Positions 1-64,000 of a DNA stretch of 64,000 bases are shown here, piece by piece. The stretch's first letter is position 1. Every line of letters begins with the position of its first letter. Location of the stretch: contig CM041465.1 of NCBI GenBank assembly GCA_023213395.1, forward strand, positions 126,239,741 to 126,303,740, in the 5' to 3' direction. The position numbers were made by a program, and so were the translations under genes. A model generated the notes under the pieces. That model was given only the letters and a program-made list of their open reading frames with translations. It made no database searches and was not told where the DNA came from. Origin of the DNA: Cycas panzhihuaensis. Taxonomy: Eukaryota > Plantae > Cycadophyta.

Positions 1-2214
1 AATTCTAGGACTTATGTTGGTTAGATAAGTAGTTATGGTTGTGGCATCAACCCAAGATCTGGTGGTAAGGTTTGCACCTCTAAGCATTGCTTTTCATTTA
101 TTTATCAATGTCTAATTCATTCTTTTGACTACACGATTTTGTTAAGGTGTACGGGGAGTTGAGAACTGATGTTGGATGCCATGTTCCTTGCCCAAAATGT
201 TGAACTGATTAGAAATATACTCGCCACCATTATCAGATCTAAGGAGTTCGATTATCATTATACTTTTCTTTTCTATGGTAGCTTTGAACTCTTTGAATTT
301 ATTTAGGGTTGTATACTTATTACTTAGGAAATAGACCTACATTTTCCTTGAGAAGTCATCTATGAATGTGATGAAATGCCAATTTTTATTGAGTGGTTAG
401 ACAGGTACCAACCCACAAATTTCTGGGTGGACCATCTCTAACGGCGCTGAGGATCTCCATGCGTTCTTAGAAGGAAAATTTTCTATTTAGTGCTTTTCTA
501 TTAGGCAAGCCTCACATATGTTGTTGTACCTCTTAATTTTATGTAAACCATGTACCATTTAAAGCTTAAACATGAGGTCCAAGCTTTGCATGTTTAAATG
601 ACTTAGGCATTAATTCCATAGGTATACTTTGGAGCTATTTGAGATGACAATTTCCTTTCAATATAAGAATTCACCTAGTTCTTATATACAAGGGGACACT
701 TCATTAACGACTTCAATTACCTTATCAATTTGAGATGTGTTCGGAATTAAACAAGCTTCATTTTATGGAGTAGTTGTAAGGGGGATACCACCCAAACTAT
801 ATAGGCCACCATCTTCATGTCTTGTGGCCATAAGTTTGCATGTGGCATGATCTGCGATTCTACTAATGCCCTAGCCAAAGAGGACATCTAAATTTTGTTT
901 GTTTATTTCATTGATAGAGAGCAAGTTCGTCTCCATTTCAGGTGCAAGGAATATATTATTGATGTGGTGCCTCATATTGGAGCCCTACGAATTTTGGTCA
1001 TTATCGTAAGTCAAATTATCCCTAAATTTAATAGTTTGAGTATCGATTGGGCAGGTCCCTTCTAATATTTTTTCTAATCCAATCATATATCTCGTTGCAC
1101 TTGAATCAAGGAGCCATGCATCCTCATCAAATTGTGAAGAAAGAGCTACAAAGAATAGGTTATGGAAGGAGGAATCTTAATTATCTACCACATTACTTCC
1201 CTATTATTTATTATTATGCTGGTTCCTTTAATTTTTGATAGTGAATTGCTGCTTATTTTGAGGTCTTTTTCCTTCAGCAGGTCTCAGATTCCAATTGTGT
1301 TGGTAGAATTGGCCTTTTGGTTGGAATGATGACCCTTCTTATTATTGAATAAGGCCTCTTTATTAGAAATATGGGCCCCCTTGTTACAAAATAAGACCTT
1401 GTTATTATGGAAATGAGGCTTCTTGTAGAAGGCACGATCCTCCTTAATAATATCCTTGTCTCTATTAAGAGTAACTAGGACCTCCTTGTTGATATGAGGG
1501 TGGTCCTTACTAGTAGATTAGGCCTAATTATTGATAATAAGAGGTAGCTTATTAGAAGCGAGGCCCATATGATTGGCTCCATTGATTTTACAAGAGTTGT
1601 GAATTAACTTGTCCTCACTTGCATTAACTAAGTGTCTTTTTTTATCATAGTAGAGGCAACTGACATTTGGTCTAACCTATTAATTCTTTTAAAGTTGTGC
1701 ATATGGCTGGTATTGAGACTGCTGATGCCAATGAGTTAGACAAGAGGAGGAGGTGTTAATTAGTTATTACTTCTCTTAGGTTGGTTATTGATATGGCTCT
1801 TGGGATATGGTCAGAGAATCCAAGTGTTGAGTTAGATCTTGGTGTTGACTAAGATGTTGAGTTGATCTATTGATAGTATTACGATTTTCTGAGTTATGGG
1901 CTATAAAGGTAGGAATGGGGTTAGATATACATGTCATCCCAAGTCAGTTGAGTATGTTCTCCTCTTATAACAAGAGTTCCTCACCGGTCGTGAAGTCTAT
2001 TTTGGAATAATTACCACGTAATTTAGAAACAAAGGAGTTATATTCTATAGGTAGGATGTCAATGATGCTAGAGATCAAATCATGGTTTGAAAGTGGTTCA
2101 TTAAAGATTATAAGTTAGTTCCTAGTTATTTTGACTCTAATCAAGTGGTGTGTAACATTGCCAAAAAAAATATACCTTTATCAAAACTTTATGAACTTAA
2201 AGAAGATAAGTCAT
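1..2214 (-). mobile_element. Degenerate Ty1/copia gag-PR-INT remnant (monomer copy, cut by window start)
   Basis: Homologous to the other monomer copies, where WLLESGAT (protease-like), CEACLIEKH and FITFIDDFSRK (integrase) are readable. Many stops; the gag-side boundary is approximate. Confidence 0.85.
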
Positions 2215-3667
2215 GAAAATAAGATTAATTTTAGATTCACCTATTCATTATAGGGTGTACCCTATGCTTGTCACAAATAATTATACCCAACTAAGACATG
2301 GGAGAATATTATGAAGTAATTTAAGGAGATATTATAAAAGTTTTGAAGTAATGAGGTAGTGGAGTTGTCTCTTAAGGAAATGAGATAAAGGTTAGTAGAA
2401 TTACTATTAATATATATATGAAAAATAAATATTAAAGTTGTAAGTATTATGAATGGAGAAAAAATCATAGATTATAATAAGAGAAACTATTTTATAAATG
2501 GGCTAAATTCTAAAGTAAGGGCCACAATGGTGACTCATTCCTTGAAATGCTTCCATTTTACACATGAGTTGGTATTACACTTTGAGAAAGAAATGGACAT
2601 TTAAAAGGGTAGCCATAAACCTTATTATTTAGATCACGAGACAAAATGTAATAATTAAGAAGCCAAAATATAAATAAACCTTGATATTAAGTAACAAAAA
2701 TAAAGGAGACCTCAAAAGTAGAAGCCTTTAAAAAAGAAGTCACAAGGCTAAAGTTATAAAGAAAGAAACCTCAACTTACTAAGGAGAAGAAGAATGAAAA
2801 AATATAGGGGTAACGAACTGTAATTGAAGAAGTGGTGTCCCATTTGTGATAATAATTCATATTATAGTAAAAAATGTAACCTAAATGAGAGGAATAATAT
2901 GGTAAAAAAGTAAAGTATTTGGTGTTATATTTGTGATATGGATAACTATAATATGAATAAACACTATTTTAATATATGTAAAACAAACCAATACGATACA
3001 AGTTATGGAAGAAGGAACAACTTAACCATGATGCAATATACTAATGATGCAGGAAGGCATGTGAAAATATAATAATGCATGAAGAGAGAATAAAGGGAAT
3101 GTACTAAACTAACTAAAATAATAGAGAGAAAATTTATCTATCCTCATAGAAAATACCTATAGAGAGATCAAACATCACCTAATAAGAAGGCTGTCAAAAT
3201 ATAAGAGGTCCACTAGAGCATATATGCCCAAACTATTGAGAAAAGTATGTGCTTGGCCTATTGTAGATACCCTTTATAAAGAAGAATGTCCTATCCTAAC
3301 CCAGACTCTTAAATATACCTAAAACACTAGACTCAATCTTAAAATATAAGAAGGGACTAACTAGAGTAAGAGGCCTAAAGGCGTTAAGGCCATAGGATCC
3401 ATATGATCATAGGTAGGTTCTTGGAAAATTATCAATAGTAGTGACTCATCTCACATAAGTTTGGGATAGGCTAATAGTACTTGCATTTAACTCCAACTAG
3501 CATCAAGCTCTAATAGGTAAAATAAAAAAAGGGCACTGCTCTAAATAAGATGCATAGAGTTCACTTAGTTGTTGAGGCCACACATATAAATGTATAGTGA
3601 GGGTAGATGCCCACCATTAGGCTAATCAGAATATGAATCATAGGATTCTTCTCACATAAGGCCAAAA

Positions 3668-4166
3668 GATCACCTCTCTCATCTAATGGTTAAATCTAGG
3701 TTCAAAGAAAGTGATCTATCTTATTTGTAAAAGAATAAGTACTTTGAGATATTATGTATCTTGATGTATTTCGTATATGCAAGAAGATAATTTATATCTT
3801 CTTGTTATTTAGGAGATTAAAGTCAAATAATTATTGTTGAACTAATTTCTAGGTGTGATGTTGATGTACTCTAAAGTAAATAAATGGCAATTCATTATTT
3901 TGAATCAAATAAGAAAACCAATGACAAAAATGAGTTAAATTTAAGAATTAAAATGTTTACTAGACGAATAAAGATCGTAGAAGCTGTTTTCTTTCATTGC
4001 GTTTGGACGTTACTAATATTGACAACACAACATAAATGATGCACTATCAGGAGTGAATGATTCCCATGGATTACATCTACATTAATTGTAGTTTGTAGAA
4101 ATGGTGCTTCAAAGCTTCGTTAGCTGAAAGACGTTCCCTTGGGTCAAACTTCAACAAACCTCGAAG
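3668..4166 (-). pseudogene. LAMMER kinase 3'-end fragment (last ~27 codons + 3' flank), monomer copy
   Basis: Aligns to 21132-21620 and switches to copia RT at CGAAG|ATGG (4166/4167). Confidence 0.9.
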
Positions 4167-5609
4167 ATGGTGTGTTGTTTGAAGAAAACCTCTTCTTTAA
4201 GATCTCTATTGAGGAAAGTACCCTTCATATCCATTTGCTAAATATGCTAATTAAATTAGATTGCTAAGGACATAACCAAATGGAATGTGATCACATTGGC
4301 TACCTGTGCACAGGTCTTATCATAATCAATCCCTTCTTGTTATTTAAAACCTCTTGCTATAAGGTGAGCTTTGTGAGTGTCATACTTTGTAAGACCTTTT
4401 AGCAGTTATGGGAGGAGGAGCATCCATTAATAATTGTTATACCTATTAGGATTTAGTTGAATGCTAGTGGCTTCCACCTGAAGTTCATCAACTAAAATTG
4501 GAGGTAAAGTTATACTTTCTTGAGTTGTTGATGTAGATGCTACTGGAATCGATGAAGGAGCTGGAGTGTAGGAGGAGGCTAGTTTTGGTGGCTCAACAAT
4601 TTGTCCAAGAGTAACTTAAGATACAAAAACTACTTCTATTGCTATAATATAAGGTTGAGGTGAAGGTAGGTCCTATGAATCTTTATAAATATTATATCCC
4701 GTGGTACGTAAACTTGGTTACCAACTATGTCAAACACTTTATAGGCTTTACAACCAAGTACATAGCTAAGGAAGATGCATTTCCAGCTCTTGTCATCAAG
4801 CTTCTTTTTGTTTTCCTTTGAAATATATTTATATTCCATGCATCCAAAGATTTTCACGAGTACTACCGATGGTTTCTGACCTGACCAAACTTCTTCAAGA
4901 GTAATATTCCTAACTGCGATTCTAGGACTCATGTTGGTTAGATAAGTAGTTATGGTTGTGGCATCAACCCAAGATCTGGTGGTAAGATTTGCAACACTAA
5001 GCATGGCTTTTCCTTTATTTATCAATGTCTAATTCATTCTTTTGACTACACGATTTTGTTGAGGTGTGTGGGGAGTTGGGAACTAATGTTGGATGCCATG
5101 TTCCTTGCCCAAAATGTTGAACTGATTAGGAATATACTCACCACCATTATCAGATCTAAGCAGCTTGATTATCATTCTACTTTTGTTTTCTATGGCAGCT
5201 TTGAACACTTTAAATTTATTTAGGATTTTATACTTATTTCTCAGGAAATAGACATACATTTTCCTTGAGAAGTCATCTATGAATGTGATGAAATGCCAAT
5301 TTTTATTGGGTGGTTAGACAGGTACCAACCCGCAAATTTCTGGGTGGACAATCTCTAACGACACTAAGGATCTCCATGCATTCTTAGAAGGAAAATGTTC
5401 TTGTGAGCTTTTCTATTAGGCAAGCCTCACATATGTTGTTGTACCTCTTAATTTTATGTAAACCATGTACCATTTGGAGCTTAAACATGAGTTCCAAGCT
5501 TTACATGTTTAAATGACTTAGGCATTAATTCTATAGGTATACTTTGGAGCTATTTGAGCTGATAATTTCCTTTCAATATGAGAATTCACCTGGTTCTTAT
5601 ATATAAAGG

Positions 5610-5614
5610 GACTC
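5610..5614 (+). other. Left target-site duplication GACTC
   Basis: GACTC flanks both ends of the nested element. Uninterrupted monomers have a single GACTC (GGGGACTCTTCATTAATG). Confidence 0.95.
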
Positions 5615-5911
5615 TGAAAAGAGTGGATCTATCCTTCATCTCCATGCACTAAACACAAAGGCAAACATGGGAGCAAGAGAGACTTGAGAGAAAGAAAGTA
5701 GCTCTCACAAAATGGGGAGGTAAGAATGAATCTCCTCCATTGAGCTTTACTTTTATATTGAGAGAGGGAGCATTTGAGTTAGGTGAAATGAAATTACACA
5801 TAATGCACATGAAAGTGCATTTCACTTAAGTGATCTAATTTAAAGTTCACTTAAGACCCTTTTTCGAAATAATCAACTAATGTAATGACCTTATGTCATT
5901 AACCCTTTTCA
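5615..5911 (-). repeat. 3' LTR (297 bp)
   Basis: TG...CA ends. Differs from 12947-13244 by 4 substitutions and one 1-bp indel (manual comparison). Confidence 0.96.
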
Positions 5912-5922
5912 ATCTCCCCCTT
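5912..5922 (-). other. Polypurine tract
   Basis: Minus strand AAGGGGGAGAT immediately precedes the 3' LTR. Confidence 0.9.
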
Positions 5923-6210
5923 AATGGTAGAAGGTCATTTCATTCTATTTTATTCTATCCTATGAGGTCTTCATTTGAGCCTCTTACAAAGGAAACTAGT
6001 ATGATACTTTTGTGGGAAACCCTCATGGGGAAGAAAACCCACAAATTTTCTAATCTACTAACCTGGCTCAAAGGCTCTTTAAATGTAGCGAGATAGCCAA
6101 TCAAGACAATAAATTTTGTAGCTGAAATCTCATCGAGTCTCCATATACCATTTGGTCATCCCCCATGCCCTTTCAGGTTTTCACAGGTTCTGATTTTCCA
6201 AAATGATACA

Positions 6211-6315
6211 ACCCTTATCCTTTCGCGTCCACATGGGGTTTTCACGAGTGGGATAGAGCAGAGACTTACTCTTGTCCTTCCGCGCCCACAAGGGGTTTTC
6301 ACGAAGAAGATAGAG
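6211..6315. repeat. Two imperfect ~57-bp tandem copies in the copia 3' UTR
   Basis: ACCCTTATCCTTTCGCGTCCACATGGGGTTTTCACGAG (6211) vs ACTCTTGTCCTTCCGCGCCCACAAGGGGTTTTCACGAA (6268). Confidence 0.75.
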
Positions 6316-6344
6316 TATGATGGTCCTATTGTCATCTCCTTCAA

Positions 6345-9300
6345 TCAGTCAGAGATGGAGGCCCTAAGTAGAGTTGCTTTCAGCTGTTCAAACTTCACCC
6401 TCTTCAGTGGTTTGGTGAAGATATCGGCCACTTGATCTGCTGTGGGGCAGTACTCCAATTGAATTGTTCCATCATGAACTAGTTCTCTAATCCTGTGGAC
6501 TTTTGTACTTATATGTTTGGTACGATCATGAAATACATGATTTTTAGCCATCTGGATTGTAGATTGATTATCTACATGTAAGCTAGTAGAACTTGTTTGG
6601 GTGGCATTTAATGTATTCAACAATTTTCTAAGCCATAGCACCTCCTTGCTTGTCTCAGAAGCAACAATGTACTCAGCTTCAGCAGTTGAGTCTGCAACTA
6701 TCTTCTGCCTTCTGGATCTCCATGATATTGGTGTTGTTCCAAGAAATGTTACGTACCCAGACGTAGATCTTCCTGTGTCTTTATCTCCGTGATGCGAGTG
6801 CATGTATGCATAAAGTTTAAATTACGCATTGGGTTCATACAATGGACCATATTTGCTAGTCGTCTTTAGGTACCTCAACACTCGTATTGCAGCTTGCCAA
6901 TGATTCTGCTTAGGATTTGTCATGAATCTTGCAAGAATGTCGACAGTGTGCAATATCGGCCTTGTGTTGGTAGTATAGATGAGACTACCTACAAGTTGCA
7001 CTGTAGAGTGTTAAGTCCGCCTCCCTATTGTCACCATCAACCGAGAGCTTAATGTTAGGCTCCATAGGTGTATCCACCGGTCGAGCACCTTCCAACCTGA
7101 AACTTTGTCAAGATCGTTGATATATTTTTCTTGGGAGAGAAAGATTTTGCCATCCTTTTGAGTTACTTCAATTCCCAAGTAATATTTCATCAACCCGAGG
7201 TCGACAATTCAAAAGTTTTAGCAAGGCCTTCTTCATTTGGTGATTACATGCTCATTATTCCCGTTATGAGCATGTCATCCACAAAGATTAAGAGGTAAGT
7301 GACTTTATCATTTTGGCGCTTGATGAATAATGTTGCATCAATATCTTGATAGTCACAAACCTCATATCCAAGTTGCCTCATTCTTTCAGACAACTTGGTA
7401 AACCAAGCACGAGGGGCTTGCTTTAGGCCATACAAGGACTTTTTGAGCCTACAAACTTTATGCTCCTGATCGTCAATCTCATATCCTTCTGGCTGAGCCA
7501 TGTAAATTTCTTCTTTAAGGTCCCCATTGAGAAATGCGGTCTTAACATCAAGTTAGTGGATTTTCCAACCCTGTTGAGCAGCCAAGGCTATAAGAGTTCT
7601 GATTGTAGGCCACTTGGTTGTAGGAGCAAAGATTTCAGTGTAGTCAATACCTTCCCTTTGCGTGAATCCTTTGCTACCAACCTCGCCTTATGTTTTTCTA
7701 GGGTGCCATCTGATCTATACTTGTTTTTGAACACCCATTTATTTTGAACTACCTTTCTTCCAAGTGGTAGATCAACAAGCTCCCATGTACCGTTCTTAAT
7801 AAGAGATTGATACTCTTCGTTCATGGCATTTCTCCAAGCTGCATGCTTTACAGCTTCTTGGTACGTTAGGGGCTCTTCATTAAGAGTAAGATGCAGTTCT
7901 GCTGGTTCAAGCTCAATGGAAAGTGATTCATGCATCCTTGCTCTATGGGCACTTCTAGTGCCAGTTTTGCCTACCTCATCTGGTCGCATCTCCTTGTGTA
8001 GCTAGTAGGCTTCACGAAAACCTCGAGTTGGGAATGACGTTTTCATTTCCACAACCTCTTGATCTTCGTTTTGATCCTGAAAAGGATCATGTGAAATATT
8101 TGGCACGAAGGAAGTTGACGATGCTGGAGAAGATGGGCCAGCCACAGATGTTGGAGAAGATGATCCTTCTGCTATGGCTTTGCCTTTGTCAACTTGGATA
8201 TTCACAAATGATGGTGCTGGATGTGTACACATTGGATTGGAGTCACAGCTTGTATCCTCCGAGGCTCTATTGTCAGATTCCAAGATTTTAAGCATCTTTT
8301 CAAAGATCTCCCCTAAATTTTAGAACTGACATCAAATTCAGTAGCATCATTAAATCAGTATGAAGGTGTCTTGGAGTCAAGTCTGAGTAATTGATCTTCA
8401 GTCTCTGCAAAGATAACATCTCTAGTGATGATGATTTTGCGCTCTGAAGGTATAAAAACCTTGTATCCCTTTTTGTCCATAGGGTATCTGACAAAGATGC
8501 CTTTGATGGCTCTATCTTGGAGCTTATTTCTATGTTCCTGCAAAATATGAGCATAACAAGTAGAGCCAAAAATTCTGAAGTGCGAGATAGAGGGGGTTTG
8601 TCCATACCACATTTCATGTGGAAAGGGGCCGAGCTTGGAGGGACTAACAGTGTTGATGCAATACACATCAGTCCATATAGCCTCAGCCCAAAGATAGATA
8701 GGGACATTCTTATATACCAGCATAGCACGAGCCATATTCATGATGGTCCTGTTCATACGCTCGGCAACTCCATTTTGCTGGGGTGTACCTGTAACAGTGG
8801 TCTGATGTTTGATTCCACGTTGACGTAGGTACGATTCAAACTCATTGGAAGTGTACTAGCCACCATTGTCAGTCCTGAGTATTTTGATATTGAATCCAGA
8901 TTCATTTTCCATGCGGGCCTTGAAAGCTTGAAACATAGAAAAAGCTTCATCTTTCTTTGCAAGAAAAGCAACCCATACTTTCTTGGTAAAATCATCAATG
9001 AAAGTAATATAGTACCACTTCTGTTTGATAGAAGGGATGGGCATAGGACCGCATATATCAGAGTGTACAAGCTGCAAAGGTTGGGTAGATTTCCACTGAC
9101 TACGAGGAAAGGGTTGTCTTTGAGATTTAGCAATAATACATGCTTCACATTTAAAGGGCTTCGAGGGGAACTTAAGCAAACCAGGAAGAGTGTCTTGTAG
9201 TTCTCTTAAATGATCAATTTTGATATGGCCCATATGATCATGCCATAGAGCTGCTTGGGACAACTTTTGAGGAGTCAGGGTTGTGGTAAAAACAAATTCA

Positions 9301-10883
9301 TCATCAGCATAGTTGGTTTCAGAGGATGGTGAGCCAGTTAGGCGAAAAAGTTTGCCATCAAGAATTCCGGTCATAACCACAGCATTTGAAGGAGGGTGAA
9401 TGACACAGAGAGTTTGATTGTTTGTAGTTACACTCAGATCAAATCCACGAGAGACAAGGGTGGACAGGGAGAGCAAATTCGCTCAGAAAGGTGAATATAT
9501 AAAACATCAACAAGTGTAAAACTGGAAGGCACAGGGAGTTTCAGCAAACTGCTCCAAGTCCTTTGGTGGCCGAGATGATTTGTCAGCCATGTGTACAACA
9601 CCACGAACTTCAGAGTCAAAATCTTGAAAGAACTGGCGATGACAAGTCATGTGTTATGTTGCTCCAGTATCCATGATCTACGATGAAGTATTTGAGGTAG
9701 CACTATTTGCAACTCCAAGTGGTGAAGGCAAAAGTGAATAAGCATAGCCACAATGAGCCTCAATATACTTAGTGGATCTATCAACAACATTTGATGAAGT
9801 GGTCCCAATTCTTTGAAGGTGTGCATGAGCAAATTGCTCCACCAAAAGCATCTTCAAAGAAGTATTATCAACATTATGTGCACCATGGCAATCGTTGATA
9901 ACTTGGTAGTTTGTTGGTGGCGATTACGCAATTTTTGGCATAATGTCCTCTTCTATTACACCTTTGGCACACGATTGTTTGATTTCCAGTCCAAGTATTA
10001 AATTTGGCCGGATTGTCTCTCGATTCTTGGATCTAGGTCCAGGTTGATTATTTTGCCCTTGGCCTTGAGACTGTTTTTGTTGGAATTGAGGAGCCTGTTG
10101 ACTAAGAGGACGTTGTCCTTGTTGTCTACCTCTTCCTCTTCCACGGGAATTACCACCTCTACGAGAGTATTGACCTTGATTTTTGGTGTAACAAAGATCT
10201 TCTTCCACTTTAAAAGTAGCATCAATTGGATCTGATGTAGTGGCAAAGTTGGTATCAAAGGTCTTATCAAATTCAATGAACTTATCAACAAGATCCTCAA
10301 AGTTTAGGGTCTTTAAAGTTCCACTGGATTGAAGACTCCCCAATAGATTTTTATAATCTGGGATATGGAGACATGACTGAATCAAGAAAGCCCATGTAAT
10401 GCATTGAGTTTTAAAATCTTTATCAATGGCTTGCTTGATTGGACGAAGGAGATTGATTGTCTCACTTGCATGTCCTTTTTGCATTTTCAATTTGTTCATC
10501 TTCAGCACTAAGTGAACAAATTCTAAGTCTGATTTAGTGTCAAAGTTCTTCTTAAGAACTTCAAGAACTTTCCATGCTATATCATGTATAGCTTCATCAA
10601 TGAGATTATGTAGGGAATAATCAGTGACAAACAGTATCCCTGCACGGATTTTATCATCATCAAGTTCCCATTGGCGTTTAGCTACAGCTTCAGTGGGAGC
10701 AGTTGGAGCACCTCCTCTTCAAGCGATTGTGGTAGTTGTAGAATGCAATGGTGGTGTAGGTTGTAAGTGATCTCTCCATAGACCTTCATACTTTGGCAAG
10801 ATTTCGACACCAATGAACCACATGTCCCAATTTTCTTTCCCTTTTAGAATGCAGTTCACATTTTGCTTGAACTGTGAAGACAT
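6345..10883 (-). pseudogene. Copia gag-pol polyprotein, disrupted by frameshifts and stops
   Basis: Start MSSQFKQNVNCILKGKENWDMW at 10883. CCHC knuckle CQRCNRRGHYAKNC (~9930-9970); protease MDTGAT (~9660); integrase LWHDHMGH..CEAC, LVHSDICGP, LRTDNGG; [20 protein letters not shown] and FVDD; RNase [26 protein letters not shown]. Confidence 0.93.
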
Positions 10884-11047
10884 TGTGTCTTTTTAGAAGG
10901 GAAGAAATGAACAAGGGACTATAAAAGTGATGGTAATAAATGACCGATCACTATTTACAAATGGGAAATGTAATGAAGTAGTGTAGAAGAAGGAAGAAGA
11001 AGTGAGAATAGTTGCTCAAAGATGAAGGGAGCAACTTAGAGAAAAGT

Positions 11048-11175
11048 CACCAACACTTGTGACAAATATTAACCTGACGCAGCAGGAATATGAGAAGCAC
11101 TATGATAAAAATTGGCCACTAACACTTGTGGCAAATATTAACCTGAAACAGCAGGAATATGAGAAGCACTATGAT
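11048..11175. repeat. Two-copy tandem repeat (69-bp period) in the copia 5' leader
   Basis: CACCAACACTTGTGACAAATATTAACCTG...GAGAAGCACTATGAT at 11048 and a near-identical copy at 11117. Confidence 0.85.
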
Positions 11176-11839
11176 TGTGATTACACTATGGATCACTTTT
11201 TACAAATAAGTAAGTGATCAATATACAAGATTGTAGGCCAATGTAAAAGTTGACATCATTGGGTTTACACAACTTGAAACTCGAATGTAGGATGCGTAAT
11301 CAACCCAATAACCTCTAACTTATGTCCAACGTGTAGTTGAGGTTGTTGAAGGGATGCCTAGGCTTTTAGTAGAATTAATTTGGCCTTCACCCGCGATACC
11401 CGCAATCGTTCTTGGTGATGAAATCCAAGTCACAACGGAGCCCAGGTACTCCCAATCCTCACCCAGTTCACTAATGAGCAGCTATATACCTCCTCTAAAG
11501 AGTGGTACGTGCATACCCATGGCTATGACGGATATTGGATTGGGTATATTTTAATCTTGTATTAAAGTTTCAGTTTTCCCATTTGGTTATCAGGATGATC
11601 CCTGATTGAGGCACGATGGTATGGCTAACCAAACCTCACCAATATTCCGGTTTAGTCCAGTCCCAACTTGAAACCCACACCTCCTTTATGGCACTAAGAT
11701 TACGCCAACCAAGGTATCTCAACCTTGGCGAGTGTGTGAACAGGTACAAGATGGCAGAAAATAACGTACGTGATGCGTTCCTTTTAGGAAGAGTGAAAAG
11801 ATTATTGAATTGTATCAAACGTACATTTAACTGAAAATA

Positions 11840-11930
11840 ATGCTTGCTTGGAGTGCTTTTGGAGTGCTTGCTTGAAGTGCTTGCTTGAAGTGTCTTTGGT
11901 GTGCTTGCTTTGAGTGATTTTAGAGTGCTA
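11840..11930. repeat. Short imperfect minisatellite (GAGTGCTTGCTT-like)
   Basis: Repeated GTGCTTGCTT/GAGTGCTTTT units are visible directly. Confidence 0.75.
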
Positions 11931-12091
11931 AAATGCAATGCTAATAAGTGAGTGAGGACACCAGATATTGCTCTGATCCAGGTGTTTTTTTCTCACTTTT
12001 ACAATGGGCTTTTAAGCCTTATAAAAAGGAAGAAATTTTCTTCACTTTTTTGTTTCCTTTTTTTTTTTGTTAATACAAAAAAAAAGTACTC

Positions 12092-12470
12092 TTCACTAAA
12101 TCTGCAATAACTTTCTCCCACGATGCCGAAATGGAGTGCCGGTTTTTGTGCTGCAAACTAGACTCAGACATTCATCTCCAGGAAATGGAATCAGGTCCAA
12201 ATGAGTTCTGGAAAGTTTTTGACAGCCCCGAAAAGTTAGGAAATGATATTTTTCCAGAATTCTTACTAAAAATAACTGCTGTTCACTAAAACAGCAATAA
12301 CTTCCTCATACGACATCCAAATTAGGTGCTAATTTTTTCATTGGAAAGTAGACTCAGAGCCCCATCTTTGACAATTAGAATCACTTCAATTGGATCTCTG
12401 TAGAAGATTTTGCAGACCTGTGAAGTTTAGTAATCAAATTGTATTTCTGTAGAAATTTCAGCTTGCTAAT
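12092..12470. repeat. Diverged ~190-bp tandem repeat (2 copies) in the copia 5' leader
   Basis: TTCACTAAA...GCAATAACTT...ACGA...TAGACTCAGA...GAATCA at 12092 and 12282. The right boundary is approximate. Confidence 0.7.
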
Positions 12471-12932
12471 ATCTCATTAACACATGATACCATATGAAAT
12501 TTCCATCATTTTTTGATCACCAGGATCCCAATATGGGCAAGGTGAGAGCATACAATGATAGATATTTTCAATGGCTCAAAATTCTTTAAAAAAAATTTGG
12601 GTAAAACTCCCTTACAATCATTCTTCTAAATCTCGGAAAAATTTCTACAAGATTCCCCTTGTTAAATGGACAAAAAAGGGAAAAGAAAAAGAAGAATGAG
12701 ATAGTATGAATGGCCAGCAAAGGATTGGAATCCTTGGGCCTTACAACTCCTTGTATTATGCTTCCAAACCTGCAAAAGAGAAAGGAAAAGCAAACAATAC
12801 AAAATATACTATCATAATAACTTGAAAATATTTCTAAATTCACTTTCACAATCTCCTTCACCACATGGATTGTGGGGGAGAAGGAAGTGATGGCTCCATT
12901 GCAAGTGCAAGTGGGGAATATGAAGGAAGCAA

Positions 12933-12944
12933 GCTATGATACCA
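12933..12944 (-). other. Primer binding site (initiator tRNA-Met type)
   Basis: Minus strand TGGTATCATAGC, one mismatch to the canonical TGGTATCAGAGC, 2 nt from the 5' LTR. Confidence 0.9.
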
Positions 12945-12946
12945 CA

Positions 12947-13244
12947 TGAAAAGAGTGGATCTATCCTTCATCTCCATGCACTAAACACAAAGGCAAACAT
13001 GGGAGCAAGAGACACTTGAGAGAAAGAAAGTAGCTCTTACAAAATGGGGAGGTAAGAATGAATCTCCTCTATTGAGCTTTACTTTTATATTGAGAGAGGG
13101 AGCATTTGAGTTAGGTGAAATGAAATTACACATAATGCATATGAAAGTGCATTTCACTTAAGTGATCTAATTTAAAGTTCACTTAAGACCCTTTTTTCGA
13201 AATAATCAACTAATGTAATGACCTTATGTCATTAACCCTTTTCA
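12947..13244 (-). repeat. 5' LTR (298 bp)
   Basis: Near-identical to 5615-5911, adjacent to the PBS, and followed by the TSD. Confidence 0.96.
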
Positions 13245-13249
13245 GACTC
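13245..13249 (+). other. Right target-site duplication GACTC
   Basis: Matches 5610-5614; the monomer sequence resumes here. Confidence 0.95.
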
Positions 13250-14037
13250 TTCATTAATGACTTCATTTACCTTATCAATTTGAGCTGTGTTTGGAATTGA
13301 ACAAGCTTCATTTTATGGAGTAGTTGTAAGGGGGATACCACCCAACCTATATAGTCCACCATCTTCATGTCTTATGGCCACAAGCTTGCATGTTGTATGA
13401 TTTGCGATTCTACTAATGCCCTAGACAAAGAGGACATCTAAATTCTGTTTGTTTATTTCATTAATAGAGAGAAAGTTCATCTTCAGGTGCAAGGAATATA
13501 TTATTGATGTGGTGCCTCATACTGGAGTCCTTCAAAGCTATTGGATCCCTACCAATTTTGGTCATTATCGTAAGTCAAATTATCCCCAAATGTGATATTT
13601 TGAGTATCGACTGGGCGGGTCTCTTCTAACATTTTTTCTAATCTGATCATATATCTCGTTGTACCTGACTCAAGGAGTCATGCATCCTCATCAAGTTGAT
13701 CCATATGATCATAGTATAGTAGGCATCTAACTAGAGTAAGAGGCCTAAAGGAGTTAAGACCAGAGGATCCATATGATCATAGGTAGGTTCTTGGAAAATT
13801 ATCAATAGCAGTGACTCATCTCACATAAGTTTGAGATAGGCTAATAGTACATGCATTTAACTCCAACTAGCATCAAGCTCTAATAGGTAAAATAAAAAGA
13901 GGCCACTGCTCTCAATAAGATGCATAGAGTTCACTCAGTTGTTGAGGCCACACATATAAACGCATAGTGAGGGTAGATGCCCACCATTAGGCCAATCAGA
14001 ATATGAATCGTAAGACTCTTCTCACATAAGGCCAAAA

Positions 14038-14536
14038 GATCACCTCTCTCATCTAATGGTTAAATCTAGGTTCAAAGAAAGTGATCTACCTTATTTGTAA
14101 AAGAATAAGTACTTTGAGATATTATGTATCTTGATGTATTTTGTATATGCAAGAAGATAATTTATATCTTCTTGTTGTTTAGCAGATTAAAGTCAAATAA
14201 TTATTGTTGAACTAATTTCTAGGTGTGATGTTGATGTACTCTAAAGTAAATAAATGGCAATTCATTATTTTGAATCAAATAAGAAAACCAATGACAAAAA
14301 AGAGTTAAATTTAAGATTCGAAATGTTTATTAGATGAATAAAGAGCGTAGAAGTTATTTTCTTTCATTGCATTTGGACGTTACTAATATTGACAACACAA
14401 TGTAGATGATGCACTATAAGGAGCGAATGATTCCCAGGGATTACATCTGCATTCATTTTAGTTTGTAGAAATGGTGCTTCAAAGCTTCGTTAGCAGAAAG
14501 ACATTCCCTTGGGTCAAACTTCAGTAAATCTCGAAG
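14038..14536 (-). pseudogene. LAMMER kinase 3'-end fragment, monomer copy
   Basis: Homologous to 21132-21620 with the same junction to copia RT. Confidence 0.9.
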
Positions 14537-17505
14537 ATGGGGTGTTGTTTGAAGAAAACCTCTTCTTTAAGGTCTCTATTGAGGAAAGTACCCTTCACAT
14601 CTGTTTGCTAAATATGTCGATTAAATTAGATTGCTAAGGACATAACCAAATGGAATGTGATCACATTGGCTTCCAGTGCAAAGGTCTTATCATAATTAAT
14701 CCCCTCTTGTTATTTAAAAGCTCTTGTTATAAGGCGAGCTTATGAGTGTCATACTTTGTAAGGCCTTTTAGCGATTATGGAGGAGGAACATCCATTAATA
14801 ATTGTTATACCCATTAGGATTTAGTTGAATGCTAGTGGCTTCCACCTGAAGTTCATCAACTAAAATTGGAGGTAAAGTTATACTTTCTTGAGTTGTTGAT
14901 GTAGATGCTACTGGAATCGATGAAGGAGCTGGACTGTAGGAGGAGACTAGTTTTGATGGCTCCACAATTTGTCCAAGAGTCACTTAAGATACATAAACTA
15001 CTTCTACTACTATAATATAAGGTTGAGGTGAAGGTAGGTCCTATGAATCTTCTATAAATATTATATCCCGTGTTGCGTAAACTTGGTTACCAACTATGTC
15101 AAACACTTTATAGGCTTTACAACCAAGTACATAGCTAAAGAAGATGCATTTTAGGCTCTTGTCATCAAGCTTCTTTTCATTTTCCTTTGAAATATATTTA
15201 TATTCCATGCATCCAAAGATTTGCACGAGTACTATCGATGGTTTCTGACCTGACCAAACTTCTTCAAGAGTAATATTCCTAACTGCAATTCTAGGACTTA
15301 TGTTGGTTAGGTAAGTAGTTATGGTTGTGGCATCAACCCAAGATCTGGTGGTAAGATTTGCAACACTAAGCATGGCTTCTCCTTTATTTATCAATGTCTA
15401 ATTCATTCTTTTGACTACACCATTTTGTTGAGGTGTGTGAGGAGTTGGGAACTGATGTTGGATGCCATGTTCTCTGCCCAAAATGTTGAACTGATTAGAA
15501 CTATACTCTAAGCCACCATTATCAGATTTAAGGAGCTTGATTATCATTCTACTTTTCTTTTTTATGGCAGCTTTGAACTCTTTGAATTTATTTAGGGTTT
15601 TATACTTTTTTCTCAGGAGATAGACCTACATTTTCCTTGAGAAGTCATCTATGAATGTGATGAAATGCCAGCTTTTATTGAGTGGTTAGACAGGTACCGA
15701 TCCGCGAATTTCTGGGTGGACCGTCTCTAACGGCGCTGAGGATCTCCATGCGTTCTTAGAAGGAAAAATTTCTCTTTAGTGCTTTTCTATTAGGCAAGCC
15801 TCACATATGTTGTTGTACCTCTTAATTTTATGTAAACCATGTACCATTTGGAGCTTAAACATGAGGTCCAAGCTTTGCATGTTTAAATGACTTAGGCATT
15901 AATTCCATAGGTGTACTTTGGAGCTATTTGAGATGATAATTTCCTTTCAATATGAGAATTCACCTGGTTCTTATATATAGGGGCACTCTTCATTAATGAC
16001 TTCATTTACCTTATCAATTTGAGCTATGTTGGGAATTGAACAAGCTTCATTTTATGGAGTAGTTGTAAGGGGGATACCACCCAACCTATATAGGCCACCA
16101 TCTTCATATCTTATGGCCACAAGCTTGCACGTTGCATGATCTGCGATTCTACTAATGCCCTAGACAAAGAGGACATCTAAATTCTGTTTGTTTATTTCAT
16201 TGATATAGGGCAAGTTCATCTCCATTTCCGGTGCAAGGAATATATTATTGATGTGGTGCCTCATATTGGAGTCCTTCAAAGCTATTGGAGCCCTACCAAT
16301 TTTGGTATTATCGTAAGTCAAATTATCCCCAAATGTGATAGTTTAAGTATCGACTGGACGGGTCTCTTCTAATATTTTTTCTAATCCGATCATATATCTC
16401 GTTGCACCTGACTCAAGGAGCCATGCATCCTCATCAAGTTGTGAAGAAAGAGCTGCAAAGAATAGGTGATGGAAGGAGGAATCCTAATTGTCTACCACAT
16501 TACTTCCCTATTATTTATTATTATGCTGGTTTCTTTAATTTTTGATAGTGAATTGTAGCTTATTTTGAGGTCTTTCTCCTTGAGGATGTCTCAGATTCCA
16601 ATTGTGTTGGTAGAATTGGCCTTGTGGTTGGAATGATGACCCTTCTTATTGTTGAATAAGGCCTCTTCATTGGAAATATAGGCCTCCTTGTTACAAAATA
16701 AGACCTCGCTATTATGGAAACGGGGCTCTTTGTAGAAGGCACGATCCTCCTTAGTAATATCCTTGTCTCTGTTAAGAGTAACTAGGACCTCCTTGTTGAT
16801 ATGAGGGTGGTCCTTATTAGTAGATTAGGCCTAATCGTTGATAATAAGAGGTAGCTTATTAGAAGCGAGGCCTATATGATTGGCTCAATTGATTTTACAA
16901 GAGTTGTGAATCAACTTGTCCTCACTTGCATTAACAGAAGTGCCTTTTTTTATCATAGTAGAGGCAACTGACATATGGTCTAACCTATTAATTCTTTTAA
17001 AGTTGTGCATATGGCTGGTATTGAGACTGCTGATGCCAATGAGTTAGACAGGAGGAGGAGGTGTTAATTGGTTATTACTTCTCTTAGGTTGGTTGTTGAT
17101 ATGGCTCTTGGGATATGGTCAGAGAATCCAAGTGTTGAGTTAGATCTTGGTGTTGACTAAGCTGTTGAGTTGATCTATTAATAGTCTTACGCTTTTATGA
17201 GTTATGGGCTGTAAAGGTAGGAGCGGGGTTAGATATACATGTCGCCCCAAGTCAGTCAGTTGAGTATATTCTCCTCTTATAACAAGAGTTCCTCACAGGT
17301 CGTGAAGTCTATTTTGGAATAATTACCATTTAATTTGGAAACAAAGGAGTTATATTCTATAGAGATTAAATCATGGTTTGAAAGTGGCTCGTTAAGGATT
17401 ATAGGTTAGTTCCCAGTTATTTTGACTTTAATCAAGTGGTGTGCAACGCTGCCAAAAAACGTATACCTTTATCAAAACGTTATGAACTTAAAGAAGATAA
17501 GTCAT
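14537..17505 (-). mobile_element. Degenerate copia gag-PR-INT-partial RT (monomer copy)
   Basis: Integrase C-terminal ORF 15041-15394 (KKLDDKSLKCIFFSY...AYKVFD). RT is truncated at the EEVFFKQHP motif. Confidence 0.88.
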
Positions 17506-18917
17506 GAAAATAAGATTAATTTTAGATTCACCTATTCATTATAGGGTGTACCCTATGCTTGGCACAAATAATTATACCCAACTAAGACATGGGAGAATAT
17601 TATGAAGTAATTTAAGGAGATATTGTAAAAGTTTTTAAGTAATGAGGTAGTGGAGTTATCTCTCAAGGAAATGAGATAAAGGCTAGTAGAATTACTTTTA
17701 ATACGTATATGAAAAATAAATATTAAAGTTGTAAGTATTATGAATGGAGAAAAAATCATGGATTATAAGAAGAGAAACTATTTTACAAATGGGCTAAATT
17801 CCATTTCACACATGAGTTGGTATTACACTTTGAGAAAGAGATGGGCATTTAAGAGGGCAGCCATAAACCTTATTATTTAGATCACAAGATAAAATGTAAT
17901 AATTAAGAAGCCAAAATATAAATAAACCTTGCTATTAAGTAACAAAAATAAAGGAGACCTCAAAAGTAGAAGCCTTTAAAAAGGAAGTCACAAGATTAAA
18001 GTTATAAAGAAAGAAACCTAAACTTACTAAGGAGAAGAAGAACAAAAAAATATAGGGGTAACGAACTGTAATTAAAGAAGTGGTGTCACATTTGTGATAA
18101 TAATTCATATTCTAGTAAAAAATGTGACCTAAATGAGAGGAATAATATGGTAAAAAAGTAAAGTACATGGTGTTATATTTGTGATATGGATAACCATAAT
18201 ATGAATAAACACTATTTTAATATATGTAAAACAAACCAATACGGTACAAGTTATGGAAGAAGGAACGACTTAACCATGATGCAATATACTAATGGCGCAG
18301 GAAGGCATGTGAAAAAATAATAATGCATGAAGAGAGAGTAAAGGAAATGTACTAAACTAACTAAAATAATAGAGATAAAATTGATCTATCCTCATAGAAA
18401 ATACCTATAGAGAGATCAAACATCACCTAATAAGAAGGCTGTCAAAATCTAAGAGGTCCACTAGAGCATATATGCCTAAACTATTGAGAAAAGTATGTGC
18501 TTGGCCCATTGCAGATACCCTTTATAAAGGAGAATATCCTATCCTAACCCAGACTCTTAAATATACCTAAAACACTAGACTCAATCTTAAAATATGAGAA
18601 GGGACTAACTAGAGTAAGAGGCCTAAAGGAGTTAAGACCACAGGATCCACATGATCATTAGGTAGGTTCTTGGAAAATTATCAATTGCAGTGACTCATCT
18701 CACATAAGTTTGAGATAGGCTAATAATAGTACATGCATTTAACTCCAACTGGCATCAAGCTCTAATAGGTAAAATAAAAAGAGGCCACTGCTCTCAATAA
18801 GATGCATAGAGTTCACTCAGTTGTTGAGGCCACATATAAACGCATAGTGAGCGTAGATGCCCACCATTAGGCCATTCAGAATATGAATCGTAAGACTCTT
18901 CTCACATAAGGCCAAAA

Positions 18918-19416
18918 GATCACCTCTCTCATCTAATGGTTAAATCTAGGTTCAAAGAAAGTGATCTACCTTATTTGTAAAAGAATAAGTACTTTGAGAT
19001 ATTATGTATCTTGATGTATTTTGTATATGCAAGAAGATAATTTATATCTTCTTGTTGTTTAGGAGATTAAAGTCAAATAATTATTGTTGAACTAATTTCT
19101 AGGTGTGATGTTGATGTACTCTAAAGTAAATAAATGGCAATTCATTATTTTGAATCAAATAAGAAAACCAATGACAAAAAAGAGTTAAATTTAAGAATCG
19201 AAATGTTTACTAGACGAATAAAGAGCGTAGAAGCTGTTTTCTTTCATTGTGTTTGGACGTTACTAATATTGACAACACAACGTAGATGACGCACTATCAG
19301 GAGCGAATGATTCCCAGGGATTACATCTACGTTCATTTTAGTTTGTAGAAATGGTGCTTCAAAGCTTCCTTAGCTGAAAGACGTTCCCTTGGGTCAAACT
19401 TCAACAAACCTAGAAG
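18918..19416 (-). pseudogene. LAMMER kinase 3'-end fragment, monomer copy
   Basis: Homologous to 21132-21620. Confidence 0.9.
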
Positions 19417-21130
19417 ATGGGGTGTTGTTTGAAGAAAACCTCTTCTTTAAGGTCTCTATTGAGGAAAGTACCCTTCACATCCATTTGTTAAATATGCCGA
19501 TTAAATTAGATTGCTAAGGACATAACCAAATGGAATGTGATCACATTGGCTACCGGTGCAAAGGTCTTGTCATAATCAATCCCCTCTTGTTATTTAAAAC
19601 CTCTTGCTATAAGGCGAGCTTTGCGAGTGTCATACTTTGTAAGGCCTTTTAGTAGTTATGGGAGGAGGAACATCCATTAATAATTATTATACCCATTAGG
19701 ATGTAGTTGAATGCTAGTGGCTTCCACCTGAAGTTCATCAACTAAAATTGGAGCTAAAGTTATACTTTCTTGAGTTGTTGATGTAGATGCTACTGGAATC
19801 GATGAAGGAGCTGGAGTGTAGGAGGAGGTTAGTTTTGGTGGCTCCACAATTTGTCCAAGAATCACTTAACATACACAAACTACTTCTACTTCTGTAATAT
19901 AAGGTTGAGGTGAAGGTAGGTCCTATGAATCTTCTATAAATATTATATCCCGTGTTGCGTAAACTTGGTTACCAACTATGTCAAACACTTTATAGGCTTT
20001 ACAACCAAGTACATAGCTAAAGAAGATGCATTTCAGTCTCTTGTCATCAAGCTTCTTTTTGTTTTCCTTTGAAATATATTTATATTCCATGCATCCAAAG
20101 ATCTGCACGAGTACTATCGATGGTTTCTGACCTGACCAAACTTCTTCAAGAGTAATATTCCTGACTGCAATTCTAGGACTTATGTTGGTTAGATAAGTAG
20201 TTATGGTTGTGGCATCAACCCAAGATCTGGTGGTCAGATTTGCAACACTAAGCACGGCTTTTCCTTTATTTATCAATGTCTAATTCATTCTTTTGACTAC
20301 ACCATTTTGTTGAGGTGTGTGGGGAGCTGGGAATTGATGTTGGATGCCATGTTCCTTGCCCAAAATGTTGGACTGATTAGAAATATACTCAAAGCCACCA
20401 TTATCAGATCTAAGGGGCTTGATTATCATTCTACTTTCCTTTTCTATGGCAGCTTTGAACTGTTTGAATTTATTTGGGGTTTTTACTCATTTCTCAGGAA
20501 ATAGACCTACATTTTCCTTGAGAAGTCATCTATGAATGTGATGAAATGCGAGTTCGTATTGAGTGGTTAGACAGGTACCAACCTGTAAATTTCTGGATGG
20601 ACCATCTCTAACGGCGCTGGGGATCTCCATGTGTTCTTAGAAGGAAAATTTTCTCGTTAGTGCTTTTCTGTTAGGCAAGCCCCACATATGTTGTTGTACC
20701 TCTTAATTTTATGTAAACCATGTACCATTTGGAGCTTAAATATGAGGTCCAAGATTTGCATGTTTTAAATGACTCAGGCATTAATTCCATAGGTATACTT
20801 TGTGGAGCTATCTGAGATGACATTTTCCTTTCAATATGAGAATTCACCCGGTTCTTATATACAAAGGGATTCTTCATTAACGACTTCATTTACCTTATCA
20901 ATTTGAGCTATGTTGGGCATTGAACAAGCTTCATTTTATGGAGTAGTTGTAATGGGGATACCACCCGACCTATATAGGCCACCATCTTCATGTCTTGTGG
21001 CCAGAGGTTTGCATGTTGCATGATCTGCGATGCGATTCTACTAATGCCCTAGCCAAAGAGGATATCTAAATGATGTTTGTTTATTTCCTTGATAGAGAGC
21101 AAGTTCGTCTCCATTTCGGGTGCAAGGAAA
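19417..21130 (-). mobile_element. Degenerate copia INT/partial RT, truncated monomer abutting the kinase 3' flank
   Basis: ORF 19923-20276. The sequence jumps from GTGCAAGGAA to GATCACCTC, skipping ~2.7 kb of the monomer. Confidence 0.85.
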
Positions 21131-21536
21131 TGATCACCTCTCTAATCTAATGATTAAATCTAGGTTCGAAAAAAGTGATCTGCGTTGTTTGTAAAAGAAT
21201 AAGGACCTTGTCATATTATGTATCTTGATTTATTTTGTATATGCAAGAAAATAATTTATATCTTTTTGTCGTTTAGGAGATTAGAGTCAAATAATTATTG
21301 TTCAACTAATTTCTAGGCGTGGCGTTGATGTACTCTAAAGGCAATTCATTATTTTGAATCAAATAAGAAAAATCATGACAAAAAACAATTAAATTTAAGA
21401 GACGAAATGTTTACCAGACGAATAAAGAGCGTAGAAGCCGTTTTCTTTCATTGCGTTTGGACGTCACTAATATTGACAACACAACGTAGACGACGCACTA
21501 TCAGGAGCGAATGATTCCCAGGGATTACATCTACGT

Positions 21537-22709
21537 TCATTTTAGTTTGAAGAAGTGGTGGTTCAAAGCTTCGTTAGCGGAAAGACGCTCCCTTGGGTCA
21601 AACTTCAACAAACCACGAAGCAAATCAATGAGGGCTTCTGATGAGGGATCCCCATTTTGATTGACAAGATTCCGCAGGCGAGGCAATCTCTGGACTAGTC
21701 GAACTCTGTCTCTGGATGCAGCCCCCCGTGGCCAGTTGAGTTCCCTACCATTTCTAATGTACTCCCTTCCACAATCAGCAGCCCATTTTATCATATGTTG
21801 AGGAATTGGTCCCAATACCCGTTGCATCATTGCAAGGTGTTCCAAATCATCATCGGTCTGAAAAAGGGCATTTCCACAGAATAATTCCGCCAAAACGCAC
21901 CCAACACTCCACAAATCGATAGGATAACTCCATCCAACACCCATTACCACCTCAGGTGCTCGGTAACCTCTCGTGGTAACTACCTTGCGATGGTATTGGT
22001 TCTGGAATGTGGCATTACCAAAATCTATGAGTTTAATTGCACTCGACGAGGGAATGCACTTATAACGATTCTTACGATCCGAAGAATTCTTGTCATATTC
22101 CGAGGAGACGAGAAGAATGTTATCAGGCTTTAGATCAGTATGTGAGAGAGTGAGCTCATGAATGAATGCAACAGCCTCCAACAGCTGACGTGCGAATTCC
22201 CGAATCAGAACAACAGACAAGGGCCGGTGATTGTTTCTACGTAATAAATCGTATAAACTCGGTCCAAGCTTTTCACAAACAATGCACACATGGGCACCAA
22301 AATGAAACCAAGTCTTCAATTTCAGGCAGCCCCGGGATCCATTGGTATCAAACTCTGCTATCCTGCGAAGAATGTCAATTTCAGTCATAGCTGCAACACC
22401 ATATTGCCATTCACTGCGGATAACCTTGATGGCTACATGCTCTTGCTTTTCACCGTCCCAACAATCTAAAACTCTACCAAAAGTTCCTTCGCCCAGTTTG
22501 CTAATAATCCTGTACCGAGATGTTATGTTTTCTCCAACCTCAAACACGTAGTGCCCATCTTTGTTATCCGGTCGCCATGGATGGGACGCAACAGCATGTA
22601 CATGGTTAGATCTCATCTCATCACGCTCCTTTTTCTTCCCGTGATTGGACCGTGACTCTTTAATACGACGACTTGTGGAAGGTTGTTTATAATAAACTGC
22701 GCTCTCCAT
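21537..22709 (-). CDS. Intronless LAMMER-family dual-specificity protein kinase (plant AFC-like / CLK family), 390 aa; probable retrogene
   Basis: Single ORF with GEGTFG, VAIK, HTDLKPDNILL, DFG, TRGYRAPE, DLWSVGC and EHLAMMQRVLG (LAMMER signature variant), plus the plant AFC-type N-terminal PWRPDNKDGHYVF. Confidence 0.95.
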   Translation of the reverse strand: MESAVYYKQPSTSRRIKESRSNHGKKKERDEMRSNHVHAVASHPWRPDNKDGHYVFEVGENITSRYRIISKLGEGTFGRVLDCWDGEKQEHVAIKVIRSEWQYGVAAMTEIDILRRIAEFDTNGSRGCLKLKTWFHFGAHVCIVCEKLGPSLYDLLRRNNHRPLSVVLIREFARQLLEAVAFIHELTLSHTDLKPDNILLVSSEYDKNSSDRKNRYKCIPSSSAIKLIDFGNATFQNQYHRKVVTTRGYRAPEVVMGVGWSYPIDLWSVGCVLAELFCGNALFQTDDDLEHLAMMQRVLGPIPQHMIKWAADCGREYIRNGRELNWPRGAASRDRVRLVQRLPRLRNLVNQNGDPSSEALIDLLRGLLKFDPRERLSANEALNHHFFKLK

Positions 22710-22883
22710 ACCAAAACCTCTTCCAAGAGATCAACCGAGCGATTATTTCAGCGTGTGTATCGAATTATTTTCGATCCTAGATACTTTGCAGAAATTATTG
22801 AACCGCACAATAACAGTACACACAAGTTAAAGCGCCTCCACACACAATCGAATTGTGATGTCTTACCGTACAGCTTCCTACTT

Positions 22884-22893
22884 ACTATATATG
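22884..22893 (-). promoter_or_regulatory. Candidate TATA-like box of the kinase gene
   Basis: Minus strand CATATATAGT ~180 bp upstream of the ATG within a CpG-retaining region; motif only. Confidence 0.3.
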
Positions 22894-23589
22894 GATTCAG
22901 GTATGCGTGCGGCCGACTTATAGCTGAGGCGGCCCACAACACACAGAGACACCATAGGCATGTCCTTATTCAGCACGTCTCTCTGCTCAGAACTCCTCCC
23001 CGTCCTCTTCCCTTAGGGAAGGATAGCATGGAGTAATTTTATTGGACGGCTATGCCCTTGCCAATACCTCTCGTCATCCCAAAAACTAGAACACTTTACA
23101 AAGAATCGCATCAAGGACACGACTAAGGAAACCGTCATAGCGCATGTGAAACCGAGTCAACTCATTATCTTCTAAAGACGCTTCATACCATTAATGCTCT
23201 CATTTACTTAGAATAACGGTTCATACTCCACCTTGCTCTGGAACCTTATCTTAAATCCTACCACCGTGTCTTCATTTCACAATTGTTGAAGGCACTTATT
23301 TCTAAAGGACATCCGATGTTGCCACTAGAATGTATCTATGATGATGGAAATGTAAGATAGAAGCCACAGCCAATAACGTGGTATCAAATGATAGCTTGCA
23401 TACTCAAAATTAAGGCTCTCTCAAACATTATTAATGGAAATTAGAAAAGACTTGAAAAGTGCGTTAACGACAAGAACTCAAGCACAAACAAACCATAATA
23501 AATACGAATAATGGAAAATAGAAAGAACTCAATCTATGGTTATTTGGAAATGCCATTTATGGATACAACGTTTGAGATGGGTTATGCTA

Positions 23590-24560
23590 GAAGGATTACA
23601 GTGGGGTTTATCAGAGATGATGGAAACATGATATGAACCGTCATGAACAACCTCAATTACTGCAAAAGTACCGTGCCAACAAGAATGAAATTTATCGATG
23701 CAAATTCATCATTAACTTTGTCAAAAAGAAAAATGAGTCCAATGGGGTAAAATAAAGAAAGAAAAACAGTTTGATCATATTTTAAATTAGGTTGCATTTT
23801 GATATCTTCTAGATTGTTTAAGTAACGCAGGCTATCTTCACCAACCTTTTCTAGCTTAATGAGCCAAGTCTCAAATGCTATGCAATTCAAAAGTTGGTTG
23901 CAAATATCTGAATAAAGGGAATGAATTTTACTTTTAATGGGAATTATAGATTCTAGACCATAAACTAGAGAAGATGTGACAAATCCATTAGCTATCATGA
24001 CAATGGATCAATTGAGATATAAGGATGGATAAATTTAACAATGCTAATAATTTTTGTATTCGTGAATGATAGTTTTCAAGAGTGATAATCAAGAGAAGGG
24101 TGATACGAGACAATGTGAAAGGTAAGGTAGATACACGTGTTATATTTGGCAATGGAGCTATAAATGTTGAATATATTGTCATATAAATATGAGATGAGAA
24201 TAATTGGTAGGGAAACAAGTTGGGGATGAGAAGTATATGGGCGGTGTAAGTGAACGCAATGAATGTGGGCACTTTAGAAATAGAGTCATGGAGTATTAAT
24301 TCAATGAGTATTAAGGGTTTTTTCATAAATATGATGATCTCGATACGCAAGTAGTGATTGTCTAGATGATGGTAAAAGAAATAATGTTAGGAGGTTAACC
24401 ATAATCAAAGGTTATAAGAGAGTTAAATTCAAGAATGGTACGGACTTGTATATAATAATGGTTATTAAAATTGACATCTATAAAGACTAAACAAAATGAC
24501 AACTATTAGGTAATACAAGGTAATATGGTAGTCAGTAGCTAGGTGTGTGTAATGTTACTA
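23590..24560 (-). mobile_element. Highly degenerate Ty3/gypsy integrase C-terminal fragment
   Basis: SLVYGLESIIPIK...IKLEKVGEDS...KYDQTV and a frameshifted WHGTFAVIEVVHDGSY resemble gypsy LVYGxEAxxP and WxGPFxV motifs. Boundaries approximate. Confidence 0.65.
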
Positions 24561-24833
24561 GCAAGCGTAACATTATGGGAAGTAAAAGTGATAAGCATGA
24601 TGCAATGGTGCTATTTTAAGGCATTTACTTAGATACATACAATTACCTCATAATTCTATGGGGTTGGTAGGGAGTTAATGAACGATTGCATTGTAAGATC
24701 TCCATCAACGTGACTTAAACAATTTGCATAAACTTTTCACTATTTATATACACACATAAGCAAGGAAGTTAATAGAGATTACCTAAGAGTTATCAAAGTA
24801 CAAAAACCATTGCATGGGTCAAGGTTTAGAAAT

Positions 24834-25255
24834 TGTTAAGGAACTCCTTGCAAAGGATGTCTCTAGTGTTGAATACTTCAGAATCTAAGAAATCATGTGC
24901 TTTGATCAATATATTAAGTAAAATAATATAACTATGCAATAAAACGTGTGAAATAAATAAGCATAACTCAGATGGACAAAGTACGGCTGGATTTGCCACC
25001 ACATAGAGCTCTATTTGGGAGGATCTTCTACATTAATCATAATCCAATGTATAACACAATGGTGCGAGTCTTAATTTATAGTCAACTTGCCAATACTTGA
25101 AAGATGCAATAGGCTCACTAAGCAACAAATAAGGCGGATCTGACTAGTTTATATAATAACATTAAATTATAACAAAGGGTCGCCTTAATATTATACAATG
25201 TGCACAAATTATATGAAGTACAAGAAATGATGGGTGTTATTACATGGTTTTAACA
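24834..25255 (-). repeat. Putative 3' LTR of the old copia element
   Basis: TGTTAA...TTAACA termini with a PPT-like TTAAGGGATGG adjacent on the minus strand just after RNase H. No partner 5' LTR was recognised. Confidence 0.45.
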
Positions 25256-28200
25256 CCATCCCTTAATAGGAGCTTCATTTCTTCTGATACCGAGGTCATG
25301 TCTAAACCGTTTAAACTTTGATTTACTAAGAGCTTTGGTGAAGATGTCCACAACCTGGTCCTCAGTTGGATGATAGACGAAATTAGCTTCTCCGTTCTAG
25401 ACATGTTCATGGATGAAGTGATGATGGATCTCAATGTATTCAACTATCATGAAATACAGGATTCCATCTCTGATACACTTTGATTGTGGTAATCGAGGAT
25501 GATGGGTGCATGTCATTGAAGTCCAAGTTCAGTAAGAATGCTTTTAAGATAAATCAACTCAGTTGTATGATGGACAACTGCTTTATATTCTATTTTGATG
25601 GAGGAAATAGAAACACTTGGCTGCTTATTATAGCTCCACGAGATTACAACTAAATTTACGTCAAAATAATAACTCAAGTTGAGTCGTGAGTATCTTGGCA
25701 ACTTGCCCAGTCAGCATCTATATGTCCTTTTAGTATAGGGGGATTAGATTAGTTATAGTTAACGCCAAACTGATGTGTGCCATGGATATATCTGAGAATC
25801 CTAGTATAGGCTTTCTAATGATATACTTTTGGTTATGACATGTACCTAGAATAGATCTCTACTACATATAAAATATCCATACGAGTGTGGGTGAAATAGA
25901 TGAGGTTTCCAACTAATTGTTGGTACAAAGTGGGATCAAAAGGCTTTCCTTGTTTATCTAGGTTTGGGTTAGTTCCTTTCTCCATAGGAATTTATGCTGT
26001 TTTATATATTGTCATCCTAAATTTTTCTAAAAGCTCATTGGCATACTTTGTTTGAGTCAGGAAGATGTGTCTTAGTTCTTGTCAAACATAATGTTCAAGG
26101 AAGTAGTGGAGTAACCTACGATCTGTCATCTCAAAGTTACCTCTCAATTATGATTGAAGCCAAGCAAGGCCATCTGTGTCATTGTCAATGATTGCAAGAT
26201 CATTTACATAGAGAACAACGATCATGGTCAAATTATCTCTAGCCCGAATGTAGAGATCTAGGTCATAGGGTGAACAATTGAATCCGTGCTAGTTAAGGAC
26301 ATCATCAATCTTTATACACCAGGTACATTGTGCTTGTTTCAGTATATAGATGGATTTTTCGAGTCTACATACTGAGTATTCTTATCTTGGACTAGTATAG
26401 ATGGGGTGTTGTTTGAAGAAAACCTATTCTTTAAGGTCTCTATTGAGGAAAGTACTCTTCACATCTATTTGCTAAATACGCCAATTAAATTAGATTGCTA
26501 AGGACATAACCAAATGGAGTGTGATCACATTAGCTACCAGTGCAAAGGTCTTGTCATAATCAATCCCATCTTATTATTTAAAACCACTTGCTATAAGGCG
26601 AGCTTTGCGAGTGTCATATTTTGTAAGGCCTTTTAGCAATTATGGGAGGAGGAACATCTATTAATAATTGTTATACCCATTAGGATTTAGTTGAATGCTA
26701 GTGGCTTCCACCTGAAGGTCATCAACTAAAATTAGAGGTAAAGTTATACTTTCTTGAGTTGTTGATGTAGATGCTACTGGAATCGATGAAGCAGCTGGAG
26801 TGTACGAGGAGGCTAGTATTGGTGGCTCCACAATTTGTCCAAGAGTCACTTAAGATGCATGAACTTCTTCTACTGCTATAATATAAGGTTGAGGTGGAGG
26901 TAGGTCCTATGAATCTTCTATAAATATTATATCCCGTGTTAATAAACTTGGTTCCCAACCATGTCAAACACTTTATAGGCTTTCCAACCAAGTACATAAT
27001 TAAGGAAGATGCATTTCAGACTCTTGTCATCAAGCTTGTGTTTGTTTTCCTTTGAAATATGTTTATATTCCATGCATCCAAAGATCTTCACGGGGGCTAC
27101 CAATGGTTTCTGACATGACCAAACTTCTTCAAGAGTAATATTCCTAACTACAATTCTGGGACTTATGTTGGTTAGATAAATAGTTATGGTTGTGGCATCA
27201 ACCCAGGATCTAGTGGTAAGATTTGGCAAAGACCGAGCATTGCTTTTCCTTTATTTATCAATGCCTAATTCATTCTTTTAACCACACCATTTGGTTGAGG
27301 TGTGTGGGGAGCTGAGAACTGATGTTGGATGCCATGTTCCTTGCCCAAAATGTTGGACTGATTAGAAATATACTCGCCACCATTATCAGATCTAAGGAGC
27401 TTGATTATCATTCTACTTTTCTTTTCTATGGCAGCTTTGAACTCTTTGAATTTATTTAGGGTTTTATACTTATTTCTCAGGAGATAAACCTACATTTTCC
27501 TTGAGAAGTCATCTATGAATGTGATGAAATGCCAGCTTTTATTGAGTGGTTAGACAGGTACCAACCCGCGAATTTCTGGGTGGACCATCTCTAACGGCGC
27601 TGAGGATCTCCATGCGTTCTTAGAAGGAAAATTTTCTCATTAGTGCTTTTCTATTAGGCAAGCCTCACATATGTTGTTGTACCTCTTAATTTTATGTAAA
27701 CCATGTACCATTTGGAGCTTAAACATGAGGTCCAAGCTTTGCATGTTTAAATGACTTAGGCATTAATTCCATAGGTATACTTTGGAGCCATTTGAGATGA
27801 TAATTTCCTTTTAATATGAGAATTCACCTGGTTCTTATATACAGGGGGACTCTTCATTAATGACTTCATTTACCTCATCAATTTGAGCTGTGTTGGGAAT
27901 TGAACAAGCTTCATTTTATGGAGTAGTTGTAAGGGGGATACCACCCAACCTATATAGGCCACCATCTTCATATCTTATGGCCACAAGCTTGCACGTTGCA
28001 TGATCTGCGATTCTACTAATGCCCTAGACAAAGAGGACATCTAAATTCTGTTTGTTTATTTCATTGATAGAGAGCAAGTTCATCTCCATTTCATGTGCAA
28101 GGAATATATTATTGATGTGGTGCCTCATATTGGAGTCCTTCAAAGCTATTGGAGCCCTACCAATTTTGGTCATTATCGTAAGCCAAATTATCCCCAAATG

Positions 28201-29389
28201 TGATAGTTTGAGTATCGACTGGGCGAGTCTCTTCTAACATTTTTTCTAATCCGATCATATATCTCCTTGCACCTGACTCAAGAAGCCATGCATCCTCATC
28301 AAGTTGTGCAGAAAGAGCTGTAAAAAATAGGTGATGGAAGGAGGAATCCTAATTGTGTACCACATTACTTCCGTATTATTTATTATTATGCTGGTTTCTT
28401 TAATTTTTGATAGTGAATTACTGCTTATTTTGAGGTCTTTCTCCTTGAGCAGGTCTCAGATTCCAATTATGTTGGTAGAATTGGCCTTGTGGTTGGAATG
28501 ATGACCCTTCTTATTGTTGAATAAGGCCTCTTTATTGGAAATATGGGCCTCCTTGTTACAAAATAAGACCTCGCTATTATGGAAACGGGGCTCTTTGTAG
28601 AAGGCACGATCCTCCTTAGTAATATCCTTGTCTCTATTAAGAGTAACTAGGACCTCTTTATTGATATGAGGGTGGTCCTTATTAGTAGGTTAGGCCTAAT
28701 CGTTGATAATAAGAGGTAGCTTATTAGAAGCGAGGCCCATATGATTGACTCAATTGATTTTACAAGAGTTGTGAATCAACTTGTCCTCACTTGCATTAAC
28801 AGAAGTGTCTTTTTTTATCATAGTAGAGGCAACTGACATCTGGTCTAACCTATTAATTCTTTTAAAGTTGTGCATATGGCTGGTATTGAGACTGCCGATG
28901 CCAATGAGTTAGACGGGAGGAGGAGGTGTTAATTGGTTATTACTTCTTTTAGGTTGGTTGTTGATATGGCTCTTGGGATATGGTCAGAGAATCTAAGTGT
29001 TGAGTTAGATCTTGGTGTTGACTAAGTTGTTGAGTTGATCTATTGATAGTCTTACGCTTTTCTGAGTTATGGGTCAGAAGGTAGGAGCGGGGTTAGATAT
29101 ACATGTCGCCCCAAGTCAGTCAGTTGAGTATATTCTCCTCTTATAACAAGAGTTCCTCGCAGGTTGTGAAGTCTATTTTGGAATAATTACCATTTAATTT
29201 GGAAACAAAGGAGTTATATTCTATAGGTAGGATGTCAATGATGCTAGAGATTAAATCATGGTTTGAAAGTGGTTCATTAAGGATTATAAGTTAGTTCCTA
29301 GTTATTTTGATTTTAATCAAGTGGTGTGCAACGCTGCCAAAAATGTATACTTTTATCAAAACGTTATGAACTTAAAGAAGATAAGTCAT
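25256..29389 (-). mobile_element. Old degenerate copia internal region with RT and RNase H retained (parent form of the monomer fragment)
   Basis: Continues past the monomer breakpoint (26400/26401) with VCRLEKSIYILKQA, VLYVNDL and DQVVDIFTKAL remnants. Confidence 0.88.
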
Positions 29390-30845
29390 GAAAATAAGAT
29401 TAATTTTAGATTCACGTATTCATTATAGGGTGTACCCTATGCTTGGCACAAATAATTATACCCAACTAAGACATGGGAGAATATTATGAAGTAATTTAAG
29501 GAGATATTGTAAAAGTTTTTAAGTAATGAGGTAGTGGAGTTATCTCTCAAGGAAATGAGATAAAGGCTAGTAGAATTACTTTTAATACGTATATGAAAAA
29601 TAAATATTAAAGTTGTAAGTATTATGAATGGAGAAAAAATCATGGATTATAATAAGAGAAACTATTTTATAAATGGGCTAAATTCTAAAGTAAGGGCCAT
29701 AATGGTGATTCATTCCTTGAAATGCTTCCATTTCACACATGAGTTGGTATTACACTTTGAGAAAGAGATGGGCATTTAAAAGGGCAGCCATAAACCTTAT
29801 TATTTAGATCACAAGATAAAATGTAATAATTTAGAAGCCAAAATATAAATAAACCTTGCTATTAAGAAACAAAAATAAAGGAGACCTCAAAAGTAGAAGC
29901 CTTTAAAAAGGAAGTCACAAGATTAAAGTTATAAAGAAAGAAACATCAGCTTACTAAGGAGAAGAAGAATAAAAAAATATAAGGGTAACGAACCGTAATT
30001 GAAGAAGTGGTGTCACATTTGTGATAATAATTCATATTCTAGTAAAAAATGTGACCTAAATGAGAGGAATAATATGGTAAAAGAGTAAAGTACATGGTGT
30101 TATATTTATGATATGTATAACCATAATATGAATAAACACTATTTTAATATATGTAAAACAAACCAATACTAAGACAAGTTATGGAAGAAGGAACAACTTA
30201 ACCATGATGCAATATACTAATGACGCAGGAAGGCATGTGAAAAAATAATAATGCATGAAGAGAGAGTAAAGGAAATGTACTAAACTAACTAAAATAATAG
30301 AGATAAAATTGATCTATCCTCATAGAAAATACCTATAGAGAGATCAAACATCACCTAATAAGAAGGCTGTTAAAATCTAAGAGGTCCACTAGAGCATATA
30401 TGCCTAAACTATTGAGAAAAGTATGTGCTTGGCCTATTGTAGATACCCTTTATAAAGAAGAATATCCTATCCTAACCCAGACTCTTAAATATACCTAAAA
30501 CACTAGACTCAATCTTAAAATATGAGAAGGGACTAACTAGAGTAAGAGGCCTAAAGGAGTTAAGACCACATGATCCATATGATCATTAGGTAGGTTCTTG
30601 GAAAATTATCAATAGCAGTGACTCATCTCACATAAGTTTGAGATAGGCTAACAAAGACATGCATTTAACTCCAACTAGCATCAAGCTCTAATAGGTAAAA
30701 TAAAAAGAGGCCACTGCTCTCAATAAGATGCATAGAGTTCACTCAGTTGTTGAGGCCACACATATAAACGCATAGTGAGGGTAGATGCCCACCATTAGGC
30801 CAATCAGAATATGAATCATAAGACTCTTCTCACATAAGGCCAAAA

Positions 30846-31341
30846 GATCACCTCTCTCATCTAATGGTTAAATCTAGGTTCAAAGAAAGTGATCTACCTT
30901 ATTTGTAAAAGAATAAGTACTTTGAGATATTATGTATCTTGATGTATTTTGTATATGCAAGAAGATAATTTATATCTTCTTGTTGTTTAGGAGATTAAAG
31001 TCAAATAATTATTGTTGAACTAATTTCTAGGTGTGATGTTGATGTACTCTAAAGTAAATAAATGGCAATTCATTATTTTGAATCAAATAAGAAAACCAAT
31101 GACAAAAAGAGTTAAATTTAAGATTCGAAATGTTTATTAGATGAATAAAGAGCGTAGAAGTTATTTTCTTTCATTGCATTTGGACGTTACTAATATTGAC
31201 AACACAATGTAGATGATGCACTATAAGGAGCGAATGATTCCCAGGGATTACATCTGCATTCATTTTAGTTTGTAGAAATGGTGCTTCAAAGCTTCGTTAG
31301 CTGAAAGACATTCCCTTGGGTCAAACTTCAAGAATCTCAAG
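30846..31341 (-). pseudogene. LAMMER kinase 3'-end fragment, monomer copy
   Basis: Homologous to 21132-21620. Confidence 0.9.
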
Positions 31342-34319
31342 ATGGGGTGTTGTTTGAAGAAAACCTCTTCTTTAAGGTCTCTATTGAGGAAAGTACCCTT
31401 CACATCCATTTGCTAAATATTTCGATTAAATTAGATTGCTAAGGACATAACCAAACAGAATGTGATCACATTGGCTACTAGTGCAAAGGTCTTGTGATAA
31501 TCAATCCCCTCTTGTTATTTAAAACCTCCCGCTATAAGGCGAGCTTTGCGAGTGTCATACTTTCTAAGGCCTTTTAACATTTATTGGAGGAGGAACATCC
31601 ATTAATAATTGTTATACCCATTAGGATTTAGTTGAATGCTAGTGGCTTCCACCTGAAGTTCATAAACTAAAATTGGATGTAAAGTTATACTTTCTTGAGT
31701 TGTTGATGTAGATGCTACTAGAATCGATGAAGGAGCTGGAGTGTAGGAGGAGGCTAGTTTTGGTGGCTCGACAATTTGTCCAAGAGTCACTTAAGATACA
31801 AAACCTACTTCTACTGCTATAATATAAGGTTGAGGTGGAGGTAGGTCCTATAAATCTTCTATAAATATTATATCCCGTGTTACGTAAACTTGGTTACCAA
31901 CTATGTCAAACACTTTATAGGCTTTACAACAAAGTACATAGCTAAGGAAGATGCATTTCAGGCTCTTGTCATCAAGCTTCTTTTTGTTTTCCTTTGAAAT
32001 ATATTTATATTCCATGCATCCAAAGATCTTCACGAGTACTACCGATGGTTTCTGACCTGACTAAACTTCTTCAAGAGTAATATTCCTAACTACAATTCTG
32101 GGACTTATGTTGGTTAGATAAGTAGTTATGGTTGTGGCATCAACCTAAGATCTGGTGGTAAGATTTGCATGACTAAGCATTGCTTTTCCTTTATTTATCA
32201 ATGTCTAATTCATTCTTTTGACTACACGATTTTGTTGAGTTGTGTGGGGAGATGGGAACTGATGTTGGATGCCATGTCCCTTGCCCAAAATGTTGAACTG
32301 ATTAGAAATATACTCACCACCATTATCAGATCTAAGGAGCTTGATTATCATTCTACTTTTCTTTTCTATGGCGCCTTTTGAACTCTTTGAATTTATTTAG
32401 GGTTTTATACTTATTTCTTAGGAAATAGACCTACATTTTCCTTGAGATGTCATCTATGAATGTGATGAAATGCCAGTTTTTATTGAGTGGTTAGACAGGT
32501 ATCAACCCGTAAATTTCTGGGTGGACCATCTTTAACTGCTACTGGGATCTCCATGCTCTTAGAAGGAAAATTTTCTCGTTAGTACTTTTCTATTAGGCAA
32601 GCCTGACATATGTTGTTGTACCTCTTAATTTTATGTAAACCGTGTACGCTTTGGAGCTTAAACGTGAGGTCCAAGCTTTGCATGTTTAAATGGCTTAGTC
32701 ATTAAATCCATAGATATACTTTGAGCTATTTAAGATGACAATTTCCTTTCAATATGAGAATTGACCTGGTTCTTATATACAAGGAGACTCTTCATTAATG
32801 ACTTCATTTACCTTATCGCTTGAGTCGTGTTGGGAATTGAACAAGCTTTATTTTATAGAGTAGTTGTGGGGATACCACCAAACCTATATAGGCCACCATC
32901 TTCATGTCTTTTGGCCATGTGTTTGCATGTTGCATGATCTCATGATTCTAGTAATGCCCTAGCTAAAGAGGACATCTAAATTCGTTTATTTATTTCATTG
33001 ATAGAGAGCAAGTTCATCTCCATTTCGGGTGCAAGGAATATATTATTGATGTGGTGCCTCGTATTGGAGTCCTTCAAAGCTATTGGAGCACTACCGATTT
33101 TGGTTATTATCGTAAGTCAAATTATCCCCAAATGTGAAAGTTTGAGTATGGATTGCGCAGGTCTCTTCTAACATTTTTTCTAATCCGATCATATATCTCG
33201 TTACAACTGTCTCAAGGAGCCATGCATCCTCATCAAGTTGTGAAGAAACAGCTGCAAAGAATAGGTTATGGAAGGAGGAATCCTAATTGTCTACCACATT
33301 ACTTCCCTATTATTTATTATTATGCTGGTTCCTTTAATTTTTGATAGTGAATTGCTGCTTATTTTGAGGTCTTTCTCCTTGAGCAGGTCTCAGATTCCAA
33401 TTGTGTTGGTAGAATTAGCCTTGTGGTTGGAATGATGACCCTTCGTATTATTGAATAAGGCCTCTTTATTAGAAATATCAGCCTCCTTGTTACAAAATAA
33501 GACCTCGCTATTATGGAAACAAGGCTTTCTGTAGAAGGCACGATCCTTCTTAGTAATATCCTTGTCTCTATTAAGAGTAACTAAGACCTCCTTGTTGATA
33601 TGAGGGTGGTTCTTATTAGTAGATTAGGCCTAATCGTTGATAATAAGAGGTAGCTTATTAGAAGCGAGGCCCATATGATTGGCTCAATTGATTTTACAAG
33701 AGCTGTAAATCAACTTGTCCTCACTTGCATTAACTAAGTGTCTTTTCTAATTATAGTAGAGGCAATTGACATTTGGTCTCACCTATTAATTCTTTTAAAG
33801 TTGTGCATATGGATGGTATTGAGATTGCTGATGCCAATGAGTTAAACGGGAGGATGAGGTGTTAATTGGTTATTACTTCTCTTAGGTTGGATGTTGATAT
33901 GGCTCTTGGGATGTGGTCAGAGAATCCAATTGTTGAGTTAGATCTTGGTGTTGACTAAGCTGTTGAGTTGATCTATTGATAGTCTTACGCTTTTATGAGT
34001 TATGGGTCAGAAGGTAGGAGCGGGGTTTGATATACATGTCGCCCTAAGTCAGTTGAGTATATTCTCCTCTTATAACAAGAGTTCCTCACAGGTCGTGAAG
34101 TCTATTTTGGAATAATTACCATGTAATTCGGAAACAAAGGAGTTATATTATATAGATAGGATGTCAGTGATGCTAGAGATTAAATCATGGTTTAAAAGTA
34201 GTTCATTAAGGATTATAAGTTAGTTCCTAGTTATTTTGACTTTAATCAAGTGGCGTGCAACACTGCCAAAAAAGGTATACCTTTATTAAAACTTTATGAA
34301 CTTAAAGAAGATAAGTTAT
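31342..34319 (-). mobile_element. Degenerate copia fragment (monomer copy)
   Basis: Homologous to 14537-17505; ORF 31848-32033. Confidence 0.87.
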
Positions 34320-35741
34320 GAAAATAAGATTAATTTTAGATTCACGTATTTATTATAGGGTGTACCCTATGCTTGGCACAAATAATTACACCCAACTAAG
34401 ACATGGGAGAATATTATGAAGTAATTTAAGGAGATATTGTAAAAGTTTTTAAGTAATGAGGTAGTGGAGTTATCTCTCAAGGAAATGAGATAAAGGCTAA
34501 TAGAATTACTATTAATACGTATATAAAAAATAAATATTAAAGTTGTAAGTATTATGAATGGAGAAAAAATCATGGATTATAATAAGAGAAACTATTTTAT
34601 AAATGGGCTAAATTCTAAAGTAAGGGCCACAATGGTGACTCATTCCTTGAAATGCTTCTATTTCACACATGAGTTGGTATGCAACCATAAACCTTATTAT
34701 TTAGACCACGAGACAAAATGTAATAATTAATAAGCCAAAATATAAATAAACCTTGCTATTAAGTAACAAAAGTAAAGGAGACCTCAAAAGTAGAAGCCTT
34801 TAAAAAGGAAGTCATAAGGTTAAAGTTATAAAGAAAGAAACCTCAACTTACTAAGGAGAAGAAGAACAAAAAAATATAGGGGTAACGAACGGTAATTGAA
34901 GAAGTGGTGTCACATTTGTGATAATAATTCATATTCTGGTAAAAAATGTGACCCAAATGAGAGGAATAATATGGTAAAAAAGTAAAGTATATGGTGTTAT
35001 ATTTGTGATTTGGATAACCATAAAATGAATAAACACTATTTTAATATATGTAAAATAAACCAATACTAAGACAAGTTATGGAAGAAGGAACAATCGAACC
35101 ATGATGCAATATACTAATGAAGCAGGAAGGCATGTGAAAAAGTAATAATGCATGAAGAGAGAGTAAAGGAAATGTACTAAACTAACTAAAATAATAGAGA
35201 TAAAATTAATCTATCCTCATAGAAAATACCTATAGAGAGATCAAACATCACGTAATAAGAAGGCTGACAAAATCTAAGAGGCCCACTAGAGCATATATGC
35301 CCAAACTATTGAGAAAAGTATGTGCTTGGCCTATTGTAGATACCCTTTATAAAGAAGAATGTCCTATCCTAACCCATACTCTTAAATATACCTAAAACAC
35401 TAGACTCAATCTTAAAATATGAGAAGGGACTAACTAGAGCAAGAGGCCTAAAGGAGTTAAGACCATAGGATCCATATGATCATTAGGTAGGTTCTTGGAA
35501 AATTATCAATAGTAGTGACTCATCTCACATAAGTTTGAGATAGGCTAATAGTACATGCATTTAACTCCAACTAGCATCAAGCTCTAATAGGTAAAATAAA
35601 AAGAGGCCACTGCTCTCAATAAGATGCATAGAGTTCACTCAGTTGTTGAGGCCACACATATAAACGCATAGTGAGGGTAGATGCCCACCATTAGGCCAAT
35701 CAGAATATGAATCATAAGACTCTTCTCACATAAGGCCAAAA

Positions 35742-36240
35742 GATCACCTCTCTCATCTAATGGTTAAATCTAGGTTCAAAGAAAGTGATCTACCTTATTT
35801 GTAAAAGAATAAGTACTTTGAGATATTATGTATCTTGATGTATTTTGTATATGCAAGAAGATAATTTATATCTTCTTGTTGTTTAGGAGATTAAAGTCAA
35901 ATAATTATTGTTGAACTAATTTCTAGGTGTGATGTTGATGTACTCTAAAGTAAATAAATAGGAATTCATTATTTTGAATCAAATAAGAAAACCAATGACA
36001 AAAAAGAGTTAAATTTAAGAATCGAAATGTTTACTAGATGAATAAAGAGCGTAGAAGCTGTTTTCTTTCATTGTGTTTGGACGTTACTAATATTGACAAC
36101 ACAATGTAGATGATGCACTATCAAGAGCGAATGATTCCCAGGGATTACATCTACCTTCATTTTAGTTTGTAGAAATGGTGCTTCAAAGCTTCCTTAGTAG
36201 AAAGACGTTCCCTTGGGTCAAACTTCAACAAACCTCGAAG
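35742..36240 (-). pseudogene. LAMMER kinase 3'-end fragment, monomer copy
   Basis: Homologous to 21132-21620. Confidence 0.9.
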
Positions 36241-39190
36241 ATGGGGTGTTGTTTGAAGAAAACGTCTTCTTTAAGGTCTCTGTTGAGGAAAGTACCCTTC
36301 ACATCTATTTGCTAAATATGTCGATTAAATTAGATTGCTAAGGACATAACCAAATGGAATGTGATCACATTGGCTATCGGTGCAAAGGTCTTATCATAAT
36401 CAATCCCCTCTTGTTATTTAAAAGCCCTTGTTATAAGGCGAGCTTTGCGAGTGTCATACTTTGTAAGGCCTTTTAGCAGTTATGGGAGGAGGAACATCCA
36501 TTAATAATTGTTATACCCATTAGGATTTAGTTGAATGCTAGTGGCTTCCACCTGAAGTTCATCAACTAAAATTGGAGGTAAAGTTATACTTTCTTGAGTT
36601 GTTGATGTAGATGCTACTGGAATCGATGAAGGAGCTGGACTGTAGGAGGAGACTAGTTTTGATGGCTCCACAATTTGTCCAAGAGTCACTTAAGATACAT
36701 AAACTACTTCTACTACTATAATATAAGGTTGAGGTGAAGGTAGGTCCTATGAATCTTCTATAAATATTATATCCCGTGTTGTGTAAACTTGGTTACCAAC
36801 TATGTCAAACACTTTATAGGCTTTACAACCAAGTACATAGCTAAAGAAGATGCATTTTAGGCTCTTGTCATCAAGCTTCTTTTCATTTTCCTTTGAAATA
36901 TATTTATATTCCATGCATCCAAAGATTTGCACGAGTACTATCGATGGTTTCTGACCTGACCAAACTTCTTCAAGAGTAATATTCCTAACTGCAATTCTAG
37001 GACTTATGTTGGTTAGGTAAGTAGTTATGGTTGTGGCATCAACCCAAGATCTGGTGGTAAGATTTGCAACACTAAGCATGGCTTCTCCTTTATTTATCAA
37101 TGTCTAATTCATTCTTTTGACTACACCATTTTGTTGAGGTGTGTGAGGAGTTGGGAACTGATGTTGATGCCATGTTCTCTCGCCCAAAATGTTGAACTGA
37201 TTAGAACTATACTCTAAGCCACCATTATCAGATTTAAGGAGCTTGATTATCATTCTACTTTTCTTTTTTATGGCAATTTTGAACTCTTTGAATTTATTTA
37301 GGGTTTTATACTTTTTTCTCAGGAGATAGACCTACATTTTCCTTGAGAAGTCATCTATGAATGTGATGAAATGCCAGCTTTTATTGAGTGGTTAGATGTG
37401 CACCGATCCGCGACTTCGGGTGGACCGCCTCTAACGGCTACCGAGGATCTCCATGCTCTTAGAAGGAAAAATTTCTCTTTAGTGCTTTTCTATTAGGCAA
37501 GCCTCACATATGTTGTTGTACCTCTTAATTTTATGTAAACCATGTACCATTTGGAGCTTAAACATGAGGTCCAAGCTTTGCATGTTTAAATGACTTAGGC
37601 ATTAATTCCATAGGTGTACTTTGGAGCTATTTGAGATGATAATTTCCTTTCAATATGAGAATTCACCTGGTTCTTATATACAGGGGGACTCTTCATTAAT
37701 GACTTCATTTACCTTATCAATTTGAGCTATGTTGGGAATTGAACAAGCTTCATTTTATGGAGTAGTTGTAAGGGGGATACCACCCAACCTATATAGGCCA
37801 CCATCTTCATATCTTATGGCCACAAGCTTGCACGTTGCATGATCTGTGATTCTACTAATGCCCTAGACAAAGAGGACATCTAAATTCTGTTTGTTTATTT
37901 CATTGATATAGGGCAAGTTCATCTCCATTTCCGGTGCAAGGAATATATTATTGATGTGGTGCCTCATATTGGAGTCCTTCAAAGCTATTGGAGCCCTACC
38001 AATTTTGGTATTATCGTAAGTCAAATTATCCCCAAATGTGATAGTTTAAGTATCGACTGGACGGGTCTCTTCTAATATTTTTTCTAATCCGATCATATAT
38101 CTCGTTGCACCTGACTCAAGGAGCCATGCATCCTCATCAAGTTGTGAAGAAAGAGCTGCAAAGAATAGGTGATGGAAGGAGGAATCCTAATTGTCTACCA
38201 CATTACTTCCCTATTATTTATTATTATGCTGGTTTCTTTAATTTTTGATAGTGAATTGTAGCTTATTTTGAGGTCTTTCTCCTTGAGCAGGTCTCAGATT
38301 CCAATTGTGTTGGTAGAATTGGCCTTGTGGTTGGAATGATGACCCTTCTTATTGTTGAATAAGGCCTCTTCATTGGAAATATAGGCCTCCTTGTTACAAA
38401 ATAAGACCTCGCTATTATGGAAACGGGGCTCTTTGTAGAAGGCACGATCCTCCTTAGTAATATCCTTGTCTCTATTAAGAGTAACTAGGACCTCCTTGTT
38501 GATATGAGGGTGGTCCTTATTAGTAGATTAGGCCTAATCGTTGATAATAAGAGGTAGCTTATTAGAAGCGAGGCCTATATGATTGGCTCAATTGATTTTA
38601 CAAGAGTTGTGAATCAACTTGTCCTCACTTGCATTAACAGAAGTGCCTTTTTTTATCATAGTAGAGGCAACTGACATATGGTCTAACCTATTAATTCTTT
38701 TAAAGTTGTGCATATGGCTGGTATTGAGACTGCTGATGCCAATGAGTTAGACGGGAGGAGGAGGTGTTAATTGGTTATTACTTCTCTTAGGTTGGTTGTT
38801 GATATGGCTCTTGGGATATGGTCAGAGAATCCAAGTGTTGAGTTAGATCTTGGTGTTGACTAAGCTGTTGAGTTGATCTATTAATAGTCTTACGCTTTTA
38901 TGAGTTATGGGTCAGAAGGTAGGAGCGGGTTAGATATACATGTCGCCCAAGTCGGCCATTGAGTATATTCTCCTCTTATAACAAGAGTTCCTCACAGGTC
39001 GTGAAGTCTATTTTGGAATAATTACCATTTAATTTGGAAACAAAGGAGTTATATTCTATAGAGATTAAATCATGGTTTGAAAGTGGCTCGTTAAGGATTA
39101 TAGGTTAGTTCCCGCTATTTTGACTTTAATCAAGTGGTGTGCAACGTATACCTTTATCAAAACGTTATGAACTTAAAGAAGATAAGTCAT
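36241..39190 (-). mobile_element. Degenerate copia fragment (monomer copy)
   Basis: ORF 36747-37100 differs from 15041-15394 by one residue. Confidence 0.87.
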
Positions 39191-40599
39191 GAAAATAAGA
39201 TTAATTTTAGATTCACCTATTCATTATAGGGTGTACCCTATGCTTGGCACAAATAATTATACCCAACTAAGACATGGGAGAATATTATGAAGTAATTTAA
39301 GGAGATATTGTAAAAGTTTTTAAGTAATGAGGTAGTGGAGTTATCTCTCAAGGAAATGAGATAAAGGCTAGTAGAATTACTTTTAATACATATGAAAAAT
39401 AAATATTAAAGTTGTAAGTATTATGAATGGAGAAAAAATCATGGATTATAAGAAGAGAAACTATTTTACAAATGGGCTAAATTCCATTTCACACATGAGT
39501 TGGTATTACACTTTGAGAAAGAGATGGGCATTTAAAAGGGCAGCCATAAACCTTATTATTTAGATCACAAGATAAAATGTAATAATTAAGAAGCCAAAAT
39601 ATAAATAAACCTTGCTATTAAGTAACAAAAATAAAGGAGACCTCAAAAGTAGAAGCCTTTAAAAAGGAAGTCACAAGATTAAAGTTATAAAGAAAGAAAC
39701 CTAAACTTACTAAGGAGAAGAAGAACAAAAAAATATAGCTGTAACGAATCAGAATTAAAGAAGTGGTGTCACATTTGTGATAATAATTCATATTCTAGTA
39801 AAAAATGTGACCTAAATGAGAGGAATAATATGGTAAAAAAGTAAAGTACATGGTGTTATATTTGTGATATGGATAACCATAATATGAATAAACACTATTT
39901 TAATATATGTAAAACAAACCAATACTAGACAAGTTATGGAAGAAGGAACGACTTAACCATGATGCAATATACTAATGGCGCAGAAGGCATGTGAAAAAAT
40001 AATAATGCATGAAGAGAGAGTAAAGGAAATGTACTAAACTAACTAAAATAATAGAGATAAAATTGATCTATCCTCATAGAAAATACCTATAGAGAGATCA
40101 AACATCACCTAATAAGAAGGTCACAAAGCTAAGAGGTCCACTAGAGCATATATGCCTAAACTATTGAGAAAAGTATGTGCTTGGCCCATTGCGTATACCC
40201 TTTATAAAGGAGAATATCCTATCCTAACCTGCACTCTTAAATATACCTAAAACACTAGACTCAATCTTAAAATATGAGAAGGGACTAACTAGAGTAAGAG
40301 GCCTAAAGGAGTTAAGACCACATGATCCACATGATCATTAGGTAGGTTCTTGGAAAATTATCAATTGCAGTGACTCATCTCACATAAGTTTGAGATAGGC
40401 TAATAATAGTACATGCATTTAACTCCAACTGGCATCAAGCTCTAATAGGTAAAATAAAAAGAGGCCACTGCTCTCAATAAGATGCATAGAGTTCACTCAG
40501 TTGTTGAGGCCGCACATATAAACGCATAGTGAGCGTAGATGCCCACCATTAGGCCATTCATAATATGAATCGTAAGACTCTTCTCACATAAGGCCAAAA

Positions 40600-41095
40600 G
40601 ATCACCTCTCTCATCTAATGGTTAAATCTAGGTTCAAAGAAAGTGATCTACCTTATTTGTAAAAGAATAAGTACTTTGAGATATTATGTATCTTGATGTA
40701 TTTTGTATATGCAAGAAGATAATTTATATCTTCTTGTTGTTTAGGAGATTAAAGTCAAATAATTATTGTTGAACTAATTTCTAGGTGTGATGTTGATGTA
40801 CTCTAAAGTAAATAAATGGCAATTCATTATTTTGAATCAAATAAGAAAACCAATGACAAAAAAGAGTTAAATTTAAGAATCGAAATGTTTACTAGATTTA
40901 ATAAAGAGCGAGAAGTCGTTTTCTTTCATTGTGTTTGACGTTACTAATATTGACAACACAACGTAGATGACGACTATCGTGAGCGAATGATTCCTAGGGA
41001 TTACATCTACGCTCATTTTAGTTTGTAGAAATGGTGCTTCAAAGCTTCCTTAGCAGAAAGACGCTCCTTGGGTCAAACTTCAACAAACCTAGAAG
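40600..41095 (-). pseudogene. LAMMER kinase 3'-end fragment, monomer copy
   Basis: Counterpart of 18918-19416. Confidence 0.88.
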
Positions 41096-42802
41096 ATGGG
41101 GTGTTGTTTGAAGAAAACCTCTTCTTTAAGGTCTCTATTGAGGAAAGTACCCTTCACATCCATTTGTTAAATATGCCGATTAAATTAGATTGCTAAGGAC
41201 ATAACCAAATGGAATGTGATCACATTACACGGCAAAGGTCTTGTCATAATCAATCCTCTTGTTATTTAAAACCTCTCGCTATAAGGCGAGCTTATGAAAG
41301 TGTCATACTTTGTAAGGCCTTTTAGTAGTTATGGGAGGAGGAACATCCATTAATAATTATTATACCCATTAGGATGTAGTTGAATGCTAGTGGCTTCCAC
41401 CTGAAGTTCATCAACTAAAATTGGAGCTAAAGTTATACTTTCTTGAGTTGTTGATGTAGATGCTACTGAATCGATGAAGGAGCTGGAGTGTAGGAGGAGG
41501 TTAGTTTTGGTGGCTCCACAATTTGTCCAAGAATCACTTAACATACACAAACTACTTCTACTGCTGTAATATAAGGTTGAGGTGAAGGTAGGTCCTATGA
41601 ATCTTCTATAAATATTATATCCCGTGGTTATGTAAACTTGGTTACCAACTATGTCAAACACTTTATAGGCTTTACAACCAAGTACATAGCTAAAGAAGAT
41701 GCATTTCAGTCTCTTGTCATCAAGCTTCTTTTTGTTTTCCTTTGAAATATATTTATATTCCATGCATCCAAAGATCTGCACGAGTACTATCGATGGTTTC
41801 TGACCTGACCAAACTTCTTCAAGAGTAATATTCCTGACTGCAATTCTAGGACTTATGTTGGTTAGATAAGTAGTTATGGTTGTGGCATCAACCCAAGATC
41901 CGTGGTCGATTTGCAACACTAAGCATGGATTTTCCTCTATTTATCAATGCCTAATTCATTCTTTTGGCTACACCATTTTGTTGAGGTGTGTGGGGAGTTG
42001 ATAACTGATGTTGGATGCCATGTTCCTTGCCCAAAATGTTGGACTGATTAGAAATATACTCAAAGCCACCATTATCAGATCTAAGGGGCTTGATTATCAT
42101 TCTACTTTCCTTTTCTATGGCAGCTTTGAACTGTTTGAATTTATTTGGGGTTTTATACTCATTTCTCAGGAAATAGACCTACATTTTCCTTGAGAAGTCA
42201 TCTATGAATGTGATGAAATGCGAGTTCATATTGAGTGGTTAGACAGGTACCAACCTGTAAATTTCTGGATGGACCATCTCTAACGGCGCTGGGGATCTCC
42301 ATGTGTTCTTAGAAGGAAAATTTTCTCGTTAGTGCTTTTCTGTTAGGCAAGCCCCACATATGTTGTTGTACCTCTTAATTTTATGTAAACCATGTACCAT
42401 TTGGAGCTTAAATATGAGGTCCAAGATTTGCATGTTTTAAATGACTTAGGCATTAATTCCATAGGTATACTTTGTGGAGCTATCTGAGATGACATTTTCC
42501 TTTCAATATGAGAATTCACCCGGTTCTTATATACAAAGGGATTCTTCATTAACGACTTCATTTACCTTATCAATTTGAGCTATGTTGGGCATTGAACAAG
42601 CTTCATTTTATGGAGTAGTTGTAATGGGGATACCACCCGACCTATATAGGCCACCATCTTCATGTCTTGTGGCCAGAGGTTTGCATGTTGCATGATCTGC
42701 GATGCGATTCTACTAATGCCCTAGCCAAAGAGGATATCTAAATGATGTTTGTTTATTTCCTTGATAGAGAGCAAGTTCGTCTCCATTTCGGGTGCAAGGA
42801 AA
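41096..42802 (-). mobile_element. Degenerate copia INT/partial RT, truncated monomer
   Basis: Counterpart of 19417-21130. Confidence 0.85.
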
Positions 42803-43208
42803 TGATCACCTCTCTAATCTAATGATTAAATCTAGGTTCGAAAAAAGTGATCTGCGTTGTTTGTAAAAGAATAAGGACCTTGTCATATTATGTATCTTGA
42901 TTTATTTTGTATATGCAAGAAAATAATTTATATCTTTTTGTCGTTTAGGAGATTAGAGTCAAATAATTATTGTTCAACTAATTTCTAGGCGTGGCGTTGA
43001 TGTACTCTAAAGGCAATTCATTATTTTGAATCAAATAAGAAAAATCATGACAAAAAACAATTAAATTTAAGAGACGAAATGTTTACCAGACGAATAAAGA
43101 GCGTAGAAGCCGTTTTCTTTCATTGCGTTTGGACGTCACTAATATTGACAACACAACGTAGACGACGCACTATCAGGAGCGAATGATTCCCAGGGATTAC
43201 ATCTACGT

Positions 43209-44380
43209 TCATTTTAGTTTGAAGAAGTGGTGGTTCAAAGCTTCGTTAGCGGAAAGACGCTCCCTTGGGTCAAACTTCAACAAACCACGAAGCAAATCAA
43301 TGAGGGCTTCTGATGAGGGATCCCCATTTTGATTGACAAGATTCCGCAGGCGAGGCAATCTCTGGACTAGTCGAACTCTGTCTCTGGATGCAGCCCCCCG
43401 TGGCCAGTTGAGTTCCCTACCATTTCTAATGTACTTCCTTCCACAATCAGCAGCCCATTTTATCATATGTTGAGGAATTGGTCCCAATACCCGTTGCATC
43501 ATTGCAAGGTGTTCCAAATCATCATCGGTCTGAAAAAGGGCATTTCCACAGAATAATTCCGCCAAAACGCACCCAACACTCCACAAATCGATAGGATAAC
43601 TCCATCCAACACCCATTACCACCTCAGGTGCTCGGTAACCTCTCGTGGTAACTACCTTGCGATGGTATTGGTTCTGGAATGTGGCATTACCAAAATCTAT
43701 GAGTTTAATTGCACTCGACGAGGGAATGCACTTATAACGATTCTTACGATCCGAAGAATTCTTGTCATATTCCGAGGAGACGAGAAGAATGTTATCAGGC
43801 TTTAGATCAGTATGTGAGAGAGTGAGCTCATGAATGAATGCAACAGCCTCCAACAGCTGACGTGCGAATTCCCGAATCAGAACAACAGACAAGGGCCGGT
43901 GATTGTTTCTACGTAATAAATCGTATAAACTCGGTCCAAGCTTTTCACAAACAATGCACACATGGGCACCAAAATGAAACCAAGTCTTCAATTTCAGGCA
44001 GCCCGGGATCCATTGGTATCAAACTCTGCTATCCTGCGAAGAATGTCAATTTCAGTCATAGCTGCAACACCATATTGCCATTCACTGCGGATAACCTTGA
44101 TGGCTACATGCTCTTGCTTTTCACCGTCCCAACAATCTAAAACTCTACCAAAAGTTCCTTCGCCCAGTTTGCTAATAATCCTGTACCGAGATGTTATGTT
44201 TTCTCCAACCTCAAACACGTAGTGCCCATCTTTGTTATCCGGTCGCCATGGATGGGACGCAACAGCATGTACATGGTTAGATCTCATCTCATCACGCTCC
44301 TTTTTCTTCCCGTGATTGGACCGTGACTCTTTAATACGACGACTTGTGGAAGGTTGTTTATAATAAACTGCGCTCTCCAT
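43209..44380 (-). pseudogene. Second copy of the intronless LAMMER kinase with a 1-bp frameshift (pseudogene or consensus error)
   Basis: Matches 21537-22709 except CCCC->CCC at 44002-44004 and one E->K change (CGREY/CGRKY). Split into ORFs 43994-44380 and 43209-43991. Confidence 0.85.
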
Positions 44381-45259
44381 ACCAAAACCTCTTCCAAGAG
44401 ATCAACCGAGCGATTATTTCAGCGTGTGTATCGAATTATTTTCGATCCTAGATACTTTGCAGAAATTATTGAACCGCACAATAACAGTACACACAAGTTA
44501 AAGCGCCTCCACACACAATCGAATTGTGATGTCTTACCGTACAGCTTCCTACTTACTATATATGGATTCAGGTATGCGTGCGGCCGACTTATAGCTGAGG
44601 CGGCCCACAACACACAGAGACACCATAGGCATGTCCTTATTCAGCACGTCTCTCTGCTCAGAACTCCTCCCCGTCCTCTTCCCTTAGGGAAGGATAGCAT
44701 GGAGTAATTTTATTGGACGGCTATGCCCTTGCCAATACCTCTCGTCATCCCAAAACTAGAACACTTTACAAAGAATCGCATCAAGGACACGACTAAGGAA
44801 ACCGTCATAGCGCATGTGAAACCGAGTCAACTCATTATCTTCTAAAGACGCTTCATACCATTAATGCTCTCATTTACTTAGAATAACGGTTCATACTCCA
44901 CCTTGCTCTGGAACCTTATCTTAAATCCTACCACCGTGTCTTCATTTCACAATTGTTGAAGGCACTTATTTCTAAAGGACATCCGATGTTGCCACTAGAA
45001 TGTATCTATGATGATGGAAATGTAAGATAGAAGCCACAGCCAATAACGTGGTATCAAATGATAGCTTGCATACTCAAAATTAAGGCTCTCTCAAACATTA
45101 TTAATGGAAATTAGAAAAGACTTGAAAAGTGCGTTAACGACAAGAACTCAAGCACAAACAAACCATAATAAATACGAATAATGGAAAATAGAAAGAACTC
45201 AATCTATGGTTATTTGGAAATGCCATTTATGGATACAACGTTTGAGATGGGTTATGCTA

Positions 45260-46236
45260 GAAGGATTACAGTGGGGTTTATCAGAGATGATGGAAACATG
45301 ATATGAACCGTCATGAACAACCTCAATTACTGCAAAAGTACCGTGCCAACAAGAATGAAATTTATCGATGCAAATTCATCATTAACTTTGTCAAAAAGAA
45401 AAATGAGTCCAATGGGGTAAAATAAAGAAAGAAAAACAGTTTGATCATATTTTAAATTAGGTTGCATTTTGATATCTTCTAGATTGTTTAAGTAACACAG
45501 GCTATCTTCACCAACCTTTTCTAGCTTAATGAGCCAAGTCTCAAATGCTATGCAATTCAAAAGTTGGTTGCAAATATCTGAATAAAGGGAATGAATTTTA
45601 CTTTTAATGGGAATTATAGATTCTAGACCATAAACTAGAGAAGATGTGACAAATCCATTAGCTATCATGACAATGGATCAATTGAGATATAAGGATGGAT
45701 AAATTTAACAATGCTAATAATTTTTGTATTCGTGAATGATAGTTTTCAAGAGTGATAATCAAGAGAAGGGTGATACGAGACAATGTGAAAGGTAAGGTAG
45801 ATACACGTGTTATATTTGGCAATGGAGCTATAAATGTTGAATATATTGTCATATAAATATGAGATGAGAATAATTGGTAGGGAAACAAGTTGGGGATGAG
45901 AAGTATATGGGCGGTGGCGGTGTAAGTGAACGCAATGAATGTGGGCACTTTAGAAATAGAGTCATGGAGTATTAATTCAATGAGTATTAAGGGTTTTTTC
46001 ATAAATATGATGATCTCGATACGCAAGTAGTGATTGTCTAGATGATGGTAAAAGAAATAATGTTAGGAGGTTAACCATAATCAAAGGTTATAAGAGAGTT
46101 AAATTCAAGAATGGTACGGACTTGTATATAATAATGGTTATTAAAATTGACATCTATAAAGACTAAACAAAATGACAACTATTAGGTAATACAAGGTAAT
46201 ATGGTAGTCAGTAGCTAGGTGTGTGTAATGTTACTA
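45260..46236 (-). mobile_element. Degenerate Ty3/gypsy integrase fragment (duplicate)
   Basis: Copy of 23590-24560; ORF 45327-45668. Confidence 0.65.
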
Positions 46237-46509
46237 GCAAGCGTAACATTATGGGAAGTAAAAGTGATAAGCATGATGCAATGGTGCTATTTTAAGGCAT
46301 TTACTTAGATACATACAATTACCTCATAATTCTATGGGGTTGGTAGGGAGTTAATGAACGATTGCATTGTAAGATCTCCATCAACGTGACTTAAACAATT
46401 TGCATAAACTTTTCACTATTTATATACACACATAAGCAAGGAAGTTAATAGAGATTACCTAAGAGTTATCAAAGTACAAAAACCTTTGCATGGGTCAAGG
46501 TTTAGAAAT

Positions 46510-49500
46510 TGTTAAGGAACTCCTTGCAAAGGATGTCTCTAGTGTTGAATACTTCAGAATCTAAGAAATCATGTGCTTTGATCAATATATTAAGTAAAAT
46601 AATATAACTATGCAATAAAACGTGTGAAATAAATAAGCATAACTCAGATGGACAAAGTACAGGTGGATTTGCCACCACATAGAGCTCTATTTGGGAGGAT
46701 CTTCTACATTAATCATAATCCAATGTATAACACAATGGTGCGAGTCTTAATTTATAGTCAACTTGCCAATACTTGAAAGATGCAATAGGCTCACTAAGCA
46801 ACAAATAAGGCGGATCTGACTAGTTTATATAATAACATTAAATTATAACAAAGGGTCGCCTTAATATTATACAATGTGCACAAATTATATGAAGTACAAG
46901 AAATGATGGGTGTTATTACATGGTTTTAACACCATCCCTTAATAGGAGCTTCATTTCTTCTGATACCGAGGTCATGTCTAAACCGTTTAAACTTTGATTT
47001 ACTAAGAGCTTTGGTGAAGATGTCCACAACCTGGTCCTCAGTTGGATGATAGATTTAAATTAGCTTCTCCGTTCTAGACATGTTCATGGATGAAGTGATG
47101 ATGGATCTCAATGTATTCGGCTCTATCATGAAATACAGGATTCCATCTCTGATACACTTTGATTGTGGTAATCGAGGATGATGGGTGCATGTCATTGAAG
47201 TCCAAGTTCAGTAAGAATGCTTTTAAGATAAATCAACTCAGTTGTATGATGGACAACTGCTTTATATTCTATTTTGATGGAGGAAATAGAAACACTTGGC
47301 TGCTTATTATAGCTCCACGAGATTACAACTAAATTTACGTCAAAATAATAACCTGAAGTTGAGTCGTGAGTATCTTGGCAACTTGCCCAGTCAGCATCTA
47401 TATGTCCTTTTAGTATAGGGGGATTAGATTAGTTATAGTTAACGCCAAACTGATGTGTGCCATGGATATATCTGAGAATCCTAGTATAGGCTTTCTAATG
47501 ATATACTTTTGGTTATGACATGTACCTAGAATAGATCTCTACTACATATAAAATATCCATACGAGTGTGGGTGAAATAGATGAGGTTTCCAACTAATTGT
47601 TTGCACAAAGTGGGATCAAAAGGCTTTCCTTGTTTATCTAGGTTTGGGTTAGTTCCTTTCTCCATAGGAATTTATGCTGTTTTATATATTGTCATCCTAA
47701 ATTTTTCTAAAAGCTCATTGGCATACTTTGTTTGAGTCAGGAAGATGTGTCTTAGTTCTTGTCAAACATAATGTTCAAGGAAGTAGTGGAGTAACCTACG
47801 ATCTGTCATCTCAAAGTTACCTCTCAATTATGATTGAAGCCAAGCAAGGCCATCTGTGTCATTGTCAATGATTGCAAGATCATTTACATAGAGAACAACG
47901 ATTGTGGTCAAATTATCTCTAGCCCGAATGTAGAGATCTAGGTCATAGGGTGAACAATTGAATCCGTGCTAGTTAAGGACATCATCAATCTTTATACACC
48001 AGGTACATTGTGCTTGTTTCAGTCTATAGATGGATTTTTCGAGTCTACATACTGAGTATTCTTATCTTGGACTAGTATAGATGGGGTGTTGTTTGAAGAA
48101 AACCTATTCTTTAAGGTCTCTATTGAGGAAAGTACTCTTCACATCTATTTGCTAAATACGCCAATTAAATTAGATTGCTAAGGACATAACCAAATGGAGT
48201 GTGATCACATTAGCTACCAGTGCAAAGGTCTTGTCATAATCAATCCCCTCTTATTATTTAAAACCACTTGCTATAAGGCGAGCTTTGTGAGTGTCATATT
48301 TTGTAAGGCCTTTTAGCAATTATGGGAGGAGGAACATCTATTAATAATTGTTATACCCATTAGGATTTAGTTGAATGCTAGTGGCTTCCACCTGAAGGTC
48401 ATCAACTAAAATTAGAGGTAAAGTTATACTTTCTTGAGTTGTTGATGTAGATGCTACTGGAATCGATGAAGCAGCTGGAGTGTACGAGGAGGCTAGTATT
48501 GGTGGCTCCACAATTTGTCCAAGAGTCACTTAAGATGCATGAACTTCTTCAACTGCTATAATATAAGGTTGAGGTGGAGGTAGGTCCTATGAATCTTCTA
48601 TAAATATTATATCCCGTGTTAATAAACTTGGTTCCCAACCATGTCAAACACTTTATAGGCTTTCCAACCAAGTACATAATTAAGGAAGATGCATTTCAGA
48701 CTCTTGTCATCAAGCTTGTGTTTGTTTTCCTTTGAAATATGTTTATATTCCATGCATCCAAAGATCTTCACGGGGGCTACCAATGGTTTCTGACATGACC
48801 AAACTTCTTCAAGAGTAATATTCCTAACTACAATTCTGGGACTTATGTTGGTTAGATAAATAGTTATGGTTGTGGCATCAACCCAGGATCTGGTGGTAAG
48901 ATTTGCAGCACTGAGCATTGCTTTTCCTTTATTTATCAATGCCTAATTCATTCTTTTAACCACACCATTTGGTTGAGGTGTGTGGGGAGCTGAGAACTGA
49001 TGTTGGATGCCATGTTCCTTGCCCAAAATGTTGGACTGATTAGAAATATACTCGCCACCATTATCAGATCTAAGGAGCTTGATTATCATTCTACTTTTCT
49101 TTTCTATGGCAGCTTTGAACTCTTTGAATTTATTTAGGGTTTTATACTTATTTCTCAGGAGATAAACCTACATTTTCCTTGAGAAGTCATCTATGAATGT
49201 GATGAAATGCCAGCTTTTATTGAGTGGTTAGACAGGTACCAACCCGCGAATTTCTGGGTGGACCATCTCTAACGGCGCTGAGGATCTCCATGCGTTCTTA
49301 GAAGGAAAATTTTCTCATTAGTGCTTTTCTATTAGGCAAGCCTCACATATGTTGTTGTACCTCTTAATTTTATGTAAACCATGTACCATTTGGAGCTTAA
49401 ACATGAGGTCCAAGCTTTGCATGTTTAAATGACTTAGGCATTAATTCCATAGGTATACTTTGGAGCCATTTGAGATGATAATTTCCTTTTAATATGAGAA

Positions 49501-51065
49501 TTCACCTGGTTCTTATATATGTGGGACTCTTCATTAATGACTTCATTTACCTCATCAATTTGAGCTGTGTTGGGAATTGAACAAGCTTCATTTTATGGAG
49601 TAGTTGTAAGGGGGATACCACCCAACCTATATAGGCCACCATCTTCATATCTTATGGCCACAAGCTTGCACGTTGCATGATCTGCGATTCTACTAATGCC
49701 CTAGACAAAGAGGACATCTAAATTCGGTTTGTTTATTTCATTGATAGAGAGCAAGTTCATCTCCATTTCAGGTGCAAGGAATATATTATTGATGTGGTGC
49801 CTCATATTGGAGTCCTTCAAAGCTATTGGAGCCCTACCAATTTTGGTCATTATCGTAAGCCAAATTATCCCCAAATGTGATAGTTTGAGTATCGACTGGG
49901 CGAGTCTCTTCTAACATTTTTTCTAATCCGATCATATATCTCCTTGCACCTGACTCAAGAAGCCATGCATCCTCATCAAGTTGTGCAGAAAGAGCTGTAA
50001 AAAATAGGTGATGGAAGGAGGAATCCTAATTGTGTACCACATTACTTCCGTATTATTTATTATTATGCTGGTTTCTTTAATTTTTGATAGTGAATTACTG
50101 CTTATTTTGAGGTCTTTCTCCTTGAGCAGGTCTCAGATTCCAATTATGTTGGTAGAATTGGCCTTGTGGTTGGAATGATGACCCTTCTTATTGTTGAATA
50201 AGGCCTCTTTATTGGAAATATGGGCCTCCTTGTTACAAAATAAGACCTCGCTATTATGGAAACGGGGCTCTTTGTAGAAGGCACGATCCTCCTTAGTAAT
50301 ATCCTTGTCTCTATTAAGAGTAACTAGGACCTCTTTATTGATATGAGGGTGGTCCTTATTAGTAGGTTAGGCCTAATCGTTGATAATAAGAGGTAGCTTA
50401 TTAGAAGCGAGGCCCATATGATTGACTCAATTGATTTTACAAGAGTTGTGAATCAACTTGTCCTCACTTGCATTAACAGAAGTGTCTTTTTTTATCATAG
50501 TAGAGGCAACTGACATCTGGTCTAACCTATTAATTCTTTTAAAGTTGTGCATATGGCTGGTATTGAGACTGCCGATGCCAATGAGTTAGACGGGAGGAGG
50601 AGGTGTTAATTGGTTATTACTTTTAGGTTGGTTGTTGATATGGCTCTTGGGATATGGTCAGAGAATCTAAGTGTTGAGTTAGATCTTGGTGTTGACTAAG
50701 TTGTTGAGTTGATCTATTGATAGTCTTACGCTTTTCTGAGTTATGGGCTGTAAAGGTAGGAGCGGGGTTAGATATACATGTCGCCCCAAGTCAGTCAGTT
50801 GAGTATATTCTCCTCTTATAACAAGAGTTCCTCGCAGGTTGTGAAGTCTATTTTGGAATAATTACCATTTAATTTGGAAACAAAGGAGTTATATTCTATA
50901 GGTAGGATGTCAATGATGCTAGAGATTAAATCATGGTTTGAAAGTGGTTCATTAAGGATTATAAGTTAGTTCCTAGTTATTTTGATTTTAATCAAGTGGT
51001 GTGCAACGCTGCAAAAAAATGTATACTTTTATCAAAACGTTATGAACTTAAAGAAGATAAGTCAT
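46510..51065 (-). mobile_element. Old degenerate copia element with putative 3' LTR (46510-46931), RNase H and RT (duplicate)
   Basis: Copy of 24834-29389. Confidence 0.85.
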
Positions 51066-52519
51066 GAAAATAAGATTAATTTTAGATTCACGTATTCATT
51101 ATAGGGTGTACCCTATGCTTGGCACAAATAATTATACCCAACTAAGACATGGGAGAATATTATGAAGTAATTTAAGGAGATATTGTAAAAGTTTTTAAGT
51201 AATGAGGTAGTGGAGTTATCTCTCAAGGAAATGAGATAAAGGCTAGTAGAATTACTTTTAATACGTATATGAAAAATAAATATTAAAGTTGTAAGTATTA
51301 TGAATGGAGAAAAAATCATGGATTATAATAAGAGAAACTATTTTATAAATGGGCTAAATTCTAAAGTAAGGGCCATAATGGTGATTCATTCCTTGAAATG
51401 CTTCCATTTCACACATGAGTTGGTATTACACTTTGAGAAAGAGATGGGCATTTAAAAGGGCAGCCATAAACCTTATTATTTAGATCACAAGATAAAATGT
51501 AATAATTTAGAAGCCAAAATATAAATAAACCTTGCTATTAAGAAACAAAAATAAAGGAGACCTCAAAAGTAGAAGCCTTTAAAAAGGAAGTCACAAGATT
51601 AAAGTTATAAAGAAAGAAACATCAGCTTACTAAGGAGAAGAAGAATAAAAAAATATAAGGGTAACGAACCGTAATTGAAGAAGTGGTGTCACATTTGTGA
51701 TAATAATTCATATTCTAGTAAAAAATGTGACCTAAATGAGAGGAATAATATGGTAAAAGAGTAAAGTACATGGTGTTATATTTATGATATGTATAACCAT
51801 AATATGAATAAACACTATTTTAATATATGTAAAACAAACCAATACGGTACAAGTTATGGAAGAAGGAACAACTTAACCATGATGCAATATACTAATGACG
51901 CAGGAAGGCATGTGAAAAAATAATAATGCATGAAGAGAGAGTAAAGGAAATGTACTAAACTAACTAAAATAATAGAGATAAAATTGATCTATCCTCATAG
52001 AAAATACCTATAGAGAGATCAAACATCACCTAATAAGAAGGCTGTTAAAATCTAAGAGGTCCACTAGAGCATATATGCCTAAACTATTGAGAAAAGTATG
52101 TGCTTGGCCTATTGCGTATACCCTTTATAAAGAAGAATATCCTATCCTAACCCATACTCTTAAATATACCTAAAACACTAGACTCAATCTTAAAATATGA
52201 GAAGGGACTAACTAGAGTAAGAGGCCTAAAGGAGTTAAGACCACATGATCCATATGATCATTAGGTAGGTTCTTGGAAAATTATCAATAGCAGTGACTCA
52301 TCTCACATAAGTTTGAGATAGGCTAACAGTACATGCATTTAACTCCAACTAGCATCAAGCTCTAATAGGTAAAATAAAAAGAGGCCACTGCTCTCAATAA
52401 GATGCATAGAGTTCACTCAGTTGTTGAGGCCACACATATAAACGCATAGTGAGGGTAGATGCCCACCATTAGGCCAATCAGAATATGAATCATAAGACTC
52501 TTCTCACATAAGGCCAAAA

Positions 52520-53018
52520 GATCACCTCTCTCATCTAATGGTTAAATCTAGGTTCAAAGAAAGTGATCTACCTTATTTGTAAAAGAATAAGTACTTTGAG
52601 ATATTATGTATCTTGATGTATTTTGTATATGCAAGAAGATAATTTATATCTTCTTGTTGTTTAAGAGATTAAAGTCAAATAATTATTGTTGAACTAATTT
52701 CTAGGTGTGATGTTGATGTACTCTAAAGTAAATAAATGGCAATTCATTATTTTGAATCAAATAAGAAAACCAATGACAAAAAAGAGTTAAATTTAAGATT
52801 CGAAATGTTTATTAGATGAATAAAGAGCGTAGAAGTTATTTTCTTTCATTGCATTTGGACGTTACTAATATTGACAACACAATGTAGATGATGCACTATA
52901 AGGAGCGAATGATTCCCAGGGATTACATCTGCATTCATTTTAGTTTGTAGAAATGGTGCTTCAAAGCTTCGTTAGCTGAAAGACATTCCCTTGGGTCAAA
53001 CTTCAATAAACCTCGAAG
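52520..53018 (-). pseudogene. LAMMER kinase 3'-end fragment, monomer copy
   Basis: Counterpart of 30846-31341. Confidence 0.9.
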
Positions 53019-55975
53019 ATGGGGTGTTGTTTGAAGAAAACCTCTTCTTTAAGGTCTCTATTGAGGAAAGTACCCTTCACATCCATTTGCTAAATATTTC
53101 GATTAAATTAGATTGCTAAGGACATAACCAAACGGAATGTGATCACATTGGCTACCGGTGCAAAGGTCTTGTGATAATCAATCCCCTCTTGTTATTTAAA
53201 ACCTCCCGCTATAAGGCGAGCTTTACGAGTGTCATACTTTCTAAGGCCTTTTAACATTTATGGGAGGAGGAACATCCATTAATAATTGTTATACCCATTA
53301 GGATTTAGTTGAATGCTAGTGGCTTCCACCTGAAGTTCATAAACTAAAATTGGATGTAAAGTTATACTTTCTTGAGTTGTTGATGTAGATGCTACTGGAA
53401 TCGATGAAGGAGCTGGAGTGTAGGAGGAGGCTAGTTTTGGTGGCTCGACAATTTGTCCAAGAGTCACTTAAGATACAAAACCTACTTCTACTGCTATAAT
53501 ATAAGGTTGAGGTGGAGGTAGGTCCTATAAATCTTCTATAAATATTATATCCCGTGTTACGTAAACTTGGTTACCAACTATGTCAAACACTTTATAGGCT
53601 TTACAACAAAGTACATAGCTAAGGAAGATGCATTTCAGGCTCTTGTCATCAAGCTTCTTTTTGTTTTCCTTTGAAATATATTTATATTCCATGCATCCAA
53701 AGATCTTCACGAGTACTACCGATGGTTTCTGACCTGACTAAACTTCTTCAAGAGTAATATTCCTAACTACAATTCTGGGACTTATGTTGGTTAGATAAGT
53801 AGTTATGGTTGTGGCATCAACCTAAGATCTGGTGGTAAGATTTGCAGGACTAAGCATTGCTTTTCCTTTATTTATCAATGTCTAATTCATTCTTTTGACT
53901 ACACGATTTTGTTGAGTTGTGGGGAGATGGGAACTGATGTTGGATGCCATGTCCCTTGCCCAAAATGTTGAACTGATTAGAAATATACTCACCACCATTA
54001 TCAGATCTAAGGAGCTTGATTATCATTCTACTTTTCTTTTCTATGGCAGCTTTGAACTCTTTGAATTTATTTAGGGTTTTATACTTATTTCTTAGGAAAT
54101 AGACCTACATTTTCCTTGAGATGTCATCTATGAATGTGATGAAATGCCAGTTTTTATTGAGTGGTTAGACAGGTATCAACCCGTAAATTTCTGGGTGGAC
54201 CATCTTTAACGGCGCTGGGGATCTCCATGCGTTCTTAGAAGGAAAATTTTCTCGTTAGTACTTTTCTATTAGGCAAGCCTGACATATGTTGTTGTACCTC
54301 TTAATTTTATGTAAACCGTGTACGCTTTGGAGCTTAAACGTGAGGTCCAAGCTTTGCATGTTTAAATGGCTTAGTCATTAAATCCATAGATATACTTTGG
54401 AGCTATTTAAGATGACAATTTCCTTTCAATATGAGAATTGACCTGGTTCTTATATACAAGGAGACTCTTCATTAATGACTTCATTTACCTTATCGCTTGA
54501 GCTGTGTTGGGAATTGAACAAGCTTTATTTTATAGAGTAGTTGTAAGGGGGATACCACCAAACCTATATAGGCCACCATCTTCATGTCTTTTGGCCACAT
54601 GTTTGCATGTTGCATGATCTGCGATTCTAGTAATGCCCTAGCTAAAGAGGACATCTAAATTCGGTTTATTTATTTCATTGATAGAGAGCAAGTTCATCTC
54701 CATTTCGGGTGCAAGGAATATATTATTGATGTGGTGCCTCGTATTGGAGCACTACCGATTTTGGTTATTATCGTAAGTCAAATTATCCCCAAATGTGAAA
54801 GTTTGAGTATGGATCATGCATGTCTCTTCTAACATTTTTTCTAATCCGATCATATATCTCGTTACAACTGTCTCAAGGAGCCATGCATCCTCATCAAGTT
54901 GTGAAGAAACAGCTGCAAAGAATAGGTTATGGAAGGAGGAATCCTAATTGTCTACCACATTACTTCCCTATTATTTATTATTATGCTGGTTCCTTTAATT
55001 TTTGATAGTGAATTACTGCTTATTTTGAGGTCTTTCTCCTTGAGCGTGTCTCGATTCCAATTGTGTTGGTAGAATTAGCCTTGTGGTTGGAATGATGACC
55101 CTTCATATTATTGAATAAGGCCTCTTTATTAGAAATATCAGCCTCCTTGTTACAAAATAAGACCTCGCTATTATGGAAACAAGGCTCTGTAGAAGGCACG
55201 ATCCTTCTTAGTAATATCCTTGTCTCTATTAAGAGTAACTAAGACCTCCTTGTTGATATGAGGGTGGTTCTTATTAGTAGATTAGGCCTAATCGTTGATA
55301 ATAAGAGGTAGCTTATTAGAAGCGAGGCCCATATGATTGGCTCAATTGATTTTACAAGAGCTGTAAATCAACTTGTCCTCACTTGCATTAACTAAGTGTC
55401 TTTTCTAATTATAGTAGAGGCAACTGACATTTGGTCTCACCTATTAATTCTTTTAAAGTTGTGCATATGGATGGTATTGAGATTGCTGATGCCAATGAGT
55501 TAAACGGGAGGATGAGGTGTTAATTGGTTATTACTTCTTAGGTTGGATGTTGATATGGCTCTTGGGATGTGGTCAGAGAATCCAATTGTTGAGTTAGATC
55601 TTGGTGTTGACTAAGCTGTTGAGTTGATCTATTGATAGTCTTACGCTTTTATGAGTTATGGGTCAGAAGGTAGGAGCGGGGTTTGATATACATGTCGCCC
55701 TAGGTCAGTTGAGTATATTCTCCTCTTATAACAAGAGTTCCTCATAGGTCGTGAAGTCTATTTTGGAATAATTACCATGTAATTTGAAAACAAAGGAGTT
55801 ATATTATATAGATAGGATGTCAGTGATGCTAGAGATTAAATCATGGTTTAAAAGTAGTTCATTAAGGATTATAAGTTAGTTCCTAGTTATTTTGACTTTA
55901 ATCAAGTGGCGTGCAACACTGCCAAAAAAGGTATACCTTTATTAAAACTTTATGAACTTAAAGAAGATAAGTTAT
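53019..55975 (-). mobile_element. Degenerate copia fragment (monomer copy)
   Basis: Counterpart of 31342-34319. Confidence 0.87.
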
Positions 55976-56521
55976 GAAAATAAGATTAATTTTAGATTCA
56001 CGTATTTATTATAGGGTGTACCCTATGCTTGGCACAAATAATTACACCCAACTAAGACATGGGAGAATATTATGAAGTAATTTAAGGAGATATTGTAAAA
56101 GTTTTTAAGTAATGAGGTAGTGGAGTTATCTCTCAAGGAAATGAGATAAAGGCTAATAGAATTACTATTAATACGTATATAAAAAATAAATATTAAAGTT
56201 GTAAGTATTATGAATGGAGAAAAAATCATGGATTATAATAAGAGAAACTATTTTATAAATGGGCTAAATTCTAAAGTAAGGGCCACAATGGTGACTCATT
56301 CCTTGAAATGCTTCTATTTCACACATGAGTTGGTATGCAACCATAAACCTTATTATTTAGACCACGAGACAAAATGTAATAATTAATAAGCCAAAATATA
56401 AATAAACCTTGCTATTAAGTAACAAAAACTAACCTCCTCCTACACTCTAGCTCCTTCATTGAATTTATTTAGGGTTTTATACTTTTTTCTCAGGAGATAG
56501 ACCTACATTTTCCTTGAGAAG

Positions 56522-59500
56522 AGATTTAATCATTAGATTAGAGAGGTGATCATTTCCTTGCACCCGAAATGGAGACGAACTTGCTCTCTATCAAGGAAAT
56601 AAACAAACATCATTTAGATATCCTCTTTGGCTAGGGCATTAGTAGAATCGCAGATCATGCAACATGCAAACCTCTGGCTACAAGACATGAAGATGGTGGC
56701 CTATATAGGTCAGGTGGTATCTCCATTACAACTACTCCATAAAATGAAGCTTGTTCAATGCCCAACATAGCTCAAATTGATAAGGTAAATGAAGTCGTTA
56801 ATGAAGAATCCCCTTGTATATAAGAATCGGGTGAATTCTCATATTGAAAGGAAAATGTCATCTCAGATAGCTCCAAAGTATACCTATGGAATTAATGCCT
56901 GAGTCATTTAAAACATGCAAATCTTGGACCTCATATTTAAGCTCCAAATGGTACATGGTTTACATAAAATTAAGAGGTACAACAACATATGTGGGGCTTG
57001 CCTAACAGAAAAGCACTAACGAGAAAATTTTCCTTCTAAGAACACATGGAGATCCCCAGCGCCGTTAGAGATGGTCCATCCAGAAATTTACAGGTTGGTA
57101 CCTGTCTAACCACTCAATACGAACTCGCATTTCATCACATTCATAGATGACTTCTCAAGGAAAATGTAGGTCTATTTCCTGAGAAATGAGTATAAAACCC
57201 TAAATAAATTCAAAGAGTTCAAAGCTGCCATAGAAAAGGAAAGTAGAATGATAATCAAGCCCCTTAGATCTGATAATGGTGGCTTTGAGTATATTTCTAA
57301 TCAGTCCAACATTTTGGGCAAGGAACATGGCATCCAACATCAATTCCCAGCTCCCCACACACCTCAACAAAATGGTGTAGTCAAAAGAATGAATTAGACA
57401 TTGATAAATAAAGGAAAAGCCGCGCTTAGTGTTGCAAATCTGACCACCAGATCTTGGGTTGATGCCACAACCATAACTACTTATCTAACCAACATAAGTC
57501 CTAGAATTGCAGTCAGGAATATTACTCTTGAAGAAGTTTGGTCGTCGAAAACCATCGATAGTACTGCAAGATCTTTGGATGCATGGAATATAAATATATT
57601 TCAAAGGAAAACAAAAAGAAGCTTGATGACAAGAGACTGAAATGCATCTTCTTTAGCTATGTACTTGGTTGTAAAGCCTATAAAGTGTTTGACATAGTTG
57701 GTAACCAAATTTATGCAACACGGGATATAATATTTATAGAAGATTCATAGGACCTACCTTCACCTCAACCTTATATTATAGCAGTAGAAGTAGTTTGTGT
57801 ATCTTAAGTGACTCTTGGACAAATTGTGGAGCCACCAAAACTAACCTCCTCCTACACTCCAGCTCCTTCATCGATTCCAGTAGCATCTACATCAACAACT
57901 CAAGAAAGTATAACTTTAGCTCCAATTTTAGTTGATGAACTTCAGGTGGAAGCCACTAGCATTCAACTACATCCTAATGGGTATAATAATTATTAATGGA
58001 TGTTCCTCCTCCCATAACCACTAAAAGGCCTTACAAAGTATGACACTCGCAAAGCTCGCCTTATGGCAAGAGGTTTTAAATAACAAGAGGGGATTGATTA
58101 TGACAAGACCTTTGCACCGGTAGCCAATGTGATCACATTCCATTTGGTTATGTCTTTAGCAATCTAATTTAATGGACATATTTAACAAATGGATGTGAAG
58201 GGTACTTTCCTCAATAGAGACCTTAAAGAAGGGGTTTTCTTCAAACAACACCCCATCTTCGAGGTTTGTTGAAGTTTGACCCAAGGGAACGTCTTTCAGC
58301 TAAGGAAGCTTTGAAGCACCATTTCTACAAACTAAAATGAACGTAGATGTAATCCCTGGGAATCATTCGCTCCTGATAGTGCGTCGTCTACATTGTGTTG
58401 TCAATATTAGTAACGTCCAAACACAATGAAAGAAAACAGCTTCTACGCTCTTTATTCGTCTAGTAAACATTTCGATTCTTGAATTTAACTCTTTTTTGTC
58501 ATTGGTTTTCTTATTTGATTCAAAATAATGAATTGCCATTTATTTACTTTAGAGTACATCAACATCACACCTAGAAATTAGTTCAACAATAATTATTTGA
58601 CTTTAATCTCCTAAACAACAAGAAGATATAAATTATCTTCTTGCATATACAAAATACATCAAGATACATAATATCTCAAAGTACTTATTCTTTTACGAAT
58701 AAGGTAGATCACTTTCTTTGAACCTAGATTTAACCATTAGATGAGAGAGGTGATCTTTTGGCCTTATGTGAGAAGATTCTTACGATTCATATTCTGAATG
58801 GCCTAATGGTGGGCATCTACGCTCACTATGCGTTTATATGTGTGGCCTCAACAACTGAGTGAACTCTATGCATCTTATTGAGAGCAGTGGCCTCTTCTTA
58901 TTTTACCTATTAGAGCTTGGTGCCAGTTGGAGTTAAATGCATGTACTATTAGCCTATCTCAAACTTATGTGAGATGAGTCACTGCAATTGATAATTTTCC
59001 AAGAACCTACCTAATGATCATATGGATCCTGTGGTCTTAACTCCCTTAGGCCTCTTACTCTAGTTAGTCCCTTCTCATATTTTAAGATTGAGTCTAGTGT
59101 TTTAGGTATATTTAAGAGTGTGGGTTAGGATAGGATATTGTGGTTTATAAAGGGTATGTGGAATAGGGGAAGGAGATAGTTTTGTGAATAGTTTAGGGAT
59201 ATATGGTGTAGTGGACGTGTTAGATTTTGTGACCTTCTTATTATGTGATGTTTGATCTCTCTATAGGTATTTTCTATGAGGATAGATCAATTTTATCTCT
59301 ATTATTTTAGTTAGTTTAGTACATTTCCTTTACTCTCTTCATGCATTATTATTTTTTCACATGCCTTCCTGCGTCATTAGTATATTGCATCATGGTTAAG
59401 TCGTTCCTTCTTCAATAACTTGTACCGTATTGGTTTGTTTTACATATATTAAAATAGTGTTTATTCATATTATGGTTATCCATATCACAAATATAACACC

Positions 59501-62092
59501 ATGTACTTTACTTTTTTACCATATTATTCCTCTCATTTAGGTCACATTTTTTACTAGAATATGAATTATTATCACAAATGTGACACCACTTCTTTAATTA
59601 CGGTTCGTTACCCCTATATTTTTTTCTTCTTCTTCTCCTTAGTAAGTTTAGGTTTCTTTCTTTATAACTTTAATATTGTGACTTCCTTTTTAAAGGCTTC
59701 TACTTTTGAGGTCTCCTTTATTTTTGTTACTTAATAGCAAGGTTTATTTATATTTTGGCTTCTTAATTATTACATTTTATCTTGTGATCTAAATAATAAG
59801 GTTTATGGCTGCCCTTTTAAATGCCCATCTCTTTCTCAAAGTGTAATACCAACTCATGTGTGAAATGGAATTTAGCCCATTTGTAAAATAGTTTCTCTTC
59901 TTATAATCCATGATTTTTTCTCCATTCATAATACTTACAACTTTAATATTTATTTTTCATATACGTATTAAAAGTAATTCTACTAGCCTTTATCTCATTT
60001 CCTTGAGAGATAACTCCACTACCTCATTACTTAAAAACTTTTACAATATCTCCTTAAATTACTTCATAATATTCTCCCATGTCTTAGTTGGGTATAATTA
60101 TTTGTGCCAAGCATAGGGTACACCCTATAATGAATAGGTGAATCTAAAATTAATCTTATTTTCATGACTTATCTTCTTTAAGTTCATAACGTTTTGATAA
60201 AGGTATACGTTGCACACCACTTGATTAAAGTCAAAATAACTGGGAACTAACTTATAATCCTTAATGAACCACTTTCAAACCATGATTTAATCTCTAGCAT
60301 CATTGACATCCTACCTATATAATATAACTCCTTTGTTTCCAAATTAAATGGTAATTATTCCAAAATAGACTTGACAACCTGTGAGGAACTCTTGTTATAA
60401 GAGGGGAATATACTCAACTGACTGACTTGGGGCGACATGTATATCTAAGCCCGCTCCTACCTTTACATTCCATAACTCATAAAAGCGTAAGACTATCAAT
60501 AGATCAACTCAACAGCTTAGTCAACACCAAGATCTAACTCAACACTTGGTTTCTCTGACCATATCCCAAGAGCCATATCAACAACCAACCTAAGAGAAGT
60601 AATAACCAATTAACACCTCTTCCTCCCGTCTAACTCATTGGCATCAACAGTCTCAATACCAGCCATATGCACAACTTTAAAAGAATTAATAGGTTAGACC
60701 AGATGTCAGTTGCCTCTACTATGATAAAAAAAGACACTTCTGTTAATGCAAGTGAGGACAAGTTGATTCACAACTCTTGTAAAATCAATTGAGCTAATCA
60801 TATAGGCCTCGCTTCTAATAAGCTACCTCTTATTATCAACGATTAGGCCTAATCTACTAATAAGGACCACCCTCATATCAACAAGGAGGTCCTAGTTACT
60901 CTTAATAGAGACAAGGATATTACTAAGGAGGATCGTGCCTTCTACAAAGAGCCACGTTTCCATAATAGCGAGGTCTTATTTTGTAACAAGGAGGTCCATA
61001 TTTCCAATAAAGAGGCCTTATTCAACAATAAGAAGGGTCATCATTCCAACCACAAGGCCAATTCTACCAACACAATTGGAATCTGAGACCTGCTCAAGGA
61101 GAAAGACCTCAAAATAAGCTACAATTCACTATCAAAAATTAAGGAAACCAGCATAATAATAAATAATAGGGAAGTAATGTGGTAGACAATTAGGATTCCT
61201 CCTTCCATCACCTATTCTTTGCAGCTCTTTCTTCACAACTTGATGAGGATGCATGGCTCCTTGAGTCAGGTGCAACGAGATATATGATCGGATTAGAAAA
61301 AATATTAGAAGAGACCCGCCCAGTCGATACTTAAACTATCACATTTGGGGATAATTTGACTTACGATAATACCAAAATTGGTAGGGCTCCAATAGCTTTG
61401 AAGGACTCCAATATGAGGCACCACATCAATAATATATTCCTTGCACCGGAAATGGAGATGAACTTGCCCTATATCAATGAAATAAACAAACAGAATTTAG
61501 ATGTCCTCTTTGTCTAGGGCATTAGTAGAATCGCAGATCATGCAACGTGCAAGCTTGTGGCCATAAGATATGAAGATGGTGGCCTATATAGGTTGGGTGG
61601 TATCCCCCTTACAACTACTCCATAAAATGAAGCTTGTTCAATTCCCAACACAGCTCAAATTGATAAGGTAAATGAAGTCATTAATGAAGAGTCCCCCTGT
61701 ATATAAGAACCAGGTGAATTCTCATAGTGAAAGGAAATTATCATCTCAAATAGCTCCAAAGTATACCTATGGAATTAATGCCTAAGTCATTTAAACATGC
61801 AAAGCTTGGACCTCATGTTTAAGCTCCAAATTGTACATGGTTTACATAAAATTAAGAGGTACAATAACATATGTGAGGCTTACCTAATAGAAAAGCACTA
61901 ACGAGAAAATTTTCCTTCTAAGAACGTATGGAGATCCTCAGCGCCGTTAGAGATGGTCCACCTAGAAATTCGCGGATCGGTACCTGTCTAACCACTCAAT
62001 AAAAGCTGGCATTTCATCACATTCATAGATGACTTCTCAAGGAAAATGTAGGTCTATCTCCTGAGAAAAAAGTATAAAACCCTAAATAAATT
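56522..62092 (+). repeat. Inverted copy of array sequence (reverse complement of ~15590-21161 type), running into the gap
   Basis: AGATTTAATCATTAGATTAGAGAGGTGATCATTTCCTTGCAC is the reverse complement of 21120-21161. Monomer ORFs now appear on the + strand (57808, 59910, 60935). Confidence 0.95.
58257..58755 (+). pseudogene. LAMMER kinase 3'-end fragment in inverted orientation
   Basis: 58257-58340 reads LRGLLKFDPRERLSAKEALKHHFYKLK*, followed by the 3' flank. Confidence 0.92.
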
Positions 62093-62592
62093 NNNNNNNN
62101 NNNNNNNNNNNNNNNNNNNNNNNNNNNNNNNNNNNNNNNNNNNNNNNNNNNNNNNNNNNNNNNNNNNNNNNNNNNNNNNNNNNNNNNNNNNNNNNNNNNN
62201 NNNNNNNNNNNNNNNNNNNNNNNNNNNNNNNNNNNNNNNNNNNNNNNNNNNNNNNNNNNNNNNNNNNNNNNNNNNNNNNNNNNNNNNNNNNNNNNNNNNN
62301 NNNNNNNNNNNNNNNNNNNNNNNNNNNNNNNNNNNNNNNNNNNNNNNNNNNNNNNNNNNNNNNNNNNNNNNNNNNNNNNNNNNNNNNNNNNNNNNNNNNN
62401 NNNNNNNNNNNNNNNNNNNNNNNNNNNNNNNNNNNNNNNNNNNNNNNNNNNNNNNNNNNNNNNNNNNNNNNNNNNNNNNNNNNNNNNNNNNNNNNNNNNN
62501 NNNNNNNNNNNNNNNNNNNNNNNNNNNNNNNNNNNNNNNNNNNNNNNNNNNNNNNNNNNNNNNNNNNNNNNNNNNNNNNNNNNNNNNNNNNN
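62093..62592. other. Assembly gap (500 N)
   Basis: Run of exactly 500 N, which suggests a fixed-size scaffolding placeholder. Confidence 0.99.
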
Positions 62593-64000
62593 TACTCCCT
62601 TTTGTTCCGGAGTTTGGGATGTTTTTGCAGCCGGTTTATGAGCATGAAGGAATTGACATTGTCACCTATAATCTCACACCATCCACAGAGCGCTATCATT
62701 AACAGCGTCCTTACTAGCTCGGCCACCATCGGGGCTGAGGTTGGCTTTTCAGATGCTAAACTCATTACTTCCATTGGACTTCCCCAAAGTTGGTCTCTAA
62801 TATGTGTCCCCGTTGCTAAAAGAATCGGGCGATTCATGCTATCATGTTGACTTCCACCATGACATTAATAATGACCCTGTATCCACTGAGGACAACTTCG
62901 CTCTCATTCATCAGTCAAATGTAATGATCATCTGACTATATTTGAAGTCATAATCGCTTAATGGATAGCTTCTTTAGCGGCTACTAACTTCAAAATCCAG
63001 TTTCCTCCTAAAATAGGCATATAAGGCGACCTTCACACTACACCATGGGGTACCTTTGTTTGTAAGGAAATGCCCTTTGGCCCTTAAAAATGTAGGTGCT
63101 ACTTACGGAGAGCCATGCATTTCATCTTCCACAACCTCATTAATAACACATTAGGGGTCTTCAAGCGGATGATATGATGGAGGCCTCTCTACGTCATCAG
63201 AGGCCCATCATTCCCCATAGAGCTTGCGGGACATCTTCTCCATGATGCCACAAGTATCAATGTCGAGTCATCTGCTCAAGTGTGTATTTGCTATTACTTG
63301 GGGTAAACTCCTTGGGTTTCTTGCAATGACGAACAAGGGAATCCAGTTGATCTGACATTAAGGTTAAGGGTAATCCCTTGACATATGTCGCCTCACGAGA
63401 ACCCAGCGATAGATTAAGTCATTTCTAGGTAGGCTCAATTTTCTCAGGCATATGGGCGGATTTCGCCATGCAGTGCTAAACCCTATGAAACTATTGAAGA
63501 AGGGAGCTCACTTTCATTTGGTCGACAAGACCCAAAAGAAACACTGAAGGACTCAAGAGAGCCTTATTGCTTAAGAAACTCTATCTTGGTGCCTCCTCCA
63601 CTTAGATGGGCCCTTTGTCACATACACCTCGGTGATTATGAGTCCTTGATGCGAAACTATGTTGGCTATTCGGGAGGATGACTTGGGAATGAGAGTTATT
63701 TATTTCATTAATCACACCCTCGTGGCTACTTAACTGTAACTATTCTCTCTGAGGAAGGAGTGTCTCTCCTTGGTCCGTATGTGACGAAAGTTGAACTTCT
63801 TGGCTTGGTAATACCACCAAGGTGATCGTCAATCCAGATCCCTTACGATGCTAACTCATCAGTTCAGGAATTAGCGAGGTAGGGATGGTATTGTGCGACC
63901 CATCCTACTTCTGAAATTCGACAGCTTTATACGTTAAGCCTGAAAAAATCAAAGAGGGAATGGTAGTGGCAGGAAGTAACTTTATGAGATGCCCCTATCT
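62593..64000 (+). mobile_element. Ty3/gypsy pol fragment (RT then RNase H-like), heavily frameshifted
   Basis: Motif pieces TTPWGTFVCKEMPFG, LKNVGATY, KCVFAITWGKLLGFL, IKSFLGRLNFLR, RVIYFINHTL and KECLSLV in shifting frames. Confidence 0.85.

Follow-up and report, generated by a model that had tools for sequence, protein, structure and literature searches.

Gene-bearing macrosatellites have been well studied in mammals (DUX4, USP17, and TSPY) and, to our knowledge, have hardly been described in plants. In the D4Z4 array at human 4q35, the intronless retrogene DUX4 lies in a kilobase-scale tandem repeat composed partly of relics of repeats and transposable elements (TEs), and an inverted partial unit exists near it; the RS447/USP17 and TSPY arrays are further examples of this type. 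In plants, Sobo of Solanum bulbocastanum is a retrotransposon-derived macrosatellite with a 4.7-kb monomer, and we know of no host gene carried by macrosatellites of this type. With regard to silencing by repeats, Arabidopsis PAI1-PAI4, maize Mu killer, and rice LGC-1 are cases comparable to the soybean I locus. The latter is an inverted CHS repeat cluster that represents natural inverted-repeat silencing (PMC3804491, PMC6710647). At the soybean I locus and its kin, siRNAs and a phenotype have been demonstrated, and the inverted arms lie over coding sequence. In Drosophila, the amplified Stellate (crystal) gene, which resembles CK2 beta, is paired with Su(Ste), a set of amplified truncated or TE-containing homologous repeats (PMC7874207, PMC10567549). 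The Su(Ste) repeats, which lie on a different chromosome, extend over the Stellate coding region and act through piRNAs and through antisense RNA arising from a hoppel insertion.

The window analyzed here is a stretch of 64,000 nucleotides from Cycas panzhihuaensis (contig CM041465.1), and positions 1-62092 of it form a single macrosatellite. We read this locus, with a probability of roughly 0.6, as a gene-bearing macrosatellite that was built by unequal crossing-over, in which truncated kinase tails are passive by-products. The original prediction had placed the beginning of the array at position 3668; in fact, the array already fills the window from base 1. It comprises seven direct S units (~4.9 kb), one partial S unit, one inverted S unit, and two K units (7 kb), which are arranged as follows:

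1-222: end of a unit
223-5140: S1
5141-15508: S2
15511-20392: S3
20393-27375: K1 unit
27376-32316: S4
32317-37214: S5
37217-42063: S6
42064-49053: K2 unit
49054-53991: S7
53992-56432: S8 (partial)
56522-62092: inverted block

The repeats are far beyond chance. The ten direct starts of the segment named A are spaced by 4.85-4.94 kb, by 6.98-6.99 kb in K units, and by 10.37 kb in S2, which holds a copia insertion. Sequence identity falls into tiers, with 99.4% between K1 and K2, 93-99% among S units, and 88-92% between K and S units. In addition, K-S-S-S forms a higher-order repeat with a period of 21.67 kb, whose copies (20393-34771 and 42064-56427) are 99.05% identical across the 14.4 kb remaining of the second copy; identity is 99.4% between S4 and S7 and 97-98% among S3, S6, and the inverted S unit. 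A whole kinase gene occurs in 2 of the 11 units, one of them with an open frame. TRF reported no repeats on the array because the unit period exceeds its 500-bp limit, and scans for Rfam families and tRNAs across the entire window gave no matches.

The Cycas array resembles D4Z4 in that an intronless putative retrogene lies in a kilobase-scale tandem repeat built partly of repeat or TE relics, and in that the array appears epigenetically distinct from the gene (in Cycas, as judged by CpG footprints); head-to-tail units of at least 1 kb, higher-order structure, and a complete ORF in units were all found. However, the host is a plant, the gene encodes a kinase, and only one unit in four keeps it, the remaining units being a deletion derivative with just the tail (the last 27 codons). 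Similar to Sobo, the array has a comparable monomer size, is partly retroelement-derived, and has a higher-order structure attributable to unequal exchange. With Stellate/Su(Ste) it shares the logic of a target and homologous repeats as well as a kinase-related amplified gene, and the Cycas tails match the kinase 3' end at 88-92% identity, roughly 40 differences being diagnostic of K-type versus S-type tails. Unlike the Su(Ste) repeats, the tails are interleaved with the gene, their homology to it includes only 81 nt of coding sequence plus 3' flank, and no antisense promoter was seen; piRNAs are, as far as we know, absent from plants. As at the soybean I locus, gene fragments that have become duplicated in inverted orientation by natural events could yield dsRNA and siRNAs against intact paralogues, whereas the Cycas arms are mostly TE-derived and non-coding, and the target 3' end shows no methylation footprint.

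Two full kinase copies had been predicted, and both are present:

21537-22709, minus strand: K1 kinase, an intact intronless LAMMER/CLK (AFC-type) reading frame of 390 aa (Pkinase 7e-50; CLK2 2e-90)
43209-44380, minus strand: K2, the same kinase, frameshifted (1-nt loss in the G run at 44002-44004)

Only K1 is open, and the expectation of two complete copies holds for their presence but not for their frames. In K2, a change from GGGG to GGG at 44002-44004 shifts the frame, which could be a homopolymer sequencing error, and there is one further E>K change. Based on domain, signature, and catalytic residues, K1 is assigned to the LAMMER/CLK (plant AFC) kinases, with predicted activity. The catalytic motifs VAIKVIR, HTDLKPDN, DFGNATF, and YRAPEVV are kept, and the LAMMER signature reads EHLAMMQRVLG (compared to EHLAMMERILG, subdomain X), with E>Q at a column conserved in at least 95% of relatives. 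Besides the Pkinase match, the best solved relatives are CLK2, CLK4, CLK3, and CLK1 (2e-90 to 1e-81), and the ORF runs without interruption and aligns colinearly with CLK2 and AFC proteins along 98% of its length. The top matches in a protein database search were all AFC1-3 or dual-specificity kinases, none of them above 66% identity in a collection that did not contain the proteins of this genome. In the kinase tree, the sequence groups (SH-aLRT 100) with Ginkgo Gb_36852 and three other sequences, and its end branch is 1.07 versus 0.14 for Ginkgo. Plant AFC genes have many introns, and the kinase, as an intronless copy of a many-intron parent, has the form of a candidate retrogene. No poly(A) tract or flanking target-site duplication was recognizable in the kinase 3' flank, and both may have decayed. 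Literature searches gave nothing specific on a LAMMER retrogene or a LAMMER array. If the kinase copies are expressed, they would amount to a regulator of SR-protein phosphorylation that is amplified and may vary in copy number.

The kinase 3' end recurs in every S unit, where it is referred to as segment T:

21128-21620, minus strand: K-type T segment, the final 27 codons together with 409 bp of 3' flank, present in every S unit (20 CpG)
3664-4166, minus strand: S-type tail
14034-14536, minus strand: S-type tail
18914-19416, minus strand: S-type tail, in S3
30842-31343, minus strand: S-type tail
35738-36240, minus strand: S-type tail
40596-41095, minus strand: S-type tail
52516-53018, minus strand: S-type tail
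58257-58759, plus strand: inverted tail fragment, with kinase sense on the plus strand, within the inverted block

All eight truncated copies described in the original prediction were thus located, each with the last 27 codons and ~410 bp of 3' flank, and their fusion to a decayed copia fragment was confirmed by Pfam SH3_retrovirus matches (1e-13 to 1e-14) and by tblastx colinearity with copia pol. The copy said to be inverted is indeed so, but it is not isolated and sits within a 5.6-kb inverted block. Every tail begins at the L codon of LRGLLKFDPRERLSANEALNHHFFKLK (followed by the stop) and adjoins the copia fragment; the codons have decayed in S tails, with the stop lost in S1 and a 1-nt deletion in S6. 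The junction between segments B and T, ...CACCCCATCT/TCGAGG..., which has the copia INT/RT on one side, is common to all S units (8 of 8 tails) and shows a 2-nt (CT) microhomology to both parental sequences. Because all eight tails share one junction, a single deletion made the S unit, which then amplified. The array may be viewed as the birth of a satellite monomer from a gene locus: a single microhomology deletion came first, then amplification and duplication at the higher-order level.

The remainder of the units is derived from transposons or is non-coding:

25292-27669, minus strand: decayed LTR-less copia pol (INT, RT, and RNase H) that aligns colinearly with the young copia pol
16241-18913, no strand: segment X, 2.7 kb, non-coding and AT-rich (example in S3)
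5615-13244, minus strand: younger copia in S2 (298-bp LTRs, 98.3% identical; 5-bp target duplication)

The S units retain just the part of copia pol from INT to the N-terminal part of RT (segment B and the start of A). Segment X is found between A and T in S units and is absent from K units; its junction has a 2-nt microhomology and no terminal repeats, and it was either deleted from K or inserted in S. Neither segment X nor the 2.6 kb that separate RNase H from the kinase contain Pfam matches or long ORFs. The younger copia of S2 has broken ORFs and a tRNA-Met PBS at 12933-12944, which is the sole PBS found. An LTR-internal-LTR concatemer, or a kinase carried as cargo of an LTR element, was also considered and rejected: the unit has no LTR pair, PBS, or PPT, and the array is not such a concatemer because no LTR pair or PBS belongs to the unit. 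Within a K+S pair, no direct repeats were found besides A, T, and B.

We infer an order of events from the unit map and the identity tiers (K-K, S-S, and K-S), both of which fit it. An AFC/LAMMER kinase mRNA would have been retrocopied beside a 5'-truncated, LTR-less copia, and a block of ~9.7 kb (A-X-T-kinase body-copia) would then have become tandem. A deletion by microhomology end joining may have removed 4.78 kb from one copy, between the copia RT and kinase codon -27, and the product, the 4.9-kb S unit, would have been amplified, while the gene-bearing lineage would have lost the 2.7-kb X segment. A recent duplication of the 21.67-kb K-S-S-S block probably created the higher-order repeat. 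In its present state, the K-type kinase would be a maintained, probably expressed, and fast-evolving gene in a small unmethylated island, and the S units would be methylated filler, as suggested by CpG footprints in and around the following region:

21200-23600, minus strand: CpG-preserved island over the kinase, its 3' flank, and ~900 bp upstream (CpG o/e 0.6-1.7)

Across these 2.4 kb, CpG o/e is 0.6-1.7, compared to 0.2-0.45 around the island, and matches to a TATA-like motif (TATAAG, 22922-22917) and to CCAAT (23045-23041), which are motif matches only, lie within it. The K-type tail has kept all of its 20 CpGs versus 5-11 in S-type tails, and in segment T ten K CpGs read TG/CA in the S consensus, with none in the reverse direction. 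Elsewhere the asymmetry (kept in K and lost in S versus the reverse) is 5 versus 3 in A and 1 versus 2 in B; it is hence limited to the gene-adjoining segment, and S tails lost half over the same time. An intact, strongly diverged LAMMER kinase has thus apparently stayed open and CpG-rich amid repeat DNA with methylation-type decay, and it seems to be maintained. It is less probable, but deserves some weight, that the array is a dead satellite whose kinase copies are pseudogenes in heterochromatin, the frame and CpG island of K1 being left over from a fairly recent retrocopy or from gene conversion by a functional copy elsewhere. Consistent with this, the gene lies within a TE-derived array showing CpG decay, K2 is frameshifted, and K1 lacks 31 of the 177 highly conserved residues (DFGS>DFGN, HTDLKPEN>HTDLKPDN, and EHLAMME>EHLAMMQ among them), whereas canonical AFCs keep 95-99%, which could mean relaxed constraint en route to decay. 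However, the losses are graded: K1 retains 73 of 80 invariant columns, 73 of 97 columns conserved at 95-99%, and 146 of 177 conserved at ≥95%, and this better retention at invariant than at near-invariant columns points to a gradient of constraint. The VAIK, HTDLKPDN, DFG, and APE motifs are all preserved. The CpG asymmetry, being confined to the segment next to the gene, also speaks against a dead satellite. Moreover, when neutral decay was simulated across half of the K-S divergence (7.7% substitutions and 10 frameshifting indels per 2.1 kb), the ORF stayed intact in only 1.3% of runs (P ~0.013), a test with an effective n of 1, because K1 and K2 represent one recent lineage, and with an ascertainment bias towards an intact copy. 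On present evidence, the locus is a tidy case of repeat birth with one probably live gene. Two further features concern the inversion:

56522-62092, minus strand: inverted block, 5.6 kb, made up of an S unit, a K-type A segment, and a 33-bp T stub, all in reverse complement
56425-56521, no strand: patchwork inversion junction that connects the truncated S8 to the inverted block and consists of 38 bp of inverted B followed by 66 bp of direct A

The anatomy needed for a silencing system is in place. Each tail has 21-65 perfect 21-mers and 12-53 perfect 24-mers in common with the kinase 3' end, and two inverted arms of 1.66 kb (52047-53707 and 57568-59228), 95% complementary and 3.9 kb apart, include the tail. 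Read-through or hairpin transcripts of S tails, especially where direct and inverted blocks face each other, might be processed into siRNAs that cleave the kinase message or reduce its translation and in this way adjust the dosage of a kinase that is amplified and possibly selfish. Conflict genes are often amplified and fast-evolving, as this kinase is, and natural inverted-repeat silencing has precedents in plants, e.g., the soybean I locus (PMC3804491). Should the tails produce siRNAs, the locus would be a rare natural gene-plus-suppressor array in a plant. Nevertheless, we regard such a function as improbable. The tails have a single accidental origin, and their homology to the gene is preserved no better than the flanking segments: K-S divergence is 8.1% in T, 8.0% in A, and 7.4% in B, and the diversity of the tail 3' flank among S units (2.9% versus a unit average of 4.3-5.3%) lies inside the 1.9-5.9% span of 250-bp windows along the unit. 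No promoter or promoter-like LTR was found in S units, and no local hairpins in the units. In the K-type tail all 20 CpGs survive, whereas the S tails have lost theirs, a pattern that would not be expected had tail-derived 24-nt siRNAs methylated the gene 3' end in trans, and the CpG footprints argue against long-term trans methylation of the kinase by the tails; this counters RNA-directed methylation but not a purely post-transcriptional action. We consider it very unlikely that the array is a plant counterpart of Stellate/Su(Ste)-like conflict loci, in which a fast-evolving, amplified splicing-regulatory kinase acting in germline or gametophyte (dosage or drive) would be checked post-transcriptionally by siRNAs from interleaved tails and head-to-head inverted blocks. 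Overall, the sequence-only evidence leans to neutral repeat turnover, the alternative that the original prediction had itself named. There is also just one inverted junction, next to an assembly gap, and the block might itself be an assembly artefact, produced by a fold-back or by misjoining of a contig end at the gap, in which case no antisense copy would exist in the genome. The block is only 5.6 kb long and stops exactly at a gap of 500 N (62093-62592), and contig ends in long repeats are error-prone. Even so, an artefact appears unlikely: the block is not a fold-back of the adjoining sequence, its best matches being S3 (97-99%) for the S unit and K1 (98%) for the A segment instead of S7 or S8, and the 38-bp and 66-bp pieces at the junction come from elsewhere in the unit, a patchwork like that left by template-switch repair.

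A single tandem array fills the window from base 1 to a 500-N assembly gap (62093-62592) and is built of two types of unit. On the plus strand, the short (S) unit of ~4.9 kb consists of segments A (737 bp), X (non-coding, 2.7 kb), T (~495 bp, the tail shared with the kinase 3' end) and B (977 bp, copia-derived), and the kinase-bearing (K) unit of 6.98 kb runs A, T, a 4.78-kb body and B, without X. At the X junction, 2 nt overlap and terminal repeats were not found; X could have been deleted from K or inserted into S. Beyond the gap (62593-64000), the sequence has no homology to the array and is unique within the window; a 251-aa ORF at 62082-62837 was rejected as spurious, as it reads across the Ns of the gap.

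Units and inverted block of the array
223-5140, S1
5141-15508, S2
15511-20392, S3
20393-27375, K1 unit
27376-32316, S4
32317-37214, S5
37217-42063, S6
42064-49053, K2 unit
49054-53991, S7
53992-56432, S8, partial
56522-62092, inverted block of 5.6 kb, containing the inverted tail

Identity falls into tiers of 99.4% between K1 and K2, 93-99% among S units and 88-92% between K and S. Over 14.4 kb, 20393-34771 and 42064-56427 agree at 99.05%; identity reaches 99.4% for the S4-S7 pair and 97-98% among S3, S6 and the inverted S unit. K-S-S-S is therefore a higher-order repeat of 21.67 kb, and its duplication was recent. This order breaks down upstream (1-15508 compared with 20393-42063). The S2 tail resembles those of post-K units (99.0% to S7), and the X-T-B part of S2 is nearest to S5 (97.5%). 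The unit preceding S2 is not K but S1, which is only ~94% identical to every other S unit. Loss of a K unit ahead of S2, or a shift of the repeat register, may explain this.

Both full-length LAMMER kinase copies of the original prediction are present and nearly identical, but only that of K1 is open.

Kinase coding sequences
21537-22709, minus strand, K1, open frame of 390 codons
43209-44380, minus strand, K2, one E>K change, frame broken by GGGG>GGG at 44002-44004

The K2 lesion may be a homopolymer sequencing error. The K1 protein contains a Pkinase domain (7e-50) and keeps the VAIK, HTDLKPDN, DFG, APE and EHLAMMQRVLG motifs; its nearest solved relatives are CLK2, CLK4, CLK3 and CLK1 (2e-90 to 1e-81), and its database neighbours are all plant AFC1-3 or dual-specificity kinases, with identity of at most 66%. 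Plant AFC genes have many introns, and the K1 frame is colinear with such intron-rich relatives across 98% of its length without interruption, so K1 is an intronless copy, i.e., a retrogene; neither a poly(A) remnant nor a target duplication was recognisable at the K1 kinase. In the tree, the kinase groups with Ginkgo Gb_36852 and three transcriptome or Logan proteins (SH-aLRT 100), on an end branch of 1.07 compared with 0.14 for Ginkgo; this position makes the host a land plant.

Non-coding sequence differs between K and S by 7.7% and carries 10 frameshifting indels per 2.1 kb; in a neutral simulation over half of this divergence, a 390-codon frame survived in 1.3% of runs. K1 conserves 73 of the 80 invariant AFC columns and 146 of the 177 columns conserved at >=95%, of which canonical AFCs retain 95-99%; the kinase is therefore constrained, yet much relaxed or altered. 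The CpG observed/expected ratio is 0.6-1.7 across 21200-23600 (gene, 3' flank and ~900 bp upstream) and 0.2-0.45 in the surrounding repeat, and the CpG-rich stretch includes a TATA-like sequence (22922-22917) and a CCAAT box (23045-23041), both as motif matches only. At ten CpGs of K within T, the S consensus has TG or CA, with no case of the reverse (20 CpGs in K, 5-11 in S copies), whereas loss is symmetric in A (5 vs 3) and B (1 vs 2). Thus, the K gene domain appears to have been spared methyl-CpG decay, and the same sequence in S units does not. The window maximum of the ratio (1.68, 12 CpGs, 31% GC) lies at 21200-21500, in the first ~300 bp past the kinase stop, a peak unusual in a plant 3' flank that could mark a regulatory element or antisense promoter.

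All eight predicted tails, one of them inverted, were located; in T, the last 27 kinase codons are followed by 409 bp of 3' flank.

S-type tails
3664-4166
14034-14536
18914-19416
30842-31343
35738-36240
40596-41095
52516-53018
58257-58759, inverted

Their predicted fusion to decayed copia sequence was also borne out: B and the start of A, adjoining T, are decayed copia pol, with SH3_retrovirus matches in the copia-derived part and a tblastx alignment from 27669 down to 25292 at K1 that is colinear with INT, RT and RNase H of a younger copia. Read in the copia frame, the B|T junction gives FLNRDLKEEVFFKQHP, where the RT domain starts, and the fusion to kinase codon -27 does not keep this frame. 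One junction, …CACCCCATCT|TCGAGG…, is common to all S units, and its CT occurs in both parental sequences; therefore, one microhomology-mediated 4.78-kb deletion made the S unit, after which the tails would have multiplied passively. LTRs and a PBS are absent from K and S units alike, so an LTR concatemer was rejected and the kinase is not demonstrable element cargo.

The inverted kinase 3' end is present in the sequence, but as part of the larger block rather than as a lone tail. In reverse complement, this block comprises an S3-like unit (97-99%), then K-type A (98%) and 33 bp of T. Because it stops exactly at the assembly gap, it is probably rather than certainly genuine. Truncated S8 passes into it via 38 bp of inverted B and 66 bp of direct A, a patchwork more in keeping with template-switch repair than with a fold-back artefact. 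The block differs from its neighbours and copies no adjacent unit.

The observation of kinase, tails and inverted copy is thus confirmed. The proposal that the tails suppress the kinase fits the 21-65 perfect 21-mers common to each tail and the kinase 3' end, and the inverted repeat, whose arms (52047-53707 and 57568-59228, tail included) are 95% complementary and 3.9 kb apart. However, the tails all stem from one accidental event, their codons have decayed (the S1 stop is lost and S6 is frameshifted), and a search of the S units found no promoter, LTR or local hairpin. K-S divergence is even (T 8.1%, A 8.0%, B 7.4%), and tail diversity among S units is within the range of the unit (3' flank 2.9%, CDS part 5.9%, 250-bp windows 1.9-5.9%). 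The CpG asymmetry would also be unexpected had tail-derived 24-nt siRNAs directed methylation to the K-type tail, although the tails could still act post-transcriptionally, which leaves no CpG footprint. On balance, the sequence evidence leans towards the tails being repeats that arose as by-products and surround a kinase gene that is probably live and evolves fast.

The D4Z4/DUX4 array carries a retrogene in each unit (PMC5849414) and is likewise a gene-bearing macrosatellite, but here the gene is kept only in every fourth unit and the host is a plant. Stellate/Su(Ste) is defined by antisense transcription, small RNAs and derepression (PMC7874207, PMC10567549); the likeness seen in the sequence extends only to an amplified gene with homologous repeats. 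The closest plant precedent for inverted-repeat silencing is the soybean I locus, which acts through natural inverted repeats (PMC3804491).

The younger copia lies within S2.

Younger copia
5615-13244, minus strand, 298-bp LTRs 98.3% identical, 5-bp target duplication, tRNA-Met PBS (TGGTATCATAGC, 12933-12944)

Despite the similarity of its LTRs, the frames of pol and gag have already broken up into many pieces. In addition, X of S2 is short by ~2.15 kb (equivalent to 16441-18593 of S3; junction 13699-13714), which is a second deletion, private to the unit that also holds the younger copia.
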